This document shows, in pieces, positions 1 through 64,000 of a DNA stretch of 64,000 nucleotides (the stretch's first letter is position 1; the number at the start of each line of letters is the position of its first letter). A model generated the notes under the pieces. That model saw only the letters and a program-made list of their open reading frames with translations, made no database searches and was not told the DNA's origin. The stretch lies in contig MWDI01000026.1 of assembly GCA_002070475.1 (NCBI GenBank), forward strand, positions 2,354-66,353. Direction: 5' to 3'. This stretch comes from Firmicutes bacterium ADurb.Bin146 (lineage in GTDB: Bacteria > Bacillota > Clostridia > DUPQ01). The translations under genes were made by a program, and so were the position numbers.

Positions 1-79
1 TAAGGAGCATCGCTATAGTAAACAATATTTTCTTTCTCAGCTCGGGAATATTCCAAGCGTTCTTGATAGTCTGAAACAT
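1..79 (-). CDS. secY: Preprotein translocase SecY, first 26 codons only (gene runs off left edge)
   Basis: Reverse translation from ATG 79..77 gives [26 protein letters not shown], SecY-like N-terminus; ATG overlaps rplO stop (TAATG); canonical position after rplO. Confidence 0.7.
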   Translation of the reverse strand, partial: MFQTIKNAWNIPELRKKILFTIAMLL

Positions 80-522
80 TATACTACCTCTGCCTTTCCT
101 CCTGCAGCTGTAATTTTCTCTGCAGCGGACTTCGTGAATCTTTCAGCCCTGACTGTAAGATTCTTAGTTAATTCACCTCTTCCTAATATAACTATACCGT
201 CGCAGACACCTTTAACAAGTCCTGCTTCACGAAGCATTACTTCATCAACAAGCTCATTATCTTCGAATATATTGAGTGCCTCTACATTGACTTCAGCATA
301 CTGATCTTTGAATCTGAAATTGCTGAATCCTACTTTAGGCATTCTTCTATATAAAGGCATCTGTCCGCCTTCAAAACCTATTCTTACGCCACCGCCTGAG
401 CGGGAATTTTGTCCGTTAGCTCCTCTTCCTGCAGTCTTGCCATTTCCAGATCCATGTCCGCGGCCTTTTCTGAATGCTTTTTTCTTTGAGCCTTCGGCTG
501 GTGCTAATTGGTTCAATTTCAT
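79..522 (-). CDS. rplO: 50S ribosomal protein L15 (uL15)
   Basis: 147-aa ORF with Gly/Arg-rich N-terminus [15 protein letters not shown]; position between rpmD and secY. Confidence 0.95.
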
Positions 523-534
523 TTTTAGCTCCCC

Positions 535-735
535 CTATTCTTCAACTTTCACGAGGTGCTGTACTTTTTGTACCATTCCTCTAATTTTTTCATTGTCTTT
601 CTGCTCTACGGTCTGTCCTATCTTACGAAGGCCTAAAGCTACAACAGTTGCCTGATGTTTTTTCAATGAACTGTTTGTTCCCTTGACCAGCGTTATTTTC
701 AGCATTTTAGCTTCTTCAGCTTTTTTCTTAGCCAT
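535..735 (-). CDS. rpmD: 50S ribosomal protein L30 (uL30)
   Basis: 66-aa ORF, ...LGLRKIGQTVEQKDNEKIRGMVQKVQHLVKVEE; GGAGGG RBS 5 nt upstream of ATG 735. Confidence 0.93.
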   Translation of the reverse strand: MAKKKAEEAKMLKITLVKGTNSSLKKHQATVVALGLRKIGQTVEQKDNEKIRGMVQKVQHLVKVEE

Positions 736-744
736 ATAGCCCTC

Positions 745-1248
745 CTAACCTAATATCTCTTCAACGGATTTGCTTCTCTTCTTGGAAACATCCTCAACTG
801 TCATCATTCTAGATAATCCATCTATAGTTGCTCTAGCCAAGTTAACAGCATTGTGGGAACCAAGACACTTAGTCCTTATATCCTTTATACCTGCAAGGTC
901 CAGAACTGCTCTGACTGTACCACCGGCGATAACTCCTGTACCAGGTGCTGCTGGTTTAAGCAGAACTCTTGCTGCACCAAATTCGCCGATTATTTCGTGA
1001 GGAACTGTTGTTCCGTCTAATGGGACATTTATAAGGTTTTTCTTCGCATCATCTGTTCCTTTTCTTATAGACTCTGGAACTTCAGCTGCTTTTCCCATTC
1101 CTGCGCCGACACGGCCGTTCTCGTCACCTACGACAACCAGTGCGCTGAATCTGAAATTCCTTCCGCCTTTAACAACTTTTGCTACTCGGCCGATTCTAAC
1201 TACTTTTTCTTTAAATTCAGATGGTGTCCTATCAAAATCGTTTCTCAT
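745..1248 (-). CDS. rpsE: 30S ribosomal protein S5 (uS5)
   Basis: 167 aa, [24 protein letters not shown] motif; operon order. Confidence 0.95.
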
Positions 1249-1266
1249 TAAAACCCGTTCCTCCTA

Positions 1267-1635
1267 TTAAAATTCCAGACCAGCTGCTCTTGCTGCATCA
1301 GCAAGCGCTTTGATCTTTCCATGATATATATATCCGCCTCTATCGAAAATGACACTTTTGATGCCTTTTTCAAGAGCTTTCTTTGCTACAAGGGTACCTA
1401 CCTGCTTAGCAGCTTCTAAATTTCCTCCGTTTTTAAGGGTTTCCTTTAAAGAAGGCTCCAGAGTTGATGCAGACACCAGTGTATTTCCTTTAGTATCATC
1501 AATAACTTGCGCATAAATATTGTTTAATGATTTGTATACATTAAGTCTTGGCATTTCAGCCGTGCCTGAAAGATGATTTCTAAGCCTATCATGTTTTTTC
1601 TTTCTTGCAGTGTTCTTATCTAAGTTCTTTATCAT
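1267..1635 (-). CDS. rplR: 50S ribosomal protein L18 (uL18)
   Basis: 122 aa, C-terminus [26 protein letters not shown]; operon order. Confidence 0.95.
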
Positions 1636-1640
1636 TTCAA

Positions 1641-2180
1641 TTACGCTCCTGCTTTTCCTTCTTTACGTCTGATTATCTCATCAGAGTACTTGACACCCTT
1701 GCCTAAGTATGGTTCCGGTTTTCTGTATTCTCTTATTTGTGCGGCAATCTGTCCAACAGCCTGTTTATCATATCCTTTAACGATTATGGTATTTGGTGTT
1801 GGCACCTCGAATGTTATTCCTGTTGGAGGTATAACTTCCAAAGGATGTGAATAACCTAAACTCAGAACAAGCTTTTGACCGTCAAGAGCGGCCTTGTAAC
1901 CTACTCCGTTTATCTCAAGTTTCTTTTCAAATCCAGTGACCACTCCGTGTACCATGTTATTCAATAAGCTCCTGGTTAAACCATGCAAAGCTTTCTGTCT
2001 CTTTTCATCGCTTCTTCTTTCAAGCTTTACAACATTGTTTTCCTTCTTAAGTGTAATGCTCTTATTGAAAGTCTGTGTAAGAGTTCCTTTTGGTCCTTTA
2101 ACTGTGACCGTGTTGTCAGCCGCTATATCGACTGTTACTCCGGCTGGAATAGTTATCGGTAATTTTCCTATACGTGACAT
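1641..2180 (-). CDS. rplF: 50S ribosomal protein L6 (uL6)
   Basis: 179 aa, N-terminus [15 protein letters not shown]; operon order. Confidence 0.95.
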
Positions 2181-2256
2181 TTATCTAATTCCTCCTGTTG
2201 TTCTTAATATTGCGAGCATCTGCCCTTTTCAGAAACTACGGATTTTCATCCGAAAG

Positions 2257-2652
2257 TTACCAAACAAATGCCAGCACCTCTCCGCCTACTCCTAAAGTAC
2301 GGGCTTTCTTATCTGTCATAATTCCCTTTGATGTGGATATTATGGCTATACCTAAACCATTGAGTACTTTTGGTAACTCATCTTTATTTGAATATACCCT
2401 TAATCCAGGTTTGCTAATTCTTTTGATACCTGTGATTACACTTTTCTTTTCCTGGTACTTGAGAGTAATCCTGATAATACCCTGCTTGTCATCTTCAATT
2501 AATTCGATATCTTTAATATATCCTTCGTCTAAAAGTATATTTGCAATATCTTTTTTGAGATTGGAACTGGTTATATCAACCTTTTCATGCTTGGCTGTGC
2601 CTGCATTCCTTATTCTTGTAAGCATATCCGCTATTACATCTGAAATCTGCAT
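2257..2652 (-). CDS. rpsH: 30S ribosomal protein S8 (uS8)
   Basis: 131 aa, [13 protein letters not shown] ... GGEVLAFVW; operon order. Confidence 0.95.
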
Positions 2653-2664
2653 CTTGTTCCTCCT

Positions 2665-2850
2665 TTACCAGCTTGCTTTCTTTACGCCAGGGATCTGCCC
2701 TTTATATGCTAATTCCCTGAAGCACAGTCTGCATACGCCGTATTTTCTTAAATATGCATGAGGTCTTCCACAGATCTGACATCTGTTATACTCTCTTGTG
2801 CTGAACTTTTGAGTCTTCTGCTGTTTTAATATCATTGATTTTTTTGCCAA
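2665..2850 (-). CDS. rpsN: 30S ribosomal protein S14 type Z (zinc-binding, 61 aa)
   Basis: TTG start at 2850 preceded by GGAGG + 8 nt; (M)[10 protein letters not shown]...[20 protein letters not shown]...W with CxxC..CxxC; the longer 84-aa track ORF overlaps rplE and lacks an RBS. Confidence 0.9.
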
Positions 2851-2863
2851 GATCTTATCCTCC

Positions 2864-3403
2864 TTATGCTTTCTTGAAAGGCATGCCAAGTTCTGTAAGC
2901 AGTTGCCTTGCTTCCTCATCGGTTTTTGCCGTTGTGACGAAAGCTATATTCATTCCTCTGAGCTTGTCTATATTATCATAAACTATTTCTGGGAATATAA
3001 GCTGTTCTTTAAGTCCCATGGCATAGTTGCCTCTTCCGTCAAATCCTGTTGTGTTAAGTCCTCTGAAGTCTCTGACTCTTGGAAGCGAGATGTTGATAAG
3101 CTTGTCTGCAAAATCATACATTCTTTCACCTCTTAAGGTAACCTTAAGGCCTATTTTCATTCCTTCTCTAAGCTTGAAGTTTGCAACAGATTTCTTAGCT
3201 AAAGTAACTATCGGCTTTTGTCCTGTTATAGCAGCAAGATCTGCAGCTGCGGCATCTAAAGCTTTTGGATTGTCCTTAGCTTCACCCATACCTATGCTTA
3301 CAACGATTTTAACAAGCTTTGGCACTTGATTCACATTCTCATAATGGAATTTTTCTTTGAGTGCAGGAATTGTCTTTTCTTTATATAATTGCTTTAATTT
3401 CAT
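2864..3403 (-). CDS. rplE: 50S ribosomal protein L5 (uL5)
   Basis: 179 aa; L5-like sequence (…[28 protein letters not shown]…); operon order. Confidence 0.95.
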
Positions 3404-3413
3404 ATTTATCCTC

Positions 3414-3740
3414 CTACTTCGCGTTTACTTTATCGATAACCGCGCCGCACTTCTTGCAAGTCCTCTGCTTATTACCGTCTTTGTCAAATGTCATCTTTGT
3501 CTTTGATGCCTGTTTGCATTTGGGACATATGAGCATTACATTTGAAGCATTGATTGGTCTTTCAAAATCCACTATTCCTCCAGCTTCGCCAGCTTTTTTG
3601 GGTTTGACATGTTTCTTTCCCATATTAGCTTTTTCCACTATGACAGTGCCTTTTGTTGTGTTTACATCAATGATCTTGCCGGATTTACCGGAATCATTGC
3701 CACTTAGTATAAGTACGTTATCACCTTTTTTTACATGCAT
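3414..3740 (-). CDS. rplX: 50S ribosomal protein L24 (uL24) with C-terminal CxxC-x16-CxxC
   Basis: 108 aa, [17 protein letters not shown] motif; C-terminal CPKC...CKKC (see finding). Confidence 0.93.
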
Positions 3741-3756
3741 TTTCTCAGTCTCCTTT

Positions 3757-4125
3757 CTATAGCACCTCTGGTGCGAGAGAGACTATCTTCATATATTCCT
3801 TATCTCTCAGTTCTCTTGCTACAGGTCCAAAAATACGGGTTCCGACTGGTTCTTTGTCAGCCTTGATAATGACTGCGGCATTTTCATCGAATTTAATAAA
3901 TGATCCGTCTTTTCTTTTTACGCCTTTTTTGGTTCTTACTATGACGCATCTTACAACATCACCTTTTTTTACAAGTCCTCCAGGAGATGCTGTTTTAACG
4001 CTGCATACTATTACATCACCGATATTTGCATAATCTCTTCCTGTACCACCTAATACCTTGAAGCAGAAGAGTTCTTTTGCTCCAGAGTTATCAGCTGCTT
4101 TTAATCTGGTTTGCGCTTGTATCAT
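3757..4125 (-). CDS. rplN: 50S ribosomal protein L14 (uL14)
   Basis: 122 aa, [19 protein letters not shown]-terminus; operon order. Confidence 0.96.
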
Positions 4126-4131
4126 AGTTAA

Positions 4132-4389
4132 TTACCTCGCTTTTTCCACTATAGAAACCAGTCTCCATCTTTTATCTTTGGATATTGGTCTTGTTTCCAT
4201 AACTTTTACTTTATCACCTACAGCGCACTCATTGTTCTCGTCATGAGCTTTGAGTTTGTATGTCCTCTTAATTATCTTATTATACAGAGGATGCTTAACG
4301 CTGTCTTCAACAGCGACAACGATGGTTTTATCCATTTTATCACTAACAACTTTTCCGACTCTGGTTTTTCTCAAATTTCTCGTTGCCAT
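4132..4389 (-). CDS. rpsQ: 30S ribosomal protein S17 (uS17)
   Basis: Start chosen at [22 protein letters not shown] (ATG 4389, AAGGAG RBS 8 nt upstream); the longer track ORF would overlap rpmC. Confidence 0.9.
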
Positions 4390-4390
4390 C

Positions 4391-4588
4391 TTATATCTCC
4401 TTAATTTCGCGTTCCCTGAGTATTGTTTTGACTCTAGCAATATCCTTCTTAACGCTCTTCATCTTCAAAGGATTTTCCAACTGATTGGTAGCATATTGGA
4501 ATCTGAGCTTGAAAAGTTCTGATTTAAGCTCGTTCAGCTCGACTGCCAGTTCTTCGTTAGTCTTTTTCCTTATATCATTAGCCTTCAT
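4391..4588 (-). CDS. rpmC: 50S ribosomal protein L29 (uL29)
   Basis: Start at [14 protein letters not shown] (ATG 4588, GGTGA RBS 5 nt upstream); operon order. Confidence 0.88.
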
Positions 4589-5006
4589 TCGTCTCACCAC
4601 TTTCTCTAGCCATTATCCTGCACTTTATGGGCATTTTGTAGCTTGCAAGTCTTAATGCCTCTTTGGCTTCTTCCTCTGTTACTCCACCGATTTCGAACAT
4701 TACTCTGCCCGGCTTAACAACTGCTACCCAGAATTCTGGCGAACCTTTTCCGCTACCCATACGGGTTTCAGCAGGCTTCTTTGTTACCGGTTTATGAGGG
4801 AATATCTTAACCCATACGCTACCGCCTCTTTTGATGTAACGTGTCATTGCTATACGGGCTGCTTCTATCTGGTTGCTTTTGATCCAGCCTGGTTCAGCTG
4901 CTACAAGACCATAATCACCTTGATTTACGGTATTGCCTCTTAAAGCCTTTCCCTTCATTCTGCCTCTATGTACTCTTCTATATTTAACTCGTTTAGGTAT
5001 AAGCAT
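4578..5006 (-). CDS. rplP: 50S ribosomal protein L16 (uL16)
   Basis: 142 aa, [20 protein letters not shown]-terminus. Confidence 0.96.
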
Positions 5007-5665
5007 TATTGTATACCTCCTTCATTATCTTTCTTTGCAGGAAGAACTTCACCTTTGTATATCCAGACCTTGACTCCGATCTTTCCATATGTGGTGTCAG
5101 CTTCTGAAAAACCGTAATCTATATCAGCTCTTAATGTCTGCAGGGGTATTGTACCTTCATGATAATGCTCTCTTCTAGCAATTTCCGCACCGCCAAGTCT
5201 TCCAGAAGCCATAGTCTTTATACCAAGAGCTCCTTGTTTCATTGTCCTTGACATAGCCTGCTTCATTGCTTTTCTGAAAGAAACTCTTTTTTCAAGCTGT
5301 GCTGTGATTCCTTCTGCTACAAGCTGTGCATCCATATCAATATGGCTGACTTCGGTTATATTTACAAGCACGCTCTTTGTAGTAAGCTTTTCAATATCAG
5401 CTCTGATTTGCTCTACTCCAGCTCCGCCTTTTCCAATAATCAGTCCCGGCTTTGCTGCCAGTATGTTGATTTTTATCTTATTAGCGGCTCTTTCTATCTC
5501 AATTTTTGAAATGCCAGCGATATATAGCTTCTTCTTTATGAATTTCCGAATCTTATTATCTTCTATAAGATATTTGGAATAATCTTTTTTGCTTGCGTAC
5601 CACTTGGTATCCCAGTCTTTTATAATTCCTACTCTAAGTCCGTGAGGATTAACTTTCTGTCCCAT
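5006..5665 (-). CDS. rpsC: 30S ribosomal protein S3 (uS3)
   Basis: 219 aa, [15 protein letters not shown]-terminus, KH-domain [10 protein letters not shown]. Confidence 0.96.
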
Positions 5666-5675
5666 GCTTAGCCTC

Positions 5676-6113
5676 CTATACCCTTTCTTTCAGAACAACT
5701 TCCAGATGGCATGTTCTTTTTTTGATTCTGGCCGCACTTCCTCTTGAAAGAGCTTTAATCCTTTTAAGAGTAGTACCCTGGTTTGCATATATTTCTGCAA
5801 CATATAATTTGCTTTCATCGAGATTATTATTATTAACAGCATTTGCACGTGCCGAAATCAAAAGTTTTTCCAAAGTCTCGGTTACTATGTTTGGAGTATT
5901 TTTTACTATAGCAAGAGCTGTTTCGTAATCCTTGCCTCTAATAAGGTCTACTACCAGTTTTGCTTTTGATGCTGAAATCGAAATGTTATCAACACTTGCT
6001 CTTCCCTGATCTTTTCCTACACCGAGTTCTTTTCTTTGTTTCTTGGTCAAACGAGGAGCTTTATTGCACTTTCTGGTAAAAGTTTTCTCTTTCTTTTCAG
6101 TTGTTTTTTCCAT
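5676..6113 (-). CDS. rplV: 50S ribosomal protein L22 (uL22) with ~35-aa Lys-rich N-terminal extension
   Basis: Core [17 protein letters not shown]...[27 protein letters not shown]; start at MEKTTEKK (GGAGG + 6 nt); alternative ATG at 6125. Confidence 0.88.
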
Positions 6114-6124
6114 TTTTTCCTCCA

Positions 6125-6406
6125 TTATTTAACCTTTGTGGCTTTATCGCCTTTGTTATGTCCCCTGTAAGTCCTGGTTAAAACAAACTCTCCAAGCTTA
6201 TGCCCAACCATATCCTCTGTGATATATACTGGAACGTGTTTTTTGCCGTCGTGAACAGCTATTGTATGACCTACCATCTGAGGGTATATAGTTGAGGATC
6301 TTGACCATGTCTTCAATACCTTTTTATCGTTAGACGCATTCATTTCCTCAATTTTTGCTAAAAGTCTTGGAAATACATATGGCGCTTTCTTTAATGATCT
6401 GCTCAT
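6125..6406 (-). CDS. rpsS: 30S ribosomal protein S19 (uS19)
   Basis: 93 aa, [11 protein letters not shown] ... [16 protein letters not shown]. Confidence 0.96.
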
Positions 6407-6418
6407 GTCAATTCTCCT

Positions 6419-7252
6419 TTACTTGCTGTTTCTTCTCTTGACAATCATATTGTCAGAAGATTTTTTCTTTTTTCTTGTCTTAGTACCCAAAGTAGGCTTA
6501 CCCCATGGAGTAACAGGACTTGGTCTTCCAATAGGAGCTTTGCCTTCGCCACCGCCGTGTGGATGGTCTACTGGGTTCATTACAGAACCTCTTACAGTAG
6601 GTCTGATTCCTAAATATCTCTTTTTCCCTGCTTTACCGATACGAATATTTGCGTGATCGATATTTCCTACTTGGCCAATAGTGGCTTTGCAGTTTACGCT
6701 TACCATTCTTACTTCACCAGAAGGAAGTCTAATTTGCGCGAAATCATTTTCTTTTGCCATAAGCTGCGCTGTATTACCTGCTGATCTTACAAGCTGAGCT
6801 CCCTTGCCAGGTTTAAGTTCTATACTGTGAATCATAGTACCTACAGGAATATTTGCTAAAGGTAATGCGTTTCCGATTTTAATGTCCGCTTGGGCTCCTG
6901 AAACCACAGTATCATTTACCGAAAGACCGTTAGGCGCTATAATATATCTCTTTTCTCCGTCAGCATAGAAAAGCAATGCTATATTCGAGCTTCTATTAGG
7001 ATCATATTCGATAGCTGCTACTCTTGCGGGCACTCCGTCTTTTTCTCTTTTAAAATCTATAATTCTGTATTTTCTTGCTACACCGCCGCCCTGATGTCTG
7101 ACTGTTATTCTGCCATAGCTATTTCTGCCAGCATTTTTCTTAATAGGCGCAAGAAGAGTTTTTTCCGAAGACTTCTGTGTAATTTCTTCAAATGTAGAAA
7201 CTGTCATGAATCTTCTTGCCGGTGAAGTTGGATTATATTTCTTGATTGGCAT
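6419..7252 (-). CDS. rplB: 50S ribosomal protein L2 (uL2)
   Basis: 277 aa, ...[30 protein letters not shown] motif. Confidence 0.97.
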
Positions 7253-7263
7253 AATTTACTCCT

Positions 7264-7623
7264 TTACTGACGTGGCGTTACGCCAAATTCTTCTATGCTT
7301 GTCTTATACTTCTTAGCAAGCGTCTTAATCTTACCGCCCTTTTCGAGATAAGTCTCAGGCTTCGGATTAGTGTCGATTGTTACGATAGCTTTTTTGAAAG
7401 AAGCGGTTTTACCAAGATGAACACCCACCCTTTTTTCCTTGCCATCATAATTTAATGTATTTACTTTAAGAACCTTGACATTGAACAATTTTTCGACAGC
7501 CTGCTTGATTTCAATCTTTGTAGACTTCTTTGCTACCATAAAAGTATACTTACCTTCCATAGCTTGTTCGTTGGTTCTTTCCGTTATGTACGGTCTTATG
7601 ATTATGTCTTCATAACTTTTCAT
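7264..7623 (-). CDS. rplW: 50S ribosomal protein L23 (uL23) with ~25-aa C-terminal extension
   Basis: 119 aa, IIRPYITERTNEQ...KYTFMVAKKSTKIEIKQAVEKLFNVKV; ATG overlaps rplD stop (TAATG). Confidence 0.92.
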   Translation of the reverse strand: MKSYEDIIIRPYITERTNEQAMEGKYTFMVAKKSTKIEIKQAVEKLFNVKVLKVNTLNYDGKEKRVGVHLGKTASFKKAIVTIDTNPKPETYLEKGGKIKTLAKKYKTSIEEFGVTPRQ

Positions 7624-8246
7624 TACGCATAGACCTCCTGAATCTTTTCTACCGCTTCTTTTGTAACGACAAACTTGTCATACTTAAGAATGTCATAGAC
7701 ATTGATTGTATTTGTCAAAGCTGTCTTAACGTTCGGCAGATTTCTCGCTGATTTGATTACTGTCTCATTTTTGTCAGCAAGAACTACTAAACATGATGTA
7801 TCAACTTTGATATTATTTAATATTTCAGCAAATTTCTTTGTTTTGATCTCATCAAGTATAAGGCTGTCAAGTATTACAAGTGCTCCTGTGCCATATTTCT
7901 CTGATAAAGCTGACTTCAATGCAAGTCTCTTAAGTTTCTTGTTTAGTGGAAATCTGTATGATCTCGGTTTTGGTGCGAATGCGACTCCGCCACCTGTTTG
8001 GTGAGGTCCCACTGATGATCCCTGACGAGCGCGTCCAGTTCCCTTCTGTCTGAAAGGTTTTGCTTTTCCGCCTCTTACTTCAGCTCTGGTCTTTGCGCTC
8101 TGTGTTCCCTGTCTGCCGTTAGCAAGGTATTGGACGACTGCTGAGTGCATTGCACTTTGGCTTACTTCGATTCCGAATATCTCCTCGTTTAATGACATAG
8201 TGTCGACAACATCACCCTTAATATTATATATATCCGCTTTTAACAT
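7623..8246 (-). CDS. rplD: 50S ribosomal protein L4 (uL4)
   Basis: Start at MLKADIYNIKG (ATG 8246, GGAGG RBS); the track's 10 extra codons would overlap rplC; ...FRQKGTGRARQGS motif. Confidence 0.92.
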   Translation of the reverse strand: MLKADIYNIKGDVVDTMSLNEEIFGIEVSQSAMHSAVVQYLANGRQGTQSAKTRAEVRGGKAKPFRQKGTGRARQGSSVGPHQTGGGVAFAPKPRSYRFPLNKKLKRLALKSALSEKYGTGALVILDSLILDEIKTKKFAEILNNIKVDTSCLVVLADKNETVIKSARNLPNVKTALTNTINVYDILKYDKFVVTKEAVEKIQEVYA

Positions 8247-8259
8247 TTGCTGTGTCCTC

Positions 8260-8889
8260 CTATGCGTTCTTGGCATCCTGAATCATAATCAGTCCGCCTT
8301 TCGGTCCCGGTACAGCACCTTTAACTAAAACCGCGTTACGGTCTGCATAAATCTTCATTACTTCAAGATTCTGAACTGTTACCCTGTCTGTGCCCATATG
8401 TCCTGGCATCTTCTTTCCTTTTGGAACTCTGCCCGGATCAGTATGCATCGCCATAGCTCCCAAACCACGATGATATTTTGAACCGTGACTCTTTGGGCCT
8501 ATAGTGTTTCCATATCTCTTTACTGTTCCAGCAAATCCTTTACCCTTAGAAACGCCGATAACATCGATAAGCATTCCTTCTTTAAGAGCATCTACAGTTA
8601 TTACATCACCGACTTTATATCCGTCTGTTGACTCAACTTTAAATTCCCTTACATATTTCTTTGGAGCAAGATCAGCTTTTGCATATAATCCCTTATCAGG
8701 TTTATTCACTCTGCTTTCCTTAACATCCCCAAAGGCTACCTTTACAGCATTATATCCATCGTGCTCAGTTGATTTAATCTGTACAACGGTTAAAGGACCA
8801 GCCTCAATTACTGTTACAGGTACAGCTCTTCCGTCTTCTAGGAACAACTGTGTCATACCTGCTTTCTTTCCTAACATGAAATTTTTCAC
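8260..8889 (-). CDS. rplC: 50S ribosomal protein L3 (uL3)
   Basis: GTG start with GGAGG RBS; GKKAGMTQLF..., FAGTVKRYG motifs. Confidence 0.93.
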   Translation of the reverse strand: MKNFMLGKKAGMTQLFLEDGRAVPVTVIEAGPLTVVQIKSTEHDGYNAVKVAFGDVKESRVNKPDKGLYAKADLAPKKYVREFKVESTDGYKVGDVITVDALKEGMLIDVIGVSKGKGFAGTVKRYGNTIGPKSHGSKYHRGLGAMAMHTDPGRVPKGKKMPGHMGTDRVTVQNLEVMKIYADRNAVLVKGAVPGPKGGLIMIQDAKNA

Positions 8890-8963
8890 TTTATATATCC
8901 TCCTAAGTTATTGGTTCCAGAGGTACGAGATTGATGATCGAGTAACTCTTAGGAACATGACTT

Positions 8964-9275
8964 TTACAGCTTTATCTCAATATCCACTCCTGCCGGCAGA
9001 TCTAAAAGCATTAATGCATCGACTGTCTTTGGCGTGGGGCTCAATATATCAATAAGACGCTTATGCGTTCTCATTTCAAACTGTTCTCTTGCATCCTTGT
9101 ATTTGTGTGGTGCTCTTAATATAGTCACTATTTCCTTATTAGTAGGAAGGGGTACGGGACCTGATACTTTCGCACCTGTTCTTTTCGCAGTCTCGACGAT
9201 TTTATTCGCAGACTGATCGATTAATTCGTGGTCATAAGCTTTAAGTCTTATTCTGATTCTCTGTTTGCTAGCCAT
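8964..9275 (-). CDS. rpsJ: 30S ribosomal protein S10 (uS10)
   Basis: 103 aa, [17 protein letters not shown]...[11 protein letters not shown]; first gene of the S10 operon. Confidence 0.96.
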
Positions 9276-9493
9276 TCTAATAGCTCCTCCTTAAATTCTT
9301 TTACCATTTCTATTAGCACATAGTCCCGGGTGTATCGCGTTTACCCATTTTTTAAACCCGCGTGACACGGGTTTGGACCTTTGTCTAATCGCTTCCGCCC
9401 AACCTTATAGATTGGTACTTCTCCCCTTAAGTTACCCGTATTAAATACGGCAATCTCAAGGATCATGGTACTGCAGAATACCGCAGCCTATGA

Positions 9494-9522
9494 ATTGTAC
9501 TATATCTTTTTCTCATTTGCAA
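9494..9522 (-). promoter_or_regulatory. Sigma-A-type promoter candidate for the S10 operon
   Basis: On minus strand TTGCAA (9522..9517) - 17 nt - TACAAT (9499..9494); implies a ~210-nt leader before rpsJ ATG 9275. Confidence 0.55.
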
Positions 9523-9563
9523 CACTTTTTTTAGAAATTTATTTGCGAATCGCAACTTTTGAT

Positions 9564-9572
9564 ATTATATCA
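9564..9572 (-). promoter_or_regulatory. Second, upstream extended -10 promoter candidate (TGaTATAAT)
   Basis: Minus-strand TGATATAAT at 9572..9564; weak -35 (TTACCT, 17-nt spacer). Confidence 0.3.
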
Positions 9573-9646
9573 TTTTTTCAGCCGGAAGGTAAGCTTTTTA
9601 CAAAAAATTAATGCTTTAAACATGGTATAAATGTTATTTCGTACAT

Positions 9647-10018
9647 TTACCTGTCCTCCTGCTTAAAAACATCCTCTAATGTACTGCCTTTCTTTTTCCC
9701 TTTAGCTACTTCCTCAGCTTCGCTTAGAAGATCCTCTACAGCAGGTCTAATTTTTCTTCTCGTTTCCTTAAATTTCGTTATCAACTCTTGTCCTGAATAA
9801 CCCTGTTCTATTAATTCAGAAAGGATAAATTCTCCAAATTCATCTGAAACATTTTCTCTAATTGGACGGATGACTATCGAATTTTCCTGCAGAATGCACT
9901 CAACTTCGTTACTGAAACTGAGAATAATAAAATATTTTTTTGGAATCGTTATCTGCCTTTTCTTTGATACGCTGATAATTTTTCTTTCATGTTGATTATT
10001 TCTAATATAGTTATTCAT
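9647..10018 (-). CDS. AbrB/MazE/SpoVT-family DNA-binding protein (swapped-hairpin N-terminal domain)
   Basis: ISVSKKRQITIPKKYF...ENSIVIRPI resembles the SpoVT/AbrB looped-hinge motif; start at MNNYIRN (GAGGAG + 7 nt); no adjacent toxin ORF. Confidence 0.55.
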   Translation of the reverse strand: MNNYIRNNQHERKIISVSKKRQITIPKKYFIILSFSNEVECILQENSIVIRPIRENVSDEFGEFILSELIEQGYSGQELITKFKETRRKIRPAVEDLLSEAEEVAKGKKKGSTLEDVFKQEDR

Positions 10019-10131
10019 CCAATATCTCCTCATATAGTAGTTGTCAGTTAAATAAAGAAATATATATTACCAAGATATATGTATTTCTTTGTTTTCATTT
10101 ATATACGAGAAATATATTAATTACAACTTAT

Positions 10132-10926
10132 CTATGTATTACATCTTAAGCTTAAAGCCCTTTTCCATCTCATATAAATTACTCTTGTTATCATAGTAAC
10201 CGGTAGGAATTTTCCTGCTACACTGAATATCCTATTAAGAGCTCCCGGGATGTATACTCTTCTCTTTCTTAAAGATTTGTCTATTGTCTTTCTGGCTACT
10301 ACCTCCAGCCTGTTGGATGTGGCATTCCCGAAGAAACCCTGAACAGCCATACCTTCAATAGCATTCTGTGTCGTGGCAAGGCCTCCTGGACACAATGATA
10401 ATACATATACATTTTTCTCATTGAGCTCTTCATTAAGAGCATAAGAGAAATCTAGTATGAAACGCTTGGATGCTGCGTAAACCGCTTTTAAAGGCATAGG
10501 AAACTGGGAAGCCAGGCTTGATACGTTTATAATCCTGAAAGGTTCATCAACTCTTTTAAAGTTCAGCATCATATATGTAATCCTTAATGTAGCTTCAATG
10601 TTCACTTTTACAATACTATTAATCTGCTCGAAGCTTCTCTGAGTGAAAGCACCTTCGTGATCTATGCCTGCTACATTGAACAGCATATCTATATATATAT
10701 TCCTTATATCTATAAATTTCCTAAACTTCTCAGTCTGTTTTTCATCTGTTATATCGCACGTGAAATATATCACATCCGCATCATAACTTCTAATTAACCC
10801 TTCTGCCAAAGTTTTCAATCCTTGTTCGCATATATCCGTCAGTATCAGGTTATATCCTCTTTTGGCACATTCAACTGCAAAAGCTCTTCCTAAGCCGCCT
10901 GCTGCTCCGGTTATAACTACATTCAT
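10132..10926 (-). CDS. Short-chain dehydrogenase/reductase (SDR)
   Basis: MNVVITGAAGGLGRAF (TGxxxGxG), NVSS...YAASK (YxxxK); ATGA overlap with upstream SDR; GGGAGG RBS. Confidence 0.85.
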   Translation of the reverse strand: MNVVITGAAGGLGRAFAVECAKRGYNLILTDICEQGLKTLAEGLIRSYDADVIYFTCDITDEKQTEKFRKFIDIRNIYIDMLFNVAGIDHEGAFTQRSFEQINSIVKVNIEATLRITYMMLNFKRVDEPFRIINVSSLASQFPMPLKAVYAASKRFILDFSYALNEELNEKNVYVLSLCPGGLATTQNAIEGMAVQGFFGNATSNRLEVVARKTIDKSLRKRRVYIPGALNRIFSVAGKFLPVTMITRVIYMRWKRALSLRCNT

Positions 10927-11777
10927 CGCAACCTCCCGAATTCTACACCGCACAGATTTTCTGAAATACGCCATAGCCTGTCGGCATTCTCCCTGTTCAC
11001 ATAAGAGCTGTACTCTTTCTTTTCCTCACCATGGATATACATGCCTTCCGGATGTGTCTCGCTTGATGTTATGAAGTGATATGTCTTTGCTGGAACATCA
11101 GGTGTCACTCCTTTTTTCTTTCTTAATGACCATACAAGACTCACTATTCCGAAAGTCTGTTTCAAGCCTATTTCGGTATTGACCAGCCCCGGGTCTACAC
11201 AGTATGCCCTTATACCTTTTTTTGAAAATCTATCATTTAAACCAAGTATAAAAAGCATATTTGCAAGCTTTGACTGCTTATATGCCATTAATGGCTTGTA
11301 AAACCGGGTAAACATGAGGTCATCCCATCTCATGCTCATGTTTTTATGTGATTCGGATGATGTGACGATTACCCTTCCTTTTGCTTTAATTAGAGAATCA
11401 ATCAAAGAGTAGGTCATAAGAAAAGGAGCAAGATGATTAAGAGCAAACTGCTGTTCATAACCTTCTTTTGTGGTACAGTATCTGCTTCTTACACACCCAG
11501 CATTGTTAATGAGTACATCTAGCATGCCATCCCAGTTACTATCTATATATTCAATAATCTTTGATGATACTTTTCTCACTTCCGCCATCTGCATAAGATC
11601 AGCATTAAAGTAGGTTATATCTGCATTGTTTTTTTTGGATAAAAGATATATCTTAGCCTTATCACAGGATTCTGCACTTCTTCCAATGCCTATTACCCTG
11701 TGGCCTGCTACCAGCAAAGTTTCACAGACTGCAAGACCTATTCCAGATGTAGCGCCGGTAATTACTATGTTTTTCAT
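10923..11777 (-). CDS. Short-chain dehydrogenase/reductase (SDR)
   Basis: MKNIVITGATSGIGL, NNAG, YKQSK motifs; ATGA overlap with the upstream DUF1700 gene. Confidence 0.85.
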   Translation of the reverse strand: MKNIVITGATSGIGLAVCETLLVAGHRVIGIGRSAESCDKAKIYLLSKKNNADITYFNADLMQMAEVRKVSSKIIEYIDSNWDGMLDVLINNAGCVRSRYCTTKEGYEQQFALNHLAPFLMTYSLIDSLIKAKGRVIVTSSESHKNMSMRWDDLMFTRFYKPLMAYKQSKLANMLFILGLNDRFSKKGIRAYCVDPGLVNTEIGLKQTFGIVSLVWSLRKKKGVTPDVPAKTYHFITSSETHPEGMYIHGEEKKEYSSYVNRENADRLWRISENLCGVEFGRLR

Positions 11778-12496
11778 TGAAACCATTCCCACACATGCCA
11801 GAACTCAAAGGATTTGGCATCAAATGCTGATAAGATATAAGCAGTTATCAAAGCAATAACAAATATGACCAAAGATGCTAAAATAGTAACTCGAAGCGTT
11901 CTTTTCAATTTACCATTAATCTGCAGAAATGTGGCTTTTGCCGGGTATACTGCTTCATTGGATGCTTTTGCCATACAGTTTTTATGAAAACGCGCATATG
12001 AGACTATTAACTGCTTGAACCACATGAATCCATATACTGCCGTTATGAACATGAGGATTGCTAAAGCCAGAAATGCAACTGCAAACAGCACTGCGCTTTT
12101 ATATGGCATGACAGGTATTAATGATGCTATATTCATTTTGGTTATAAGCAGAATTCCTGCTGTTGCAGAAGATACAGCCACTGCCGTTATAACTAGAACG
12201 CCTGCAAACAGAGAAATGAATATGCAAGCAATAAAGATATCAAGAAAAGCCAGTCCTAAACCGGTAAAAAATCTGTTTTTCTTTTTTACGATTTTCTTCG
12301 GCTCGTCCTGTATGAACTGCTTTGCCAGCTCTTTTGGGTCCCCCAGCTTCAAGGATACTTCCTCTTCTGAAAATCCATCAGCCATCTTAAATATAAAATG
12401 TTCTTCATACTCGCTTAATATCTCTTCTATATCGCTCACACCGGCCTGTACAAGACTATTCTTCAGTGTTTCCATAAACTCAATTTTATTCATCAT
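11774..12496 (-). CDS. DUF1700-like membrane protein (PadR-associated)
   Basis: N-terminal soluble helix region MMNKIEFMETLKNSL...EEILSEYEEHF followed by several TM helices; immediately downstream of and overlapping a PadR gene, the usual DUF1700 context. Confidence 0.6.
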   Translation of the reverse strand: MMNKIEFMETLKNSLVQAGVSDIEEILSEYEEHFIFKMADGFSEEEVSLKLGDPKELAKQFIQDEPKKIVKKKNRFFTGLGLAFLDIFIACIFISLFAGVLVITAVAVSSATAGILLITKMNIASLIPVMPYKSAVLFAVAFLALAILMFITAVYGFMWFKQLIVSYARFHKNCMAKASNEAVYPAKATFLQINGKLKRTLRVTILASLVIFVIALITAYILSAFDAKSFEFWHVWEWFQ

Positions 12497-12824
12497 CTGC
12501 CTCCTTAATTAATTCATGCACCGTATCTACAAAGTCCAGCCATTCCTGCCTGTCCTTTAAATATGCTTCTCTTCCCGTCTTTGTAAGCTTGTAGTATTTC
12601 CTGGGCGGTCCTCCACTTTCCTCACAAAGATAAGTAGTCACTAGACCTTCGCTTTTTAATTTTCTTAAAATGGGATAAACAGTTCCGTCAGATATATCTA
12701 TATGTTTGGACAGATATTCAGATATGTCATATCCATATCTATCCGCTTTATACAATAATGAGAATATACACAGTTCTATTACCCCTTTTTTATATTGAAT
12801 ATTCAAAAAACCTACCTCCATCAA
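12486..12824 (-). CDS. PadR-family transcriptional regulator
   Basis: 112 aa, ...ELCIFSLLYKADRYGYDISEYLSK...DGTVYPILRKLKSEGLV...RKYYKLT winged-helix signature. Confidence 0.88.
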   Translation of the reverse strand: MMEVGFLNIQYKKGVIELCIFSLLYKADRYGYDISEYLSKHIDISDGTVYPILRKLKSEGLVTTYLCEESGGPPRKYYKLTKTGREAYLKDRQEWLDFVDTVHELIKEADDE

Positions 12825-12954
12825 TACTATACTTGCTATACTATTGAATAATATATAGTAGTTGGATAAATGTCAATACCTTTTATTAAATATTTAATAT
12901 TGAAGATAATTGATATTTACATTGACTAATTGTTTCTAATAGAAATTATATTAA

Positions 12955-13845
12955 TTATATGCTTAACAGTATTTCCTGCACTGTCTTTATATCCGGTATC
13001 GTTTCTGCTGCGCCATGCTTCGTTACAGTAATAGCTGCAGCCATGCTTGCCATCTTCATGCATTCTTCTATCTTTAAGCCTTTTGCTATCCCTGCAGTAA
13101 AATACCCCATGAATGTATCGCCTGCGGCTGTAGTATCTTTTGCCTCGACCTTATAGCTTTCCTGATAAACAGTTTTCTCTTTATCCTTATATATAGAGCC
13201 GGCAGGACCTAGAGTAAGTACTATCTTTATATCAGGATATTTATAAAGCATGTTTTGCAGTATCATGTCTGGTTCTTTTTCCTTACTTAAAGCTTCACCC
13301 TCAATCTCATTAATAACCAGGTATGTGACTTTGCTCATATCTATATTTAGTAACAAGCTGTCAATAGGTGATGCATTAAAAACAGTCCTCATCTTCATTT
13401 CATGAGCTTTTTCTAATATATATTCTAATTCTGATACCTCATTATTTACCATTAGAATATCCTCTGAATCAAATCTATTTAGAACCTTATTTATATATTC
13501 TTTTGTTATCATCTTATTAGAACCACCATAAACAAGTATGGAATTTCTGCCGTCTTTGTCCACCTGTATAACTGCATGTCCTTGTTCACAATTACAATTA
13601 TCAATCAAAGTTATATCTATATTATTATCATTCAGATATTTTGTTAGAATATTGCCTTCAGATCCTATCATGCCTGCATGGAATGTTTTTTCACCTGCTC
13701 TCGATACCGCGATAGACTGGTTTAATCCTTTGCCTCCGACATTAGTCTCGATTGAAAGAACGTTCAAAGTTTCACCTTCTTTTACTATGTGCTCGACCTT
13801 GTACACATAATCAATATTCATAGAGCCTATATTGAGTATCTTCAT
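12955..13845 (-). CDS. PfkB-family carbohydrate kinase (ribokinase-like)
   Basis: Start at MKILNIGSMNIDYVY (AGGAGG + 7 nt); GGKGLNQSIA and DTTAAGDTF...G motifs typical of ribokinase. Confidence 0.8.
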   Translation of the reverse strand: MKILNIGSMNIDYVYKVEHIVKEGETLNVLSIETNVGGKGLNQSIAVSRAGEKTFHAGMIGSEGNILTKYLNDNNIDITLIDNCNCEQGHAVIQVDKDGRNSILVYGGSNKMITKEYINKVLNRFDSEDILMVNNEVSELEYILEKAHEMKMRTVFNASPIDSLLLNIDMSKVTYLVINEIEGEALSKEKEPDMILQNMLYKYPDIKIVLTLGPAGSIYKDKEKTVYQESYKVEAKDTTAAGDTFMGYFTAGIAKGLKIEECMKMASMAAAITVTKHGAAETIPDIKTVQEILLSI

Positions 13846-13909
13846 ATCAATACCTCCTGTAATATCATCTACTGCTAAATTATATATATGCAAAATAATC
13901 TCAAGCAGC

Positions 13910-15115
13910 TTATTGCTGTTTTATTACTTTGTTTTTTCTGTCAAGTATTAGAAAGAGTATAAATACAATTGGGAAACCTATTGAAGCCAAAAGGCCTGCT
14001 TTCAAGTCATTATTAAAAACAGAAGCAACCTTTCCAGTAACATAAGGCCCGAAGGAACAACCTAAATCACCTGCAAATGCCAGTAATGCGAACATGGCAG
14101 TGCCACCATATCTTATCTGTTTTGATGCTAATGAAAAAGTTCCCGGCCACATTATTCCTACTGAAAAACCACACAGCGCGCATCCAGCAAATCCTACAAT
14201 TGCTGATGTTGAAAGTGAAGCCATCAGATATCCTGCCAAACAAAGAATTCCGCATATTATCATGTATCTGTTAAGATCCCACTTATCACCTTTTTTCGCA
14301 AACAGCACTCTTGAAAAACCCATAAGAATAGCGAATACAAGCGGTCCTGCTAAATCGCCTGCTGTTTTTGACACATTAAGTCCGGATTCAGCAAAAGCAG
14401 AAGCCCACTGGCTCATTGCCTGCTCACTCGCGCCTGCTGTAATCATAAGGATAATAACAAACCAAAATATCCTGTTTTTCAATAAATCTCTAATACTCAA
14501 ATAGCCATTTTCTCCTTTATCCAGTGTATATATGGGAACTTTAAGAAAATATATTGCATTTAAAAGTGGAACCATAGCCCAAAATAGCGAGAGATATTTC
14601 CAGTTTTCAATACCAAAAATCACAAAGAAAAGCGTAGACAATATGACTACCAGCACATGTCCCCAACAATAAAATGAATGAAGCAGGCTCATGACACTTT
14701 CTTTGTTTTTTGTCGGACAAGCTTCTGCGATAGGCGAGATTATTACCTCTGTTATCCCTCCTCCAACAGCATAGACTATTATAGATATGAGTATCCCTAG
14801 GTAATGGTCATTCATCATATCAGGCAGAAACGCTAATAGTATTAATCCTGCAGCAGCAAAAATATGTGCTATTACTGCAGAAGTCCTATAACCTATTTTG
14901 TCTATACATTTCACACCTATTAAGTCAACAGTTATCTGAACCATAAAGTTTACAGATACTAGTAAAGCTATCTTGTCGAGCTGTATGCCATAACTGCTAT
15001 TAAAAGTCAGAAAAAGCAAAGGTGCGAAGTTATTTATTATTGCCTGCACAATGTATCCTATACTGCATGCGTTCAATGTGTGTTTGTGTTTTTTAAAAGG
15101 AGTAATCATAAGCAC
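13910..15115 (-). CDS. MFS transporter
   Basis: 401-aa ORF, ~12 hydrophobic segments in 6+6 layout. Confidence 0.75.
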   Translation of the reverse strand: MLMITPFKKHKHTLNACSIGYIVQAIINNFAPLLFLTFNSSYGIQLDKIALLVSVNFMVQITVDLIGVKCIDKIGYRTSAVIAHIFAAAGLILLAFLPDMMNDHYLGILISIIVYAVGGGITEVIISPIAEACPTKNKESVMSLLHSFYCWGHVLVVILSTLFFVIFGIENWKYLSLFWAMVPLLNAIYFLKVPIYTLDKGENGYLSIRDLLKNRIFWFVIILMITAGASEQAMSQWASAFAESGLNVSKTAGDLAGPLVFAILMGFSRVLFAKKGDKWDLNRYMIICGILCLAGYLMASLSTSAIVGFAGCALCGFSVGIMWPGTFSLASKQIRYGGTAMFALLAFAGDLGCSFGPYVTGKVASVFNNDLKAGLLASIGFPIVFILFLILDRKNKVIKQQ

Positions 15116-15249
15116 CTTAATCAGTAGATATTATTTTGCTATTATACCATTAAAATAAAAATACTCTTTTGAAGAAGATAAAATTTTATCTTTAATTATT
15201 TGTTTTTTATCCGATTTATACATTTTTTAAGTTGAAGCTGTTATAAATT

Positions 15250-16071
15250 CTATATTAGTTTTTCATAATCCAATACTCTTTGTTTTATATCTGCACAATT
15301 TTCTAAATTGCAATATTCAAGGATGAATGGAGTATTGGGAGTATATTTTTTATATAGCCTTAAGAATTTAACCCAGTCTATGTCTCCTTCTCCGACATTT
15401 CTTCCATACGCATCATTTACTTTCCTGTCTTTACCATGAAAATATGCCACGTAATTTTTAAGATATCTGAACATGTCCTCTTCATCGGAATTTGCAAATA
15501 AATTTGCGGGATCTAGTAATATTTTAAGATTATCCCTTTCACACTGTAATATTAAATCTCTAGTTCTTTTGGCAGAAGGTGTAAGATCAAGTATACATGG
15601 TTCAAATGCAATAGATACATTATATCTTTTTGCTATATCTAAAAGATTGATCATATTAGATTTGAAGTAATCGAAATCCTTTTCGTATGTATCGGCATTA
15701 ATGCCTCTTCTTCCGGGTATGAATCCTGATTCAGTGGACACAAATTTTATACCATTATTTGCGGCAATCTGGATATATCTTTCGTATGCCTTGAAATTTT
15801 TTGCAAGCTTTATTGGATCTGGCTCTAACAAAGAGGAAAATGCTCCGATAGACACTATTTCAATAGAATTATCCTTAAATGTTTTCACGATGCTTGCTGC
15901 AAGCTCATCTGTCAGTTCATCCATAGGTTTATAACCATTATATTGCCAAGTATTTATGTTGCTGAACATAAAACACAATTCCGTTGTTTTAAACCCAAAT
16001 TTATTTAAATATCCTGCGCATTCCACTGGTGTGATATTCGGAAATCCTCTTGTTACCATTCCAATATCCAT
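15250..16071 (-). CDS. Sugar phosphate isomerase/epimerase (xylose-isomerase-like TIM barrel)
   Basis: 273 aa; ...SIAFEPC..., LLDPANL, FHGKD..., EY motif pattern typical of AP_endonuc_2/TIM-barrel family. Confidence 0.65.
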   Translation of the reverse strand: MDIGMVTRGFPNITPVECAGYLNKFGFKTTELCFMFSNINTWQYNGYKPMDELTDELAASIVKTFKDNSIEIVSIGAFSSLLEPDPIKLAKNFKAYERYIQIAANNGIKFVSTESGFIPGRRGINADTYEKDFDYFKSNMINLLDIAKRYNVSIAFEPCILDLTPSAKRTRDLILQCERDNLKILLDPANLFANSDEEDMFRYLKNYVAYFHGKDRKVNDAYGRNVGEGDIDWVKFLRLYKKYTPNTPFILEYCNLENCADIKQRVLDYEKLI

Positions 16072-16084
16072 TATTTATCTCCTT

Positions 16085-16630
16085 TTAATGCTTCTTTAAT
16101 ATGTCAGTCTGCTGGTTATCTGGAATAATCCATCCTTTTTTATACAGGATATTCCGTACAGGCCTCAAAACAAAATAAATGATGAGGGTCTCAATTATAA
16201 TTACTGCGGCAGTCTTAATGCTTCTAGCTATAAAAAGCTCGTCGATAGGGATTTTGTATAGTACATATAACGCAATACTCATAAGCAGAAAATCGCTTAC
16301 AAAAGCTTTTGTAAGTACAGTAAATACAGTCCTTCTTGCTGTAATTTCTTTGTTATACAGAAAAAAACCATAAATAAGTCCGTTAGCGACAGCAACTATT
16401 GATATTAAAGGAGAATACGGTCCTGTCGGGAATAGAAAACCACCCAGAATATCTGCAAGAACTGCAGAAAGAGCACCCCATGCTGGCCCAAACAGTATTG
16501 ATCCAAGCGCTATTGATACGAATTCTACCCCTATTCTTACAAACTGCAGGTTAATAGCCAAAAGTTTTGCCAGAATTACCGTTAATGCAGTTAATAAAGA
16601 TAAAATTGCTATTCTCCTTGTGTTATTCAA
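16085..16630 (-). CDS. ECF-transporter S component, folate-family-like
   Basis: 181 aa, 6 TM; RRIAILSLLTALTVILAKLL...RIGVEFVSIALGSILFGPAWGALSAVLADILGGFLF resembles FolT-type S components; 4-nt overlap with the upstream URO-D-like gene. Confidence 0.55.
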   Translation of the reverse strand: MNNTRRIAILSLLTALTVILAKLLAINLQFVRIGVEFVSIALGSILFGPAWGALSAVLADILGGFLFPTGPYSPLISIVAVANGLIYGFFLYNKEITARRTVFTVLTKAFVSDFLLMSIALYVLYKIPIDELFIARSIKTAAVIIIETLIIYFVLRPVRNILYKKGWIIPDNQQTDILKKH

Positions 16631-17625
16631 CGGATAGCCCCTTTTATGCTATACTCTTTAAGAAGAGTAAGATACTTCCAGTAATTTTCCAAAGATACTC
16701 CTGGTGGAGTCTGATGATCTACACTTGGTATATACCCTCCTGATTTCATAGTCGGTAGAAGCCTCTCAAATTCTTCACGCATTGCTTCTTCAGAAACATC
16801 CATAACCATTTTGTCATATGCTCCTATTACAAGGAAATCAGGATAATTCTGTCTTATCCGGTTAACATCCACCCCTGCTTTTCTTTCTAGAGGCAGTGCT
16901 CCTCTAATCCCTGCTCTTTGAAGCCAAGGAATCATGCCTTCAAGCTGTCCGTCAGTATCAACAAGCGGAATAGTACCCAGACTTTCGATGTATGGAACAG
17001 TCTGTTTATAGTAAGGTAGAAGAAACTCATCAAACATATCCTCAGAAAGCATAGGACCAAGATTATATGACATGTCCTCGGCAAAAGTCATAAAATCCGG
17101 ATGTATTGCTTCACTCATCTTCTCAAAAACATATTTAATATAGTGTGTGTTATCTTGGTTCATCCTGTGCATAAGTTCAGGGTTATCATAAAATGCATAA
17201 AGATGGTCCTCTATCCCAAACAGAGTTCTTGGGAACCAGAAGAATCCATCTACAGTTATCCATACTACAAGCTCCCCGTCATCATGCATTTTCTTATATT
17301 TTGCGGCATCTTCAACTGCGGCATCAACCTTGCTCTTATCATAAAGATATGGTTTTAATCTTTCATATGTCTCCATATCAGTTATTTTTCTTTTATCAGC
17401 AGCAAGATTACTGAACTCCCTTGACCTTGATCCGATCCAATACTGTTTAAGCCTGTCTAGACCAAAATATGTATGTTTAATATCTTCTTTGACTGGCAAA
17501 TCAGGAGCTCCTTCGGAAATGAATCTAGCAATGGTCTTGTCCCACCAACCCGCCCATTCAATCATAGGAAGCCTGTCAACCGGTTTAAAATTCATTACAT
17601 TTAGAAATCTTTCTCTTTGGTTCAT
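16627..17625 (-). CDS. Uroporphyrinogen-decarboxylase-family (URO-D fold) protein, paralogue A
   Basis: 332 aa; C-terminal GGYIPSVDHQTPPGVSLENY shared with paralogue B; no haem-pathway neighbours. Confidence 0.65.
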   Translation of the reverse strand: MNQRERFLNVMNFKPVDRLPMIEWAGWWDKTIARFISEGAPDLPVKEDIKHTYFGLDRLKQYWIGSRSREFSNLAADKRKITDMETYERLKPYLYDKSKVDAAVEDAAKYKKMHDDGELVVWITVDGFFWFPRTLFGIEDHLYAFYDNPELMHRMNQDNTHYIKYVFEKMSEAIHPDFMTFAEDMSYNLGPMLSEDMFDEFLLPYYKQTVPYIESLGTIPLVDTDGQLEGMIPWLQRAGIRGALPLERKAGVDVNRIRQNYPDFLVIGAYDKMVMDVSEEAMREEFERLLPTMKSGGYIPSVDHQTPPGVSLENYWKYLTLLKEYSIKGAIR

Positions 17626-17672
17626 ATCTACACCTCGTGGTTATATTATCAGCCTATTAAGTTATAGTCAAT

Positions 17673-19601
17673 TCAATTTACTTGTAAAATTTTCTCAAAT
17701 TCCTCATATGGCATAGGTTGATAATAGTAGTAACCCTGCACTATGTCACAATCAAGGGATTTTAAAACATCAACCTGCTCTTTTGACTCAACACCTTCGC
17801 ATATTATCTGCAAATCCATGCTATGCGCAATATCCGCAATACCTTTTATCATTTTTTTCGTCTTGCTGTTTTCCAAGTTATATATCATACTTTTATCAAG
17901 TTTTAGAAAATCCAGCATGAAGTTTGGAAGATCTGCAAATGATGCATAACCTGTACCGAAATCATCCAAAGAAATAGTAAAACCAAGTTCTTTAAGCTTG
18001 TTCACAATCTCGTTCATCATTTTTGCATTTTCTGCTATAAGGCTTTCTGTAACTTCTATATTAAGATAATACGGAGGTACTTCATATTTTGAAGCTATGA
18101 TAAATATCTTGTCACAAAAACTAGTATTGATGAAGTGCGATCTTGCAAAGTTTACTGATACAGGAACTACTTTTTTCCCTTCTTTAAGACTCTGTGAGAT
18201 AAGCTGGCATGCTTTTTCAAACATATACAAGTCAAATGCTATTATAGTGCCGCTTTTTTCAAAAACTGGTATATACTCTCCCGGGCGTATAAGCCCTCGT
18301 CTGGGATTGTACCACCTTGATAATATCTCTCCTCCACAGATACTGTTATCTTCAAGATAGATTTTTGGCTGTATGTATATAAGGAATTCAGCTTTCTGCA
18401 TACTTGATAAAAATTCCTGTTGTAAAAGATTTTCCTCCATAGTCATTATGTGAATAGTCTCATCATAAAACATATATCTTAATTCATCTTTGTCCTTTAT
18501 GAACTGGCGAGCTTGAAGTGATTTCTGCATAAGTATATCCATATTTGTTTCCTCATATTTGGGGGTATATATTCCAATACTGAGAACCACAGGATATTCG
18601 GATTTTTTTATTTCATATTTTTCATTTACCCTGTTTATTACCTGGGTTATTCTAGCTGCCATTTCAGACTTTTCTGTAAACTGGAGTAAAAGTATGAAAT
18701 CATCATTATTCGCTTTTACCAGGATCTCGTTGTTGTATATAAGGTCATCGAGTATGACGGCAATATCAGTCTGGACTTTATCTGCTTCAGGATATCCGAA
18801 AACTTCTCTTATGTAATCCAGATTATTAACGACAAGATTCGCCATACAGTAGGAGCTTATATTCATAGAACTAATGGACACATCGGTAATAGCTTTCATT
18901 CCCTTAATGTTAGGATATCCGGTAAGCCTGTCAGTGTTTAAGAATAAAGTCTTCTGCTTTTTATATCTAGAAAAAGCTATAAGGACAGTAAAAGCAATCA
19001 CTGCAACTATAATAAACGCTGATATTGCTATTACTATATATACTTTGGTATTATCAAACATTTTTTCATACTGCACAGCTTCAGCTGCAATGATGGAGCT
19101 TATCTCTTGCTCAGATATTGTATAAATAGCACGGTCAATCAGTGCTATGACTTCTAATGGCGCTCTTTTTGTATATTGTATAGCTATATTGTGTCCGCTG
19201 AAATTTGCAAGCTGTCGTGATGTTATAAAATCTGTGTTTTGATATACACTTGAAATAGTAATATCTGCTTGAAGATTAGTGCCGTATTGTATAGCTTTTT
19301 CTAAATCTTTTGTCTGTATATACTCGAATTTGAATCCAGTGAGCTCTGATACATGTGAAAGGATCTGTACTATAACGCCTTCATACTTTTTATTGGATGG
19401 GTTATAGAATTCAAAAGGGAAGTTTTTACTGTCTAAAGCAACATAAACAACCGGATAAGAGGACACTACTGTTTTTTCCTCTTCTGTTAATATAAATTCT
19501 TCTTCTAATATAAATTCTTCTTCAGATGCCTTAACATTGCATATTGATAATGCTATTAGAATACAGGATAGTATTATTATGATAACTTTCCTTTTAGCCA
19601 T
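17673..19601 (-). CDS. Membrane sensor c-di-GMP phosphodiesterase: SBP-like ectodomain / TM / degenerate GGDEF / EAL
   Basis: Start at MAKRKVIIIIL (AAGGGAG RBS). EAL motifs EILSR, VSVNFA, IEVTES, DDFGTGYAS, KLDKS, EGVES, QGY all present; GGDEF position reads NDDF. Confidence 0.85.
   Translation of the reverse strand: MAKRKVIIIILSCILIALSICNVKASEEEFILEEEFILTEEEKTVVSSYPVVYVALDSKNFPFEFYNPSNKKYEGVIVQILSHVSELTGFKFEYIQTKDLEKAIQYGTNLQADITISSVYQNTDFITSRQLANFSGHNIAIQYTKRAPLEVIALIDRAIYTISEQEISSIIAAEAVQYEKMFDNTKVYIVIAISAFIIVAVIAFTVLIAFSRYKKQKTLFLNTDRLTGYPNIKGMKAITDVSISSMNISSYCMANLVVNNLDYIREVFGYPEADKVQTDIAVILDDLIYNNEILVKANNDDFILLLQFTEKSEMAARITQVINRVNEKYEIKKSEYPVVLSIGIYTPKYEETNMDILMQKSLQARQFIKDKDELRYMFYDETIHIMTMEENLLQQEFLSSMQKAEFLIYIQPKIYLEDNSICGGEILSRWYNPRRGLIRPGEYIPVFEKSGTIIAFDLYMFEKACQLISQSLKEGKKVVPVSVNFARSHFINTSFCDKIFIIASKYEVPPYYLNIEVTESLIAENAKMMNEIVNKLKELGFTISLDDFGTGYASFADLPNFMLDFLKLDKSMIYNLENSKTKKMIKGIADIAHSMDLQIICEGVESKEQVDVLKSLDCDIVQGYYYYQPMPYEEFEKILQVN
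19488..19523. repeat. Perfect 18-bp tandem duplication inside the phosphodiesterase gene
   Basis: taatataaattcttcttc x2 (19488..19505, 19506..19523), encoding EEEFIL EEEFIL just after the signal anchor. Confidence 0.9.
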
Positions 19602-19602
19602 T

Positions 19603-20046
19603 TCATCTCCCTTGATTAATTTTATATGCCTCATCACAGTCATTCTTTATGCTTTCAGCCTGCTTTATAAATTTTTTAGAAGTTTTTGTCACTGCTTTTT
19701 TAAATTTTTCAAATTCCTCCTTACATTGTTCATACTGTTGTGTCTGTATTTCTTTTTCAGATATTACATCTTTTAATATGTTATCCGCTTGTTTTCTTGC
19801 ATCAGTTATTATTTTATCAGCTGCATTTCTTGCATGTACAAGAGTGTGTACTATTTCATCCTGATTTTTGTTTAGCTGTTCTAGTCTTTTCATAAGAGCA
19901 TTATTCTGCATCAGTATCTCTGTTACCTGCCTATCCTTTTCATGGATATGAGTGTTAAGATCCTCGTTAAGAAGTTCTATGTATTTAATAACATCTTTCT
20001 TGGAATATCCGAATAAGACTTTTTTTAGACCTTTGAATGCAATCAT
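19603..20046 (-). CDS. DivIVA-domain coiled-coil protein
   Basis: 147 aa; N-terminus ...FGYSKKDVIKYIELLNEDL resembles the DivIVA lipid-binding head; rest predicted coiled coil. Confidence 0.55.
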   Translation of the reverse strand: MIAFKGLKKVLFGYSKKDVIKYIELLNEDLNTHIHEKDRQVTEILMQNNALMKRLEQLNKNQDEIVHTLVHARNAADKIITDARKQADNILKDVISEKEIQTQQYEQCKEEFEKFKKAVTKTSKKFIKQAESIKNDCDEAYKINQGR

Positions 20047-20096
20047 ATCAACTCTTCCTCTATTTTATTCTCTTTCATTATATTACATACATTGCT

Positions 20097-21500
20097 TTAC
20101 TGGTTAAGTTTTACCCTCTTTATTTTACCCCATTGTAATTTTTTCTTTTTATAACCTATAAAGGATGTCATTCTAGTGAAAGCCAGTATTATCCTAAATC
20201 CCACATTTTCATATATGCATGCCCATATGGCTTTCCACACATCCTCTTTGGTCAGTCTTATGTTCTGGGTATGTATTCTGGAGAAAAAAGCAGACAGAGT
20301 AATAACCGCTCCGAAAAGTAAAGAAATTACCATATAAGTTAATGCAACTTTGGTTGTTACCATTCCAAGAAGGAACATTGCTATAACTGACAATATTCCA
20401 AAAATCTCTATATATGGCGATAACAGCTCAAAGATAAGGAAATACATATAAGATATAAAGCTCACTGCTCCAAATTTACGGCTAAAAAGCATCTGCTTAT
20501 GCTTGCTCAAACTTTGGAATAATCCTAAATGCCATCTTCGCCTCTGTTTTCGTAAATCTCTCATACTTTCAGGAGCCTGACTCCAGCACACTGCTTCAGT
20601 TTCATATTTTATTGTATATGGAATATTATTTTTCCTACAGAAAACATGCAACCTTACCACAAGTTCCATATCTTCTCCCATAGTTCCATTATCATAACCT
20701 CCGACAGCAATTACAATATCTTTTTTAAATAATCCGAATGCTCCGGATATTATCATGCTTCCGTTAAACATATCGAATAGAATCCTAGACGCTAAAAATG
20801 ATCTTTCGTATTCCAGAACCTGCATAGCAGTGACCATTTTTTTAGGCATGCCATATTTTTTTACTTTCCCATTTTCCAGAATAACTCCGTTAGCTATCCT
20901 GACAAGCCCTCCACAGGCTATAAGATTCTCATCTGTTAGCACCGGTCTTACAATTCTTTCCAGAGCATCTGACTGAAGCATGGAATCAGCATCCATGCAT
21001 ATGAAGTAAGGATATCTGGAAGCATTTATGCCCATATTCAAAGCATCTGCTTTGCCACCATTTTTCTTTCTTATAAGTACAACAGGTACTTTATATGCAT
21101 AACTTTCATAAACGAACTCCTCTTGCTGACATCTTATGCTTTTTTTAATCTTTCTTCTTAACTTTGTCATCTTAAATTCTTCTATTAAAACCTTTGATGT
21201 ATCATCTTTGGATCCGTCATCAACAACTATTATCTCATAGAGCTTGTAATCCAAGTTCAAAAGAGAGTGTACTGTATCACAGATAGTTACTTCTTCGTTA
21301 TAACCGGGGACAATAATAGAAACAGGAAAATAGTATTCATGTGAAATTTCATTATGCAGCCTGCTCATTTGTTGATTTTTATACAGTTCTGAAGCTCCTA
21401 CAGTCACGGATATTACTAAAAAAGTCGCATACACAAGAAGATATAAAGAGTAAAATGCTCCTATTGATATTAGTATGGTCCTAACAACTTCTACAAACAT
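20097..21500 (-). CDS. Processive family-2 glycosyltransferase (PgaC/IcaA/BcsA-like synthase), multi-pass membrane
   Basis: 467 aa; VVDDGSKD, CMDADS, GEDMEL and QRRRWHLG (D,D,D,QxxRW) motifs; TM helices at both ends; no PilZ domain. Confidence 0.85.
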   Translation of the reverse strand: MFVEVVRTILISIGAFYSLYLLVYATFLVISVTVGASELYKNQQMSRLHNEISHEYYFPVSIIVPGYNEEVTICDTVHSLLNLDYKLYEIIVVDDGSKDDTSKVLIEEFKMTKLRRKIKKSIRCQQEEFVYESYAYKVPVVLIRKKNGGKADALNMGINASRYPYFICMDADSMLQSDALERIVRPVLTDENLIACGGLVRIANGVILENGKVKKYGMPKKMVTAMQVLEYERSFLASRILFDMFNGSMIISGAFGLFKKDIVIAVGGYDNGTMGEDMELVVRLHVFCRKNNIPYTIKYETEAVCWSQAPESMRDLRKQRRRWHLGLFQSLSKHKQMLFSRKFGAVSFISYMYFLIFELLSPYIEIFGILSVIAMFLLGMVTTKVALTYMVISLLFGAVITLSAFFSRIHTQNIRLTKEDVWKAIWACIYENVGFRIILAFTRMTSFIGYKKKKLQWGKIKRVKLNQ

Positions 21501-21501
21501 G

Positions 21502-22617
21502 TTATTCTCCCTGGTTAGCTTTCTTTTTCAGTCTAGCAGTCTCTATTTTATACTCCAGTATTTCTCTTGCGTATCTGTCTGCCCCATTGTATATATCAAC
21601 CAGTTCCATATATTCCACATCCAAAGAAACCAGGCTTTCAGAAGCATTGTATCTTATATACCAGTTATTTGATTTTAATGCATCTTTCAAAACATCAATC
21701 ACTTCTTTGCTTTTATATTTTGCTAGAGCTGAAGCTCCAATAGCCTTATATTCCCATTCCAAATTCTCCTGCTTCATAAGTGATACAAGATACTCTCCAG
21801 CCGAAGCATAATAGATTTTTCCGAAATATCGGATTATTGCCAACTTGATTTCTTTATGGGTATATTTATTTTTTAGTAAAGCTAAAAATGGTTCTGCATA
21901 ATCTAAAGTTGAAACCTTTATGAAATTTATTATAGCAATCCTTATATTAATATCAAATCTGTCAAATTCTTTCCATAACAGCGATGCAAGTTTTGCTCTG
22001 TCTCCTTGAAACAACAGTAATCCATCAGATATCAATTTGTTATTGTGCTTTATATTTAACTCCTGCATTCGGAGCATTGCGGTAAGAATAGCTTCACTGT
22101 TGTTAGAAGTGTACAATGCATGAAGAGCATTTTGTCTGACATAAACAGACTTGTTCATTGTGTATGAAATCATGACTGAGACTATGAAGTCATAACTAGC
22201 ATCATCACAAAGCCTGAATTCTGATATAAGAAAAGCAAGATAAGCTTTTTTTGTGTTTTCTTTAGTATCAAATTCGATAAGCACATATTCAAATAGCGGT
22301 TTACATAACTTAAGATATCTAAATGTGTTTTTTTCATTTATTTTAACTTCTTCTTTTATAGCGTCATGAAATGCCTTTAAAACCTTTACCTTTGTTAGTC
22401 TTCTAAATAGATATGACTGTTTATTTTCATCTATCTTGCTGTTTTTTGAAACAAGCAGTACTTGTTCTCTTACTATCTGCCTTATTTTTTCTTTCTTACC
22501 CTTAAAAAGGTAATCCTTGTAACGCAGATATAAAAGATAAGCCGTATTGAATAGAATCATTAATATACATATTATGATGTAGATGATTAATATGAGATCT
22601 ATCCTAATTTCACTCAT
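21502..22617 (-). CDS. Membrane-anchored HEAT-repeat protein
   Basis: 371 aa; N-terminal TM (IDLILIIYIIICILMILF); repeated helical units ending ...NWYIRYNASESLVSL typical of HEAT_2/PBS-lyase repeats. Confidence 0.6.
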   Translation of the reverse strand: MSEIRIDLILIIYIIICILMILFNTAYLLYLRYKDYLFKGKKEKIRQIVREQVLLVSKNSKIDENKQSYLFRRLTKVKVLKAFHDAIKEEVKINEKNTFRYLKLCKPLFEYVLIEFDTKENTKKAYLAFLISEFRLCDDASYDFIVSVMISYTMNKSVYVRQNALHALYTSNNSEAILTAMLRMQELNIKHNNKLISDGLLLFQGDRAKLASLLWKEFDRFDINIRIAIINFIKVSTLDYAEPFLALLKNKYTHKEIKLAIIRYFGKIYYASAGEYLVSLMKQENLEWEYKAIGASALAKYKSKEVIDVLKDALKSNNWYIRYNASESLVSLDVEYMELVDIYNGADRYAREILEYKIETARLKKKANQGE

Positions 22618-24763
22618 TATCTTTAGTCATTCCCTCGCTTGTCCACACTTGCTTTATCATATAGTAGGATTGTTTCAATCTCTCATGATAAGTAACTTTA
22701 TCCCATCCTTTTAATTTGAATGGAGACATTTTTATTATATTCCCTTTGTTTTGATTTGACCCTATCCCTATTCCTATCCCTTTTATATTTATAAATTCCA
22801 CACCATAATTTTCATAATAGTCATCATGAACCTTCATTTTAGACGGATCAGAAAAATTCAATATACTCCAAGGTATCCTCATTTCTATATAATCCTCGTT
22901 TATATAAAAATCTGCTAGAGAATTGTATTCATCATCTTTTGGATTGCTGTTGCCATGTGTAAGTATTCCTGTTTCATATGTCTGGGCCATTAAATCGGGA
23001 TTATTTATCTTTTCTACTGATTCTAGTTGAAGTATAAGGCGTATCTGATTAAAAACAGGACTGTTCTTTTGTGGAGGATTAGAATAGGGGTTCACCCCAT
23101 TTACATACTGATCATATAACGCTTTAAGAGTATCATATCTTTCCTGTACTAGAATCCTTGTTTCTTCCTGTCCATCGATGACTATCAAAAAATCTGCATA
23201 TGCATCAAATCTGACATCATGTTCAGTACTGTAATTACTACCGGTTTTTGGTGTAGTGTCTATGGGTATGTATAGGATATCTGATTTTTCATCATAATTT
23301 TTTTTGTAAACAAGGTAATATATATACTTTTCATCATACTGCATGTATATTTTCATATCACCGTTAATAACAGCAGGGTTTATGTTTTCCCATTCCGTTA
23401 TATCCCCATCAACATGACATAATACATCTTCCTCACCAGGGTCAAATGACAAGATACCGAAACCTTGATCACTTGATTGTGAGTCTGACCAGTATATAAG
23501 TCTTTTTTCATCAACAGCATGCTGGGTGTTCCATGTAGCTTGTGTCCAGTCATCCTGCCATATATACAAAAGGCTTCCTGCACAGTTTACTGATTTTATC
23601 TGTTCATATGTGTCGATAATTATCTTCCCTTGCTCATATTCTGTGTTTCGCCCCTGGTTATACCCTTTATTTGTATCTTCATGTGCCATTCCTCTTGCAG
23701 TAGGTACTCCAAATTCCGTTATTACTATAGGAATACTATGATGAAGTTTGAGCATTTTAAGATATGCGGTGTATGTGTTCACATTTCCTTGATCATCTTT
23801 AAACCAAAATTCTTTATTCTCAAAATAGTTAAGATAACCCGGATAGTACGGATATGCATGATATGATGCGAAATGACCAGAAATAAATGCATCTGTCGTC
23901 TTTATATGTTCAACATCAACCGAAGCGCATTTCTTGAAAAACTCTGTTATATAATCTGGGTATTCAAAAGGATCTGTAGAAGGCCAGTTGAAAAATGATA
24001 TAAGCCTCTGCTCTTTATACCTTTTTGATTCATAATCTATTATAGTATCTCCTATCATGGCAAGGACAGATTCAAATGCTGTCGCTTCTTCTGATGTATA
24101 CATATACTTCCCGCTGTATCCTTCATGAGTATCATGAAGCTTATTAGTATAAGCGATGGTATTGCTGTTCCAGTTGGAACCGAGAATGTATCCGATTACC
24201 CATGGAGAAACGTCTCTAAGATAAAACCCATAACCGCTAGCCTGGTTGAGTACAAGCTGACGGTTTCCGTGAATTATATCAACAAGGATATATGTATTCT
24301 TAATTATTTCTTTATAGAAATCCTCATCCATCGCATTTATATGGCTGTTCTGTACATAATCGGATATTGTCAGACCATGCAGAAGATAAAGAGGATTATC
24401 ATTATCCTTATTATACTGATAAAGAGCATTATAGAAATCTGCATTCATGATTTGATAAACTCTTATTGTATTTGCTCCCATTTCCTGTATCTGCCTGAAC
24501 CATCTAAGAAAATCATATTTTGTAATAGAATAATCAGTTCCGAAGCTGCCAGGTATCGTATTACCAATGTTAACTCCTTTAATCTCAAATCTCTCATATT
24601 TCCCGTTTTTAAGTATATATATGCTTTCATTGTCAGTATTAAATATTGTCATGACTGGAGCATCAGGATTAAAATCAATAAAGAAGCTTGTGAAGAAGAG
24701 TATATAATTTATACCTATTGCAAGACTTATTACTATCACTGTCGCTATAAGAAACTTCTTCAT
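22610..24763 (-). CDS. Membrane-anchored 717-aa protein with clan GH-A-like (beta/alpha)8 region and C-terminal beta-rich domain
   Basis: N-terminal TM; IKGVNIGNTIPG...MGANTIRVYQ and VITEFGVPTARG (TE[FY]G nucleophile-type motif); function unknown. Confidence 0.45.
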   Translation of the reverse strand: MKKFLIATVIVISLAIGINYILFFTSFFIDFNPDAPVMTIFNTDNESIYILKNGKYERFEIKGVNIGNTIPGSFGTDYSITKYDFLRWFRQIQEMGANTIRVYQIMNADFYNALYQYNKDNDNPLYLLHGLTISDYVQNSHINAMDEDFYKEIIKNTYILVDIIHGNRQLVLNQASGYGFYLRDVSPWVIGYILGSNWNSNTIAYTNKLHDTHEGYSGKYMYTSEEATAFESVLAMIGDTIIDYESKRYKEQRLISFFNWPSTDPFEYPDYITEFFKKCASVDVEHIKTTDAFISGHFASYHAYPYYPGYLNYFENKEFWFKDDQGNVNTYTAYLKMLKLHHSIPIVITEFGVPTARGMAHEDTNKGYNQGRNTEYEQGKIIIDTYEQIKSVNCAGSLLYIWQDDWTQATWNTQHAVDEKRLIYWSDSQSSDQGFGILSFDPGEEDVLCHVDGDITEWENINPAVINGDMKIYMQYDEKYIYYLVYKKNYDEKSDILYIPIDTTPKTGSNYSTEHDVRFDAYADFLIVIDGQEETRILVQERYDTLKALYDQYVNGVNPYSNPPQKNSPVFNQIRLILQLESVEKINNPDLMAQTYETGILTHGNSNPKDDEYNSLADFYINEDYIEMRIPWSILNFSDPSKMKVHDDYYENYGVEFINIKGIGIGIGSNQNKGNIIKMSPFKLKGWDKVTYHERLKQSYYMIKQVWTSEGMTKDNE

Positions 24764-24778
24764 CTTCTTATATATCTC

Positions 24779-26191
24779 CTACCTGTTATATGGCTTATTC
24801 CTTGACTCATGAGAAAACTGCATTAACGTATCTATATTCTCATCTATCCATTTACCTCTTGCGATTATGTATTCTTTGAGTTGATTTAATGCAGCTTCAT
24901 AACTCTTAAGATTCCTTTTTGCAGGTTCTAGCATCCCTTTGTCATATACAAAAGTATATCCCCATTTTTCAAAATTCCTTTCAATAGCTGGACCTAAATA
25001 CTTAACAGTCTGGTCAATATATTCAAGTATATATTCCTCACTCAATACAGTCTTTCTTAAATCCTTATATCTTTTAATTACCAGATTTGTGAAGTACTCA
25101 TCCTTCATAAGCATGATGTACCATACTTTGTTCTGAAAGAAGAAACCCGCAGTATTCATAGGTGTTTCAATATAGTTATCATATGCATTGTTGAAATCCC
25201 ATACAGGGCCTATCTCCAACTTTCCCTTTATATCTTTAAATATGTAAGTTGAATAAATACCAGCATCGTAATTTTGAGTGAATTCATTTATTATCAAATA
25301 ATCAACAAAAGACATCACATCAATATATTTTCGATAACCTAATCTTATATCATCATAATCATAGGAATATAATGCTTTCTCGAATTTCGATATATCATCC
25401 TCAATGAAGGTTATAAGCTGCTCATTTAAATATTTTTTTGCAGGATAGATGACATTGCCAATAGATGTCGAATTAAATGTGTATCTTGTAAAAGGATTGA
25501 TTTCCTCTTCCGGATCAGAACCTCTATCCAGTCTTACTATATAGCTTGTAAAAGGATCATTCTCATTATACTTGGCTATGTCCACCCTTCCTTTGGAACG
25601 TGATACTGATTCCATCATCACATATATGCCCATATACTCATCATTTATAAATACTTCACAAAAACGTACATCCGGAGCATTTTTCATCATCTGTCCCGCT
25701 AAGTTCATGCTGATATAGTTCCTTATCAGAGTCTTATCCAGTATAGGTCCGTTAAGGACCCATTCATCATGAGATTCCATTCCCATAATCTTCTTGCTGT
25801 TTTCTGTACGGTCAGTATTAATGAGCTTGATTAGATAGGATTTCTTATCAAAGAAAAGAGAGGAATTACCTCTTGCCCTTATAGTGATAAGGCTATGCAA
25901 ATCCACTTCATCGTCTAAATGGTTATTGGAATCAGATTTATCAAATATGGAAAGGTAGGAATCTATAACCGAGCTTCCATCTACCAATGCAGGTATCTGC
26001 TGATTATGAGTGTCTATTTTTACTAAGGGAAGATGCGTGCAGAATTGTCCGTCTGTGTGGTTGCACTGAACATCCTTAACATCCATGGAATGCTGATGAT
26101 ATCTTTCATATCCATAGTTATAGAAAGTAAGAAAAACAGCTGTAGCTATAAGGAATATGATGGCTATTATACTGATTATCTTCCTATGCAA
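24779..26191 (-). CDS. CotH-family atypical kinase, N-terminally membrane-anchored
   Basis: 470 aa; single TM IISIIAIIFLIATAVFLTFY then CotH-like core (…LIKL…, YIVRLDRG, GPVWDFNNAYDNY). Confidence 0.7.
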   Translation of the reverse strand: MHRKIISIIAIIFLIATAVFLTFYNYGYERYHQHSMDVKDVQCNHTDGQFCTHLPLVKIDTHNQQIPALVDGSSVIDSYLSIFDKSDSNNHLDDEVDLHSLITIRARGNSSLFFDKKSYLIKLINTDRTENSKKIMGMESHDEWVLNGPILDKTLIRNYISMNLAGQMMKNAPDVRFCEVFINDEYMGIYVMMESVSRSKGRVDIAKYNENDPFTSYIVRLDRGSDPEEEINPFTRYTFNSTSIGNVIYPAKKYLNEQLITFIEDDISKFEKALYSYDYDDIRLGYRKYIDVMSFVDYLIINEFTQNYDAGIYSTYIFKDIKGKLEIGPVWDFNNAYDNYIETPMNTAGFFFQNKVWYIMLMKDEYFTNLVIKRYKDLRKTVLSEEYILEYIDQTVKYLGPAIERNFEKWGYTFVYDKGMLEPAKRNLKSYEAALNQLKEYIIARGKWIDENIDTLMQFSHESRNKPYNR

Positions 26192-26201
26192 AGTATCTCC
26201 T

Positions 26202-26879
26202 TTAACTGTTCACTTCATCATTCTGCTCAACAATATTCACATATTCGATGTGTTGAAGTTCATAAAGCCTATCGGTTATGCTTTTTTCATTTACAGCCGC
26301 CTTCCTCATGACTTTTTTTGATACTTCATAAATATATTCAACAGTCAGTTCCGTAGTATTTTTTACCCGAAGATTTGCTTTTGCTGAATAATAGTTGAAT
26401 ATGATTGCTTCAATCTGCCGTTCAGAACCTCTTGCTCCTTTTATTATAACAAGCATTCTATTGTCATTCTTTATTTTTCCAAATGCAAGAAGCAATACGA
26501 AAACAATAGCACTTCCTATCGCTGCTACAAGATAATCTCCTGCTCCGCAGCAAATGCCTGCTATAATCGCCCAGAATATGTATGCTGTATCCCTAGAATC
26601 TTTAATTGCAGTACGGTATCTTACGATGGACAGCGCGCCTACCATACCTAATGATAAAGCTATATTATTTCCTATAACAGTCATTACCATTGTTGTTAAT
26701 AAAGTCAGCATCAATAATGATACATTAAATTTCCTGCTATATATGGTTCCTGAATGGGTATACATATACGACAGGAATATAACTATCCCGATTGCAATAG
26801 CGACAATAAGGTGTGATAGAATCTCCTGTAATGTCAGAGTCTTTCCCTGCTCAAGCAGTTTTAACAAGTACTGTGTCAT
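26202..26879 (-). CDS. DUF4956-family membrane protein
   Basis: Start at MTQYLLK (GAGGAGGG RBS); LGMVGALSIVRYRTAIKDSRDTAYIFWAI motif characteristic of DUF4956; 4-5 TM plus soluble C-terminal domain. Confidence 0.65.
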   Translation of the reverse strand: MTQYLLKLLEQGKTLTLQEILSHLIVAIAIGIVIFLSYMYTHSGTIYSRKFNVSLLMLTLLTTMVMTVIGNNIALSLGMVGALSIVRYRTAIKDSRDTAYIFWAIIAGICCGAGDYLVAAIGSAIVFVLLLAFGKIKNDNRMLVIIKGARGSERQIEAIIFNYYSAKANLRVKNTTELTVEYIYEVSKKVMRKAAVNEKSITDRLYELQHIEYVNIVEQNDEVNS

Positions 26880-26890
26880 AATCCCTCCTC

Positions 26891-27586
26891 TTAAAAAACA
26901 TAGTTCAAACATATAGTGCGGCTTAACGCATATTTGCTTACTGATAATTCGGATTTATCAATCCTATCAAGCATATCCTTTATATACGACAGTAAAAATC
27001 CATTATACTTCACTTCTAAAACAACACTGTCTTGGTGAAAAACCGGGTACATGTTCAGATTTCCAGAAAATATATCGAAACAGCTTTCCGTAGCACGGAT
27101 ATTATGGTCAAATGTCACCCTTATATCATTTTCCTTAGCAATAAATGCTTTCCTGTTGTATTCCACTATTGCTTTAGGCCTGTAGAAACGCATATTCATA
27201 ACAGCATATGCTTCTTTTGCGAAAGGTTCCGAATAATTTAGTAAAGGTGAATAAATCCCTTTTGTTAAGAGTATAGCATCCTCTCTTGACATCTTAAGAG
27301 ATCTTTTAAGCTGTTGGGTACCTTGCTTTTGTTTCATCTCGAGAGATGCGAAATGATTATCGGTTTTGTAAATCCTTAATCTTATTTTCCTTCTTATCTC
27401 AACACCATCTTCTTTTTCATTAAAATCATTATCCGATAAAGTATCAAAATAAAGGGATCTTACAGTATAACCATGCTCGCCATTGTTTACGTCCTGAGCT
27501 AGATAGGCATTAAATGCAGCCGAGTACTTTATGTAATCTGATTTTGTTATTAGATATTTCTTTTCCTGCCTTAAGACCTGTTTCAT
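26891..27586 (-). CDS. VTC-domain (CYTH-like, polyphosphate-polymerase-type) protein
   Basis: 231 aa; N-terminal QEKKYLI..., ...RSLYFDT..., EIRRKIRLRIY, LEMKQK pattern typical of bacterial VTC-domain proteins; no TM. Confidence 0.65.
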   Translation of the reverse strand: MKQVLRQEKKYLITKSDYIKYSAAFNAYLAQDVNNGEHGYTVRSLYFDTLSDNDFNEKEDGVEIRRKIRLRIYKTDNHFASLEMKQKQGTQQLKRSLKMSREDAILLTKGIYSPLLNYSEPFAKEAYAVMNMRFYRPKAIVEYNRKAFIAKENDIRVTFDHNIRATESCFDIFSGNLNMYPVFHQDSVVLEVKYNGFLLSYIKDMLDRIDKSELSVSKYALSRTICLNYVF

Positions 27587-27667
27587 TGCTACCCCTCTAT
27601 GGCAATTAATCAGTTATATTTAAGCCTTTATCTATAATCGTTAATGTTGTAACGCTTTTGGTTGCTT

Positions 27668-28681
27668 TTATACTTCCTCGGAAAGAAGAGGGAAAAGCTC
27701 ATATGCTCCTTTTAAAATGTCTATTGAAGGTGAAGGTATCCTCCCTAATCCGTCTGGTCCGACATTAATAAGGTAATTTATTCCAAGATCATTAAGCTGC
27801 TTTCTGTATGCAGCTATCTGTTCAGGTCTCTTCCAGTTTTGATCATGATAGGAAAATCCCCATGTGTCATTTAATGTCGCGGCTGTCTCATAAAGTCCGA
27901 ATGGAGATTTTTTAGCTCCTCTTATACTGTCCAGGCTTTCGGGTATCTCATTGTCTCCTAAAGAGACATAATCATATATCCCATTTCCTAGACGTGAGTT
28001 TATCAAGCAATTTGGTTGATATTTTTTTACAAGATCATATAAAGTCTTGCTATGCTGCTCTTTCAATGTCATAGGTACATCAAACCATATAAGACAGAGC
28101 TCTCCGTAATTTCTAAGAATCTCCTCAACCTGAGGTTTGATTTTGTTCTCAAAGCAAATGTCATAATTCTTTATTGACCGGTCAGGAAAATCCCAGCAGT
28201 TGTCCCATGACTTTCCGGCAGAAAGCCTGTCAGTGCTGTATCCTCCCCCATGTTGCTCGTGCCAGTCGATATCCTGTGAATAGTACAATCCGAACTTAAG
28301 CCCATGTTTATATGAAGCTTCTGCAAGCTGTCCTATGATATCCTTTCCGTATGGCGTCATATCACATACATTGTAGCGGTCAGCTTTAGATTTAAACAAT
28401 GCGAATCCGTCATGATGTTTTGATGTAACTACCAAATAATGCATCCCACACTCCTTAGCAAACCGTACCCAACCTTCGGCATCAAAAAATACTGGATTGA
28501 ATGCTGAACACAATTTTTCATATTCCTTGATAGGTATCATATGGTATGACTGTATCCATTCTGCATAGTGGCCGCTTTTCATTCCGTCATACTCTCCGGC
28601 AAGCAAAGAATACAGTCCCCAGTGGACCATCATCCCATATCCTGCTTTTTTAAACCACTCTCTGTTTGACATATTGCTCAT
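27668..28681 (-). CDS. Alpha-L-fucosidase, GH29 (catalytic domain only)
   Basis: 337 aa; GYGMMVHWGLYS, TSKHHDGFALFKS, LIWFD motifs; no signal peptide. Confidence 0.85.
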   Translation of the reverse strand: MSNMSNREWFKKAGYGMMVHWGLYSLLAGEYDGMKSGHYAEWIQSYHMIPIKEYEKLCSAFNPVFFDAEGWVRFAKECGMHYLVVTSKHHDGFALFKSKADRYNVCDMTPYGKDIIGQLAEASYKHGLKFGLYYSQDIDWHEQHGGGYSTDRLSAGKSWDNCWDFPDRSIKNYDICFENKIKPQVEEILRNYGELCLIWFDVPMTLKEQHSKTLYDLVKKYQPNCLINSRLGNGIYDYVSLGDNEIPESLDSIRGAKKSPFGLYETAATLNDTWGFSYHDQNWKRPEQIAAYRKQLNDLGINYLINVGPDGLGRIPSPSIDILKGAYELFPLLSEEV

Positions 28682-28685
28682 AAAA

Positions 28686-29282
28686 TCAGTCTCCTTTTTC
28701 TATTTCGCTGGAAAATGTTATTTTTGCCCTTAGAAATCTTTCCAGTTCTCTTTTTCTTTTGAAAGGTTCAAGTATATCGAAGAACAGCATATGTAAAGCT
28801 TCCCACATGAATACCCATCCTCCGATAATTAGGCCTTCAAGCAATACTCTTGGCAGAAGCTGGCCTTGGGCTTTTGCATTAGATAGGATGTATAAAAAGA
28901 TAAATCCCAGTGCTATTATAAACAGTATAATTGAATATCTAGTTATTCTTTTAACTTTTCTATCCTCGAGTTTTTTAAGAGCGTTATAATAATTGCTATA
29001 ACTTGCAATGATAAGTTTTTCTTTCTCCAAATCCGAAGATATATTTTTAATGTGAAAGTTAATATCAAATTGACGGTTCATCGGTATGTCTTCTGAACAG
29101 ATATCTAAAAATTCAGCAAGTCCTGGATTTATATCCCTTTTTCTAAAAGTCGCGTTATCCCATTCATGGAAAAAATCTAGATATTTGTCTAAAGCGATAT
29201 CTATCAGGATATTGTTTGTAACAGGGCTTCTTCTATATAGGCTCAACAATGCCGATTCTTTTGCTTTCTTCTTTTTACCCAT
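28686..29282 (-). CDS. Hypothetical protein with two C-terminal TM helices
   Basis: ORF between murC and GH29 with 4-nt gap to the GH29 gene; start uncertain (29282 MGKKKK or 29342); no family recognised. Confidence 0.4.
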   Translation of the reverse strand: MGKKKKAKESALLSLYRRSPVTNNILIDIALDKYLDFFHEWDNATFRKRDINPGLAEFLDICSEDIPMNRQFDINFHIKNISSDLEKEKLIIASYSNYYNALKKLEDRKVKRITRYSIILFIIALGFIFLYILSNAKAQGQLLPRVLLEGLIIGGWVFMWEALHMLFFDILEPFKRKRELERFLRAKITFSSEIEKGD

Positions 29283-29353
29283 ACCTAGATTATATTCTCT
29301 GGCAAGGAATATAACAACTGTGTTGCGTGACAGTAAACACATATAGAGCTATT

Positions 29354-30745
29354 TTATTTTTTTCCCAGTCTTTCTAGAAGAGGTTTGCATATTTTTTCTA
29401 GATACTTTGAACCGAGAACCATTACAACATCCCCGCTTTGGACATGTTCGTAAAGATAGTCCTCTATAGCCTGGTAAGATGGCAGATATATCGCTTCAGT
29501 CCCGCTAAGGCTGACTGCCTCAGCAAGTTTCTTGCCGGATACTTCCGGATCATTGTTTTCCCTGTCGTTATATATATCTGCTATTATAGCCATGTCCGCA
29601 TGGCTGAAGCTTTTCACGAATTCATTAAACAGTACCTTGACCCTGGAAAAAGTGTGAGCTTCAAAAGCCGCATAAAGCTTCTTGTGTTTCATGCTTTTTG
29701 CTGTTTCCAGTGTTACAGCTATTTCTGTCGGATGATGGGCATAATCGGAATACACCTTTACTCCGTCCGCCTCACCAATCAAATCAAATCTTCTTTTCGC
29801 ACCATGTACATATGATAAATGAGTGCATGCTTTTTCAAGGTCTGCTCCCAATATTCCTAAAACAGCAATAACTGCAAGTGAATTTAAAGCATTATGTTTT
29901 CCCTCTGCTCCGAGTTTCACATGACATATATATTTTCCTTTTACATAAAGGTCATAAGACGGTCTGCCTTGTGTATCTATTTCAATATTTAAGGCAGTAT
30001 AATCTAAAGATTTATTTTCCAATCCGTAATATACAACATTGCATGTGACTTTTTGTGCTACTTCCCTTGCAGGTTCATCATCATAACAGGCTACAAGATA
30101 TCCGTCCTTATCTATCCTGTTAGCGAATTCCAAAAAGGATTTCTTCATATTATCGAAAGTCTTGAACCAGTCTACATGGTCAAAATCAATATTAAGTATT
30201 ACTCCTATGTAGGGATTTAGTTTTAAAAAACTGCCGTTGAATTCACATGCTTCGGTTATGAAATAGTCGGAATTTCCGCTTTTTACATTACCGTTAAGAA
30301 ACGGGGCTTCTCCTCCGTCATGTATGGTCGCATCAAATCCCATCTGCTCTAATAAATATGAAGTCAGCGTCGTGGTAGTGGTCTTTCCGTGAGCTCCAGA
30401 TATGGCAATCCTGTATTTGTATTCATCCATTATCTTGCCCAAAAGCAGAGCTCTGTCCATTAATGGTATGTTATTAGCTGCCGCATATGCGTATTCCACA
30501 TTATCAGGATGAACAGCAGCCGTATATACCACTAAATCCGGTTTTCCTACCTTTGTGCTGTCATGAGGTATATATACATTAATCCCAATTGATAATAGTT
30601 TATCCATTGTGCTTGTATGTTCAATGTCTGAACCTGTTATTTTAATCCCTTTTTCAAACAACAGTATGGCAAGGCCTGACATTGACGCGCCGTTTATGCC
30701 TATGAAATGAACATGGTTAATACCTTTTAAAAATTCTACTTTCAT
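29354..30745 (-). CDS. murC: UDP-N-acetylmuramate--L-alanine ligase family (MurC-like)
   Basis: 463 aa; HFIGINGASMSGLA, SGAHGKTTTT, GKHNALNS, YAHHPTEI Mur-ligase motifs; ATGA overlap with the upstream DUF1667 gene. Confidence 0.8.
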   Translation of the reverse strand: MKVEFLKGINHVHFIGINGASMSGLAILLFEKGIKITGSDIEHTSTMDKLLSIGINVYIPHDSTKVGKPDLVVYTAAVHPDNVEYAYAAANNIPLMDRALLLGKIMDEYKYRIAISGAHGKTTTTTLTSYLLEQMGFDATIHDGGEAPFLNGNVKSGNSDYFITEACEFNGSFLKLNPYIGVILNIDFDHVDWFKTFDNMKKSFLEFANRIDKDGYLVACYDDEPAREVAQKVTCNVVYYGLENKSLDYTALNIEIDTQGRPSYDLYVKGKYICHVKLGAEGKHNALNSLAVIAVLGILGADLEKACTHLSYVHGAKRRFDLIGEADGVKVYSDYAHHPTEIAVTLETAKSMKHKKLYAAFEAHTFSRVKVLFNEFVKSFSHADMAIIADIYNDRENNDPEVSGKKLAEAVSLSGTEAIYLPSYQAIEDYLYEHVQSGDVVMVLGSKYLEKICKPLLERLGKK

Positions 30746-31113
30746 GCTTTCTTCTCTTCCTTAAGAGTCTGTGTTGCAATTATATCCGCGCCTGTTCCAC
30801 ATACATCTTTAATTATTACATCACCTTGTTGCACAGGAGCCTGTATCTGAACGCAGCATATGTTTTTCATGACATCCTGAATCTTATCTTTACTTATCGG
30901 ACGGCTGGTTTTAACAGGACATACTGTATATCTGGCATTATTTATCTTTACAGATGAAGTTACCATCCTAGTAGGGGAAAGTATCTCAGCAGTAGCGTAA
31001 TCGATTCCTCTTTTACAGCTGTAACCTTCCATGCTGTTTATACCGTTTTCATCATAATCCACATGGATAGTGCAGCCTTTAGGACATACGATACAGATTA
31101 TATCTTTCTTCAT
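30742..31113 (-). CDS. DUF1667-domain protein (Cys-rich small subunit of FAD-oxidoreductase trio)
   Basis: 123 aa, CIVCPKGC...CKRG N-terminus; conserved partner of the two FAD oxidoreductases upstream. Confidence 0.7.
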   Translation of the reverse strand: MKKDIICIVCPKGCTIHVDYDENGINSMEGYSCKRGIDYATAEILSPTRMVTSSVKINNARYTVCPVKTSRPISKDKIQDVMKNICCVQIQAPVQQGDVIIKDVCGTGADIIATQTLKEEKKA

Positions 31114-32390
31114 TGCTTCACCTCGATTACAAGGTCTTTAAGTTCTTTCCCGTTTTCTGTTTTTACAAACAGATCTGATGCTTTTATCTCTAGTGATTCC
31201 ATTTCAGACGGGATAAGACGGATTACTTTCTTCTTTGCCAGTTCCTCATTGTTCATGACTGCATGGACAAAAACGTCTTTGAATCTTGCTTTGGAACGGA
31301 AAAATACTCGGATAGTCTCATCAGGATCTTTAAGATAAATATGCTGGGGCAGTACATATCTTAAACCATTTCCAGGTACTACTTTTATCTCCGATTTTAT
31401 CTTTTTCTGTTCCAAACTTTTATCCAGATACATTTTTACGCTTCTTGCTGCTCTTTGTCCTTCCATTGTGACATAATCCACTAAATCATGTACATGCAGA
31501 ACATTACCACAGGCAAATACTCCTTCAGTATCAGTTTCCAGGTCCTGGTCAACATATGCTCCTCCAGTCACCTGATACATTCCTACACCCATTTGTTCGG
31601 TCAGCTCGTTTTCCGGTATCAAACCAACAGACAGTAAAAGAGTATCACATTCCACATATTCCTCAGTCCCTTTAATCGGAACCATATTACTGTCTACTTT
31701 TGCTGTTGTTACCCCTGTGATTCTGCCTTTACCATGTATCTTAACTATTGTTGTGGAAAGGTGTAAAGGAATATTAAAATCATCCAGGCACTGCACAATA
31801 TTTCTGGTAAGACCACCAGGATAATCCATTATTTCATATACTCCCTGCACTTTTATCCCTTCTAAAGTGAGCCTTCTTGCCATTATGAGACCTATATCGC
31901 CGCTACCTAAGATAACTGCTTTTGAGCCGGGAAGTATACCCTCCATATTTACGAATCTCTGCGCGGTACCGGCTGTAAATATACCTGCAACATTGGCTCC
32001 GGGTATACGAAGAGCTCCTCTTGGTCTTTCCCGGCATCCCATAGCAAGTATTACTGCTTTTGCCTTTATGGTCATAAAACCGAAATCCGGATTTACCGCA
32101 TAAAGGGTCTTATCCTTTTGAGCATTTATAACCATAGTATTCAATAATACTGTAATATTTGTATCTTTTATCTTTTCAGAAAACCTTAATGCATATTCAG
32201 GTCCTGTTAGTTCTTCTTTGAAAACATGTAGTCCGAATCCGTTATGTATACACTGCTTTAGAATTCCTCCCAATGAATCATCTCTTTCCAGTATTACTAT
32301 ATCTTTTATACCAAGGGCATGTGCTTCCAATGCGGCAGCCATTCCCGCCGGTCCTCCGCCTATTATTACCAGATTAAATTCCTTAACCAC
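31110..32390 (-). CDS. NAD(P)/FAD-dependent oxidoreductase (pyridine nucleotide-disulfide family)
   Basis: GTG start 32390 with GGGGAGG RBS; LVIIGGGPAGMAAA and AVILGSGDIGL dinucleotide folds. Confidence 0.8.
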   Translation of the reverse strand: MVKEFNLVIIGGGPAGMAAALEAHALGIKDIVILERDDSLGGILKQCIHNGFGLHVFKEELTGPEYALRFSEKIKDTNITVLLNTMVINAQKDKTLYAVNPDFGFMTIKAKAVILAMGCRERPRGALRIPGANVAGIFTAGTAQRFVNMEGILPGSKAVILGSGDIGLIMARRLTLEGIKVQGVYEIMDYPGGLTRNIVQCLDDFNIPLHLSTTIVKIHGKGRITGVTTAKVDSNMVPIKGTEEYVECDTLLLSVGLIPENELTEQMGVGMYQVTGGAYVDQDLETDTEGVFACGNVLHVHDLVDYVTMEGQRAARSVKMYLDKSLEQKKIKSEIKVVPGNGLRYVLPQHIYLKDPDETIRVFFRSKARFKDVFVHAVMNNEELAKKKVIRLIPSEMESLEIKASDLFVKTENGKELKDLVIEVKQ

Positions 32391-33876
32391 GTGAATTCCT
32401 CCCCAGGATGCATGAGTCCGCATTGGCTTTTGCAATCCTGTTAACAGGTATACCAGTATGCTCCGACAGTATCCTCATTACATGAGGTGAGCAGAATCCT
32501 CCCTGGCATCTTCCCATTCCTGCTCTGGTTCTTTTTTTTACTCCATCAACAGTTCTTGCTCCGCAAGGGGCATATATCGCTGCTACTATTTCCTTTTCTG
32601 AAACAGTTTCACACCTGCATATTATCTTTCTACAAAGTTCATCTGAATCACATGCTTTTTCTTTTTCTTCATTTGTCATTTCAGAAAAAGGCTTGTCATG
32701 TTTTACAACCATAGTATATTTGTCTTTTTCTTTTTCCTTAATATCTATTAAAAACTTAACTATATCTTCTACATATACTGCTATTGCTGGTGAAGCAGTC
32801 AATCCGGGAGATTCTATTCCTGCTACGTTTATGAAGTTATCGCATTTAGGGCTTTGCTCTATAATGAAATCTGACGTGTCAGGAGTAGCACGTATTCCTG
32901 CAAACACTGTTATGGATTTTTTCATATTTAACCCTGTATAGCTTTGTGTTGCAGTCTTATACACATAATCCAGATTATCGCTGTTCGTACACTTGTCATC
33001 CTTGTCCTGTGTTACTGTCGCATCTGGGCCTATCATCAGATTACCGTCAACTGTCGGAGTGACTAGTATGCCCTTTCCTTTTTCAGTAGGAGTCTGGAAA
33101 AGCACTGTGTTAATCTTTGAACCTTCCGTTTTGTCAAACAGTATATATTCGCCTCTTCTTGGTATTATCTTAAAAGAATCGTCTCCTACCATCCGGCTTA
33201 TTTCATCTGCATGTGCACCTGCACAATTAATGACAATCCTTGCAGTTATATTAGTTCTGTCTTCTTCTTTTATAGGATCAACCTTACTCATGCTGCATAT
33301 ATCACCCATCACATCAACAGATATTTTAAATAAACCATTTTGTTTTTCAATGCCTGTTACTTTTGTTTCGCGAAGAAAAACAACTCCATTCATAATAGCA
33401 TTATCCATAGCCGCAATATTCAATTTATATGGCGATACTATGCCAGCATTCTTTGCATATAGGGCTTTTGTAACTGCGGGATTAACATAAGGTTCTTTTT
33501 TCAAGATAAAGTCTCTGTCTACAATAGACATTCCAGTGACTCCATTCTTAATACCATTATCATAAAGCTGCTGTAAGACCTTTTCATCATCTTTATCAAA
33601 AGCAAGCACAAAAGAACCTATCATTTTACATTTTACTGCTAGGTCTTCACATAGTTTGGGCATCATGTTACAGCCTTCAACATTGAATCTGGCTTTTTTT
33701 GTACCTGTTTTTGCATCATAACCAGAATGAACTATACCAGAATTTGCGCCTGTAGCATCCATCGAAACATCTACATTTCTCTCTATTACCGCAATCTTAA
33801 CTTTGTATTTAGATAACTGTCTTGCAATAAGGCTTCCTATTATCCCTGAGCCAATAATGCATATATCGTAATTCAT
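32383..33876 (-). CDS. FAD-dependent oxidoreductase, anaerobic glycerol-3-phosphate-dehydrogenase-like, with BFD-like [2Fe-2S] C-terminus
   Basis: 497 aa; DICIIGSGIIGS FAD fold; C-terminal ICRCETVSE...RAGMGRCQGGFC. Confidence 0.78.
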   Translation of the reverse strand: MNYDICIIGSGIIGSLIARQLSKYKVKIAVIERNVDVSMDATGANSGIVHSGYDAKTGTKKARFNVEGCNMMPKLCEDLAVKCKMIGSFVLAFDKDDEKVLQQLYDNGIKNGVTGMSIVDRDFILKKEPYVNPAVTKALYAKNAGIVSPYKLNIAAMDNAIMNGVVFLRETKVTGIEKQNGLFKISVDVMGDICSMSKVDPIKEEDRTNITARIVINCAGAHADEISRMVGDDSFKIIPRRGEYILFDKTEGSKINTVLFQTPTEKGKGILVTPTVDGNLMIGPDATVTQDKDDKCTNSDNLDYVYKTATQSYTGLNMKKSITVFAGIRATPDTSDFIIEQSPKCDNFINVAGIESPGLTASPAIAVYVEDIVKFLIDIKEKEKDKYTMVVKHDKPFSEMTNEEKEKACDSDELCRKIICRCETVSEKEIVAAIYAPCGARTVDGVKKRTRAGMGRCQGGFCSPHVMRILSEHTGIPVNRIAKANADSCILGRNSRG

Positions 33877-33886
33877 ATGCCCTCCG

Positions 33887-33979
33887 TCAGCTATTTAATA
33901 TGCCGCTTTGCAGGACCATTGCCAGTAACAGGGAAAGCACCAATACCGCGGCCAATATGATTGCAACAACTCTTTTCAT
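33887..33979 (-). CDS. Unannotated 30-aa hydrophobic peptide ORF
   Basis: ATG 33979 preceded by GAAGGAAG; MKRVVAIILAAVLVLSLLLAMVLQSGILNS; stop 10 nt before the next gene's ATG; below the ORF-track size cutoff. Confidence 0.4.
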   Translation of the reverse strand: MKRVVAIILAAVLVLSLLLAMVLQSGILNS

Positions 33980-34003
33980 GGTTTCTTCCTTCTTTATATA
34001 GTA

Positions 34004-34032
34004 ATTTTATACTTGAGCAACTATTTTTGCAA
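34004..34032 (-). promoter_or_regulatory. Sigma-A-type promoter candidate for the small ORF / FAD-oxidoreductase / murC block
   Basis: Minus strand TTGCAA (34032..34027) - 17 nt - TAAAAT (34009..34004). Confidence 0.45.
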
Positions 34033-34068
34033 CGAGCTCATATATAATAACGGCAATAATTGTATTAA

Positions 34069-37000
34069 CTACTTATTAATCAAACCTGTATTTTGAAGCA
34101 TGCGTCTTAACATAACCACAGCCTCCGCACGGGTAAGGTCTGCTGTTGGATCTGCTTCATTATTTAGTCTTCCTATAATAATGTTATTTTTTATGCATAT
34201 TGCCATGCTGTTAACAGCATAATGTGATATTTCGGACTTATCGATAAATTTGTCAAGTATCATGTCGATTTCTACTTTTTCTATTACTACGTTATAACCG
34301 GCAAGATTCATAGCTCGCTCAATAATTGTGGTTGCCTGTTCTCTTGTAAGAAAATCATCAGGTCCGAATAAGCCGTTTCCATATCCTTTGATTATTCCAT
34401 ACTCATACGCTTTTTCTATATACAAAGAATGCTCAGACTCGTCAGATACATCACTGAAGATACCTTTATATGAGTCTGGAACCAGTCCTAAAGCTTTCAC
34501 TGTTAACTTTGCAAACTGTGCACGAGTTATCTTTTTATCAGGGAAGAATCTGCCTTCATCATCAAGCTGTATGACGAGCCTTGATGCCATATCATTCAAT
34601 TCAGTTTTTGCCCAGTGGTCTTCAGCATCTTTTATCTCAGCTTTCTTGTAAACTATTGTATAGATGCTGTTTGTAAGGCTTTTAATAACTGCGTAATACT
34701 TATTACCCTCTTGCACTATGACTGTCGGAACATGGCTCATAGTTCCGTCATCATTTAAAACTACAGCTGTAGATATCTTAGCTGGGTCAATACCATCAGG
34801 TATTGCAATCCTTCTTTCAACATATCCTTTGAATTTTGATATTTCCATTGATTTTCCATTAGCTTCACAGGTTATCGTAAATTCCACAGGTTTGACTACA
34901 AGCTGCAGTTTATCTTTATTTGCTGAATCATTAATTATTCTTACAGTATCATCATCAGGCTCGGATATATTAATCTTCACTTTTATATCTTCCAAGTTTG
35001 ACTGAGAATCAAGTACTTTGGATATCTCGTCTATATTTAACTGGTCGGCAGGTAATGAATAGCTGGCTTTATCTGTCTTTATCTCAAGTACAGCATTCTT
35101 TCGTTCCATATTTTTGATTGTCTGACCGTTAAGTTGTCCTACTACCTCATTGGTGTATCCTATAGCTGGAAGAGTTACTTTAACGTCTTCATCCTTTTCA
35201 TCTAAAAGATTTTTTAAAAGTTTGTCATCAATAGTTATTGTAATAGTGGTCTTACCCTTTGTAGTCTCTCTTTTTATATTTGCTGCTTCTTTCTTTTCGC
35301 CATTAACCGTTATTAGAGTATTGTTAGGCAATTGGATGTCTTCATCAGTTATAGTTTCATCCGTTGTTCCTGAAATGCTGTTATATAATGAAATATTTCC
35401 AGCTTCATCTTTAACAAGGACATTGAAATAATATCTTGTGGAAGAAGTTAAATCTGAAACCATAACAGAAGTTTCAGATGACCAAGCATTAATAGCTGTA
35501 CCATTATTTAACAGATCAATAATACTGCTAATATCATCCCTCATGGAATAGTATGCTCTATAGAGCAAGTCTGAATCTGATGATATGTTATCATTAGCTG
35601 AATCCCAGCTAAAGCGTATGAATTCAGTACCAGTAGCATTAACTGATATCACAGATTCAGTGGCTATTACAGGAGCAAGATTATCATAAATATATGCAAA
35701 CTGAACAGCTGCAGTATTAGTATTACCTGCTGCATCTTCTGCAGTTCCATCAGGAAGATCCACTGTCACGTTTCCTTGAGTGGCAGAAGTAATATCAACA
35801 GTATATGTTGAATTACTGATTGCTGTAAGGTTGCTTGCGATTCCATTATTTACAATAATATCGCTAAGGGTAAAACCTGTTACATTCTTACTAAAAGCAA
35901 AAGTCACTGTAATAGGTGAGCAGTATGTATAGTCAGATATTGAAGAAGAAATAATTACAGTAGGTCTTTCACTGTCAAATACCCTTGTCAAGCTTGGAGC
36001 TGCATTGTTAGGATTTAATGCTGCATCCAAAGCGGTATCTGCTAAGACATCAATAATTACTTCTCCGTTTCCGGCAGGGGTTATAAAGGCTGTATAAACT
36101 GAACCACTGACTGAAACAAATCCTCCCGCAACACCATTTATCACAGTAATTTCATTAACTGTGAATCCTGTAACATCCTCGCTAAAAGTTATAGTAACAG
36201 GTATAGGTGTTACATTAGTTGAATTTCCTGTTACAGAGCTTATAGCTACTGTAGGATTTATTGAATCATATATCCTTGTAAGTGCCAATGCCTCAGTATT
36301 ACCGTTATTTGCTAAATCATATGCTGCATCTGCTGATATGCCTACTGTAACAGTACCCTGTGCTGATGGAGTGATATTAATCATATATACACTTCCACTT
36401 CCGCTAAGCGTTCCTTTAATCCCGTTCGTTACTATTACATCCTCTACAGTAAAACCTGTCACTGGTTCGCTGAAAGTTATAGTAACAGGTATAACAGATA
36501 GGTTTGTTATACTGTTTGTTGCAGAATGTATAGCTACTGTCGGCTTTATTGAATCATATATCCTTATTAATTCTGAAGCTGCAGTGTTGTTATTGCCTGC
36601 TGCATCAGTAACGACTCCTGATGCAATATTAATATTCACAGTTCCTTGTGTTAACGGAGTGATATTAATCGTATATACACTTCCGCTTCCATTAAGTGTG
36701 CCTTTAATTCCGTTCATTACTGTTACATCCTCTACAGTAAAACCTGTCACTGGTTCGCTGAAAGTTATAGTAACAGGTATAACAGATAAGTTTGTAGTAC
36801 TGTTTGTTGCAGAGTGTATAGCTACTGTCGGACTTATTGAGTCATATATCCTTGTAAGTGCCAATGCCTCAGTATTACCGTTATTTGCTAAATCATATGC
36901 TGCATCTGCTGATATGCCTACTGTAACAGTACCCTGTGCTGATGGAGTGATATTAATCATATATACACTTCCACTTCCGCTAAGCGTTCCTTTAATCCCG

Positions 37001-40000
37001 TTCGTTACTATTACATCCTCTACAGTAAAACCTGTCACTGGTTCGCTGAAAGTTATAGTAACAGGTATAACAGATAGGTTTGTTATACTGTTTGTTGCAG
37101 AATGTATAGCTACTGTCGGCTTTATTGAATCATATATCCTTATTAATTCTGAAGCTGCAGTGTTGTTATTGCCTGCTGCATCAGTAACGACTCCTGATGC
37201 AATATTAATATTCACAGTTCCTTGTGTTAACGGAGTGATATTAATCGTATATACACTTCCGCTTCCATTAAGTGTGCCTTTAATTCCGTTCATTACTGTT
37301 ACATCCTCTACAGTAAAACCTGTCACTGGCTCGCTGAAAGTTATAGTAACAGGTATAACAGATAGGTTTGTAGTACTGTTTGTTGTTGAAGTTATAGTAA
37401 CTGAAGGAGAAGTCCCATCATATGTCCAGGTATAGTAGCTGGATGTTTCATTGGTATTGCCTGCTAAATCTAAAACACTGCCATATCCTATCCTTAACCT
37501 GACCTCACCGTTTCCAGATGGTATTATCTGAGCAGTATATGTACTCCCGCTCCCGCTTAATGAGCTGGCAGTTCCGTTCTCTAACAGGATATCTGATAAT
37601 TGCATACCACTGACATCTTCGCTGAATGTTATTGTGATTGGTATAGATGTCTGGTTTGTAGGGTTTGATAATGAATGAGTCACATTTACTGTAGGTATAT
37701 CTGTATCAAGAGTATACTGTTGTGTTGTAATAGTACCTGTATTACCCGCAGAATCAACTATTCTTAATTTAATACTATGTGTACCTTTAATAAGTGTAAT
37801 ATTGTCATTACCATAATATGAGCCAACAGCGTGTCTGAAGTTCGTCCATGTCATGCCATTATCCATGGATATCTCTACATGCTCACCATCTGCAAGCCGT
37901 TCTAGCAGAGAGATATATAAAGTCTGTCCAATATAATTTGTAATAAAATCTGCATTACTTTCCCCCATATCGCTATTTAATTGCATTAAAGATATTGTGT
38001 TAGTTGGCGAAATTGAATCATATGTCCTCAATAGCTCTGAAGCTGCAGTATTTTCATTACCTGCTTGGTCTGAAGCGACTCCTGCTGCAACATTAACACT
38101 CACAGTACCTTGTGCTAATGCAGTGATGTTAATCGTATATACGCTACCGCTTCCGCTAAGCACGCCTTTAGTTCCATTAACAACTATTATATCGTCTGCT
38201 GTAAAGCCTGTCACTGTCTCGCTAAATGTAATAGTTACAGGTACGACAGATGCATTTGTTGTTGCCTGAGCTGATGATGTGATATTTACTGCAGGAGCTA
38301 TTGCATCATAATTAAAAGCTATTGAAGATGAATTGCTATTCCTATTACCTGCTAAATCTTCTGCCATATTTTCCGATAATGAAATAATTATATCACCTTG
38401 TATGCTTGTGCTTGTGTATATATTAAATGTATATGTAATACCATCTGATGTAGAAAAATCACCTATTCCCGCATTGATAACCGAGATATCACTAAAATCG
38501 AACCCTGTAACTTGCTCATTGAAAACTACACTTACAGGTATTGATGATTGATTTGTATGACTAGAGGATGATGAATACAATGTTAATGCAGGAGCAGTTG
38601 TGTCAAGAGTATATGAATAACTCGATACAGTCCCTTCATTACCTGCCGTATCTGCTATTCTTCCTTTTATGGTATGTGTACCATTTAACAAGGTAACAGA
38701 ACATGTTCCAGTTGTCGTACCAGTAGCTATACTGACATCAGTCCACGTACTTCCTTCATCCATGGATATTTCTACATGCTCATTATCTGCTAAAGAGCTA
38801 TCTAAAATTATGTTTAAATACTGTAAAGCAGTCTTAGTTATTCTATCTGAACTGCTATTGCCAGAATCATTGGAAAAGGAAATATTTGAAATACTAGTAA
38901 CTGGAGCTGTTGCATCTATAACAACAGTTTTCGCTTCTTCAGAAAATACTGTAACTCCGCCTAATGTAGAACTGCATATGAAGCTATATGAACCTTCTGT
39001 AATAGGGTTAATCCTGTATTCCCAATAGCCGCTGCTATTTGCTGTAGTTGTACCATGTGATATATAGCCGCTAAACATTTCTATAGTACTATTAGCTGTC
39101 GCGCTACCAATTAAAGTGATATCATTTGAACTTGTTATAAAATCACCTGAAACATTAGTATCATTAACCATGTTAGTTATTTGAGGTTGCTCAATAATAG
39201 TGACATTTATAGTTTTTGTAGCAGAAGCAATACCGTCTGATACCTCAACAGTAAAAGAATCTGATCCTGTATAGTTAGCCGTAGGCCGGTATAATATTGT
39301 TCCTCCTGGTGTTATATAACTGCTTCCTGAAGATGCTGTTGCTGATTCAATTGTAAGCGTACCATGTGAAGGAGCAGAGCTTACAGTCCATGTCAGTGTC
39401 TGTAGTGTATCTGTATCACTGACACGCATTAAATTTCTTATATCCCAAGATGATGATGAACTTACTGGTAAGTATAAATCTGATGAACCTAGAAAAGAAG
39501 GAGTGATATTACCAAAAACCATATCAGTTATATAGAATTCTTGATCGCTTTCAATTCTAACACAGTAAACATCAGAACTAGCAGGTAGGCTTGCAATACT
39601 GCCTGTGGTAGTTGCTGTTACTGTCACATTATATCCGCTTATTTCGTTAAAAAAAACATCCAAAAACTTCACTTCTACTAAAGCAACTCCTGAATCAGAT
39701 TTTATCTTGACACTGAACACCTCATTAGGAAATGTAGAATAAGGTAATTTTTTAAGTTCCAGACTATTGCCATAACCTCCAAATATTTTAAGCCATCCGC
39801 TTACGCTGGTTAAGTTCCTGGGATTTCCGCTATAATCCGATGCCCTTATAAATAAAGAATTTACAGTATCTTGATAAAGACCAGTTGATTCATTTACAGT
39901 ATGATCCCATCTGTATATTGTCGCTGCATCAGCTGTCATCATCATCGATGGAAACAGCCCTAATACTAGAGCTGTTACTATTATTATCGATATAGATTTG

Positions 40001-40020
40001 TTGTGAAATGATTTTGTCAT
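34069..40020 (-). CDS. 1983-aa secreted, SLH-anchored surface protein with tandem Ig-like modules and an FN3-like module
   Basis: Signal peptide (…LFPSMMMTADAAT). At least nine ~93-96-aa modules of consensus IPVTITFSE.VTGFT..D..V.NG...SGSGSVYT..ITP...G.V......A.D.AGN.N. Three C-terminal SLH repeats (e.g. FSDVSDESEHSLYIEKAYEYGIIKGYGNGLFGPDDFLTREQA). Confidence 0.85.
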   Translation of the reverse strand: MTKSFHNKSISIIIVTALVLGLFPSMMMTADAATIYRWDHTVNESTGLYQDTVNSLFIRASDYSGNPRNLTSVSGWLKIFGGYGNSLELKKLPYSTFPNEVFSVKIKSDSGVALVEVKFLDVFFNEISGYNVTVTATTTGSIASLPASSDVYCVRIESDQEFYITDMVFGNITPSFLGSSDLYLPVSSSSSWDIRNLMRVSDTDTLQTLTWTVSSAPSHGTLTIESATASSGSSYITPGGTILYRPTANYTGSDSFTVEVSDGIASATKTINVTIIEQPQITNMVNDTNVSGDFITSSNDITLIGSATANSTIEMFSGYISHGTTTANSSGYWEYRINPITEGSYSFICSSTLGGVTVFSEEAKTVVIDATAPVTSISNISFSNDSGNSSSDRITKTALQYLNIILDSSLADNEHVEISMDEGSTWTDVSIATGTTTGTCSVTLLNGTHTIKGRIADTAGNEGTVSSYSYTLDTTAPALTLYSSSSSHTNQSSIPVSVVFNEQVTGFDFSDISVINAGIGDFSTSDGITYTFNIYTSTSIQGDIIISLSENMAEDLAGNRNSNSSSIAFNYDAIAPAVNITSSAQATTNASVVPVTITFSETVTGFTADDIIVVNGTKGVLSGSGSVYTINITALAQGTVSVNVAAGVASDQAGNENTAASELLRTYDSISPTNTISLMQLNSDMGESNADFITNYIGQTLYISLLERLADGEHVEISMDNGMTWTNFRHAVGSYYGNDNITLIKGTHSIKLRIVDSAGNTGTITTQQYTLDTDIPTVNVTHSLSNPTNQTSIPITITFSEDVSGMQLSDILLENGTASSLSGSGSTYTAQIIPSGNGEVRLRIGYGSVLDLAGNTNETSSYYTWTYDGTSPSVTITSTTNSTTNLSVIPVTITFSEPVTGFTVEDVTVMNGIKGTLNGSGSVYTINITPLTQGTVNINIASGVVTDAAGNNNTAASELIRIYDSIKPTVAIHSATNSITNLSVIPVTITFSEPVTGFTVEDVIVTNGIKGTLSGSGSVYMINITPSAQGTVTVGISADAAYDLANNGNTEALALTRIYDSISPTVAIHSATNSTTNLSVIPVTITFSEPVTGFTVEDVTVMNGIKGTLNGSGSVYTINITPLTQGTVNINIASGVVTDAAGNNNTAASELIRIYDSIKPTVAIHSATNSITNLSVIPVTITFSEPVTGFTVEDVIVTNGIKGTLSGSGSVYMINITPSAQGTVTVGISADAAYDLANNGNTEALALTRIYDSINPTVAISSVTGNSTNVTPIPVTITFSEDVTGFTVNEITVINGVAGGFVSVSGSVYTAFITPAGNGEVIIDVLADTALDAALNPNNAAPSLTRVFDSERPTVIISSSISDYTYCSPITVTFAFSKNVTGFTLSDIIVNNGIASNLTAISNSTYTVDITSATQGNVTVDLPDGTAEDAAGNTNTAAVQFAYIYDNLAPVIATESVISVNATGTEFIRFSWDSANDNISSDSDLLYRAYYSMRDDISSIIDLLNNGTAINAWSSETSVMVSDLTSSTRYYFNVLVKDEAGNISLYNSISGTTDETITDEDIQLPNNTLITVNGEKKEAANIKRETTKGKTTITITIDDKLLKNLLDEKDEDVKVTLPAIGYTNEVVGQLNGQTIKNMERKNAVLEIKTDKASYSLPADQLNIDEISKVLDSQSNLEDIKVKINISEPDDDTVRIINDSANKDKLQLVVKPVEFTITCEANGKSMEISKFKGYVERRIAIPDGIDPAKISTAVVLNDDGTMSHVPTVIVQEGNKYYAVIKSLTNSIYTIVYKKAEIKDAEDHWAKTELNDMASRLVIQLDDEGRFFPDKKITRAQFAKLTVKALGLVPDSYKGIFSDVSDESEHSLYIEKAYEYGIIKGYGNGLFGPDDFLTREQATTIIERAMNLAGYNVVIEKVEIDMILDKFIDKSEISHYAVNSMAICIKNNIIIGRLNNEADPTADLTRAEAVVMLRRMLQNTGLINK
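36271..37390. repeat. Two tandem copies of a 576-bp unit (two Ig-like modules each) inside the surface-protein gene
   Basis: 36271.. aligns with 36847.. (period 576 bp = 192 codons); ~480 bp read as identical by eye, first differences near 36755/37331. Confidence 0.9.
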
Positions 40021-40122
40021 GTAACCTCCTGGATTTTTAACCCCTAAAAAACACCTTTACATAAATACATAAGTAATAACAAGCCCTATTTTTTAGTTTA
40101 TTGCTCAATAAGCAATACTTGT

Positions 40123-40152
40123 ATTATCCCTTAATTTGTGTAGGTGTGTCAA
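40123..40152 (-). promoter_or_regulatory. Sigma-A-type promoter candidate for the surface-protein gene
   Basis: Minus strand TTGACA (40152..40147) - 18 nt - GATAAT (40128..40123); a 7-bp inverted repeat (40099..40117) lies at the predicted 5' end of the transcript. Confidence 0.45.
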
Positions 40153-40202
40153 TTAACATTTAAATATATTTATTAAAATGCAGCTATTCATGTGTAACTA
40201 AA

Positions 40203-41369
40203 TTATCGGGTATATTCCCTCAAAAGCTCCCTGAAATAAACGTAGTTCTCAAACGGGACCTCTGCAGGAACACCGTGATCGCAAGTTGGAAGATACCCTC
40301 CATGTTTTTTCATAAAGGGTAAAATCCTGTCTATTTCAATTTTTATAGCTTCCTTGCTATGAGCTAAAATTCTTTTATCTATACCACCTTTTATTCGTAT
40401 ATCGGGATGGTCTTTTCTTATCTGTACAACGTCACAGCCTGATGCTACTTCCATAGGCGACATATAATTCATTCCAATCTCTTTATAAACAGGGATAACA
40501 GGCCTGCAATCACCGTCTGTAGCAACATGGATAATAAGGTCATATCCTTTTGGCTGTTTGTATACTGAATTTTTATCTAACAGAGCAAGCCTGTTGTTTC
40601 TGTTTCTTACTCCTTGTATCAATTCCTTGTAATATGGGAAAAGGAAAGAACGAATCTGAGCGGGTGAGATTAAGGAACCATGGTTATAGCAGATATCCTC
40701 ATCAAAAAGGAGTTCATCTATCCTGACATGATCCTGATATTTTGCAGTAATGTAATCAGAAAGCTCTAACCATTTTTTCATACAAGTGTGTATAAGGGCA
40801 GGTTCATCATAAATCATGTATAGTATTTCCTCCCCCCCTATAAGAGACCTTAGATACATAAAAGCTCCGACTATGTACTGAATAAGATGATATCCCTGTT
40901 TTGCAATAGGTAAAGCTTTTATTATATCCCGCTGTACATCCTCATTTCTCTCAGCGCTATTGTAATCAAGTCTCCACTCGATATCTTTCCATGTCTTTAA
41001 ATCCTTTACAGGGAAATCCAGATACTGTGGCATAAATCCATCTCGTTTTCCTTTGAAGTATTTGACAGTTCTACCTGCTTTATCCTTTGCTATTTCATAT
41101 GTATCATCAGAACCTATAATTTCCTCTTTAAATCTTGGAATAAAGGGTGCAGTAGTGCCTGATAGTCCGGGAAGATAATAGTTAGCCAGTCTCTCAAATT
41201 TGAAAAGTTTATTCAAATCCTCATTTTCCCTGATATGTCCCTGTCTTATCCATTCTTCCTTGCTGTAATATCCAAACTCCTCTAATGCTATCGGAGCATC
41301 TGGTTTAATGGAATAGAAATCTGTTGTCATTTTTTTAAGCTGTTCAAAATCCCTCATCATGCACCTCAT
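40203..41369 (-). CDS. Uroporphyrinogen-decarboxylase-family (URO-D fold) protein, paralogue B
   Basis: 388 aa; C-terminal GGYLPTCDHGVPAEVPFENY parallels paralogue A; start ambiguous among three ATGs (41369/41360/41357). Confidence 0.6.
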   Translation of the reverse strand: MRCMMRDFEQLKKMTTDFYSIKPDAPIALEEFGYYSKEEWIRQGHIRENEDLNKLFKFERLANYYLPGLSGTTAPFIPRFKEEIIGSDDTYEIAKDKAGRTVKYFKGKRDGFMPQYLDFPVKDLKTWKDIEWRLDYNSAERNEDVQRDIIKALPIAKQGYHLIQYIVGAFMYLRSLIGGEEILYMIYDEPALIHTCMKKWLELSDYITAKYQDHVRIDELLFDEDICYNHGSLISPAQIRSFLFPYYKELIQGVRNRNNRLALLDKNSVYKQPKGYDLIIHVATDGDCRPVIPVYKEIGMNYMSPMEVASGCDVVQIRKDHPDIRIKGGIDKRILAHSKEAIKIEIDRILPFMKKHGGYLPTCDHGVPAEVPFENYVYFRELLREYTR

Positions 41370-41487
41370 AATAGATATAAATATAACTGAATAAGTAAAA
41401 AAAGTATATTGATAAATAAAAAAACCTTTTATATCTTAAAGATAGAAGGATATTGTATAATTAAATCATCAATCAAACGGAGGCTAT

Positions 41488-41763
41488 ATGGATAAGCTCA
41501 TATATTTTAAAATACCATCCTGTCCGTTCTGTAGACAGGCAGATAGATTTTTGGAGGAACTCAAACAAGAAAATGAACAGTACCGCGGCATACCTATTCA
41601 GGTTGTGGACGAAACTTGCGAAAGAGCTTTTGCTGATAGTTACAACTACTATTATGTCCCTACTTTTTTTCTTGGTAATAAAAAGCTCCACGAAGGAGTT
41701 GTAACCAAGGACAGGATTAAATATGTTCTTGATGAGTATCTTAACAAGAACAAGGATAAATAA
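41488..41763 (+). CDS. Glutaredoxin/NrdH-like thioredoxin-fold protein
   Basis: 91 aa; YFKIPSCPFCRQA CxxC active site near N-terminus, ...YYYVPTFFLG; GGAGG RBS; stop 1 nt before the next gene's ATG. Confidence 0.7.
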   Translation: MDKLIYFKIPSCPFCRQADRFLEELKQENEQYRGIPIQVVDETCERAFADSYNYYYVPTFFLGNKKLHEGVVTKDRIKYVLDEYLNKNKDK

Positions 41764-41764
41764 T

Positions 41765-43108
41765 ATGACTATATCCATTAATGCACAAAAAGTCATAGGG
41801 GTTATCAAACCCGTCAATAGTATTACAAATGGAACAAACGAACAGCTGGATAAGTATTTAAAAGAGGCAGAAATACCCTATACCCGTCTTCATGACTGTA
41901 TGTATGATCATCAGTTCACAGTTGATATGCCAATGTTGTTTCCGGATTTTGATAAAGATGAACATGACGAAAAAAATTATAGTTTCGCACGAACAGATCT
42001 GTACATATCGAAAATAGTGAAACTTGGCATTAAGATAATATTCCGATTGGGTAACAGCATGGAACACGGACCGATATTCCTTCATCATGATCCTCCTAAG
42101 GACTTTATGAAATGGGCAAGGATAGCATGCCAGATAATACGACATTACAATGAGGGCTGGGCAGATGGTTCCTACTATAACATTGAATACTGGGAAATAT
42201 GGAATGAGCCGGATGCAGGCGCAGGTGGTGACAGAAGAAAAGACGGTCAGTGGACAGGTACAGATGAGCAGTTTTATGAACTGTACAGTAAAGCGTCCGC
42301 ATATATTAAAGGGCAGTTTCCAAAACTTATGATAGGCGGATATGCATCCTGTGCAGTTGATGAACCGACAAGAAGAGTCTTTTTTGAAGGTTTTTTGGAT
42401 TATCTCAAGAAACATGACTACGCTTTTGATTTCTTTTCTTATCACAATTACGGAGACAGCACCGACAAGATAAAAAACAGAATTAAATATATTGTGGACA
42501 CAATGCAAGAAAAAGGATTCACAAATATCCCACTTATATGTACCGAATATTGTTTTTTCTATGAAGGCGGAGGACATTGGAAAAGACTAGGGCAACCTGA
42601 CTGCGAATACTATCAGCAGCAGTTGTATCAGGATATGACAAGCGGTAAAGGTGCAGCATATGTTTTTGCTGCAATGATAACATTCCAAAACAGCCCTGTT
42701 AAAATCGCTACTTTATACCGTACTGATGAAGCAGGTTTATGGAATGCTCCGTTCAATGTATTCTCAGTCCCTCAGAAACCTTATTATGCCCTTATTGCTT
42801 TCAGGGATATAAAAAGGATGAAAGACCAACTGGAAGTGACCCCATCTGAAGAAAATGGGATATACGCCATTGCTGCAGGTAGTAGTGATGAGCTTGTCAT
42901 TGCGATAAGTCAGTACTACGGAATAGATACTGTTTGTGATATTGAAATATCCGGACTTTCAAACAGTAAATATGAAATGGAATACCGCATAACTGATGAC
43001 TGGAGCAATTATGAGGTTATAAAAAAAGAAGTTGGATATTTTAACAAAATCAGCCTTTTTATGAGAAGAGGCTCGATACATGCTGTCAAGTTAAAGAAAA
43101 TATACTGA
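41765..43108 (+). CDS. Clan GH-A glycoside hydrolase, GH39-like
   Basis: Start at MTISINAQ (41765); IEYWEIWNEPD (acid/base NEP) and PLICTEYCF (nucleophile TEY) motifs; no signal peptide. Confidence 0.55.
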   Translation: MTISINAQKVIGVIKPVNSITNGTNEQLDKYLKEAEIPYTRLHDCMYDHQFTVDMPMLFPDFDKDEHDEKNYSFARTDLYISKIVKLGIKIIFRLGNSMEHGPIFLHHDPPKDFMKWARIACQIIRHYNEGWADGSYYNIEYWEIWNEPDAGAGGDRRKDGQWTGTDEQFYELYSKASAYIKGQFPKLMIGGYASCAVDEPTRRVFFEGFLDYLKKHDYAFDFFSYHNYGDSTDKIKNRIKYIVDTMQEKGFTNIPLICTEYCFFYEGGGHWKRLGQPDCEYYQQQLYQDMTSGKGAAYVFAAMITFQNSPVKIATLYRTDEAGLWNAPFNVFSVPQKPYYALIAFRDIKRMKDQLEVTPSEENGIYAIAAGSSDELVIAISQYYGIDTVCDIEISGLSNSKYEMEYRITDDWSNYEVIKKEVGYFNKISLFMRRGSIHAVKLKKIY

Positions 43109-43113
43109 TACTG

Positions 43114-44160
43114 CTAACCTTTTCTGTATTCCCTTACTATTTCAATCATATTGATATAGTTCTCTGTAGGCACATAATCCGGCACTGAATTGCCTGTTCC
43201 AAAAGCTATTCCTTTTTCCGCACTGACTTTTGCCAACACATCAGATATGTATTCTTTTAATTGAGGCTTATCCATTCTGCATAACACATCAGCATCTACA
43301 CCACCGAAGTTGCCTATCAAGTCGCCATACTTTTCCACCCATACAGGAAACGGAGCAATCTGGTCCTCATTGGAATGCTTGGCATTAATTTTTGCAACAT
43401 TTATTATCTCATCCATAACATTGAATATATTGCCACAGGAGTGTAAAAGAAATGGAAGATTGTAGCTGTGTGCAAGGCTTACCACATCAGCATAACCCGG
43501 TACTATATACTTTTTTATATCCTCAGCAGACAGCATTGTGTTAGATTTGTATCCTAAATCATCACCCATTCTTGCAACAGCGCACATATCTGAATGGTTA
43601 TCCAAAAAGTTCTTCCATATCTTAACAAAGAGCTTCCTCATATTTTTGAATATATCGCTGTAAAGTTCCGGTTCCTCATAAGACATTATGCAAAGGTCCA
43701 TATATCCTACAAGGTCCTGTATGCATTCGAATATCCCGTAACCCGGACCGCCTATCATCTTCATTCCTGCAGGAAGGGACTGTTTTAATGCCCAAAATGA
43801 TTCGTCCGAACTTTTCAAAAAAAGTGAAGGTATCTCATCCCATGGATAATTGTTGAAATCCTCCCTTGTTGATATCGCAGGAGTAACATGCTTATCCAAA
43901 GCCCCACCATTTGGGAACACCGCCCTTATAGCCACTTCAAAAGATACAGTGTCATATCCCATGATTTTATAGAACTCGCATAACCACTTGAAATATTCCA
44001 GTTTGTCAGTATAATTTCCGTTTATTAGATTAGCAAGTTGCTTATTCAATATTCTTTCCATATGTACAGTACTGATACTGTGCTCGTATAAAGGAAGTCT
44101 TTTTGCTTTCCTGTTGTATGCAGCATCCGTTATGTTCATATAATCTGGTTTAAAGTCCAT
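43114..44160 (-). CDS. Uroporphyrinogen-decarboxylase-family (URO-D fold) protein, paralogue C (HxCG motif)
   Basis: 348 aa; PFLLHSCGNI resembles the His-x-Cys zinc motif of MtaA/MtbA-type methyltransferases; C-terminal VPDYVPTENY. Confidence 0.6.
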   Translation of the reverse strand: MDFKPDYMNITDAAYNRKAKRLPLYEHSISTVHMERILNKQLANLINGNYTDKLEYFKWLCEFYKIMGYDTVSFEVAIRAVFPNGGALDKHVTPAISTREDFNNYPWDEIPSLFLKSSDESFWALKQSLPAGMKMIGGPGYGIFECIQDLVGYMDLCIMSYEEPELYSDIFKNMRKLFVKIWKNFLDNHSDMCAVARMGDDLGYKSNTMLSAEDIKKYIVPGYADVVSLAHSYNLPFLLHSCGNIFNVMDEIINVAKINAKHSNEDQIAPFPVWVEKYGDLIGNFGGVDADVLCRMDKPQLKEYISDVLAKVSAEKGIAFGTGNSVPDYVPTENYINMIEIVREYRKG

Positions 44161-44353
44161 AATTACCCCTTTTCGTGTGTTTCTATGTGTGTTTAATTAT
44201 ATATCAATAATTACAAGTGTATCCATACATATCAGGGTAATTTTTGACAGATTCTCATCAATAGCAACACAGTAGTCTTGATTTTCATTATCTGTTTGAT
44301 TGATAATGTATATGCTATAAGCACAACATCAAATCTATAGCAACAGCATTTCT

Positions 44354-45820
44354 ATGAAAGGGCAAATTACAATGCTAAAACTCAACAGAGAAACAATTAC
44401 AGATAAAATCTATGCTTGCTGGCTAGGCAAAAACATCGGGGGAACCATGGGGGTACCATATGAGGGAAAAACTGAAATGAATGACATAAAAGGTTATTCT
44501 ACTCCTAAGGGAGAACCTTATCCCAATGACGACCTCGACTTGCAACTAGTTTGGCTTGCTGCTATGGAATTACATGGACCTTACAAGCTTGATTCCCATG
44601 TTCTGGGTGAACATTGGTTGCGTTGTATTCCTCCCCATTGGAATGAGTACGGAATCTGCAAAGCAAACATGGAATGTGGTATCCTCCCACCTATGTCGGG
44701 TGAATTGAATAACCGATGGAAACATTCGAACGGTGCATGGATACGTTCTGAAATCTGGGCATGTTTAGCACCAGGACATCCTGATATTGCAATTCGATAT
44801 GCTGTTGAAGATGCCATGGTAGATCATGGTATGGGTGAAGGCACTTATGCAGAATTATTCACAGCAGCAATGGAAAGTTCAGCTTTTCTTGTACAGGATA
44901 TACGGGAACTTATTGATATCGGATTATCTAAAATCCCGGTTGAATGCAGGATTGCAAAAAGCGTGCGGCTAGTTTTAAATTCATACGACAATGGTCTTGA
45001 TTGGAAGGAAACAAGACGACTTCTGGTAGAAGACAGTGCTGATTTGGGCTGGTTTCAAGCTCCTGCCAATGTAGGATTTGTAGTATTAGGCCTTTTATAT
45101 GGAAACGGGGATTTTAAACAAAGCATGATACACACCATAAATTGTGGCGACGATACCGATTGTACCGGAGCTACTGTCGGCTCTATTATGGGTATTTTAC
45201 ATGGTACAGCTGGAATTCCAACCGACTGGCGAGAATTCATTGGTGAAAAAATAATTACTATGGCTGTCAATAAAGCTGCATTTATATACGGATGGCCAGG
45301 CTGTCCAAATGATTGCAAAGAACTTACCGAAAGAACAGTTCGACTGATTCCTATTGTATTTGCTGCTAATAATATCGAGATGGAGTTTACCGATTCTGCA
45401 GACCAATATGAAGATAATCAAGTGGAAACTTTGAAAAACAGGGATTATGCTGAAACCCTATATAACCGTAGCGGATATTCATATGATATTGATTTGATGT
45501 ATGCCCGCGCCAGAGTGGAATTTGAAGGATCTTCTGAAATAAGACCCTTAGAAACAAAGAAGTTCAGGATTAAATTCTTTAACAACACGCAACAAAGTCA
45601 GAATATATTATTCCGTTTTATTCTACCGGAGGGTTGGAAACTTGAGGGTAGCCATGCGGTCATGCTAGAATCTAAAGGAGCACAACCAAGCATGTATACC
45701 CAGTGGGAAGCAACTGTAACCGCAGGAGAGCATACAACTCATATAAACCGCGTGATTATAGAAGCAACCAGCAATTCCCATATGATTACCGGGTATATTC
45801 CGATACTATTCATAGGGTGA
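44354..45820 (+). CDS. ADP-ribosylglycohydrolase-family protein with ~150-aa C-terminal extension
   Basis: ACWLGKNIGGTMGVPYEG and NCGDDTDCTGATVGSIMG metal-site motifs; alternative start ATG 44372 has the better RBS. Confidence 0.7.
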   Translation: MKGQITMLKLNRETITDKIYACWLGKNIGGTMGVPYEGKTEMNDIKGYSTPKGEPYPNDDLDLQLVWLAAMELHGPYKLDSHVLGEHWLRCIPPHWNEYGICKANMECGILPPMSGELNNRWKHSNGAWIRSEIWACLAPGHPDIAIRYAVEDAMVDHGMGEGTYAELFTAAMESSAFLVQDIRELIDIGLSKIPVECRIAKSVRLVLNSYDNGLDWKETRRLLVEDSADLGWFQAPANVGFVVLGLLYGNGDFKQSMIHTINCGDDTDCTGATVGSIMGILHGTAGIPTDWREFIGEKIITMAVNKAAFIYGWPGCPNDCKELTERTVRLIPIVFAANNIEMEFTDSADQYEDNQVETLKNRDYAETLYNRSGYSYDIDLMYARARVEFEGSSEIRPLETKKFRIKFFNNTQQSQNILFRFILPEGWKLEGSHAVMLESKGAQPSMYTQWEATVTAGEHTTHINRVIIEATSNSHMITGYIPILFIG

Positions 45821-45888
45821 GATAAACCAGAAGAAGTATACATGATATAATATTAATAAGAAAATATTAATAAATTTTGAGGTACAAT

Positions 45889-47355
45889 ATGGAAACTATG
45901 AAGCTGACAATAAAAACAATGAACAGCAAATACCGTATAAACCCTGAGATATATGGAAGTTTTTCCGAACATCTTGGAAGATGCATATATGACGGTATAT
46001 ATTTAAAGGATAATCATGATGTTCCTAATATTGACGGAATAAGGAATGATATCGTAGAAGCTCTTAAAGCTATAAAGCTTCCTGTACTTCGATGGCCGGG
46101 CGGATGTTTCGCTGACGAATACCACTGGAGAGACGGTATAGGCGAAAAATCCATGAGAAAAAAGATGATAAACACCCACTGGGGCGGATTAACTGAAGAC
46201 AACAGCTTCGGAACTCATGAATTTATGAAACTATGCGAGCTTATAGGGTGCGAACCATATATCGCAGGAAATCTTGGAAGCGGGACTGTTCAGGAAATGT
46301 CAGAATGGATAGAATACATAACTTCGTCTGAACCTTCAACAGTTGTAGAGGAAAGAATTACAAATGGAAGAAAAGAACCTTGGAAGCTTAAATATTTCGG
46401 AGTAGGAAACGAGAACTGGGCATGCGGGGGGAATATGAGGCCTCAGTATTATGCAGACCTGTACCGAAGATATGCAACTTATTGCAGAAATTATGGTCCC
46501 AATAGGCTGTATAAAATAGCATGCGGTCCTAATTCAGATGACTATGATTGGACAGATAAAATAATGGAGATAATCACTAAAGACTGCTCGGCTATATCCT
46601 TGCATCACTATTCGTGGATGACTAGCCAAAGAGCCGCTGAATTATCAGAAGATAACTATTATAGGATTATTGCCAAGTCCAAGAAGATGGATGAACTGAT
46701 TGAAAATCATTGGAATATAATGGGTAAATATGACCCTGACCATAAGATAAAACTGGTTGTTGATGAATGGGGTACATGGTATAAGACAGAAGAAGGTACA
46801 AATCCGAGATTTTTACATCAACAGAGTACGATGACTGATGCTATTGTGGCTGCAAGCACACTTGATATATTCAACAACCGCTGCAATATGGTAAGCATGG
46901 CAAATATTGCACAGACAGTAAATGTCCTCCAGGCAGTTATACTTACTAGCGGAAAACAGCTTATTAAAACACCTACTTATCATGTTTTCGATATATATAA
47001 AGAGCATCAGAATAATATGCTTTTGGACAGCTACTGTAAGAATAGTACGCTAGATAATGATGAGCAGGTTAAAACAATATCGTACTCTGCATCCATGAAC
47101 AGAGACGGTTCCATATATATTACCCTGTCAAATGCAAGCCTTGATAAGGAATATGAAATGGATATTGAACTATACGACAAGAGCGTTGAAACTGTGTCTG
47201 CTGAAATACTGACATCAGACAATTACCTTTCACATAACAGCTTTGATGAACCAGAAAAAATTAAGAAGCAAGAGTATTCTTTGTTCAAATTAAGTAATAA
47301 CGGATTAATTATAAAGCTTTTACCATGCAGTGTTGTTGGAATAAGTTTAAAATAA
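45889..47355 (+). CDS. Alpha-L-arabinofuranosidase, GH51
   Basis: LRWPGGCFADEYHWRDGIG, YFGVGNENWACGG, VDEWGTWY motifs; start at METMKL (GAGG + 7 nt); no signal peptide. Confidence 0.8.
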   Translation: METMKLTIKTMNSKYRINPEIYGSFSEHLGRCIYDGIYLKDNHDVPNIDGIRNDIVEALKAIKLPVLRWPGGCFADEYHWRDGIGEKSMRKKMINTHWGGLTEDNSFGTHEFMKLCELIGCEPYIAGNLGSGTVQEMSEWIEYITSSEPSTVVEERITNGRKEPWKLKYFGVGNENWACGGNMRPQYYADLYRRYATYCRNYGPNRLYKIACGPNSDDYDWTDKIMEIITKDCSAISLHHYSWMTSQRAAELSEDNYYRIIAKSKKMDELIENHWNIMGKYDPDHKIKLVVDEWGTWYKTEEGTNPRFLHQQSTMTDAIVAASTLDIFNNRCNMVSMANIAQTVNVLQAVILTSGKQLIKTPTYHVFDIYKEHQNNMLLDSYCKNSTLDNDEQVKTISYSASMNRDGSIYITLSNASLDKEYEMDIELYDKSVETVSAEILTSDNYLSHNSFDEPEKIKKQEYSLFKLSNNGLIIKLLPCSVVGISLK

Positions 47356-47442
47356 AGTTTAGAATATTAAATCACGTAAAGGCTTTTTCTTGATTATGAG
47401 GCTTTGTTGTGGTAGATTGTCGTATGGAAAGCAGGTAGTGTT

Positions 47443-48612
47443 ATGAGTAAAGCTGTAATATTCGGAGCAGGTAATATTGGCAGAGGTCTAGTTGGCAGGA
47501 TTCTATTTGAATCTGACTACAATGTCACATTTGTAGATGTAAATGAAAAACTGGTAAAACTGCTTAATACGTCTAAAGCTTATCCCATTTATGTAACCAT
47601 GGGTAACGAATATGACCATAGAATAATCAAGAATGTAAATGCTGTAGATGGAAATGATGTAACTTCGGTAGTTGAAGCTGCTAAGGATGCTTCGATAATA
47701 GCCACAGCAGTCGGCGTAAATGCATTGAAATACATAGTACCAGCAATAAGCGAGATTATAAAGCAAAGATATAGAGATGACAAAGAAGGATACCTAAATT
47801 TCATTCTTTGCGAGAATATGATTGATGTACATTTGTATGTACGGCAGATGCTTAAAGATAAACTTACAGAAAAAGAATATGCTTTTTCGGAAGAGCATAT
47901 CGGTTTCTGCCAGTCATCTATAGGATGTATGGTTCCTGCTCCACCTAAGGAACTTATCGAGCAGAACGCTTTGTCTGTTGCTGTGGAAGACTATAACAAG
48001 ATATACACAGACAAGGAAGGAGTAAGAGGGGAACTGCCGGAAATTACAAATATTATCGCGTATTCACCTTTTTCTTTCTATATCAACCGAAAACTGTATA
48101 TGCACAATATGAGCCATTGCGTATGTGCCTATCTTGGATTCCATAAAGGATATACATATATATGGGAATCTATACTAGACCAGGAAATAAGGAATAAAGT
48201 GGAAAGAGCTCTGGAAGAAACTTCTTCAGCATTATCCTTAAATTACGGTGTGGAAATAAAAAAGCTTAATGAACATGCAGAAGATCTTATAAAAAGATAT
48301 GCTAACAAGCTTCTTTCTGATACAGTCGCTAGAGTTGGAGCTGACCCGAAAAGAAAACTCGGAAAGAATGACCGTCTTATAGGAGCGGCAAGATTTTGTC
48401 TAGATAACAGTATTATGCCCTCAACAATTATAGATACAATACCTCTGGCATTCTCATTTAATGTTGAAAATGATCCTTCATCGCAAGAGGTAAGCTCATT
48501 CTTCAGCGAGCATGGGCTTGCGGAATCTTTAAAAATATACTGCCAGCTTAATGAGACCGAACCTCTATTCGGTAAGATAATTGCTGCAGATAAAAAAAAT
48601 AAAAGAGAGTAA
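47443..48612 (+). CDS. Mannitol-dehydrogenase-family oxidoreductase (mannitol-1-phosphate 5-dehydrogenase-like)
   Basis: 389 aa; MSKAVIFGAGNIGRGLVG Rossmann N-terminus typical of MtlD-type enzymes; no PTS/mtl neighbours. Confidence 0.65.
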   Translation: MSKAVIFGAGNIGRGLVGRILFESDYNVTFVDVNEKLVKLLNTSKAYPIYVTMGNEYDHRIIKNVNAVDGNDVTSVVEAAKDASIIATAVGVNALKYIVPAISEIIKQRYRDDKEGYLNFILCENMIDVHLYVRQMLKDKLTEKEYAFSEEHIGFCQSSIGCMVPAPPKELIEQNALSVAVEDYNKIYTDKEGVRGELPEITNIIAYSPFSFYINRKLYMHNMSHCVCAYLGFHKGYTYIWESILDQEIRNKVERALEETSSALSLNYGVEIKKLNEHAEDLIKRYANKLLSDTVARVGADPKRKLGKNDRLIGAARFCLDNSIMPSTIIDTIPLAFSFNVENDPSSQEVSSFFSEHGLAESLKIYCQLNETEPLFGKIIAADKKNKRE

Positions 48613-48614
48613 AA

Positions 48615-51572
48615 ATGAACAGACTTCAAAGCCTTTATGATGAGACTGCCGGAAACGGTATAAGCCCTGTCCAGTACATGCCAAAGACACCTTTGACAAG
48701 CAGATTCGTATCTCCATGGGATACATCAGGATGGTATTCGGTTAAATGTAATTTCCAAAAAGGAGCATTACTTTATTCCAACTGTACAGATACAGTTAAA
48801 GATATAGACGAATGCTACGCAGGTGCTGACTACATACAGACATTTAATTCAAAAGCAATCAATCTAATCGATCATCCAGAACTGGACTTCTTTGTTGAAA
48901 CATATGCAGATGTAACAGTTGCAATGGAAGAAAGCTGTAAGCCAGAATGGCTGAAAACCTGGATTAATACAGAAAGAATCATGACTTCCTCAAAAGGCAC
49001 TAAATACTGCTTATATACAAAGGAATTCACAAAAGGCGCGCATGTAAATATACCGGGTTTTGATACTGACCATAACCATTATATAGTCATAATAAAACCG
49101 TTATCAAACAAAGAGAAACTTCACGGGATTGTTAAAATCAATTACCCGAATGCTCAGTTACAGACATATAAGAAGCGTCCATATAAGAGCCATCTTGTAG
49201 AAGTATTCAATAAAAAAAATGACGGCATATTCACAAATGAATATCAGTCATATGGATGCTGCAGCATTCAGACGGATAAAGATGACAAAGAGAATAAATA
49301 CCTTGCACTAGAGACCACAGATAAATGCAATAAGGCATATGTTAAAAAAATCATAGATACGAAACTGGTTTATCCATATATCTTTGAGTGCAAACTTAAT
49401 ATCTCAAAACATTCCGTAGTTAAAGCATTCCTTGTTGACAACAAAGGCAATAACATTGGAGCTCTTTTCAATAATGACGGATATGTCTATAATGCTGAAA
49501 AAGACACAAAGATATGCCCTTTTCAGGAAGATACAGATATTACTTTAAAGTTAAAAGCTGACTCCAAAAAGAAGACATATGAGATATGGATAAATCATAT
49601 CAAACAAGCAGATGCTATACCTTTTAATTTTGATAGTATAAATTATATTCTTTTTTATATAGAAAGCAAAAAAAGCCTTTCCCATGCCTACATAGACAAT
49701 ATATATTTGTATGATGATACTGAAATATATGCAGTTAATGAGAGATTCGAAAAGGATGATTTAAAGAACTGGAGTTCTAACAGCCAGTTAACTATAGAAC
49801 CCTATCCTTTTAATAAGGACAGAAGTTTAGCTTTAACGGGTAAAAAAGAAGCGTCTTATGCAACATATGGATTCAGTCCTATAGATGATACAGTATCTAT
49901 TGAAACAAAGGTAAAAGTAACTGACGAATCCTTCTCTCTATTGCCGCAGCTGGCGGATAAAGACGGAAAAGCCGTATTGAATATCGCTATGTACAAGAAT
50001 AACCTGTATGCCACAGACGGACAGAAGTGGAAGAGGATATATGAAGGACTAACACCATGGATGTATTATCCTTGTAACAACTGGTTTAATATAAAAGTAA
50101 CTGCCGATATAAAAAAATCAACGTATGACCTTTACATAGATGGAGCAAAAAGAGCCCAGGAATTCAATTTCATGAATAAGGTCTCAAATATCGGACAAAT
50201 GGCTTTTTCTTGTGAGAAATCCTCAAAGATATACATAAATCGTATAAGGATTTCTGACTGTGCAGATTTTTCCAGAGGCATGCTTCCTAATGCGAAAATA
50301 TTCGATGTAAAGAAAGCCCCATATAACGCAAAAGGTGATGGTAGGACACTAGATACAGAAAAAATACAAAAAGCTATAGATGATGCAGCATATACAGGAG
50401 GAACCGTATATATCCATGATGGTGTCTTCTTCACTGGCGGACTGATACTAAAATCTGATATGACTTTGTTCATCGACAAATCAGCTACTGTTTTAGGAAC
50501 ACAGGATCACAGTCAGTATAAGCTGGTATCACCAGGCATTTCCCTCTGTGCGATAAGGCAATTAGGAAGAGGGCTTATATATGGCGAGAATGTATCCAAT
50601 GTAAGAATAACAGGCGGAGGCACTTTAGACGGCAATGGCACATACAGATACAAAATGAATGACCCTCTTCAAAACAGAGAAGCTGATGCAAGGCCTGATA
50701 TAGTATATATAACATATTCAAAGGATATAACTATAGAGAATGTGGATATGAAGAGCTCTGCATTCTGGACTGTCGTCCCGCTGTCTTCAGGAAACATAAC
50801 GATAAGAAATCTCAATCTCGACTGTATGAATACCCCAAACCGTGATGGAATTGACCCTGTGGACTGTCATGATATGACTATTTACAACTGTAATATAATG
50901 GCAGGAGACGACGGGCTATGTTTTAAAAGCTCGGACAATGTCGGATGCTATAACATAGATGCTTTTGACCTTATGATACAGAGTCTTGCAAGCGGTATAA
51001 AATTTGGAACTGATACATATTACTGTTTGAAAAATGCCAGGATAAGAGACTGCGCAATTAAGAATGTAAACAGATGCGGTGTATCACTAGAAACAGTAGA
51101 CGGTGCTGCAGTTGAAGATGTCGTATTTGAAAGACTGGATATGACTGATGTAGGAGCTCCTTTGTATATTACAGTCGGTGCAAGAAACAGGCTGCCAAGA
51201 GGTGGTCAACCCATAAGAAGAAGTTATATCAAAAATGTTACTTTTAAAGATATACGTTTTGAACAGCCTTACCCATTTAGTTTTACAAGGGATATTCGCG
51301 AAAATATGGTTATAGGCCAGTCTAAAGACCAGCTTATAGAAAATGTTCATTTCGAAAATTTTGATTTAAAACTGCCAGGCGGAATGAAATCCAAACCAAA
51401 GCCACCGGTTGTAATTAATGACAAGTATCCAGAATACGATCGCCATGGCTTGTCTTCAGGTCATGCGTTTACAATAAAGTATGCAAAGAACATCACCTTT
51501 AAAAATATAAAGGTCACTCTTGAAAAGAAGGATGCAAGAGAAGAGACAGCATATTTTGATTATGAGGACTAG
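48615..51572 (+). CDS. 985-aa protein: ~550-aa N-terminal beta-rich region plus C-terminal GH28-like right-handed beta-helix
   Basis: C-terminal NTPNRDGIDP, AGDDGLCFKS, SGIKFGT motifs match the GH28 NxDG / G(D/H)D / G.xxG pattern; no signal peptide. Confidence 0.65.
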   Translation: MNRLQSLYDETAGNGISPVQYMPKTPLTSRFVSPWDTSGWYSVKCNFQKGALLYSNCTDTVKDIDECYAGADYIQTFNSKAINLIDHPELDFFVETYADVTVAMEESCKPEWLKTWINTERIMTSSKGTKYCLYTKEFTKGAHVNIPGFDTDHNHYIVIIKPLSNKEKLHGIVKINYPNAQLQTYKKRPYKSHLVEVFNKKNDGIFTNEYQSYGCCSIQTDKDDKENKYLALETTDKCNKAYVKKIIDTKLVYPYIFECKLNISKHSVVKAFLVDNKGNNIGALFNNDGYVYNAEKDTKICPFQEDTDITLKLKADSKKKTYEIWINHIKQADAIPFNFDSINYILFYIESKKSLSHAYIDNIYLYDDTEIYAVNERFEKDDLKNWSSNSQLTIEPYPFNKDRSLALTGKKEASYATYGFSPIDDTVSIETKVKVTDESFSLLPQLADKDGKAVLNIAMYKNNLYATDGQKWKRIYEGLTPWMYYPCNNWFNIKVTADIKKSTYDLYIDGAKRAQEFNFMNKVSNIGQMAFSCEKSSKIYINRIRISDCADFSRGMLPNAKIFDVKKAPYNAKGDGRTLDTEKIQKAIDDAAYTGGTVYIHDGVFFTGGLILKSDMTLFIDKSATVLGTQDHSQYKLVSPGISLCAIRQLGRGLIYGENVSNVRITGGGTLDGNGTYRYKMNDPLQNREADARPDIVYITYSKDITIENVDMKSSAFWTVVPLSSGNITIRNLNLDCMNTPNRDGIDPVDCHDMTIYNCNIMAGDDGLCFKSSDNVGCYNIDAFDLMIQSLASGIKFGTDTYYCLKNARIRDCAIKNVNRCGVSLETVDGAAVEDVVFERLDMTDVGAPLYITVGARNRLPRGGQPIRRSYIKNVTFKDIRFEQPYPFSFTRDIRENMVIGQSKDQLIENVHFENFDLKLPGGMKSKPKPPVVINDKYPEYDRHGLSSGHAFTIKYAKNITFKNIKVTLEKKDAREETAYFDYED

Positions 51573-51582
51573 CTAGGATTTA

Positions 51583-51900
51583 TTAAATTATTTCTATACC
51601 AGTTTTTATTATTTCAGAAACTAATCCAGTTTTTTCTTCATAATCTTTCATTGTGAATGGTTGTGGCTGTAAATCGATTTTATACCCTAATGCCTGCATT
51701 AAAAGGAATGTTAATCCATCAACGCGGGACATTTCTTCAAATGCAGGAGAAAATATTGCAATATCGATATCACTATCTTTTTTGAAAGTACCCTTGGAAT
51801 AAGATCCAAACATAATTGCTTTTTCAACAGGAATTTGATTCCTTAACTTATTAATATAGTCACTTGTTATTTCAAGTATATTTTGAGGGATTTTAACCAA
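51583..51900 (-). CDS. Minimal nucleotidyltransferase (MNT-type) protein
   Basis: 105 aa; FGSYSKGTFKKDSDIDIAIF (GS...DxD) motif; no HEPN partner ORF adjacent. Confidence 0.75.
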   Translation of the reverse strand: MVKIPQNILEITSDYINKLRNQIPVEKAIMFGSYSKGTFKKDSDIDIAIFSPAFEEMSRVDGLTFLLMQALGYKIDLQPQPFTMKDYEEKTGLVSEIIKTGIEII

Positions 51901-52069
51901 TAGTATGCCTCCTGCAATGTTATTTAATCAATATATGTTATTATAACATAATTATTATCCTGAAAATGAAATCTAGTTGATTATATTGTAGTCTTATTAC
52001 CATATTATCAAAATATATACTCTGTAATATAAGACTATACAACAACTTAGTATTAACAAACTAGTAAGT

Positions 52070-53482
52070 TTATTTATTCAATAACTCAACCTTAATAACA
52101 TCCAAAGAGGATACATGTAATGTGTCCTCTATATTTATCTTTATACAATCATTCTTAAATGAGTAATTCAAATCCTTACCTGTTCTCATAAGATATACTC
52201 TCTTTAGCTTTTTAACACCTTTTAATTCAACAATTTTCTGTGCATCAGGAAGCATAAAGAGATACCTTATATTATCCCTTGCAGTGGCGTAAACATTTGC
52301 TGATTCACCAGTTAAAAGAGGATAGCTCCCAATCACGCTTTCCTTATGTATGCTCATCCAGTCTGCAAGCTCATCAAGCCCTTTGATTGCAGTTTCAGGA
52401 AATTGCCCGTCTGCCATTGGACCTATATTTAGAAGGTAATTCCCTCCCCAGTTCTTTGTTTTTATAAGCTCTGCAATAATATCCGCAGTAGGTCTGTATA
52501 CCGGGTTGTTTGTATATGCCCAAGCTTGCCTTTTACTCCATATTGTACAGTATTCCCACCAGCCCTTTGGTTTCTGCTCAGCAAACTTCACTTCGCAGTT
52601 CCTGAAATCACCATAACCATGCATCCTTATAGTCACTACCACACCCGGCTGCAGTTTATATATCTCTTCCAAAGGATATGCCTCCCCTTTCATCGCACCT
52701 CCGTCAAACCAAAGAATATCTATCTTTCCGTAATTGGTTAAAAGCTCGTGAAGCTGGTTGCGATGCTGTATGCCATGTATCTTTTTCTGTTTTGCCATAT
52801 CTTCTTCTGATGGCATTTCCCTTTCAATGAAGTTTTCATCAACAAATGGAAGGTCTGGATTCTTTTCCTTTACTTTGTAATGCATAAAGGACATATGGTC
52901 TTTATTAAAATGCCAGTCTGTGGGAGTAAAGTAAAAACCTACTTTAAGGTCGTGTTTTCTGCATGCGTCAGCAAATTCCCTAACTAAATCACGTCCGTTT
53001 AAGAAGTCTTTTGTAGAGAAATCCCCGTATTTGCTTGGCCATAACTTAAAGCCATCACAGTGCATGGTAGTCAGGACTGCATACTGGAATCCAGCTTTCT
53101 TAGCCATTTCCATCCACTTGTCAGCATCATAGTTTTTTGCATTGAATTCTTTAGCCAAAGCAAAATATTTAGCCGGTCTCATCTTGAAATTATCGTCTAT
53201 TACTTCCTGTGCTTCCAGTTTTTCAATTTCTTCTATTGATGTACCTTTAGGATAATACTTCCCTCTTGAGAGCATACCCCATGATACATCCATTCTGCCG
53301 TCAACAGAGGATATGCACCAGTGGAGAAACATTCCTAATCCTGCGTTTTTAAACCACTGGGCATCAGGATGATCTGAACCTAAGTCATCCAGTATTTCAG
53401 GATGTATGAGCTTCAATGAATTATGCTGGCCTTCGACATCCAGTTCCATTTCGGTACCGAACCATTCTTTTTTATTAATCAT
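52070..53482 (-). CDS. Alpha-L-fucosidase, GH29
   Basis: 470 aa; GLGMFLHWCISS, TTMHCDGFKLWPSK, ILWFDG motifs; AGGAGG RBS; no signal peptide. Confidence 0.82.
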   Translation of the reverse strand: MINKKEWFGTEMELDVEGQHNSLKLIHPEILDDLGSDHPDAQWFKNAGLGMFLHWCISSVDGRMDVSWGMLSRGKYYPKGTSIEEIEKLEAQEVIDDNFKMRPAKYFALAKEFNAKNYDADKWMEMAKKAGFQYAVLTTMHCDGFKLWPSKYGDFSTKDFLNGRDLVREFADACRKHDLKVGFYFTPTDWHFNKDHMSFMHYKVKEKNPDLPFVDENFIEREMPSEEDMAKQKKIHGIQHRNQLHELLTNYGKIDILWFDGGAMKGEAYPLEEIYKLQPGVVVTIRMHGYGDFRNCEVKFAEQKPKGWWEYCTIWSKRQAWAYTNNPVYRPTADIIAELIKTKNWGGNYLLNIGPMADGQFPETAIKGLDELADWMSIHKESVIGSYPLLTGESANVYATARDNIRYLFMLPDAQKIVELKGVKKLKRVYLMRTGKDLNYSFKNDCIKINIEDTLHVSSLDVIKVELLNK

Positions 53483-53531
53483 CTGACACCTCCTGATTGA
53501 TTTGTATTATGAATGTACAATATGTACATAC

Positions 53532-54665
53532 TTAAAATCTATTATATTTATGATTCCTGTAATACTCAAAACCTTCCAGCGCCGCTTTTATATTTTCATA
53601 AGGTACTCCTGGTGTGCATGAACTGGAAAAGGAAAGGAATAATCCGGTCTTCGGCCCATTCTCCACCAAAAACTTAATCTGCTTGGCAACATCCGTAGAT
53701 GTGCCTAATGGCAGTTCCCTTGTTACTGAAACTCCTGCTTGTATAACCATGCTTTTATTGTCTTTCGCACGTAATCTGCATATCTTCACATAATCCATTC
53801 CGTCTTCGTACTGGAACCCCTGGAATCCGTTTACTCCCGCTTCCAAAAGATATGGAATTATTTCCATAAGATTTCCGTCACAGTGCCATAATAGGGTGAA
53901 ATCAGCTTTAACCGCCGGTGATATGGATTCTACGAATGCCGGATACCAGGCACGCTTTAAAGTATGCCAGTCCACTAAAAGACCTCTTGAGCTTGCCATA
54001 TCGTGATCTAGTCTGTGATATTTCGGCAGTCCTGCTTTTATAAACGCATCCACTACCGCCTGATTATTCTTTTTGGCATAAACTCCTTGAAGAGTGAAAT
54101 ATTTATCTATAACTTCAGGATACAAGGCATAAGCCATGAAATAGTTCTCATAACCATATGCGGCATATGACAGTATCGGGAATATTATATTTCCATAACC
54201 TGTCTTTAATATATCATCACCTAACAGCTGTTGCGTCCTGGATTCTGTATTTATTACTGCCTGGGCGCAGGATTGGGCATTAAAATCCTTAATGGATTTT
54301 TCAAGCATAGGAATTTTAAATCTCTCTATATGTTCAATAACGGCTTCAGGAGAGTCAATTACCATTCCATCCAGAATTATGCCTGAATCATTTGATATAT
54401 TCTCATGTCCTTTATTGCCTATACGAAGAGGATTCTCTGCAAGATACTGGTCTACCATGCATACGCCTGCATTTTGCAGCATCTTCACATATATGCCGTG
54501 AGGGTCTTTTTTATAATCGCCAGGTGACGCTTTCGCAATACGCTCAATAATGGAATGCTCCATTATATGCAGAAGCCCGGTAGGTATACCGGACGTTTCT
54601 CTTCTGTTTATACAGTCATATGCCATTTTAGCATTGTTACCGAAATTTCTCATATACCCGCCCAT
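53532..54665 (-). CDS. Uroporphyrinogen-decarboxylase-family (URO-D fold) protein, paralogue D
   Basis: 377 aa; LLWHCDGNLMEIIPYL (His-Cys motif), C-terminal SSSCTPGVPYENI; start 54665 or 54653. Confidence 0.55.
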   Translation of the reverse strand: MGGYMRNFGNNAKMAYDCINRRETSGIPTGLLHIMEHSIIERIAKASPGDYKKDPHGIYVKMLQNAGVCMVDQYLAENPLRIGNKGHENISNDSGIILDGMVIDSPEAVIEHIERFKIPMLEKSIKDFNAQSCAQAVINTESRTQQLLGDDILKTGYGNIIFPILSYAAYGYENYFMAYALYPEVIDKYFTLQGVYAKKNNQAVVDAFIKAGLPKYHRLDHDMASSRGLLVDWHTLKRAWYPAFVESISPAVKADFTLLWHCDGNLMEIIPYLLEAGVNGFQGFQYEDGMDYVKICRLRAKDNKSMVIQAGVSVTRELPLGTSTDVAKQIKFLVENGPKTGLFLSFSSSCTPGVPYENIKAALEGFEYYRNHKYNRF

Positions 54666-55054
54666 GAAATACTCTCTTAGAATTAATACTATGCGTGCTA
54701 TGAGTGACAGTCAAGAAGTTAATATATATATTTACAATAAAGTATCAATGATCTGTTGTATTAATATCATAACATTACTTTCATAAATACAGCACAGTAT
54801 CTTTCATGTCTCGTTAATAAATTCCATAGGATTAACTCAATTTCGGCAGATATATGGTCATATTAGGTTTATTGCCGATTTTGCATGGAGTCAATACAAA
54901 TAATACAATGATCATGTGATTTCAAATATAAATCCTTTTCATTATTCTATGATAAACACATCAACCTCTTATAGGATTCCTATGCCAGTTATAATTTGCT
55001 TGAAATTTTAATTATCCTATTCATAATTTCTTTTACTTAGGTTATCAGCTCGTG

Positions 55055-55063
55055 TGTTACAAT
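55055..55063 (+). promoter_or_regulatory. Extended -10 promoter candidate (TGtTACAAT) for the GH29 gene
   Basis: TGTTACAAT at 55055..55063, 29 nt upstream of ATG 55092; poor -35. Confidence 0.3.
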
Positions 55064-55091
55064 TTATGTATCAATTTAAGGAGAATCCGCA

Positions 55092-56384
55092 ATGACCAGA
55101 TTAGATGAGATAATGAAAAGAACAGAACAATTCAGATATGACAGATTCGGTATGTTCATACACTGGGGAATATATTCCATTCCTGCAAGAGGAGAATGGG
55201 TAAGAAGCAGGGAGAATATAACCATAGAGGATTATCAGAAGTATTTTGATGAGTTTAATCCTACTGAGTATGATCCCAAACAGTGGGCTATAATAGCAAA
55301 ACAAGCTGGTATGAAATATGCGGTAATGACTGCCAAACACCATGACGGATTCTGTATGTTTGACAGCAAGCTTACTGACTACAAATCCACTGATACCCCT
55401 ATTAAAAAGGATCTCATCCGTGAATATGCCGATGCTTTCAGGGCTGAGGGATTAAAGGTTGGTTTCTATTATTCCCTTCTTGACTGGCATCACCCTGATT
55501 ATCCTAAATATGGTGACAGATGCCACCCGATGAGAGAAAAGGAAGAGTTTGAAGACGAAAAGATTAACTTTGATAATTATGTTGAATACATGCACGGACA
55601 GGTAAAGGAACTTTTAACCAACTATGGAAAGATAGATATTATATGGTTCGACTTCTCTTATGAAGAAATGACAGGTGAGAAATGGCAGGCAGAAAAACTT
55701 GTTAAGATGGTAAGGGAGCTTCAGCCTGGAATAATAATCGATAACAGGCTTGACGGGAAGAATTCTCTTGTAGAAGGAAACCCCACAATTTACAGCGGTG
55801 ATTTTGCATCTCCTGAACAGTTTATACCTGCCCAAGGGGTAACTGACAAACTGGGTAATCCTTTACCATGGGAAGCATGCGTGACAATGAATGACCACTG
55901 GGGATATGCTTCACAGGATAACAACTTCAAGGATTCAAAACAGATAGTCAGAAAACTGGTTGAATGCGTATCTAAAGGCGGAAATCTTCTAATGAATGTC
56001 GGTCCTGACGCAAAAGGTAGAATCCCGAAGCCTTCAGTTGATATCCTTAACGAAGTCGGCAACTGGATGCATGATAACCATAGATCCATATATGGCTGCT
56101 CTATAGCAGAACTTACAAAACCTGAATGGGGATATTATACCCAGAACGGAAATAAACTTTATCTTCACCTTTTCGAAAATCCGATGGGACCTCTTGCTGT
56201 ACAGCTGCCAAGAAAGATAAAATCAGTACGCTTCATAGCAGACGGTTCTGAAAGAGTATCAAGAAGGCCATGGTTTGCAGGAAACATAGGCGAAGGTCAC
56301 CTGTTCCTGGAAGTCGGAAGACTAGATGTATGGCCGAACAATCCTATTGATACAGTATTTGAGGTTGAGCTGGAAGAGAAATAA
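55092..56384 (+). CDS. Alpha-L-fucosidase, GH29
   Basis: 430 aa; FGMFIHWGIYS, TAKHHDGFCMFDS, IIWFDFS motifs; AAGGAG RBS; no signal peptide. Confidence 0.85.
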   Translation: MTRLDEIMKRTEQFRYDRFGMFIHWGIYSIPARGEWVRSRENITIEDYQKYFDEFNPTEYDPKQWAIIAKQAGMKYAVMTAKHHDGFCMFDSKLTDYKSTDTPIKKDLIREYADAFRAEGLKVGFYYSLLDWHHPDYPKYGDRCHPMREKEEFEDEKINFDNYVEYMHGQVKELLTNYGKIDIIWFDFSYEEMTGEKWQAEKLVKMVRELQPGIIIDNRLDGKNSLVEGNPTIYSGDFASPEQFIPAQGVTDKLGNPLPWEACVTMNDHWGYASQDNNFKDSKQIVRKLVECVSKGGNLLMNVGPDAKGRIPKPSVDILNEVGNWMHDNHRSIYGCSIAELTKPEWGYYTQNGNKLYLHLFENPMGPLAVQLPRKIKSVRFIADGSERVSRRPWFAGNIGEGHLFLEVGRLDVWPNNPIDTVFEVELEEK

Positions 56385-56390
56385 TTTTAC

Positions 56391-56419
56391 TTGATTTTCG
56401 CCAGTTAAAGCATTATAAT
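56391..56419 (+). promoter_or_regulatory. Sigma-A-type promoter of the first abiE locus
   Basis: TTGATT (56391..56396) - 17 nt - TATAAT (56414..56419), 20 nt upstream of ATG 56439. Confidence 0.55.
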
Positions 56420-56437
56420 TGCCTTAGGTGGCGAAAA
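56395..56437. promoter_or_regulatory. Perfect 9-bp inverted repeat bracketing the -10 box (candidate AbiEi operator)
   Basis: TTTTCGCCA (56395..56403) / TGGCGAAAA (56429..56437); left arm overlaps the -35, right arm overlaps the RBS. Confidence 0.5.
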
Positions 56438-56438
56438 T

Positions 56439-57026
56439 ATGATAAAAACTACTGCAATGCTGTTGGAAGATTTAAATGATTATGTTAATCCGACAGCAAA
56501 AATACGAAGAATGGTGAGTAATAACGAGCTTACTCCTGTAGTAAGGGGTATTTACGAGACTGATAGGAATATACCAGGATATTATCTTGCTCCGATTATT
56601 TATGGTCCATCATACCTATCTTTCGAATTTGCACTTTCATATCATTCGCTTATACCTGAAACAGTATATATATATACATCAGCAACATTCGAAAAAAAGA
56701 AATTAAAAAAATACGAGACACCATATGGAACTTTTACTTATCGGGATGTACCAAGTAAAGCATATCCATTAGGCATTATACTGATTCAGGAAAGAGACTA
56801 TTCTTATCAGATTGCCTCTGCGGAAAAAGCTATCTGTGACCAGCTTTACATTTTATCGCCCTTAAACAACAGAAAGGAACTGGAAAATTTATTGTTTGAG
56901 GATTTGAGGATTGATGCTGATGAATTTTTCAAAATGAATCTTCCTAATCTTTTGGAAATATCCGGATACTATCAGACACAGAATCTGAAGCTACTGCAAT
57001 CATATATCAGAAGGAGAATGAAATAA
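56439..57026 (+). CDS. AbiEi-family type IV toxin-antitoxin antitoxin / transcriptional regulator
   Basis: 195 aa; ...ELTPVVRGIYE..., GPSYLSFEFALSYHSLIPE typical AbiEi features; TAATG overlap with the downstream AbiEii remnant. Confidence 0.7.
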   Translation: MIKTTAMLLEDLNDYVNPTAKIRRMVSNNELTPVVRGIYETDRNIPGYYLAPIIYGPSYLSFEFALSYHSLIPETVYIYTSATFEKKKLKKYETPYGTFTYRDVPSKAYPLGIILIQERDYSYQIASAEKAICDQLYILSPLNNRKELENLLFEDLRIDADEFFKMNLPNLLEISGYYQTQNLKLLQSYIRRRMK

Positions 57027-57897
57027 TGAATAGCATTATCAATCAGATGCTGAACCAGTACAGCACACAAACTCCATATGAGAAACTAAACAGCATAAAA
57101 CAGGTAATACAGGAAATTACTCTATGCGGATTAAGCAGAGCTGGTTTTTTCAAAAATGCTGTATTCTATGGGGGAACAGCTCTTCGTAAATTTATAGACT
57201 TGACAGGTTTTCTGAAGATTTGGATTTTTCTTTGAAAAAAAACGATTCATCATTCGAGTTTACTGAATATCTGCCTATACTGGAAAAAGAAATACGCTCA
57301 TATGGTCTTAATTTTGATGCTACAATAAAACAGAAGTCTGCTGATAAAAATTTCTTATCAGCATTTTTAAAGGGAAATACAAAAGAATATATACTGATGT
57401 TTTACTCTGATGAATTGCTGGCACGCACAATTAGTTCAAATGAGCTTATTAAGATAAAAGTCGAAGTTGATACAAATCCTCCAGATTATGCAAGCTACGA
57501 AACTAAATATCAGTTACTTCCTATACCATATGAAATTTCGTTATATGATCAGCCTTAACTATTTGCAGGGAAGATACATGCTATCATATGCAGATCATGG
57601 AAAAATCGTATTAAAGGCAGAGACCTTTATGATTATATTTTTTATCTGTCTAGAAAAACTCCGGTAAACCTAAAACACCTTGCGGCAAGACTTATTCAAA
57701 CAGGACATATTGCGAACAATGAGGATATAACTATTGATGACATCAAGAAGATGCTATATGAAAGATTTAACAACATTGATTACTCACAGGCAAAACAGGA
57801 TGTGTTGCCGTTTATAAAGAATGTGGCTTCACTGGATATTTGGAAAGCGGATTTCTTCTGTAAAATAACTGAACAGCTAAGTGATAAGAAATATTAA
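57026..57897 (+). pseudogene. AbiEii/AbiGii-family nucleotidyltransferase toxin, inactivated (one frameshift plus one in-frame stop)
   Basis: Frame 1 reads ...FYGGTALRKFIDL; the conserved RFSEDLDFSL continues in another frame from ~57203. In-frame TAA at 57556..57558 (QP*LFAGKIHAIICR), then open to 57897. Confidence 0.8.
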
Positions 57898-57920
57898 TCA
57901 TATAAATAAAAGGGGATTTT

Positions 57921-58370
57921 ATGAATATTACATATGTTAATACGATATCAGCAAATGAAGTAAACTATTTGCGTTCATCAATAGGATTTCGAAAGGTAAA
58001 CTTAGAACAGGTTCAAGCAAGCCTTAATGGTAGTGCATATGTTATTGCTGCATACAACAATGATGAAATCATAGGCATGTCCCGCCTTATATGGGATGGC
58101 GGCTCGGTAGCACTAATACATGATATTATTGTTATACCCCAATATCAGATGCAAGGTATTGAAATAGAGATGCTTAATAGGATTTTTGATTTCCTCAAGA
58201 GCAAATTAAAACCTTGTTTCGGTATTCAAGTGGATATAAGGGCATGGAACAATCAGACTGAATACTTTGAAAGCATTGGTTTTCAAGTATCAACTCCACA
58301 AAAAAGAGGAGTTCCCATGCATATCTGCTTAACGAATCAGATTGAATTAATTGATATTATGTCTGAGTGA
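57921..58370 (+). CDS. GNAT-family N-acetyltransferase
   Basis: 149 aa; ...IIVIPQYQMQGIEIEML...ESIGFQ; the usual Q/RxxGxG/A loop reads QMQGIE. Confidence 0.65.
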   Translation: MNITYVNTISANEVNYLRSSIGFRKVNLEQVQASLNGSAYVIAAYNNDEIIGMSRLIWDGGSVALIHDIIVIPQYQMQGIEIEMLNRIFDFLKSKLKPCFGIQVDIRAWNNQTEYFESIGFQVSTPQKRGVPMHICLTNQIELIDIMSE

Positions 58371-58380
58371 CATATATTTA

Positions 58381-58802
58381 TTAACTAATTACTTGCTTAC
58401 CTTTTAAAACACATGTCCAGCGATGAACATTGTATTTACTAATTTCAGTAGTTGAAAACCCACATTTCCGATAGAAGTCTATAGCATCGTCATCTGTTTC
58501 AGCTTTTATAGTTTTTTTGTGTTCATTCCACAGTTTTGCAATCATTCTACTTCCGATACCTTTACGTTGAGCATGTTCAGCTACAGCTATATTGAGGATC
58601 TCTATGTAGTCTCTGTAAACTACAAATCCGCAAATACCAACAATCTCTTTATCTTCTATCCAGCCGAATAACTGCCATGAAACATATCTATTAAATTCCC
58701 CCGCTTTTCGATCCATTGCTTCTTCAGTTTGATAAAAACACTTTGTGCCATAATTTTACGTACTGCAGAATCGTAAATCCGGTCTTTAATATTACAAAAC
58801 AT
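58381..58802 (-). pseudogene. GNAT-family N-acetyltransferase interrupted by a frameshift in an A5/T5 run
   Basis: ATG 58802 gives MFCNIKDRIYDSAVRKIMAQSVF. After the homopolymer at 58734..58738 the GNAT frame continues as YQTEEAMDRKAGEF...AEHAQRKGIGSRMI...FYRKCGF. One extra T/A restores a ~140-aa protein. Confidence 0.55.
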
Positions 58803-58928
58803 GCTTTTCACCTGCTATATCTCCATGCTTTGTATAATAGTTGCTTTTCTGTTTTTCATTAAGCTGGCCGCCTTTAATTAAATAATGATTTGTTTTAATC
58901 ATCAGTTCATGCGCATGCATTATAATCC

Positions 58929-59636
58929 TCAATTCCCATACTGGTTCTCTACATATGGCAGTATACCCCATGTCACATCATCTTTGTAAATAGTTTTGGA
59001 TTCCAGCTGTTTATAACCGACAGGCACAGTCTTGCACGGATATTCTGAACATTTAGTACAGATATCCACCTCTTTTACCTTTGCGCACTTCTTGGCGTTA
59101 CATAAACCTTCCTGTTTGTTGCAGCTTGGGCATCTCAAGGACCAGTCCGCACCGCTATATATTCTCGAAAGCCGCTCTTCCAGTTCTTTTCTGAATTCGT
59201 CTGATATGCCAGAATAACTGTAATGGATACACAGATCGCATCTGTGGCCGCATTTAGAATAAATGGCGTTTTCTTTTGGTAATGGTTTACGGTTCGGTTT
59301 CTTCTTTATATAAATAAGCTTCTTCATCTCATCAAGTATCTTAAGGTCTGTTATATGGAACATCATCCATTTACCGTCATGGAATGTCTTAGTTGAATCA
59401 TATATGTTTCTTACATTATCTGAAAAAGTATCAGAAATCTTCGCGTATTCCTCTCGTTCTTTCTGACCGAATACGATTAGAAAGTCCAATCTGTCTTCTT
59501 GAATATAAACAGTCAATATCGTCTTCTTCCCATGACGGAATTTAACCTCATTTTTTCCATTCCCTATTTCATCAAGAAGATACTCTCCACGCATAAACTT
59601 TACTGTTTCCTGTATAATATGATTTAATTCTGTCAT
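58929..59636 (-). CDS. Fusion-type hypothetical protein, DUF3788-like N-terminus and Cys-rich DUF3795-like C-terminus
   Basis: Start at MTELNHIIQ (GGGAGG RBS); C-terminal CGHRCDLC...CPSC...C..KC...C.KC.EYPC cluster. Confidence 0.5.
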   Translation of the reverse strand: MTELNHIIQETVKFMRGEYLLDEIGNGKNEVKFRHGKKTILTVYIQEDRLDFLIVFGQKEREEYAKISDTFSDNVRNIYDSTKTFHDGKWMMFHITDLKILDEMKKLIYIKKKPNRKPLPKENAIYSKCGHRCDLCIHYSYSGISDEFRKELEERLSRIYSGADWSLRCPSCNKQEGLCNAKKCAKVKEVDICTKCSEYPCKTVPVGYKQLESKTIYKDDVTWGILPYVENQYGN

Positions 59637-59686
59637 ATGACTTTCCTCCCAAATCAATATATCATGCAGATACTGACATCAGCGTG

Positions 59687-60607
59687 TCATATATCTGTAT
59701 AGAGTTTAGATATTTCCCTGCTTTTTTCACAGATTATTTTACGGATGCTTTCCGGTTTAGCAACTTCCACATTTGTACCGAAACTTAATATATATCCATA
59801 TACCCATTCATCTTCAGGCAGATCCACTGTTAATGTATAGGTTCCGTCCTTATTGTCCTTTATCATGTCATCATTATAATCATCATATATCCTGTATAAG
59901 GCTTCTTCTTTGAACCGCAGGACACAGCTTACTATATTCTTTTTTTCTTGAGCTTCTATAGTATCTTCCCTATCATCTGATACCCTCTCAGAAAACCGGT
60001 CAAATATCTCATCTGTTATCTCGACTTTCTTTATTCTTGATAAACGGAATGACCGGTATTCTGATCTTTTTCTGCACCAGCTGTAAAGATACCATGCTTG
60101 GTACTTGAACTTAAGATGTAATGGCTCTACTGTCCTGACAGATTTAATGTTTTGTGAATTTATGTATTCTATATTTATGACTCTGCTCCCAAGTATAGCC
60201 GCTCTTATATCATTAAACTTGTTATTCACATTAGGATTGGAACCCCATGGAGAGAAATCCATGGATATCCAGTCAGAAGCATTGTTTCTGAATATGCCTT
60301 CAAGTTTTTCCAGAATTAAGTCTACATCAGGGAACTTGGTAGATTTCAGCGATTGTAAAGCAATTAGTATATTATTCTTATCAGTGTCTGAAAGCATGGT
60401 CTTATTCATGGTGTAGTTGTCTAATATAGATATACCGCCATTTACTCCCTGTATGGTATATACAGGTATTCCTGAACAGGACAAATCATCAACATCTCTG
60501 TATATGGTCCTTACTGACACATGAAAACGCTCTGCAAGTTCTTTTGCAGTAACAGTCTTCTTATTCAGTAAGATAGTTGCTATTTCGAGCAGCCGTGTTA
60601 TTTTTAT
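59687..60607 (-). CDS. YafY-family HTH-WYL transcriptional regulator whose expected ATG is ATA
   Basis: Frame is open upstream of the track's GTG. It encodes (I)KITRLLEIATILLNKKTVTAKELAERFHVSVRTIYRDVDD, a complete HTH_11-type N-terminus. No ATG/GTG/TTG exists before the in-frame stop at 60653..60655. GAGG lies 5 nt upstream of ATA 60607..60605. Confidence 0.65.
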   Translation of the reverse strand: MKITRLLEIATILLNKKTVTAKELAERFHVSVRTIYRDVDDLSCSGIPVYTIQGVNGGISILDNYTMNKTMLSDTDKNNILIALQSLKSTKFPDVDLILEKLEGIFRNNASDWISMDFSPWGSNPNVNNKFNDIRAAILGSRVINIEYINSQNIKSVRTVEPLHLKFKYQAWYLYSWCRKRSEYRSFRLSRIKKVEITDEIFDRFSERVSDDREDTIEAQEKKNIVSCVLRFKEEALYRIYDDYNDDMIKDNKDGTYTLTVDLPEDEWVYGYILSFGTNVEVAKPESIRKIICEKSREISKLYTDI

Positions 60608-60856
60608 AATTGCCTCAGTTATATTATTACATAAAAACCTGACAATAGTATGTCAAGTTTAGAAATTGATAATAAAGAAAAAATAATTTGTATACACAAT
60701 GTTTCTGTGCTTATCTGATAACATTACTTTACAGTTTTGTAACTTTAATTATTTTTATATTTTGAAACTAATGTTACAGAATATTGGAGGTTACTAGCTA
60801 ATACAATATAAGATAACCTTGATTAATATGTTATATCTCATTTTTCAGAATAAGCC

Positions 60857-60885
60857 TTGTCTTTTTTGTGAGTATATTATATAAT
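60857..60885 (+). promoter_or_regulatory. Sigma-A-type promoter of the second abiE locus
   Basis: TTGTCT (60857..60862) - 17 nt - TATAAT (60880..60885). Confidence 0.5.
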
Positions 60886-60897
60886 TTGTACTAACAA
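60866..60897. promoter_or_regulatory. Imperfect 9-bp inverted repeat (8/9) bracketing the -10 box of the second abiE promoter
   Basis: TTGTGAGTA (60866..60874) / TACTAACAA (60889..60897). Confidence 0.35.
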
Positions 60898-60921
60898 TAA
60901 GGACTTAGGGGAGTTCATAGG

Positions 60922-61515
60922 ATGAATAGGGATATGATTGAAAAATTATTGAAGGAAAATAATGGGATTATAAAGTCAGAAGAAATTGCGACTCTTGGTA
61001 TGGACAACAAAGTGCTGCAGAGAATGGCATTGAAAGGAGAGCTCGAACGCATCAGTAACGGACTATATCTTGATGCAAATTATATTAAAGACGAATATAT
61101 GTTAGTTCAGTACAGATGCTCAAAATGTGTTTTTTCACATGAAACAGCTCTATACTTCCATGATTTAAGTGACAGAACGCCTTTTCAATTAATGATGACT
61201 ATTCCTTCAGGATTTAATACCAGGCTTCTGAAAGATACTGAAAAATATAAGTTTTTCTACAGTAGAAAGAGTCATTATGAACTTGGCATCACTAATACAG
61301 TAACACCATATGGAAATCAAATTAAACTGTACGACAAAGAAAGAACTATTTGTGACTGCATTAAAAAAATCGATAAACTTGACTCAAATATTGTATTAAC
61401 AGCGATTAAAAGATATATGTCAGAACCTGGTGCTGATTATGCCAAACTATTAAGATATGCAGAAATCTTTAAAGTCAGAGATACTATAAAACAATACATG
61501 GATGTTTTAACATGA
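60922..61515 (+). CDS. AbiEi-family type IV toxin-antitoxin antitoxin
   Basis: 197 aa; ...GELERISNGLYLD..., VFSHETALYFHDLSDR typical AbiEi features; ATGA overlap with the AbiEii gene. Confidence 0.72.
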   Translation: MNRDMIEKLLKENNGIIKSEEIATLGMDNKVLQRMALKGELERISNGLYLDANYIKDEYMLVQYRCSKCVFSHETALYFHDLSDRTPFQLMMTIPSGFNTRLLKDTEKYKFFYSRKSHYELGITNTVTPYGNQIKLYDKERTICDCIKKIDKLDSNIVLTAIKRYMSEPGADYAKLLRYAEIFKVRDTIKQYMDVLT

Positions 61516-62351
61516 GAATAAATAGTACAAAGCAGCTTAAAGACTGGATCAGTAATTACTCAAAACAAAATAGCTTAGAATCAAATACTGTGCTTCAAAC
61601 ATATATGATGGAAAGATTTTTGGAAAGAGTTGCTAAATCAAAATACAAGGATAATTTCATCATTAAGGGTGGATTTTTAATTGTAATTGCTGCTATGGTC
61701 GGTATTGATATGCGGAGTACTATGGATATTGATACAACAATAAAAGGAGTACACACAGATCAATATGAAATTGAAAAAATAGTGAATGAAATATTGCTCG
61801 AGGATGTTGATGACAATATTACTTTCACAATGAAAAGCATCAAATCTATTCACAAGGCTGGTAAATATAATGATTTCAGAATTGGTATTGAAGCACAGTT
61901 TTTAACTATACGAGTAACAATAAAGATTGATATTACTACTGGTGATGTCATCATTCCAAAAGAAATTGATTATTCCTACAAGCTTTTATTTGAAGATAGA
62001 GAAATAATGATAAAAGCATACAACATTTACACAATATTAGCAGAAAAAATTGAATCAATAATTGTAAGGAATGTTTCAAACACGAGATCAAGAGATTTTT
62101 ATGATATATATGTTCTATCCAAGACAGAATCATTCAAAATTAACAAACAAGATTTAAAGGTCGCAGTTTATCGAAAAGCAAAAGAACGAAACACTATCGA
62201 ATATATTGATAATTACTTGAAGTATATAACTGATATTAGTGAAAGCCAAGACATACAAAAGGTCTGGGATTCATATAAAGAGAAGTATAGCTATGCAAGA
62301 AACATTGACCTTAATGACATCTTAGAATACCTTAAAAAAGTACTTCAGTAA
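61512..62351 (+). CDS. AbiEii/AbiGii-family nucleotidyltransferase toxin (intact)
   Basis: 279 aa; ...FIIKGGFLI...MRSTMDIDT..., ...SRDFYDIY motifs typical of the DUF1814/AbiEii family. Confidence 0.75.
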   Translation: MRINSTKQLKDWISNYSKQNSLESNTVLQTYMMERFLERVAKSKYKDNFIIKGGFLIVIAAMVGIDMRSTMDIDTTIKGVHTDQYEIEKIVNEILLEDVDDNITFTMKSIKSIHKAGKYNDFRIGIEAQFLTIRVTIKIDITTGDVIIPKEIDYSYKLLFEDREIMIKAYNIYTILAEKIESIIVRNVSNTRSRDFYDIYVLSKTESFKINKQDLKVAVYRKAKERNTIEYIDNYLKYITDISESQDIQKVWDSYKEKYSYARNIDLNDILEYLKKVLQ

Positions 62352-62532
62352 ATAAAACATGAGCAGTCTTTTCACCAGACTTATCACAATTTATTACAAA
62401 TAACATTAATGTATTTTTTATCTTGCATTCACTAAGTTAGTATGACGAAAATATCAGCTAGATGATATAATAACAGTAAATCATTTATTCGTTGCTGCAA
62501 ATAATCAATTATTTCACTTAGGGGGTTAAATA

Positions 62533-63978
62533 ATGGGAAAATTGAGAGAAAAGGTTTCAAAAGGCGAAATATTCGCATTTGCTTCCGGGGATTTCTTCGG
62601 TGGCGGCTCACAGCTGATTATAAGCTTCTATTACCTCATATTCCTTACTGATATAGTAAAGATAAGGCCGGCTCTTGCCGGCTTTATAATCCTGTTCAGT
62701 AAGATCTGGGATGCCATATCTGATCCTCTTATGGGGCTCATATCAGACAATACAAAGTCTAAATGGGGCAGACGAAAACCATATTTCTTAGTAGGTTTTT
62801 TCGGTATACTTGCATCATACTTTCTATTATGGTTTCCGATTTCCCATAACAACGAGATTGTAAAGTTTCTATATATGCTTTTCGCATATACTCTTTACTC
62901 TACAGTATCTACAATAGTAATGGTGCCGTATTCAGCAATGAGTAGCGAGATAAGCGCTGATTACAAAGAAAGAAATATTATTAATGGAACAAGGCTTATC
63001 TTTTCACAGGTTTCCAGTCTTATATGCGCAGTACTACCTATGGAGATAGTTAAGATGTTTGCAGATGTCAGGACCGGATATATAGCAATGGCTGTGGCTT
63101 TCGGCTGTTTCTTCGCTATCCCGTTCCTTCTAATCTTTCTTACTACAAAAGAAAGGGTCACTGATGTATCGGAAAAACGCAAATTTAATTTGAAGGTATT
63201 TCTGGAGCCTTTCAAGGTCAGGTCTTTTAGGATACTGATAGCTATTTACCTTTTTGCATTTTTAGCCATGGATATCGTATCCACGGTTTTCGCTTACTAT
63301 ATGAACTACTACTTAAAAAGGCCGGGAGAGCTTAACTATGTTCTAGGCGCAATGCTTATAACCCAGGTATTAATGGTACCTGTGGTTGTTAATCTTGCAA
63401 ACAAGATAGGAAAAGCGAAAGTCGTAATGTATTCCATATTCGTGTGGGTAGCGGCAATCATACTTTTATCAGTTTTGCAGCCCACATGGGGCAGCTTCTT
63501 CATATATGTGAATGCCGTAATAATGGGGCTTGGTATTGCAGGCTGTGTCGTAATGCCCTGGCTAATGTTTCCTGATGTAACCGATGTAGGAGAGCTGGCG
63601 TTTGGCAGGCACAATGCAGGGTCGTTCAGCGGGATAATGACATTCATGAGGAAGTTCTCTTCAGCAGTGGGAATTTTCATAGTATCCACGCTGCTTGATG
63701 TAGCCGGATATGTAAAACCTTATGAAGCAGTTATAGACGGAGTGACAAAGGAAGTTTTAGCAGAACAGCCCCAGTCAGTACTTACCACGCTTAAGATAGT
63801 AGTTGTCGTGATTCCTCTAATTCTTTTAACTGTCACATTCTTTGCTGCTACGAGATATCCTTTAAGTCAGATCATTGTTAAGAAAATCAGCGGTTATCTG
63901 GAATTCAAGAAAGGCCAGACAGATGAATCACCGGTAACTGAAGAAGAGCTGGAAGCAATAAAGAAGGAGCTGATATGA
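62533..63978 (+). CDS. Glycoside-pentoside-hexuronide (GPH) family sugar:cation symporter
   Basis: 481 aa, 12 TM; KIWDAISDPLMGLISDNTKSKWGRRKPYFL signature loop of MelB/YicJ-type transporters. Confidence 0.82.
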   Translation: MGKLREKVSKGEIFAFASGDFFGGGSQLIISFYYLIFLTDIVKIRPALAGFIILFSKIWDAISDPLMGLISDNTKSKWGRRKPYFLVGFFGILASYFLLWFPISHNNEIVKFLYMLFAYTLYSTVSTIVMVPYSAMSSEISADYKERNIINGTRLIFSQVSSLICAVLPMEIVKMFADVRTGYIAMAVAFGCFFAIPFLLIFLTTKERVTDVSEKRKFNLKVFLEPFKVRSFRILIAIYLFAFLAMDIVSTVFAYYMNYYLKRPGELNYVLGAMLITQVLMVPVVVNLANKIGKAKVVMYSIFVWVAAIILLSVLQPTWGSFFIYVNAVIMGLGIAGCVVMPWLMFPDVTDVGELAFGRHNAGSFSGIMTFMRKFSSAVGIFIVSTLLDVAGYVKPYEAVIDGVTKEVLAEQPQSVLTTLKIVVVVIPLILLTVTFFAATRYPLSQIIVKKISGYLEFKKGQTDESPVTEEELEAIKKELI

Positions 63979-64000
63979 CCAAACCGGATATGAAGATAAA
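63975..64000 (+). CDS. Start of an unidentified downstream ORF (partial, runs off right edge)
   Basis: ATG 63975 overlaps the GPH stop (ATGA); only MTKPDMKI visible. Confidence 0.25.

Follow-up and report, generated by a model that had tools for sequence, protein, structure and literature searches.

Closest described systems

Bacterial O-demethylase and dehalogenase systems employ MTI enzymes, substrate:corrinoid methyltransferases of the UroD superfamily (OdmB, VdmB, MtvB, MtoB and CdmB), which have the TIM-barrel fold in common with four proteins, A to D; the closest structure solved is that of UROD. A–D are encoded in the window, that is, the whole 64-kb stretch of DNA analysed here, which comes from an uncultured member of the Clostridia. 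The MTI enzymes target an oxygen- or halogen-bound methyl group at a metal site that is optional or carboxylate-liganded, and they depend on both a separate corrinoid protein and an activase driven by ATP; an operon of such a kind contains an orthologue of A at a related locus (L069). Zinc is not needed by every MTI (PMC13222342). In contrast to these systems, the genes of A–D stand singly among glycosidase genes, with no corrinoid protein, MTII or activase in the window, and the proteins presumably act on aliphatic sugar ethers, not on aryl ethers. The Asp/Asp/His ligand set of the A/B type is undescribed, and the similarity is marginal (E 0.58 to CdmB). Marginal similarity to characterised methyltransferases counts against the corrinoid-dependent reading favoured below, as does the fact that the methyl group is less readily donated by aliphatic sugar ethers than by aryl ethers.

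The methylcobamide:coenzyme M methyltransferases MtaA, MtbA and MtsA also share the fold, and C retains their His-x-Cys and the following Glu. However, their His-Cys-Cys zinc sphere is present in none of the four proteins, the third position being Asn in C. The NCBIfam methyltransferase models, among which C has weak MtbA/MtaA matches, gave marginal scores of 17–27 bits against cut-offs of 235–600. To our knowledge, coenzyme M is not expected in Clostridia. None of A–D is HemE or a canonical MtaA/MtbA.

The mlp clusters, which are widespread in anaerobic Firmicutes, encode several UroD-superfamily paralogues, one corrinoid protein and a RACE activase, but no recognisable tetrahydrofolate methyltransferase (Kountz and Balskus, bioRxiv 2023, PMC10418091). 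This architecture is matched by L069, and an MtaA-like protein of the mlp kind is encoded near a B-like gene at another locus (L025). The Mlps show about 30% identity to MtaA/MtbA, His-Cys-Cys sites and linkage to sulfur and selenium genes (PMC10418091), whereas A–D stand much further off and combine O-type ligand sets with linkage to carbohydrate genes.

Cobalamin-independent methionine synthase (MetE) has the same superfold (TM about 0.48 for the model of D), and A, B and C retain the Glu that follows its ligand strand. Its methyl donor is a folate and no corrinoid takes part, which makes the pairing of A with a folate-type transporter component (see below) suggestive. On the other hand, the His-Cys-Glu-Cys zinc site of MetE is not conserved in A–D, which are single barrels of about 350 aa, unlike the MetE double barrel. 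HemE shares the fold as well, and in the alignment His304 of A takes the place of the conserved His in the C-terminal GHG motif of UROD, but the barrel mouth of A–D is acidic instead of basic, a tetrapyrrole context is lacking and the hemE model is failed by a wide margin. Methyl ethers that block further sugar catabolism are a problem that marine bacteria solve by cytochrome P450 demethylases, which act on 6-O-methyl-D-galactose and are encoded within glycan-utilisation loci (PMC6292453). A–D would solve the same problem, although the P450 enzymes are oxygen-dependent monooxygenases of unrelated fold and mechanism, whereas the hosts of A–D are strict anaerobes, in which the methyl group would be moved, not oxidised. 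No paper tying the URO-D fold to glycan breakdown was found in the literature, which also counts against the reading favoured below.

Four genes of three deep subfamilies

All four genes lie on the minus strand, begin with ATG and are intact, exactly at the coordinates of the initial annotation: A at 16627..17625 (332 aa, the prototype of its family), B at 40203..41369 (388 aa), C at 43114..44160 (348 aa) and D at 53532..54665 (377 aa). The URO-D fold assigned to them is borne out. A, B and C pass Pfam URO-D (PF01208) with 48.5, 53.5 and 52.1 bits (cut-off 23.9 bits), and the AlphaFold (AF2) model of A (pLDDT 92.7) has UROD (TM 0.70) and MtaA (TM 0.67) as best Foldseek matches. D is divergent and scores 15.7 bits, under the cut-off, so its place in the superfamily rests on profile–profile comparison (hhalign probability 95.9% between the D and A families) and on its predicted structure (AF2 pLDDT 90.9), which in the PDB best matches UROD and MtaA (E about 1e-8, TM 0.53–0.63), followed by MetE.

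The four had been described as paralogues. This is clearly true only of A and B (33% identity, E 5e-38), while C and D each form a deep family of their own, apart from A+B, in sequence and profile comparison. The four did not arise by recent duplication. A–D represent three deep, widespread and uncharacterised subfamilies (A+B, C and D), and all four are predicted to function in the cytoplasm as enzymes of the UroD/MtaA/MetE TIM-barrel superfamily.

Metal-ligand positions

The motifs read in the initial annotation (VDTDGQ in A, ATDGD in B, LHSCGNI in C, WHCDGN in D, and the C-terminal GGY[IL]P..DH..P..ENY of A and B) are correct to the letter. Its division of the proteins into two classes holds insofar as the ligand columns do separate them, but four patterns are found instead of two. 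At the three positions that are His, Cys and Cys in the zinc site of MtaA, A has Asp/Asp/His, B Ala/Asp/His, C His/Cys/Asn and D His/Asp/Ser. D had been grouped with C as a His-x-Cys protein; its motif aligns as His-Cys-Asp, with Cys at the "x" and Asp at the Cys position of MtaA, and therefore D is not a true His-x-Cys protein.

The site of A is Asp223/Asp225/Glu247/Asp303-His304; B carries Ala283/Asp285/Glu307/Asp364-His365, C has His240-x-Cys242, Glu265 and Asn324 plus an invariant Cys294, and D has His261-Cys262-Asp263, Gln285/Glu287, Ser348 and Cys296. The ligand columns of A and of C are 100% conserved across 120 and 121 homologues, respectively, and the A/B site, Asp-x-Asp...Glu...Asp-His, hardly varies over 120 + 125 sequences. 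Of 125 superfamily representatives, 119 have Asp as the first ligand and just 2 have Ala; the Ala of B in the window counts against the corrinoid-dependent reading. Acidic and aromatic residues are abundant at the barrel mouth. According to the rule published for the superfamily, His-Cys-Cys marks S/Se-methyltransferases, and Cys is replaced by Asp, Glu or non-ligands in O-methyltransferases (PMC10418091).

Gene neighbourhood in the window

Glycosidases had been placed beside A, but its neighbours are of another kind. The end of A shares 4 nt with a minus-strand gene (16085..16630; Pfam ECF_trnsprt and ECF-ribofla_trS) for a folate-family (FolT-like) ECF S component, which matches the folate ECF S components of the PDB (4z7f, E 6e-18; also 4huq_S and 5d3m), RibU reaching just E 0.14. 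This gene stays adjacent to A at three related loci (L024, L036 and L037). On the same strand, 13 bp 3' of it, lies a gene for a xylose-isomerase-like TIM barrel of the sugar isomerase/epimerase type (15250..16071; AP_endonuc_2, E 7e-29), followed by an MFS transporter (13910..15115; MFS_1 and Sugar_tr), which probably belongs to the A operon, and, 16 bp further 3', by a PfkB-family carbohydrate kinase (12955..13893; PfkB, E 7e-44).

The embedding of the URO-D proteins in cytoplasmic carbohydrate-catabolic genes, in contrast, is confirmed here and across many unrelated lineages. A GH39-like glycosidase gene (41723..43108, plus strand; Glyco_hydro_39, 57 bits) lies between B and C, convergent with C; it is missing in two relatives (L021 and L022), where B directly follows C. 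Divergent from C, a series of plus-strand genes encodes an ADP-ribosylglycohydrolase-family protein (44354..45820; ADP_ribosyl_GH, E 1.5e-40), a GH51 α-L-arabinofuranosidase (45877..47355; Alpha-L-AF_C, E 3e-43), an oxidoreductase (47443..48612; Mannitol_dh and Mannitol_dh_C) of the mannitol-dehydrogenase family, which we take to be that of the hexuronate-pathway reductases, and a GH28 pectin-type glycosidase with a sialidase-like CBM (48615..51572; Glyco_hydro_28 and Sialidase-like_CBM). D forms an operon with a GH29 α-L-fucosidase gene located 49 bp 3' on the same strand (52070..53482, minus; Alpha_L_fucos, E 5e-62), and another GH29 α-L-fucosidase gene is divergent from D (55092..56384, plus; Alpha_L_fucos, E 1e-96). 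The first of the three fucosidase genes is at 27668..28681 (minus; Alpha_L_fucos, E 6e-60). Inspection of the N-termini found a signal peptide in none of the glycosidases of the window, this first GH29 protein included.

Pfam and local probe searches found no hem genes, B12-binding proteins or corrinoid activases in the 64-kb window, and no pterin-type methyltransferase is encoded within it. The absence of haem or corrinoid partners, noted at the outset, thus holds for the window, but not for the families, since orthologues of A and C are co-transcribed with corrinoid proteins in other genomes. As it concerns the window only, this absence is no evidence for corrinoid-free chemistry, although it does weigh against the corrinoid-dependent reading.

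Related loci

The five-gene operon of L069 encodes an A-like protein (56% identical to A of the window), a B-like paralogue, a corrinoid protein, a Cys-rich protein of 192 aa and a RACE activase (PDB 3zyy, E 2.4e-65). A member of the C family (P0234, 54% identical to C) is followed 78 bp on by a gene for a protein with B12-binding_2 and B12-binding domains (L123–L125). At L025, genes for an MtaA-like protein (4ay7, E 4.5e-17), for a corrinoid protein and, again, for the Cys-rich protein of L069 are found 1 kb away from a B-like gene; homologues of the RACE activase and of the Cys-rich protein are encoded near A-like genes at L090 and L110, respectively. At L082, the orthologous pair of an A gene (72%) and a B-like gene (77%) is followed without a gap by a GH95 fucosidase (PDB 2rdy, E 1e-180), with no corrinoid protein within 6 kb of the pair, which bridges the corrinoid and sugar contexts of the A/B-type genes.

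Of the 80 A-family metagenome loci (405 kb of flanking DNA in all), 48 extend at least 2 kb beyond the gene to one side, and just 3 of these have a gene for a corrinoid protein, activase or pterin-type methyltransferase, a modest enrichment by gene density alone. The 117 neighbours of A-family genes are spread over 122 Pfam families with no dominant partner. Both the rarity of corrinoid partners at related loci and the lack of a dominant neighbour family count against the corrinoid-dependent reading. The carbohydrate genes near family members at other loci include GH78, sulfatase and SBP genes (L072), GH36-like genes (L044 and L048) and a GH143-like gene (L102); AP_endonuc_2, GFO_IDH and ThuA genes are recurrent near A/B/C-type genes, and GH26, GH4, AraC regulators and an amino-sugar operon are further contexts. 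Several homologues are found in housekeeping contexts. The D family has a conserved operon in three lineages, with an AraA-like isomerase, an FGGY kinase, Amidohydro_2 and two GFO_IDH oxidoreductases, and adjoins a GFO_IDH gene in a fourth; a corrinoid link is absent from it in six lineages, which also counts against the corrinoid-dependent reading.

Possible function

A–D are tentatively regarded as O-type corrinoid-dependent methyltransferases that have been recruited to glycan catabolism (probability about 0.45). Their partner, a corrinoid (B12) carrier protein, would have its gene elsewhere in the genome; the methanogen mtaA and mtbA genes, which are unlinked from that of their corrinoid partner, serve as a model. 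Where the thiol-methylating MtaA type has soft Cys ligands, A–D have Asp, His or non-ligands instead, a pattern that in this superfamily marks enzymes for oxygen-bound methyl groups. Given their place among GH29, GH51, GH39-like and GH28 enzymes that lack signal peptides and among genes for sugar kinases and isomerases, they might take O-methyl groups, without oxygen, off sugars released from imported oligosaccharides, methyl-fucose-type residues being the prime suspects, and pass them to the corrinoid protein and then presumably to tetrahydrofolate. Adjacent pairs of A-type and B-type proteins recur, and the two may each perform one half-reaction; co-transcription with the folate-uptake component hints that A would be the folate-linked half. 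Removal of methyl ethers, suggested in the initial annotation, is supported by the corrinoid/RACE operons of A and C orthologues, the pair with GH95, the FolT overlap and the ligand rule, whereas methylated sugars as the substrates are still inferred from gene context. Decarboxylation of uronates, suggested along with it, gained no evidence in its favour. D fits the methyl-transfer scheme worst and is the least certain of the four.

Less probably, A–D might be corrinoid-independent, metal-dependent sugar enzymes (decarboxylase, isomerase/epimerase, hydratase or hydrolase) that transfer no methyl group, the Asp/Glu/His divalent-metal site acting as a Lewis acid on a sugar or sugar acid and the occasional corrinoid neighbours belonging to some subfamily members only. 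The majority of loci, with no corrinoid partner, the isomerase and kinase operon of the D family, the recurrent AP_endonuc_2, GFO_IDH and ThuA genes, the acidic and aromatic barrel mouth and the lower Foldseek matches of A (GH53, TM 0.51; psicose epimerases, TM about 0.4) are consistent with this. However, the corrinoid protein and activase of L069 have two A/B-class proteins as their sole candidate catalytic partners, a corrinoid protein accompanies a C orthologue, and the pairing of A with FolT would be left unexplained. Moreover, we know of no superfamily member with sugar chemistry of such a kind, and UROD is metal-free and holds a polyanionic substrate by basic residues. Rather improbably, corrinoid-dependent methyltransfer might concern non-sugar donors or acceptors (methoxylated aromatic aglycones from plant glycosides, methylated S/Se compounds or other small methyl compounds), with a loosely related glycosidase neighbourhood. 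GH78 rhamnosidases, which adjoin A-like genes, also cleave flavonoid rutinosides, and the softer sphere of C (His-x-Cys and the extra Cys294) and the housekeeping contexts of several homologues point in the same direction. Aryl methyl ethers or methyl halides are the substrates of every characterised bacterial UroD-fold MTI (PMC13222342), and those of the Mlp clusters are methyl-S/Se compounds (PMC10418091). The aromatic O-demethylase MTIs, though, share very low similarity with A–D, and the tight, often overlapping coupling to several glycosidase families, sugar binding proteins, kinases and isomerases in unrelated lineages, together with the D–GH29 operon of the window, argues against non-sugar substrates.

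That one of the four serves this genome as HemE in the synthesis of haem or sirohaem-type tetrapyrroles, the other three being decaying copies, is suggested by the Pfam family name and by the UROD structures at the top of the Foldseek lists, but is effectively refuted. A and B score 17.6 and 17.1 bits with the NCBIfam hemE equivalog (cut-off 303), C and D do not match it, identity to UROD structures is 8–16%, and the window contains no hem genes. The four proteins are full-length with every family-invariant residue kept, and each family has thousands of homologues.

Four URO-D-fold genes of old subfamilies

Four genes of the uroporphyrinogen decarboxylase (URO-D) type, A (16627..17625), B (40203..41369), C (43114..44160) and D (53532..54665), lie on the minus strand of the window, each with an ATG start. 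Their coordinates agree exactly with the initial annotation, and the motifs quoted there occur verbatim in the translations; the feature is real and not an artefact. The Pfam URO-D scores of A, B and C are 48.5, 53.5 and 52.1 bits (cut-off 23.9). B and C are placed in the UROD-like TIM-barrel fold by Pfam and hhalign, and the model of A (pLDDT 92.7) matches UROD with a TM score of 0.70 and MtaA with 0.67 in Foldseek. D falls below the Pfam cut-off (15.7 vs 23.9 bits). Its family profile aligns with that of the A family at 95.9% probability, and its AlphaFold model (pLDDT 90.9) finds UROD, MtaA and then MetE as the best solved structures, with TM 0.53-0.63 to UROD and MtaA (Foldseek). By this profile alignment and these model matches, D is a member of the superfamily despite its sub-threshold Pfam score.

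The description of the four genes as paralogues is evident for A and B, which share 33% identity over 220 residues (E 5e-38), while C and D are better regarded as separate old subfamilies. BLASTP detects A-C and C-D at the borderline, and profile comparison gives 95.8% for A-C, 95.9% for A-D and only 20% for C-D. The families are large, with 6359 homologue clusters for A, 2106 for B (50% identity, E up to 1e-3), 3539 for C and 1966 for D. Homologues are mostly from Clostridia MAGs and are also found in Fibrobacteres, Kiritimatiellaeota and Treponema; cultured carriers are Paludicola sp. MB14-C6, Vallitalea guaymasensis, Vallitalea longa and Caldanaerobius fijiensis. Such distant relationships and large separate families indicate that A-D are members of old, distinct subfamilies sharing a location, and speak against a recent local amplification. 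Compared with homologues, none of A-D is truncated and no family-invariant residue is lost; a reading as pseudogenes is thus rejected.

Predicted metal-ligand positions

The columns of the three zinc ligands of MtaA (His, Cys and Cys at ligand positions 1, 2 and 3) were anchored by an MtaA-like protein from a relative's contig (L025:937-1890) aligned to Methanosarcina mazei MtaA (PDB 4ay7, E 4.5e-17), in which HNCG pairs with HICG and SSGCD with PGCG, and were transferred via a 37-sequence superfamily alignment and profile alignments. The residues at positions 1, 2 and 3 are Asp223, Asp225 and His304 in A; Ala283, Asp285 and His365 in B; His240, Cys242 and Asn324 in C; and His261, Asp263 and Ser348 in D. 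One strand beyond, a Glu is present in A (Glu247), B (Glu307) and C (Glu265); D has Gln285 at that position and Glu287 two residues on. The MtaA-type zinc sphere, His-x-Cys with a C-terminal Cys, is present in none of A-D. In the A, C and D families, the ligand-column residues do not vary among 120-121 homologues. In the B superfamily, Asp-x-Asp...Glu...Asp-His is kept in 119-124 of 125 representatives of no more than 50% pairwise identity; at ligand 1, Asp is found in 119 of these and the Ala of window B in two. The closest relatives of window B share this Ala283. Altered catalysis is one possibility for B, a role as partner subunit of C another. C has an extra invariant Cys294, and D near-invariant Cys262 and Cys296.

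The motif-based split of the four proteins into two classes is real by these columns, yet too coarse, as there are four ligand patterns. The assignment of D to the His-x-Cys proteins does not stand, because its Cys262 lies outside the MtaA Cys position, which is held by Asp263.

L126 (Paludicola sp. MB14-C6, 4205-6574) encodes a URO-D-family protein of 457 aa and, directly after it, a metal-chaperone GTPase of the CobW/COG0523 type, an arrangement that suggests assisted metal loading in at least some superfamily members.

Gene neighborhood in the window

A overlaps by 4 nt the gene of a FolT-like protein, a folate-family ECF transporter S component (16085..16630, minus strand). Every relative of this protein with a solved structure is a folate S component (4z7f, E 6e-18), with RibU at just E 0.14. 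Downstream of these two genes are those of a xylose-isomerase-like TIM protein, an MFS transporter and a PfkB kinase. A GH39-like gene sits between B and C. C is divergent from an ADP-ribosylglycohydrolase gene, followed by GH51, mannitol-dehydrogenase-family reductase and GH28 genes. D is followed 49 bp on by a GH29 fucosidase gene on the same strand, and a second GH29 gene is divergent from D. An N-terminal hydrophobic segment is found in none of the window glycosidases or A-D, while the neighboring S-layer protein has one; the chemistry of the glycosidases and A-D is thus cytoplasmic and directed at imported oligosaccharides.

The reported lack of haem or corrinoid partners holds across the window, where Pfam on essentially every ORF and probe searches reveal no B12-binding protein, no RACE-type activase (the activase of the corrinoid protein) and no hem gene. 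Rfam finds no cobalamin or THF riboswitch and no other family in the window and six loci at the gathering score, nor any family in the 40-56 kb part of the window at E up to 1. In a promoter and terminator scan of the A operon, sites are no more numerous than in shuffled sequence, and the scan is uninformative. At 17673-19643 (minus strand) is the gene of a GGDEF-EAL protein whose sensor domain is SBP_bac_3-like; the gene ends 47 bp upstream of A and keeps this position in one relative (L036). From this spacing and conservation, A may be co-transcribed with a cyclic-di-GMP signaling gene.

Carbohydrate contexts in relatives

The gene order GH51, C, (GH39-like), B and glycerol-3-phosphate-dehydrogenase-like genes is conserved in close relatives. 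In two of the relatives' contigs (L021 and L022), only 10 bp separate C from B on one strand; C-B is thus the ancestral pair, with the GH39-like and giant S-layer genes as insertions. A and the FolT-like gene stay together in three loci (L024, L036 and L037). The giant S-layer-homology protein (34069-40020, minus strand; 1983 aa with about nine Big_12 repeats) is encoded between B and the glycerol-3-phosphate-dehydrogenase-like genes. In near-identical contigs it has 1791-1956 aa or is split in two, and the gene is absent at this position in L020-L024, so that it is a variable insertion. The glycerol-3-phosphate-dehydrogenase-like genes (30742-33876, minus strand) form an anaerobic-type trio, DAO with a BFD-like [2Fe-2S] domain, Pyr_redox_2 and DUF1667, which adjoins B in relatives and a D-like gene in L120-L122.

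In more distant relatives, A-like genes are found alongside divergent AraC regulators, overlap a GH36-like gene in L044 and L048 and a GH143-like propeller gene in L102, and occur also with GFO_IDH, AP_endonuc_2 and ThuA genes. In L072, the A-like gene has a sugar-binding protein gene on one side and a GH78 rhamnosidase gene on the other, after which come genes for a sulfatase and a further paralogue. Neighbors of B-like genes are AraC and GH26, AraC alone, GH4, or housekeeping genes. GH29 adjoins B in L023 and two A-like genes. C-like genes lie behind an AraC regulator, and in an amino-sugar-type operon with NagB-like, NagA-like, AP_endonuc_2, GFO_IDH, DHDPS and a second paralogue. A single conserved partner of the A family was considered and rejected, since 117 genes flanking its members in metagenome contigs are spread over 122 Pfam families, the commonest being URO-D paralogues and AraC with five each. 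From these contexts and this census, the carbohydrate association is general, without one partner glycosidase family.

The D family has a setting of its own. In three lineages, D-like genes occur in an operon encoding a DeoR regulator, a GFO_IDH/GH109-like protein, D, an AraA-like isomerase, a class III aminotransferase, an FGGY kinase, Amidohydro_2 and GFO_IDH; in a fourth lineage D adjoins a GFO_IDH gene. Across D-family loci of several anaerobe lineages (L116-L119 and L017), the sugar-catabolic operon is found also with an ABC transporter. This conserved operon is apparently undescribed so far.

Corrinoid proteins beside orthologues

Behind the gene of a C-family orthologue (P0234, 54% identity to C), at a distance of 78 bp, lies a gene for a 210-aa B12-binding_2/B12-binding protein, an arrangement seen in three contigs. 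In another locus, L069, a tight same-strand series encodes an A-like protein and a B-like paralogue together with a corrinoid protein, a 192-aa protein rich in Cys and an activase of the RACE type (PDB 3zyy, E 2.4e-65). The A-like protein is 56% identical to A with every invariant motif present, and the B-like protein, with SLDCDG ... CPDH, matches window B over its full length (E 2e-16). No pterin-type MTII (second methyltransferase) is recognizable in L069, and the sole candidate methyltransferases for the co-encoded carrier are the A/B-class pair. A pair orthologous to these A-like and B-like genes (72% and 77% identity) is found in L082, with a GH95 fucosidase/galactosidase gene (PDB 2rdy, E 1e-180) directly behind it and no gap between; no corrinoid protein or activase is encoded within 6 kb of it. 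One and the same enzyme pair thus goes with the corrinoid machinery in one case and with a fucosidase in a different genome.

In L025, genes for a Cys-rich protein, the MtaA-like protein and a corrinoid protein lie 1 kb upstream of a B-like gene. Weaker cases are L110, where a Cys-rich protein gene adjoins an A-like gene, and L090, where a RACE homologue is encoded near the A-like gene with a transposase-like gene between, which weakens the adjacency; a 484-aa ORF beside the A-like gene of L090 proved spurious, lying in high-GC DNA where the real gene looks transposase-like. Corrinoid-type links are a minority, found in three of 48 A-family loci with usable flanks and in none of the D family. 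A 206-aa protein encoded after a Paludicola C-like gene, at the spot expected for a corrinoid protein, is an unrelated Cys/Pro-rich protein. The Cys-rich protein of about 190 aa recurs in three unrelated contigs (L069, 8870-9448; L025, 260-841; L110, 2044-2607), where it accompanies corrinoid proteins and A-like or MtaA-like genes; an accessory role in these methyltransferase systems is possible.

Proposed function and alternatives

Homologues that bear a name in the sources are called 'uroporphyrinogen decarboxylase family protein' or 'hypothetical'. A reading as HemE is rejected by the equivalog TIGR01464 (cut-off 302.95 bits), on which A scores 17.6 and B 17.1 bits and C and D have no match. 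The MtaA, MtbA and CmuA models (TIGR01463, NF041608 and NF040654) give at best 17-27 bits vs cut-offs of 235-600. Single-sequence PDB searches with A and C yield nothing useful, and profile searches with the A, C and D families yield only UROD (E 0.018) and CdmB (E 0.58), the latter a chloromethane methyltransferase (PMC13222342). Several MtaA-like paralogues clustered with a corrinoid protein and RACE, without a folate methyltransferase, have been described by Kountz and Balskus (PMC10418091). Their Type 1 mlp cluster consists of Mlp2 and Mlp3 (His-Cys-Cys, about 30% identical to MtaA/MtbA), a corrinoid protein and RACE (PMC10418091), whereas none of these components is found in the window, and A-D are far more distant from MtbA and lack His-Cys-Cys. 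The likeness to MetE, seen for D, is at the level of fold only: MetE is a double barrel with a His-Cys-Glu-Cys zinc site, and A-D are single barrels of 332-388 aa with other ligand sets. An acidic and aromatic barrel mouth and Foldseek matches to GH53 and GH5 at TM of about 0.5 raised the idea of a novel glycoside hydrolase, which was set aside because UROD and MtaA match far better and corrinoid operons exist. Decarboxylation of uronates, also proposed earlier, finds no specific support.

OdmB, VdmB, MtvB, MtoB, CmuA and CdmB form a clade of UroD-fold MTIs (substrate:corrinoid methyltransferases), for many members of which the substrate is unknown; they act with a corrinoid protein, MTII and an activase, and zinc is not always needed (PMC13222342). 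In the superfamily, His-Cys-Cys belongs to S/Se-methyltransferases, while O-methyltransferases replace Cys with Asp, Glu or non-ligands (PMC10418091). A-D have the UROD-like TIM barrel in common with OdmB, VdmB, MtvB, MtoB and CdmB, and by ligand columns they fit the O-demethylase and dehalogenase MTIs, in which the Cys ligands are replaced by carboxylates or non-ligands, or zinc is absent. Those MTIs are encoded with a corrinoid protein, MTII and an activating enzyme, whereas the window contains no such set. A-D would be a variant of the UroD-superfamily methyltransferases in a setting unreported so far.

We assign a probability of about 0.45 to the reading that A, B and C are corrinoid-dependent methyltransferases with a carrier encoded elsewhere, acting on sugar methyl ethers, with A and B as two halves and A as the folate-linked one; the last point is drawn from the FolT pairing. 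Sugar methyl ethers are suggested as substrates by the O-type ligand sets and the glycosidase partners, although this detail, taken alone, is rather doubtful. Fucose-type sugars would be prominent among them, given three GH29 genes in the window, GH95 in L082, and GH29 by B in L023 and by two A-like genes. For D, a corrinoid-independent role is at least as likely as methyl transfer: its ligand columns fit those of the methyltransferases, but with a conserved sugar operon of its own and no corrinoid link it may well do something other than A-C.

A methyl ether on a sugar is an obstacle both to glycosidases and to the catabolic steps that follow, as with 2-O-methyl-fucose and 2-O-methyl-xylose in rhamnogalacturonan II, 4-O-methyl-glucuronate in xylan, and methylated galactose and rhamnose in algal and bacterial glycans. 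In the proposed scheme, A-type/B-type pairs would operate around a shared corrinoid protein, the A-type and B-type proteins being two halves of methyl transfer, to take methyl ethers off fucose-type and other sugars freed by cytoplasmic glycosidases. The methyl group would be passed to tetrahydrofolate, and one member of the pair would be a folate methyltransferase of a novel type, for which the A-FolT operon is a hint. The predicted metal site would be of an A/B type (Asp/Asp/His) or a D type (His/Asp), neither described before. That strict anaerobes carry out carbohydrate O-demethylation in this full form, with UroD-fold A/B pairs, a shared corrinoid protein and tetrahydrofolate as acceptor, is a tentative and on balance unlikely proposal.

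Full-text literature searches found no paper that links the URO-D fold to glycan loci and no relevant paper on anaerobic sugar demethylation; the carbohydrate demethylases in the literature searched are oxygen-dependent P450s (PMC6292453), and how anaerobes of guts, digesters and sediments handle the methyl groups of sugars is unaddressed there. If true, the scheme would join polysaccharide breakdown to one-carbon metabolism, add new ligand chemistry to corrinoid methyltransferases and give annotators grounds to drop the 'uroporphyrinogen decarboxylase' label from thousands of sequences per family across Clostridia, Fibrobacteres, Kiritimatiellaeota and Treponema. Its chief interest is that, with cultured carriers at hand, anaerobic sugar demethylation becomes directly testable.

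Other features of the window

A ribosomal-protein operon occupies 79-8889 (Pfam). CotH kinase-like, DUF4956/MgtC-like and VTC-domain genes are clustered at 24779-27586 (minus strand) and kept in L021; they may be a polyphosphate-related module, apparently unrelated to A-D. A lone nucleotidyltransferase (NTP_transf_2/Polbeta, 105 aa) at 51583-51900 (minus strand), between GH28 and GH29, is possibly one partner of a toxin-antitoxin pair. At 60922-62351 (plus strand) lies a type IV toxin-antitoxin system, the pair AbiEi/AbiEii, near a WYL-domain regulator (59687-60520) and a DUF3788/DUF3795 protein (58929-59657).

Follow-up and report, generated by a model that had tools for sequence, protein, structure and literature searches.

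A window of 64,000 nucleotides, the whole stretch analysed here from Firmicutes bacterium ADurb.Bin146 (contig MWDI01000026.1), carries a tight cluster of minus-strand genes in which a VTC-DUF4956-CotH trio precedes a polysaccharide synthase module. This raises the question of whether the two parts form one system, and what such a system would do. Domain searches, structure predictions and a comparison with related loci indicate that the cluster probably serves to produce a secreted sugar polymer and to modify it, with c-di-GMP as the controlling signal.

Layout of the cluster and its borders

An ORF check placed eight closely packed ORFs between 27586 and 17673 (minus strand), all with the positions and junctions that an earlier sequence-only reading had described:

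27587..27667, minus strand: upstream intergenic region, 81 nt, with a GAGGGG ribosome-binding site; presumed promoter region
26891..27586, minus strand: VTC-like gene, 231 aa
26202..26879, minus strand: DUF4956 / MgtC-like gene, 225 aa; alternative start at 26912
24779..26191, minus strand: CotH-family kinase gene, 470 aa, TTG start
22610..24763, minus strand: gene for the GH-A-like 717-aa protein (AF2 model and Foldseek)
21502..22617, minus strand: HEAT-repeat protein gene, 371 aa (Pfam HEAT_2)
20097..21500, minus strand: family-2 glycosyltransferase (GT2) gene, 467 aa (Pfam GT2 families)
19603..20046, minus strand: DivIVA-like coiled-coil gene, 147 aa (Pfam DivIVA)
17673..19643, minus strand: sensor c-di-GMP phosphodiesterase gene, 642-656 aa depending on start choice

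The VTC and DUF4956 genes are separated by 11 nt, or overlap by 22 nt if the longer start is used, and the next two gaps measure 10 nt (DUF4956/CotH) and 15 nt (CotH/717-aa gene). The 717-aa and HEAT genes overlap by 8 nt, a single nucleotide separates HEAT from GT2, 50 nt lie between GT2 and the DivIVA-like gene, and the last junction is either a 1-nt gap or a 41-nt overlap. A simple terminator scan, which returned 10 sites in total against 6.2 ± 2.5 expected, found no minus-strand hairpin with a T-run in any intergenic gap of the cluster, in agreement with the sequence-only reading; the only two minus-strand matches lay elsewhere, a weak one within the CotH reading frame and the other beyond the cluster. 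The proposal of one transcription unit holds as a prediction from sequence, and the eight genes read as a single, presumably co-transcribed unit.

Both neighbouring genes are co-directional, with an alpha-L-fucosidase gene 81 nt upstream and a URO-D-like gene 47 nt downstream, and the same scan detected no terminator at either edge of the cluster. The borders of the unit therefore rest on comparative synteny, which ends at the upstream edge (27587..27667), rather than on transcription signals. No promoter was identified at the cluster edges, the 81-nt upstream region lacking a strong sigma-70-like match, and no Rfam riboswitch was found in this region.

Conservation across species and relation to described loci

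We examined synteny in 80 species loci, which resemble the query most closely out of at least 572 matches; distant members may be organised differently. The order VTC-DUF4956-CotH-GH-A-HEAT-GT2 on a single strand was retained in 73-78 of the 74-78 loci with enough flanking sequence. Relative to the homologue of the 717-aa protein, the same strand and the expected side were found for VTC in 73/75 loci, DUF4956 in 76/76, CotH in 78/78, HEAT in 77/77 and GT2 in 73/74, while the SBP-GGDEF-EAL phosphodiesterase gene lay downstream in 52/58. The 80 loci cover Lachnospiraceae, Oscillospiraceae, Christensenellales, Paenibacillus, Blautia, Anaerotignum and others, and the same core also occurs on a Planococcus plasmid, in a Syntrophomonas MAG and in 'Bacilli' and 'Tenericutes' MAGs. 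The genes flanking the cluster are not conserved among relatives. Genes for CE4 polysaccharide deacetylases occupy four different operon positions in 13 relatives, some of them within the trio; the window's operon contains no deacetylase gene.

Conservation of this gene order over the 80 species loci puts the arrangement far beyond chance. Accidental juxtaposition of two independently working modules, which the sequence-only reading had named as a possible refutation, was not borne out (73/75 to 78/78 syntenic) and is effectively refuted by this survey. The trio does occur without the GH-A, HEAT and GT2 genes, indicating that the parts are separable, but in 73-78 of 75-78 loci from many families it directly precedes the 717-aa gene in the same orientation, this arrangement is also found on a plasmid, the gaps are 10-15 nt, and CE4 genes are interleaved in the trio.

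The arrangement also has described precedents. The gene table of C. perfringens NELoc-2 given by Lepp et al. 2010 lists, in order, VTC, 'tubulin/FtsZ', CotH, a 685-aa hypothetical protein, HEAT and a GT2 'chitin synthase' (PMC2879425). The 'tubulin/FtsZ' protein (222-226 aa) fills the DUF4956 slot by size and position, and by gene order and sizes the window locus is of the same type as NELoc-2, most copies of which are reported to include a CE4 deacetylase. Whitfield et al. 2020 described Gram-positive pel operons adjoining cotH, poly-phosphate polymerase, DUF4956 and DUF4832 genes, with a DGC/PDE gene in place of DUF4832 in bifidobacterial pel loci (PMC7112168). The earlier claim to know of no described system in which the trio is linked to an exopolysaccharide synthase module with its own c-di-GMP enzyme is not supported, in view of NELoc-2 and the Gram-positive Pel loci, and the novelty of the window locus partly fails, its six-gene core having been listed in 2010.

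Synthase module and c-di-GMP enzymes

The family assignments made from sequence alone (VTC, DUF4956, CotH, GT2, HEAT, DivIVA-like and EAL) were each matched in Pfam. The GT2 protein (Glycos_transf_2, 4.7e-28) has about two N-terminal and three C-terminal TM segments, invariant DDG, DAD, GED and QRRRW motifs in 72/72 homologues, and matches to BcsA structures at 5e-6. Its top NCBIfam match is PgaC_IcaA (3e-43, nearly full length); by sequence it appears closest to PgaC/IcaA but falls far under the equivalog cutoff (148 versus 422 bits). The HEAT protein (HEAT_2, 3e-13), whose gene abuts or overlaps both neighbours, is the presumed partner of GT2; its N-terminal TM segment carries a C-flank of +3.4 in about 90% of 73 homologues, and the repeat domain is predicted to be cytoplasmic and membrane-anchored. 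The DivIVA-like protein (1.7e-10, 41 bits versus a 28-bit cutoff) is an optional accessory: a family of ~170-aa proteins, whose HMM matches it at 2e-20, occupies the slot after GT2 in 35/71 loci.

The 717-aa protein had no Pfam match even at E<=10. However, the earlier suggestion of a clan GH-A-like fold was upheld by its AF2 model (pLDDT 81, pTM 0.80), for which Foldseek returned the GH157 structure 9g4n (E 3e-10) and GH2, GH5, GH113 and GH50 enzymes. The model suggests an N-terminally anchored, outward-facing (beta/alpha)8 barrel followed by a C-terminal beta-sandwich region. Residues R101, H129, H302, Y304, E350 and W402 are conserved, and a profile match to GH157 pairs E350 (ITEFGVP) with E224 of LaGH157; this GH-A nucleophile is kept in 74/74 homologues. 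The putative acid/base E197 is Glu in 71/74 homologues but Asn in the window sequence and the two relatives nearest to it; the window lineage has lost this putative catalytic residue.

The phosphodiesterase (EAL 8e-59, GGDEF 2.9e-13) is organised as a signal/TM segment (5-23), an SBP_bac_3-like outer domain (5e-5, under the Pfam cutoff), a second TM segment (189-207), a GGDEF domain and an EAL domain. As the sequence-only reading had it, the GGDEF motif is degenerate (NNDDF) and the EAL domain intact, with EIL..R, N, EVTE, DDFGTG, KLD and EGVE..Q kept in 50-56 of 56 homologues. Among the best 80 of at least 572 matches, 24 loci have an intact-GGDEF cyclase gene directly upstream of VTC, 11 encode dCache-GAF-GGDEF proteins and 10 encode RR-HD-GYP proteins; together with the conserved EAL, this bears out the c-di-GMP connection. 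No c-di-GMP receptor domain (PilZ, MshEN or I-site GGDEF) was found within the operon.

The VTC-DUF4956-CotH trio and the role of the cluster

The VTC protein (Pfam VTC, 3.8e-41) has no predicted TM segment, and its family profile matches the yeast Vtc4 catalytic domain 3G3Q (E=6e-13). In the alignment, with Vtc4 numbering transferred from a native-numbered 8I6V match, K200, R264, R266, K281 and K294 correspond to window K10, R69, R71, K85 and K94, and the YNR motif to Y143/R145; all are invariant in 20 sequences. R156, E191 (LEVK) and K218 (SKY), likewise invariant in these sequences, may correspond to Vtc4 R373, E426 and K458, where the alignment is not significant or not shown. Sequence comparison points to a soluble Vtc4-like triphosphate-tunnel protein and putative polyphosphate polymerase. 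The DUF4956 protein (9.7e-14, with a weak MgtC match at 2.3e-5) was modelled (pLDDT 74) as 4-5 helices plus a beta-alpha-beta-beta-alpha-beta domain whose best Foldseek match, a weak one, is the MgtC C-terminal domain 2LQJ (E 5e-3), suggesting an MgtC-like membrane protein with a C-terminal ACT-like domain.

The yeast VTC complex couples polyphosphate synthesis to membrane translocation and is reported to release its product into vacuoles, and Pel is cationic after deacetylation. Polyphosphate made and exported by VTC/DUF4956 might act as a secreted matrix polyanion that cross-links a partly deacetylated, cationic aminosugar polymer, in the way that extracellular DNA does with Pel. The intact Vtc4-type residues, the association of the trio with Pel and the PgaC-like synthase with CE4 deacetylases in relatives fit this idea, but we regard it as improbable. 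The DUF4956 model bears no likeness to the yeast VTC membrane channel, its only match being the weak one to MgtC/ACT, so that an export role is unsupported by structure; moreover, the window operon has no deacetylase, CotH, as conserved as VTC, would be left without a role, and deletion of the VTC homologue in S. intermedius gave no aggregation phenotype (PMC12345266).

The CotH protein (5.2e-65) can be aligned to B. cereus CotH 5JD9, with equivalents of B. subtilis D228 (QNYD) and D251 (WD), spaced 23 residues, kept in 77/78 and 78/78 homologues. In 97% of 78 homologues its N-terminal anchor combines an N-flank of +3 with a negative C-flank, predicting an outward-facing kinase. The spore-coat kinase role for which CotH is best known, the many spore-forming Clostridia among the hosts and the presence of the B. 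subtilis ydaJKLMN polysaccharide on spores would fit a system decorating spores, yet such a system is very unlikely: Planococcus and some 'Bacilli' and 'Tenericutes' MAGs also have the core, the trio is found in non-sporulating streptococci and bifidobacteria, the kinase carries a membrane anchor, and the regulators are c-di-GMP enzymes rather than visibly sporulation-linked genes.

A more serious alternative, though still clearly less probable than polymer modification, sees the trio as a regulatory protein-kinase module tuning polymer output, as proposed by Whitfield et al. (PMC7112168). The targets of CotH would then be proteins such as those of the wall or matrix, the GH-A protein or further synthase components, while the VTC product would stay in the cytoplasm, either to buffer phosphate or energy or to signal to the DUF4956 ACT domain. 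Every CotH enzyme characterised so far is a Ser/Thr protein kinase. In S. intermedius (2025), deletions of the CotH and DUF4956 homologues alter Pel levels and aggregation, shifting Pel in opposite directions, and the authors suggest that polyphosphate may remain cytoplasmic (PMC12345266); a regulatory role explains these phenotypes no less well than polymer modification does. On an E. faecalis plasmid the trio neighbours a two-component system and no synthase. Against this, the kinase domain is predicted to lie outside the membrane, away from the cytoplasmic synthase domains, and no conserved Ser-rich candidate substrate gene was found in the operon. In addition, CE4 genes inserted inside the trio, and its recurrence in polysaccharide clusters of unrelated chemistry, suggest action on glycans or the cell surface.

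We favour, at a probability of about 0.6, an exopolysaccharide operon whose polymer is made by the synthase pair, processed outside the cell by the GH-A protein and modified by the trio, all under c-di-GMP tuning. The sequence-only reading had proposed phosphorylation or polyphosphate decoration of the polymer, which stays a candidate. The VTC, CotH, GT2 and EAL enzymes look active, judging by their conserved catalytic residues. The PgaC/IcaA-like processive GT2 and its HEAT partner would polymerise and extrude the polysaccharide, most likely one containing N-acetylhexosamine given the top GT2 match and the CE4 genes of relatives, although the low GT2 score and the lack of a deacetylase make its chemistry less certain. 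Outside the cell, the anchored GH-A protein would bind, trim or transglycosylate the emerging chain; in the window lineage it may serve mainly as a binder or scaffold because the presumed acid/base Glu is lost. The Vtc4-like tunnel enzyme in the cytoplasm, together with an MgtC-like partner in the membrane, would handle polyphosphate or phosphate supply at the membrane, and CotH would phosphorylate an extracytoplasmic target, for which we prefer the nascent polymer over matrix or wall proteins; that an extracellular kinase has no obvious ATP supply counts against this explanation. On an external ligand, the SBP-sensor phosphodiesterase would lower local c-di-GMP and switch the system off, with the upstream cyclase of relatives as an added 'on' input. 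Every chemical step of the trio is one that we infer, as is the identity of the c-di-GMP receptor.

On this reading, the locus belongs to a widespread, probably mobile class of synthase-dependent exopolysaccharide operons in Bacillota. The trio was said in the 2025 paper not to occur outside Pel loci; in contrast, besides the E. faecalis plasmid, it is embedded in a cluster of GT2, GT4, acyl- and pyruvyl-transferase genes on Pseudobutyrivibrio pNP95 and is found near a GT2 gene in the actinomycete Nonomuraea. The less known aspect of the system is that the VTC-DUF4956-CotH trio is a self-contained, portable module.

Organization and conservation of the gene cluster

All eight minus-strand ORFs that the sequence-only reading had described as one packed series were recovered with the same boundaries. 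Pfam backs its domain calls for seven of the eight proteins, while the eighth, a protein of 717 aa, is backed by structure and profile comparison.

Genes of the cluster, from 27586 down to 17673
26891-27586, minus strand: VTC ORF, 231 aa (Pfam VTC, 3.8e-41)
26202-26879/26912, minus strand: DUF4956 ORF, 225 aa (Pfam DUF4956, 9.7e-14, and a weaker MgtC match)
24779-26191, minus strand: CotH ORF, 470 aa (Pfam CotH, 5.2e-65)
22610-24763, minus strand: ORF of the 717-aa protein (without Pfam match; GH-A by model)
21502-22617, minus strand: HEAT ORF, 371 aa (Pfam HEAT_2, 3e-13)
20097-21500, minus strand: GT2 ORF, 467 aa (several Pfam GT2 families)
19603-20046, minus strand: DivIVA-like ORF (Pfam DivIVA, 1.7e-10)
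17673-19601/19643, minus strand: phosphodiesterase (PDE) ORF (Pfam GGDEF and EAL; SBP_bac_3 below threshold)

Spacing between the eight ORFs ranges from an 8-nt overlap to 50 nt. That the gaps hold no hairpin followed by a T-run, as had been noted by eye, was borne out by a consensus scan, which placed no minus-strand terminator-like site in any of them; the scan gave 10 terminator-like sites in total (6.2 +/- 2.5 expected), with those on the minus strand lying only within the CotH ORF and outside the cluster. Promoter-like sites occurred at background (73 versus 70 +/- 8.4), with no convincing site upstream of the VTC gene, and an Rfam scan of the whole window revealed no c-di-GMP or other riboswitch. 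Co-directional genes are found on both sides, an alpha-L-fucosidase gene 81 nt upstream and a gene for a URO-D-like protein 47 nt downstream, and neither a promoter nor a terminator stands out at the cluster edges, so the borders of the unit had to be taken from relatives. Since the fucosidase and URO-D flanks are not conserved there, the unit runs from the VTC gene through the phosphodiesterase gene. The window is identical to a contig of the metagenome-assembled genome GCA_022706905.1, and the same sequence is present in JGI and ENA metagenome assemblies.

We then examined relatives of the cluster. Scanning one genome per species for the 717-aa family yielded at least 572 confirmed loci, the 80 most similar of which were fetched. 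Their sources include Lachnospiraceae, Oscillospiraceae and Christensenellales, the species Paenibacillus agaridevorans, Blautia celeris, Anaerotignum lactatifermentans and Zongyangia hominis, and many MAGs. Counting only loci with enough flanking sequence, and only genes on the same strand and the expected side, we found CotH in 78/78 eligible loci, DUF4956 in 76/76, VTC in 73/75, HEAT in 77/77, GT2 in 73/74 and a full-length GGDEF-EAL protein in 52/58. CotH, the VTC-type protein and DUF4956 (hereafter the trio) are contiguous genes in the window and are conserved in 73-78 of 75-78 loci. The expectation that the trio and the synthase module co-occur beyond chance is upheld by the conserved order in this survey; the synteny is strongly non-random, which refutes an accidental juxtaposition of two modules.

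On the plus strand, a 226-aa ORF (24125-24805) runs antisense across the boundary between the 717-aa and CotH genes. ORFs opposite conserved genes also form 'families' across the loci; rather than genes, they are best taken as a by-product of the conserved coding strand in AT-rich DNA. Elsewhere in the window, three URO-D-family paralogues (16627-17625, 40203-41369 and 43114-44160) lie among genes for a GH29 fucosidase, a GH39-like protein, a GH51-like arabinofuranosidase, GH28, a mannitol dehydrogenase and an ECF-type S component. A minus-strand ORF of 1983 aa (34069-40020) has a counterpart on the identical contigs with cadherin-like, Big_9/Big_12/Big_13 and SLH domains, marking it as a giant S-layer-anchored surface protein, and the gene calls on those contigs also include a 218-aa minus-strand ORF (28686-29342), which has no Pfam match and lies between the fucosidase gene and a Mur-ligase-family gene. 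At about 41-45 kb, GC skew and gene orientation switch sign. The genes near 43 kb encode glycoside hydrolases and URO-D-like proteins, not dnaA, and we therefore rejected a replication origin there and regard the switch as a local strand change.

The predicted polysaccharide synthase, its presumed partners and the probable link to c-di-GMP

The GT2 protein has the features of a processive membrane glycosyltransferase of the BcsA/PgaC/chitin-synthase type. Its DDG, DAD, GED and QRRRW motifs (VVDDGSKD, CMDADS, TMGEDMEL and KQRRRWHLG) are invariant in 72/72 homologues, it has flanking transmembrane helices, and BcsA structures match residues 56-394. The closest curated family is PgaC_IcaA (TIGR03937), matched over nearly the full length (E 3e-43), but the score of 148.3 bits against an equivalog cutoff of 422.3 makes it a relative and not an orthologue. 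For the HEAT protein, the charge flanking the membrane anchor is reversed in about 90% of homologues compared to the anchors of CotH and the 717-aa protein, which predicts a cytoplasmic repeat domain. In the latter two families, each with a single N-terminal anchor, the N-terminal flank carries a charge of about +3 and the C-terminal flank is negative in 97-100% of homologues, and their catalytic domains are consequently predicted to lie outside the membrane.

Systems that make PNAG offer one comparison. The pga systems are controlled by c-di-GMP, and PgaB has a (beta/alpha)8 hydrolase domain. Like pgaABCD and icaADBC, the cluster encodes a multi-pass processive GT2 with D, D, D and QxxRW motifs, and its relatives have CE4 deacetylase partners. 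Unlike them, it lacks a small PgaD/IcaD-like partner and has the HEAT-repeat protein in that position, its hydrolase is a separate GH-A protein, and pga and ica have nothing equivalent to the phosphate/kinase trio. The CE4 polysaccharide deacetylase genes (approximately 480-590 aa) occur in 13 of the fetched loci (L013, L016, L023, L025, L037, L058, L060, L061, L071, L073, L076, L080 and L081) at four different insertion positions, namely upstream of VTC, at the VTC-DUF4956 junction, at the DUF4956-CotH junction, and downstream of GT2. The operon in the window has no such gene. An N-acetylated sugar polymer gains support from this survey. Bacillus subtilis ydaJKLMN is a c-di-GMP-controlled Gram-positive operon encoding a GT2 synthase, a glycoside hydrolase and large membrane proteins. 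Compared by description, it shares with the cluster the combination of GT2 synthase, glycoside hydrolase and membrane proteins under c-di-GMP, but it has a degenerate-GGDEF receptor, YdaK, and neither the trio nor a HEAT protein.

The 717-aa protein has zero Pfam matches even at E<=10, DUF4832 included, and its 2024 homologue clusters in the database are almost all about 710 aa long and unnamed. PDB searches with this single sequence, and likewise with the VTC sequence, returned nothing meaningful, and profiles were therefore needed. An AlphaFold2 model built with 40 homologues (pLDDT 81, pTM 0.80) comprises an N-terminal helix, a (beta/alpha)8 barrel at about residues 60-400 and a C-terminal beta-sandwich region; hydrophobicity and flanking charge indicate a single N-terminal anchor. 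Foldseek matched the model to clan GH-A enzymes in the PDB, with a GH157 endo-beta-1,3-glucanase at E 3e-10, followed by GH2 glucuronidases, GH5/GH113 mannanases and GH50. Independently, the sequence profile of the family matches GH157 and aligns E350 (ITEFGVP) with E224 of LaGH157, the residue mutated in a deposited substrate complex. The clan GH-A-like barrel first suggested by ITEFGVP is thus supported by Foldseek and profile alike, with E350 as the nucleophile Glu on strand 7. The GH5-type signature consists of R101, H129, H302/Y304, E350 and W402, and E350 is invariant among the homologues.

Position 197, assigned as the acid/base from the GH5-type residue pattern and the model, is a Glu (GVEWED) in 71/74 homologues. 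The window protein and the two nearest to it, from loci L005 and L006, have an Asn at this position, within GSNWNS (24164-24181, minus strand, codons 195-200 of the gene). The change from GVEWED to GSNWNS removes three acidic residues, among them the putative acid/base Glu that clan GH-A enzymes carry after strand 4, while E350 is kept. This substitution suggests that normal hydrolytic chemistry was probably lost in the window lineage while the protein was kept intact, leaving a GH-A protein that is hydrolytically impaired or repurposed.

The phosphodiesterase carries the complete set of EAL catalytic and metal-binding motifs (E..R, N, ExTE, DDFGTG, KxD and EGVE..Q), which are found in 50-56 of 56 homologues. 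Its GGDEF motif, by comparison, reads NNDDF in place of GG(D/E)EF and is degenerate across the family. An SBP-like domain is predicted to face outward between two transmembrane segments. No c-di-GMP receptor (PilZ, MshEN or I-site) is encoded in the operon, its GGDEF domain being degenerate. The DivIVA-like protein, predicted to be soluble, scores 41.4 bits against a Pfam gathering cutoff of 28 bits. It belongs to a family of coiled-coil proteins of about 170 aa, whose HMM matches it at 2e-20 and whose members fill this position in 35/71 loci. Clustering of flanking ORFs revealed a diguanylate cyclase with an intact GGDEF directly upstream of VTC in 24 loci, as well as dCache-GAF-GGDEF proteins in the flanks of 11 loci and RR-HD-GYP proteins in 10, and the c-di-GMP link gains support.

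Taken together, the cluster is most likely a c-di-GMP-linked, synthase-dependent exopolysaccharide system, and we put the probability that it is an exopolysaccharide operon influenced by c-di-GMP, in which the trio is an integrated accessory module, at roughly 0.8. The functional picture that we infer is coherent: the PgaC-like GT2 and its cytoplasmic HEAT partner would make and extrude a polymer, probably containing N-acetylhexosamine; the outward-facing GH-A protein would handle it outside the membrane; the trio would phosphorylate the polymer or the cell surface; and the sensor phosphodiesterase would turn the system off.

The VTC-DUF4956-CotH trio and its possible roles

A profile of 20 bacterial VTC sequences matches the Vtc4 catalytic domain (3G3Q) with an E value of 6e-13. 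Equivalents of Vtc4 K200, R264, R266, K281 and K294 and of the YNR motif are invariant in the alignment (n=20), with Vtc4 numbering transferred from the native-numbered 8I6V match onto the printed alignment. Hothorn et al. 2009 are said to have identified those Vtc4 residues as catalytic. On sequence grounds, the bacterial protein contains a Vtc4-type tunnel domain with its conserved residues, homologous at the profile level to that of the yeast VTC complex (3G3Q, 8I6V, 7YTJ). In contrast to the yeast complex, it is a bare tunnel domain of about 230 aa, predicted to be soluble and without a transmembrane segment, lacking both a fused transmembrane channel and, by Pfam, an SPX domain.

The neighbouring DUF4956 protein is MgtC-like and has no detectable similarity to the yeast VTC channel. 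Its model, built with database homologues and of moderate quality (pLDDT 74), shows four to five helices and a C-terminal ACT-like domain, in agreement with the published description of the Streptococcus intermedius homologue. The best Foldseek match was the MgtC C-terminal domain, and that was weak. Because only weak MgtC and ACT-domain matches were obtained, a resemblance to the yeast VTC channel was rejected, and a channel role of DUF4956 is unsupported by structure. This bears on a more speculative explanation of the trio, in which polyphosphate, brought outside by VTC and DUF4956, would supply phosphoryl groups to an ecto-kinase starved of ATP. Such a role would account for the three genes travelling together, but the DUF4956 model is unlike a known polyphosphate channel. 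In its fullest form, VTC-DUF4956 would be the bacterial counterpart of the eukaryotic VTC machine, making polyphosphate at the membrane and passing polyphosphate or phosphoryl groups outside, where this material would take the place of ATP as the donor with which the anchored CotH phosphorylates or polyphosphorylates secreted polysaccharides; we consider this improbable.

Alignment of the window CotH to Bacillus cereus CotH (5JD9) supports a CotH fold and places QNYD and WD 23 residues apart, the same spacing as in the Bacillus enzyme. These correspond to the catalytic D228 and the metal-binding D251 of B. subtilis CotH, mutation of which inactivates the kinase, and they are kept in 77/78 and 78/78 homologues, respectively. 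Unlike Bacillus CotH, the window protein is membrane-anchored with its kinase domain predicted to lie outside the cell, the anchor being predicted N-in/C-out in 97% of homologues, which differs from a spore-coat localization. Proteins of this type are, in contrast to spore-coat CotH, found in polysaccharide loci and in non-sporulating taxa, and no CotB/CotG-like substrate genes are conserved near the cluster. That the polymer itself is the substrate of the CotH kinase seems rather unlikely. The main rival to our reading, that the trio is a regulatory protein-kinase module, is also doubtful but deserves somewhat more weight, as all known CotH enzymes are protein kinases and a regulatory role fits the S. 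intermedius mutant data described below.

The trio also occurs apart from this synthase locus. A protein search of a plasmid collection with VTC gave four records as the closest matches to the query, and all three genes are present in 4/4. One of them, a Planococcus maritimus plasmid, has the six-gene core of the window cluster. On Pseudobutyrivibrio xylanivorans pNP95 (record L086, 1-20663), CotH-VTC-DUF4956 sits in a polysaccharide cluster of another kind, whose genes encode GT2, GT4 and GT61 proteins, acyltransferases, pyruvyl transferases and a GH99-like protein. The Enterococcus faecalis plasmid LR962858 (record L088, about 8572-15116) has an amidase, VTC, DUF4956, a response regulator, a histidine kinase and CotH in this order, the trio being split by the two-component system with no synthase or glycosyltransferase nearby. 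In a Nonomuraea gerenzanensis record, VTC-DUF4956-CotH lies a few kb from a GT2 gene. A very large protein of the 'phosphodiester glycosidase family' is also encoded near the trio on pNP95, a hint of phosphodiester-linked glycans. On the basis of these four records and the literature, the trio behaves as an autonomous module; most often, though not in every case, it lies within polysaccharide loci.

In Gram-positive pel exopolysaccharide operons, cotH, a poly-phosphate polymerase gene, DUF4956 and DUF4832 are contiguous accessory genes, with a DGC/PDE gene in place of DUF4832 in bifidobacterial loci, and a regulatory kinase role was proposed (Whitfield et al. 2020, PMC7112168). In S. intermedius, deletion of the CotH and DUF4956 homologues halved aggregation in sputum medium, and the two deletions had opposite effects on Pel levels. 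Loss of the VTC homologue produced no phenotype, and the DUF4832 protein was shown to have hydrolase activity (PMC12345266). The Pel loci resemble the window cluster in that the same trio and a glycoside hydrolase gene directly adjoin a synthase-dependent exopolysaccharide operon, secretion of CotH is predicted, and DUF4956 is described as MgtC-like with an ACT domain. Their synthase machinery is, however, unrelated: PelF (GT4), PelG, PelD, PelE and PelA are found there, whereas the window locus has a PgaC-like GT2 and a HEAT protein, and Pfam detected no pelF-, pelG-, pelD-, pelE- or pelA-like genes in or beside the cluster. The hydrolases are likewise from different families, DUF4832 in Pel and the Pfam-less GH-A barrel in the window. 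The 2025 S. intermedius study reported that the three-gene synteny was not found outside Pel loci (PMC12345266), a statement that our survey contradicts.

A catalogued locus type and its significance

Judged by gene order and protein lengths, the same locus type has been catalogued in Clostridium perfringens, a species absent from the 80 fetched loci, as the necrotic-enteritis locus NELoc-2, in which a VTC protein of 230-232 aa is followed by a 222-226-aa cytoplasmic-membrane 'tubulin/FtsZ', CotH (497 aa), a hypothetical protein (685 aa), a HEAT protein (377 aa) and a GT2 'chitin synthase' (466 aa) (Lepp et al. 2010, PMC2879425). The 'tubulin/FtsZ' is a misnamed membrane protein in the DUF4956-size slot. 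The window proteins, of 231, 225, 470, 717, 371 and 467 aa, follow the same gene order and, compared through the published gene table, match in order, orientation and length (within about 5%). A 2024 re-annotation lists polyphosphate polymerase domain proteins, CotH kinase, HEAT, glycosyltransferase and polysaccharide deacetylase (PMC11677781); the deacetylase is present in most copies of NELoc-2, as it is in 13 relatives of the window cluster. Unlike the window cluster, NELoc-2 has its own duplicated VTC/membrane-protein pair around a resolvase and a sigma/anti-sigma pair, and its gene list contains neither a DivIVA-like nor a GGDEF-EAL gene. NELoc-2 has been described only as a gene list tied to virulent strains (PMC2879425), our literature search found no paper assigning it a function, and an RNA-seq study reported lower expression of its first two genes in vivo. 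The sequence-only reading had known of no described system that joins the trio to a synthase-dependent exopolysaccharide module with its own c-di-GMP enzyme. Since both the locus type and the association of the trio with exopolysaccharide and c-di-GMP genes are in print, that claim of novelty was overstated, and the comparison places the window cluster as another member of a catalogued, uncharacterised locus type.

At least 572 species genomes of Bacillota from gut, rumen and digesters contain the locus type, which also marks virulent C. perfringens lineages. It joins a bacterial Vtc4-like putative polyphosphate polymerase, outside the classical PPK1/PPK2 enzymes, to an outward-facing CotH kinase, here in hosts and settings without a link to spores, and to an uncharacterised c-di-GMP-linked polysaccharide synthase with a HEAT-repeat partner. 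Of continuing interest are how broad the family is, the loss of the putative GH-A acid/base residue in one lineage, what the Vtc4-like enzyme and the outward-facing kinase may do together, and the demonstration that the trio is not Pel-specific, its modularity beyond Pel widening a question already raised by the Pel field. Cultured carriers usable experimentally include P. agaridevorans, B. celeris, A. lactatifermentans, Z. hominis and C. perfringens, as well as the Planococcus plasmid. If polyphosphate did serve as the donor, the trio would be a portable 'glycan phosphorylation cassette' for Pel, PgaC-like and Wzy-type pathways, and if the trio phosphorylates a secreted glycan, Gram-positive bacteria would have a new means of giving their matrix a charge.

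Follow-up and report, generated by a model that had tools for sequence, protein, structure and literature searches.

A VTC, DUF4956 and CotH gene triad in a Clostridia polysaccharide operon as a candidate membrane-spanning accessory module

A kinase-fold enzyme that is predicted to lie outside the cell membrane has no obvious supply of ATP, and the question of what such an enzyme could use arises at a locus of Firmicutes bacterium ADurb.Bin146 (GCA_002070475.1). We analyzed a stretch of 64,000 nucleotides from this genome (MWDI01000026.1:2354-66353), hereafter the window, in which ORF calls place three genes in a row on the minus strand at 24779-27586, in the order VTC, DUF4956 and CotH. All three ORFs sit where the original prediction had put them. 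That prediction had pointed to the external kinase and its missing ATP, and had proposed that a polyphosphate (polyP) chain made by the VTC protein is passed through DUF4956 to CotH. The question proved to be a real one, raised by the exofacial CotH itself; the proposed answer fared less evenly. We show that a Vtc4-type enzyme, a five-TM MgtC-like protein and an exofacial CotH with an intact core are encoded together. A consensus scan found no convincing minus-strand terminator inside the operon, and NCBIfam models gave zero matches for all three proteins.

Predicted placement of the three proteins

The first gene encodes a VTC-domain protein of 231 aa (26891..27586, minus strand; Pfam PF09359, E 3.8e-41) that consists of the VTC domain alone. 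It had been described as free of TM segments, and the hydrophobicity scan was indeed empty. Both a fused SPX sensor and a C-terminal three-helix TM channel domain (DUF202) are absent from the 231 residues. A single-sequence PDB search with this protein returned zero matches, and a profile built from 45 homologues matched Vtc4 (3g3q, E 4e-9). The Vtc4 residues that bind triphosphate, together with the Mn2+ ligand E426, were taken from a published list (bioRxiv 10.1101/2023.01.27.525886). In the profile alignment, K10, R69, R71, K85 and K94 pair with Vtc4 K200, R264, R266, K281 and K294, and Y143, R145, R156 and E191 pair with Y359, R361, R373 and E426. K10, R69, R71, K85, Y143 and R145 fall within the significant HMM alignment (E 4e-9), and E191 is paired with E426 only through a weak second alignment segment; these seven residues are invariant or at least 90% conserved in the homologues. 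The basic tunnel residues of Vtc4 are thus retained in the alignment to 3g3q.

Active Vtc4 is set apart from the inactive Vtc2 and Vtc3 by the lysine K458. In the window protein, an S217-K218-Y motif follows E191 at the spacing expected, with K218 invariant and S217 and Y219 at least 90% conserved, and S217-K218 probably corresponds to Vtc4 S457-K458. A search with a profile of the last 60 residues failed to recover Vtc4, and we therefore infer this equivalence from the position of the motif. The AF2 model of the protein (pLDDT 94.8) retrieved only tunnel domains of yeast Vtc4, Vtc3 and Vtc2 at Foldseek ranks 1-13, with TM scores of up to 0.77; the best fold was Vtc4 with bound AppNHp or polyP (0.74-0.77), compared with about 0.5-0.57 for other TTMs. 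Neither PPK1 nor PPK2 was matched in the source genome, which leaves the VTC protein as its sole candidate polyP synthase. By sequence and model, it is a predicted triphosphate-tunnel enzyme of the polyP polymerase (Vtc4) type, soluble and located in the cytoplasm, and we lean towards the view that it makes polyP.

The longest DUF4956 ORF spans 26202-26912. Because a GAGGAGG ribosome-binding site lies 5' of M12 and homologues begin there, we take M12, at 26879, as the real start, which gives a protein of 225 aa (26202..26879, minus strand; Pfam PF16316, E 1.3e-13). Its AF2 model (pLDDT 82) contains five TM helices (26481-26831, minus strand) and a predicted cytoplasmic ACT-like domain, a tail of beta-alpha-beta-beta-alpha-beta order (26223-26459, minus strand). 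The four to five helices and soluble tail expected earlier are borne out by the five helices of this model. The mean K+R count is 4.0 in the loop between helices 3 and 4, 3.6 past TM5 and 0 in the two outer turns, and the topology is predicted to be N-out/C-in. At the TM3/TM4 junction, alignment and charge counts mark a basic motif, SIVRYRTAIKDSRDT (26586..26630, minus strand), whose residues R87, R89, K93, D94, R96 and D97 are invariant across 46 DUF4956 sequences. This motif is predicted to face the cytoplasm, where it might conceivably form a docking site or a polyanion entry.

The Pfam MgtC model scores 25.5 bits against DUF4956, under its cut-off of 31.4. The best PDB folds among the matches listed are the MgtC C-terminal domains 2lqj and 7qa5, the lone Foldseek match under E 0.001 being 2lqj, and the 50 best listed Foldseek matches include no chain of a VTC complex. 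Sequence comparison and modelling agree in marking DUF4956 as MgtC-like and not Vtc1-like. An identity as a Vtc1-like channel, that is, a three-TM DUF202 protein forming a pentameric pore, was rejected on account of the five TM helices, the ACT-like tail and Pfam matches to DUF4956/MgtC only. No VTC-DUF4956 or DUF4956-CotH fusions occur among the best 150 of 6802 representative clusters, which are about 220 aa long or fragments, and an alignment search for distant (diderm) DUF4956 homologues returned only close Firmicute relatives.

The third protein, of the CotH kinase-fold family (470 aa; 24779..26191, minus strand; Pfam PF08757, E 5.2e-65), starts at a TTG codon with an AAGGAG ribosome-binding site 5' of it. 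Its Pfam match reaches 220.5 bits against a cut-off of 23.8 and covers model positions 1-322 of 322. The sole hydrophobic helix is a signal anchor, IISIIAIIFLIATAVFLTFY (residues 5-24; 26120..26179, minus strand), with MHRK before it and a net-negative flank after it. In 69/69 CotH homologues the N-terminus is basic and leads into a hydrophobic segment, and the flanks of these anchors carry a mean charge of +2.4 on the N side and -0.5 on the C side. Lipoboxes were found in two homologues, and two further homologues of 1082-1088 aa carry LTD and Fn3-associated domains. Given the type II signal anchor, the kinase-fold domain is predicted to lie outside the membrane. The single N-terminal helix and external domain that had been claimed for CotH therefore hold: the N flank is the more positive in 64 of the 69 homologues, and a cytoplasmic location is not supported.

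Alignment to B. cereus CotH (5jd9) locates the catalytic core at 25196..25267 (minus strand). D309 (25265-25267) corresponds to B. subtilis D228 and B. cereus D224, and D332 (25196-25198) to B. subtilis D251 and B. cereus D247. Both aspartates are retained and invariant across 45 CotH homologues, so the catalytic residues have not been lost, and K116 (25844-25846), in the strand RG...KKSY, is likewise invariant. In B. subtilis CotH, the D228Q and D251A variants are inactive (PMC7821199). As a separate observation, these core residues are the same as in the ATP-dependent B. subtilis enzyme, which counts against polyP as the donor.

Gene linkage and polysaccharide context

We fetched 80 loci, each with a DUF4956 homologue. 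A VTC gene is present in 78 of them, almost always immediately 5' of DUF4956 on the same strand, with one locus (L008) carrying it at the far end of the operon. CotH lies immediately 3' of DUF4956 in 71 of the 80 loci, and three loci (L055, L071 and L072) contain a second DUF4956-CotH pair, a single VTC gene being shared by both pairs. This order and the duplicated pairs suggest a specific partnership between DUF4956 and CotH. Seven loci from Lachnospiraceae consist of a sigma factor, VTC and DUF4956, with CotH missing.

The same linkage is seen when 150 genomes are sampled from the class (Clostridia), among which DUF4956 never occurs without VTC (75/75). Cross-tabulation of VTC and CotH gives 56/21/5/68 (Fisher p 1e-17, phylogeny uncorrected): the VTC-DUF4956 pair is found in 56 of 61 CotH-positive genomes (92%), 5 of the 61 are without the pair, and 21 of 77 VTC-positive genomes are without CotH. 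The three-gene arrangement is far from chance, and the VTC and DUF4956 proteins are likely to form a complex. Since the pair stands without CotH in these 21 of 77 genomes and in the seven Lachnospiraceae loci, it appears to have a function of its own. The idea that CotH is cytoplasmic in the genomes without the pair was rejected: it was readable in four of the five, and each of these proteins (4/4) is exported, having a signal peptide, a TM anchor or a lipobox. Among 14 control genomes, VTC and DUF4956 are both present in B. thetaiotaomicron, C. glutamicum and M. acetivorans and in no others, and CotH is present in these three and in B. subtilis. The B. subtilis protein is an enzyme of the mother-cell cytoplasm and, being cytoplasmic, would need no pair.

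The three genes that follow CotH in the window, all on the minus strand, place the triad in a polysaccharide operon. The next gene encodes a signal-anchored extracytoplasmic protein of 717 aa (22610..24763) with no Pfam match of its own. Its profile matches the GH2-domain chains 9fz9 (E 1.7e-4), and GH72 matches occur in 5 of 25 of its homologues; the protein resembles glycoside hydrolases or transglycosylases of clan GH-A. It is followed by a HEAT-repeat protein of 371 aa with one N-terminal TM helix (21502..22617; Pfam HEAT_2, E 3e-13), whose C-flank is the more positive in 25 of 27 homologues, so that the HEAT domain is predicted to be cytoplasmic. Then comes a processive family-2 glycosyltransferase (GT2) of 467 aa (20097..21500; Pfam and NCBIfam matches), which is PgaC/IcaA-like and chitin-synthase-like and is the predicted polymer synthase of the cassette. 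DivIVA-like and EAL-type genes are next; the last gene of the operon is of the c-di-GMP phosphodiesterase type. The gene for the 717-aa GH-like protein comes next after CotH in 27 of the 80 loci, and GT2 is kept 3' of the HEAT gene in 27-29 of them.

Overall, the triad is partnered with three unrelated synthase types, namely GT2/HEAT/GH (as in the window), BcsA-PilZ/MBOAT/AlgX/GH5, and Pel. It is widespread and serves non-Pel synthases too. In the window genome, a role as a Pel accessory was rejected, as PelG gave zero matches in the source genome and the neighbours are GH-like, HEAT and GT2 genes.

Export to CotH and alternative readings

We read the triad, tentatively, as a portable accessory module that spans the membrane and belongs to synthase-dependent exopolysaccharide systems, and with the mechanism that follows the whole explanation is possible rather than probable. 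Docked on an oligomer of DUF4956, the VTC protein would polymerize NTP-derived phosphate; the docking or entry site would be the invariant R/K loop of DUF4956 on the inner side of the membrane. DUF4956 would then hand the chain to the outer face, like eukaryotic VTC with unrelated TM helices. CotH, having no ATP outside, would act downstream, the chain most likely being its phosphoryl donor and a nascent glycan or matrix protein its target. That the VTC product crosses the membrane at all is doubtful, and that CotH then uses the exported product, which is the full chain of steps, is quite improbable. We give equally little credence to a PPK-independent prokaryotic VTC-like machine in which the VTC enzyme and oligomeric DUF4956 would make polyP and pass it through the cytoplasmic membrane, and in which polyP would replace ATP for an exofacial CotH acting on exopolysaccharides or surface proteins. 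Exported CotH-fold kinases are very common, and we know of no phosphoryl donor for them, of no kinase of this fold that uses polyP, and of no MgtC-family member that acts as a pore. To our knowledge, lipid-linked donors are so far the only answer to how bacteria manage phosphoryl chemistry beyond the membrane, in the absence of ATP.

The original proposal of polyP passing via DUF4956 to CotH accords with the gene linkage and with three findings described above, namely the external CotH domain, its retained catalytic residues and the retained VTC tunnel residues. The MgtC-like character of DUF4956 and knockouts in S. intermedius speak against it. There, where the triad is SIR_1594/1593/1592 (mBio 2025, PMC12345266), deletion of VTC gave no aggregation phenotype, whereas deletion of DUF4956 raised Pel and deletion of CotH lowered it (PMC12345266). 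These knockouts do not behave like a linear pathway, and together with the exported CotH of genomes without the pair they weaken the case for export of polyP to CotH.

The opposite shifts in Pel, with aggregation unchanged on VTC deletion (PMC12345266), look more like regulation than a linear supply line, which brings forward a module that works without export. At the inner membrane face, the VTC protein would here either produce polyP or bind a phosphate ligand, to be sensed by the MgtC-like DUF4956 via its ACT-like tail, and DUF4956 would tune the synthase or CotH by intramembrane contacts. Salmonella MgtC acts likewise on the F1Fo ATPase and PhoR. CotH would work outside by itself, perhaps using a different donor or serving to bind or scaffold. 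The MgtC architecture of DUF4956, the closeness of its tail to MgtC C-terminal domains, the c-di-GMP phosphodiesterase-type gene at the end of the operon and the cytoplasmic HEAT protein are all consistent with such a role. However, regulation leaves unexplained why a polymerase-like enzyme should have an obligatory polytopic partner (75/75), why the pair accompanies CotH in 92% of CotH-bearing genomes, and why the CotH catalytic residues are invariant. We consider it rather unlikely.

Another possibility is that polyP is exported and becomes an anionic constituent of the wall or matrix, such as a counter-ion or cross-linker of the exopolysaccharide, with CotH merely co-regulated as a separate matrix-modifying enzyme. 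The pair without CotH, in 21 of 77 VTC/DUF4956 genomes and seven Lachnospiraceae loci, would be expected on this account, as would exported CotH without the pair. It leaves the ATP problem of CotH in place, however, and the position of CotH after DUF4956 in 71 of 80 loci, with the duplicated DUF4956-CotH pairs, points to partnership instead; such deposition is unlikely.

Equally unlikely, in our view, is that the bacterial VTC protein is a tunnel metalloenzyme of another kind, for example a triphosphatase, polyphosphatase or nucleotide cyclase, whose link to phosphate polymers is nominal. TTM enzymes have many different activities, and this diversity leaves room for such a function. Bacterial VTC proteins retain R6-x-E8-x-K10, an RxExK remnant that is reminiscent of the ExExK metal site of hydrolytic CYTH enzymes, whereas Vtc4 has T198 in place of E8, and the K458 equivalence did not emerge from the alignment. 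Set against this, every mapped Vtc4 polymerase residue is conserved, the S-K-Y motif is invariant or nearly so where S457-K458 is expected, the fold is clearly nearer to Vtc4 than to any hydrolytic TTM, and the genome offers no alternative polyP synthase.

At least three unrelated exopolysaccharide synthase systems, among them the C. perfringens NELoc-2 type and streptococcal Pel, are accompanied by the triad. If the pair does supply CotH, the MgtC superfamily would gain a new function in transport, the eukaryotic VTC complex would have a counterpart in bacteria, glycan or matrix modifications relevant to biofilms would include a new class, and polyP would act outside the membrane as a currency of energy and phosphoryl groups. 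If the pair does not supply CotH, the module remains a widespread biofilm accessory.

Relation to known systems

Each of the three proteins has a better-known relative from which it departs. The Bacillus spore-coat kinase CotH (5jd9/5jda) belongs to the same Pfam family and shares the Asp pair and the KKSY lysine. Its substrates are CotB and CotG, it uses ATP, and its site of action is the mother-cell cytoplasm, whereas the window CotH is signal-anchored outside, has no CotB/CotG partner and lies within a polysaccharide operon. DUF4956 resembles MgtC/SapB proteins such as Salmonella MgtC in its five-TM N-terminal domain and cytoplasmic ACT-like C-terminal domain, with weak sequence similarity; unlike them, it carries SIVRFRTAIKDxRDT as an invariant motif and is obligately partnered with VTC. 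The eukaryotic VTC catalytic domain polymerizes polyP and threads the chain through a membrane channel. The window system shares with this complex (Vtc4/Vtc3/Vtc1; 3g3q, 7ytj, 8i6v) the tunnel fold, the triphosphate- and Mn-binding residues and a membrane partner with conserved basic residues at its predicted cytoplasmic face. In contrast to it, the window system lacks both an SPX domain and a fused TM domain of the DUF202 type, its partner being a separate five-TM, MgtC-like, ACT-tailed protein, and the destination of the chain would be the cell exterior instead of the vacuole lumen.

The triad itself is not new: cotH, a polyP polymerase and DUF4956 were described as a set of accessory genes at the pel loci of Gram-positive bacteria (Whitfield 2020, PMC7112168). 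The families are the same, and so are the predicted locations: CotH is secreted, the VTC protein is cytoplasmic, and the third is an MgtC-like TM protein bearing an ACT tail. The gene order differs, being VTC-DUF4956-CotH in the window and CotH-VTC-DUF4956 in pel loci, and the window CotH is without the FN3 domain of its pel-locus counterpart. The window triad is also not contiguous with pelDEADAFG, its partner being the GT2/HEAT/GH cassette. The authors of the pel papers place the triad at pel loci only (PMC7112168, PMC12345266); contrary to that report, it also occurs outside them. What is new here is the occurrence of the triad with non-Pel synthases, the constancy of the VTC-DUF4956 pairing (75/75) and the presence of the pair in 56 of 61 CotH-bearing Clostridia.

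The window cassette most resembles the core of C. perfringens NELoc-2, CP4_0463-0468 (Lepp 2010, PMC2879425), which encodes a VTC protein of 230, a membrane protein of 222, CotH of 497, a hypothetical protein of 685, a HEAT protein of 377 and a GT2 of 466 aa (PMC2879425). With 231, 225, 470, 717, 371 and 467 aa, the window genes follow the same order at near-identical sizes, a likeness in gene order and size. NELoc-2 additionally contains a further VTC-membrane pair, a resolvase and a sigma factor, and its DUF4956 genes were annotated as 'tubulin/FtsZ' (PMC2879425). The window comes from a 2.5-Mb Clostridia genome unrelated to the C. perfringens host of NELoc-2, and the NELoc-2-type six-gene cassette is found in 27 of the 80 related loci.

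Topology and conserved residues of the three proteins

Three closely spaced ORFs on the minus strand (24779-27586) encode a VTC, a DUF4956 and a CotH protein, each single-copy in the genome (2.53 Mb, 98% complete). The original prediction, a VTC protein without transmembrane (TM) segments, a DUF4956 protein with TM helices and a soluble tail, and a CotH protein with a single N-terminal helix, proved right in all details. The VTC protein (231 aa; 26891-27586, minus strand; Pfam VTC, E 3.8e-41) has no hydrophobic segment by hydropathy. The longest DUF4956 ORF begins at 26912 on the minus strand; the true start codon is that of M12 (26879), which has a GAGGAGG ribosome-binding site in front of it and is shared by all homologues. 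CotH (470 aa; 24779-26191, minus strand) uses a TTG start after AAGGAG, matches the full Pfam CotH model (E 5.2e-65) and contains a single hydrophobic segment, IISIIAIIFLIATAVFLTFY, at residues 5-24.

Topology was assessed from hydropathy, from a structure model and from the positive-inside rule applied across many homologues. In each of the 69 CotH homologues adjoining a DUF4956 gene, a hydrophobic segment comes after a basic N-terminus. Net charge averages +2.4 for the N-flank against -0.5 for the C-flank, and in 64 of the 69 the N-flank carries the more positive charge. Lipoboxes occur in two homologues (L075, L076), and two others of 1082-1088 aa (L078, L080) carry four lamin-tail and Fn3-associated domains, a make-up typical of extracellular proteins. 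The Streptococcus intermedius homologue has likewise been called secreted (PMC12345266; PMC7112168). Together, these features place the CotH domain outside the membrane, as originally proposed, and do not support a cytoplasmic location. Its catalytic core is kept: D309 and D332 align with D224 and D247 of Bacillus cereus CotH (5jd9), equivalent to B. subtilis D228 and D251, either of which abolishes kinase activity when mutated (PMC7821199). Among 45 homologues, neither aspartate varies, nor does K116 of the RG...KKSY strand. Just outside the anchor (residues ~28-60; 26010-26110) lies a His/Cys-rich motif, R-Y-H-Q-H ... C-x-H ... F-C-T-H-L-P, which is kept in cassette-type CotH proteins, is absent from BcsA-type ones and might bind a metal or an anion.

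The AlphaFold2 model of the VTC protein (pLDDT 94.8) has yeast Vtc4/3/2 tunnel domains as its 13 best PDB matches (TM-score up to 0.77), with hydrolytic TTMs ranking well behind. A profile of 45 homologues matches Vtc4 (3g3q, E 4e-9) and pairs K10, R69, R71, K85, K94, Y143, R145 and R156 with Vtc4 K200, R264, R266, K281, K294, Y359, R361 and R373, so that the tunnel residues singled out for checking are retained; E191 pairs with the Mn2+ ligand E426 in a weak second alignment segment. In a cryo-EM study (bioRxiv 10.1101/2023.01.27.525886), K200, R264, R266, K281, Y359, R361 and E426 contact triphosphate or Mn2+, and those of them that were mutated are required for polyphosphate (polyP) synthesis; K294 and R373 are basic residues close to the tunnel exit. 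The invariant K218 (S-K-Y motif) is probably the counterpart of K458, the lysine by which active Vtc4 differs from inactive Vtc2/3, a pairing that an attempted alignment of bacterial VTC with Vtc4 did not recover. Bacterial VTC proteins also conserve R6-x-E8-x-K10 (27563-27571), which by sequence resembles a vestige of the ExExK metal site of CYTH enzymes; its Glu is Thr in Vtc4.

For DUF4956, the AlphaFold2 model (pLDDT 82) places a beta-alpha-beta-beta-alpha-beta domain after five TM helices, matching the anticipated four to five helices plus soluble tail. Across 46 sequences, the mean count of Lys plus Arg is 4.0 for the TM3-TM4 loop and 3.6 for the stretch immediately following TM5, against 0 for both short turns on the opposite side; this distribution predicts an N-out/C-in protein with a cytoplasmic tail. 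The family's most conserved motif, SIVRFRTAIKDxRDT at the TM3-TM4 junction, contains four invariant basic residues. Pfam returned DUF4956 and a sub-threshold MgtC match, and the best fold matches are the MgtC C-terminal domains of Mycobacterium tuberculosis and Pseudomonas aeruginosa. By sequence and model, the protein is thus an MgtC-like protein with a signature motif of its own; a Vtc1-type channel subunit was rejected, as both searches point to MgtC. The family comprises 6802 clusters at 50% identity, and the best 150 of these contained no fusions, all members being ~220 aa or fragments.

Co-occurrence across genomes

Among 150 genomes of the class, DUF4956 was found in 75 and VTC in 77, with all 75 in common; the two remaining genomes are incomplete assemblies with truncated matches. 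CotH was present in 61 genomes, 56 of which also have VTC and five of which do not; of those lacking CotH, 21 have VTC and 68 do not. Fisher tests gave p values of 6e-41 (VTC/DUF4956) and 1e-17 (VTC/CotH), which ignore phylogeny and so overstate independence. Of 14 control genomes, the same three (Bacteroides thetaiotaomicron, Corynebacterium glutamicum and Methanosarcina acetivorans) have matches to both VTC and DUF4956, and CotH matches these and B. subtilis. VTC and DUF4956 are clearly an obligate pair, and CotH is clearly a frequent, optional third member seldom found without it.

A strict need of exported CotH for the pair would predict a cytoplasmic CotH in pair-less genomes. Of the five such genomes, four had a readable gene, and each of the four divergent proteins (L084, L085, L087, L088) carries a signal peptide, a TM anchor or a lipobox, being lipoproteins, signal-anchored, or 1216 aa long with a signal peptide. 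Strict dependence therefore fails.

A possible phosphate module

The window genome has no match to PPK1 or PPK2, which makes its VTC protein the sole candidate polyP synthase. The best single explanation of the triad is a membrane-spanning phosphate module. Beyond its anatomy, we infer that VTC would make polyP where a DUF4956 oligomer faces the cytoplasm, that the chain would be handed outward, and that exofacial CotH would work downstream, most likely with the chain as phosphoryl donor and the nascent glycan as target. Fam20B and POMK, kinase-fold glycan kinases of eukaryotic secretory compartments, are established precedents. PolyP export is a tentative and, on balance, doubtful proposal; the full chain through to CotH use is very unlikely.

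Several observations count against this mechanism. DUF4956 is MgtC-like, and no MgtC-family member is known to act as a pore. CotH retains the core of an ATP-dependent kinase. VTC deletion in S. intermedius gave no aggregation phenotype, and in the same work DUF4956 and CotH deletions shifted Pel in opposite directions (PMC12345266). Finally, the RxExK remnant kept in bacterial VTCs is missing from Vtc4 and might indicate different metal use or chemistry. Of the rival readings, an MgtC-like regulatory module that exports nothing is unlikely; somewhat less likely still are polyP exported into the matrix with no tie to CotH and a VTC whose activity is not that of a polymerase.

Exopolysaccharide cassettes and known loci

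With the DUF4956 protein as query, 80 loci were retrieved. VTC is present in 78 of them, nearly always directly upstream on the same strand, and CotH lies directly downstream in 71. In 27, the triad is followed as in the window by GH-like, HEAT and GT2 genes (20097-24763, minus strand; also L006-L030, L063, L075-L079). These encode an exported ~700-aa protein without a Pfam family and with weak GH2/GH72 similarity, a TM-anchored HEAT-repeat protein whose HEAT domain is cytoplasmic by flank charge, and a PgaC-like synthase. The operon seems to run on (17673-20046) with a DivIVA-like gene and a 656-aa two-TM protein. By homology search, PDE-like genes follow the cassette in six of the 80 loci and precede the triad in two more.

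In a second type, found in Lachnospiraceae, Oscillibacter and one Enterococcus (downstream of CotH in L033, L058, L044 and L055), the triad precedes MBOAT, an AlgX/DHHW-type SGNH protein, a BcsA-like GT2-PilZ synthase and a GH5 cellulase, which looks like a system for an O-acetylated cellulose-like polymer. Seven Lachnospiraceae loci without nearby CotH (L034, L041, L043, L045, L047, L056, L062) encode a GDSL lipase-like protein, an ECF-type sigma factor, VTC and DUF4956. Additional DUF4956-CotH pairs without their own VTC sit a few kb away from a full triad in L055 (17231-19509), L071 (9959-12238) and L072 (10013-12289), suggesting a dedicated DUF4956 partner per CotH, with one VTC serving both.

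The triad accompanies Gram-positive pel operons (PMC7112168; PMC12345266), and the 2025 authors report that they could find no instance of all three genes away from pel loci (PMC12345266). The window genome, which has no PelG match, and the two non-Pel cassette types show that the triad is not confined to Pel systems and serves synthase-dependent exopolysaccharide systems in general as an accessory. Besides this demonstration, our study adds residue-level checks on all three proteins, an N-out/C-in five-TM model of DUF4956 with a predicted invariant cytoplasmic basic loop, and the co-occurrence pattern in numbers, exceptions included. The topology puzzle raised by the original prediction is genuine, general and simple to test at the bench. 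The gene set has been in print since 2010, when it appeared as NELoc-2 (PMC2879425), and was described again for pel loci in 2020 and 2025 (PMC7112168; PMC12345266), with no mechanism given. In the Clostridium perfringens NELoc-2 core, where DUF4956 genes were annotated as tubulin/FtsZ (Lepp 2010, PMC2879425), the published gene table gives the same six-gene order as the window cassette, with almost equal protein sizes.
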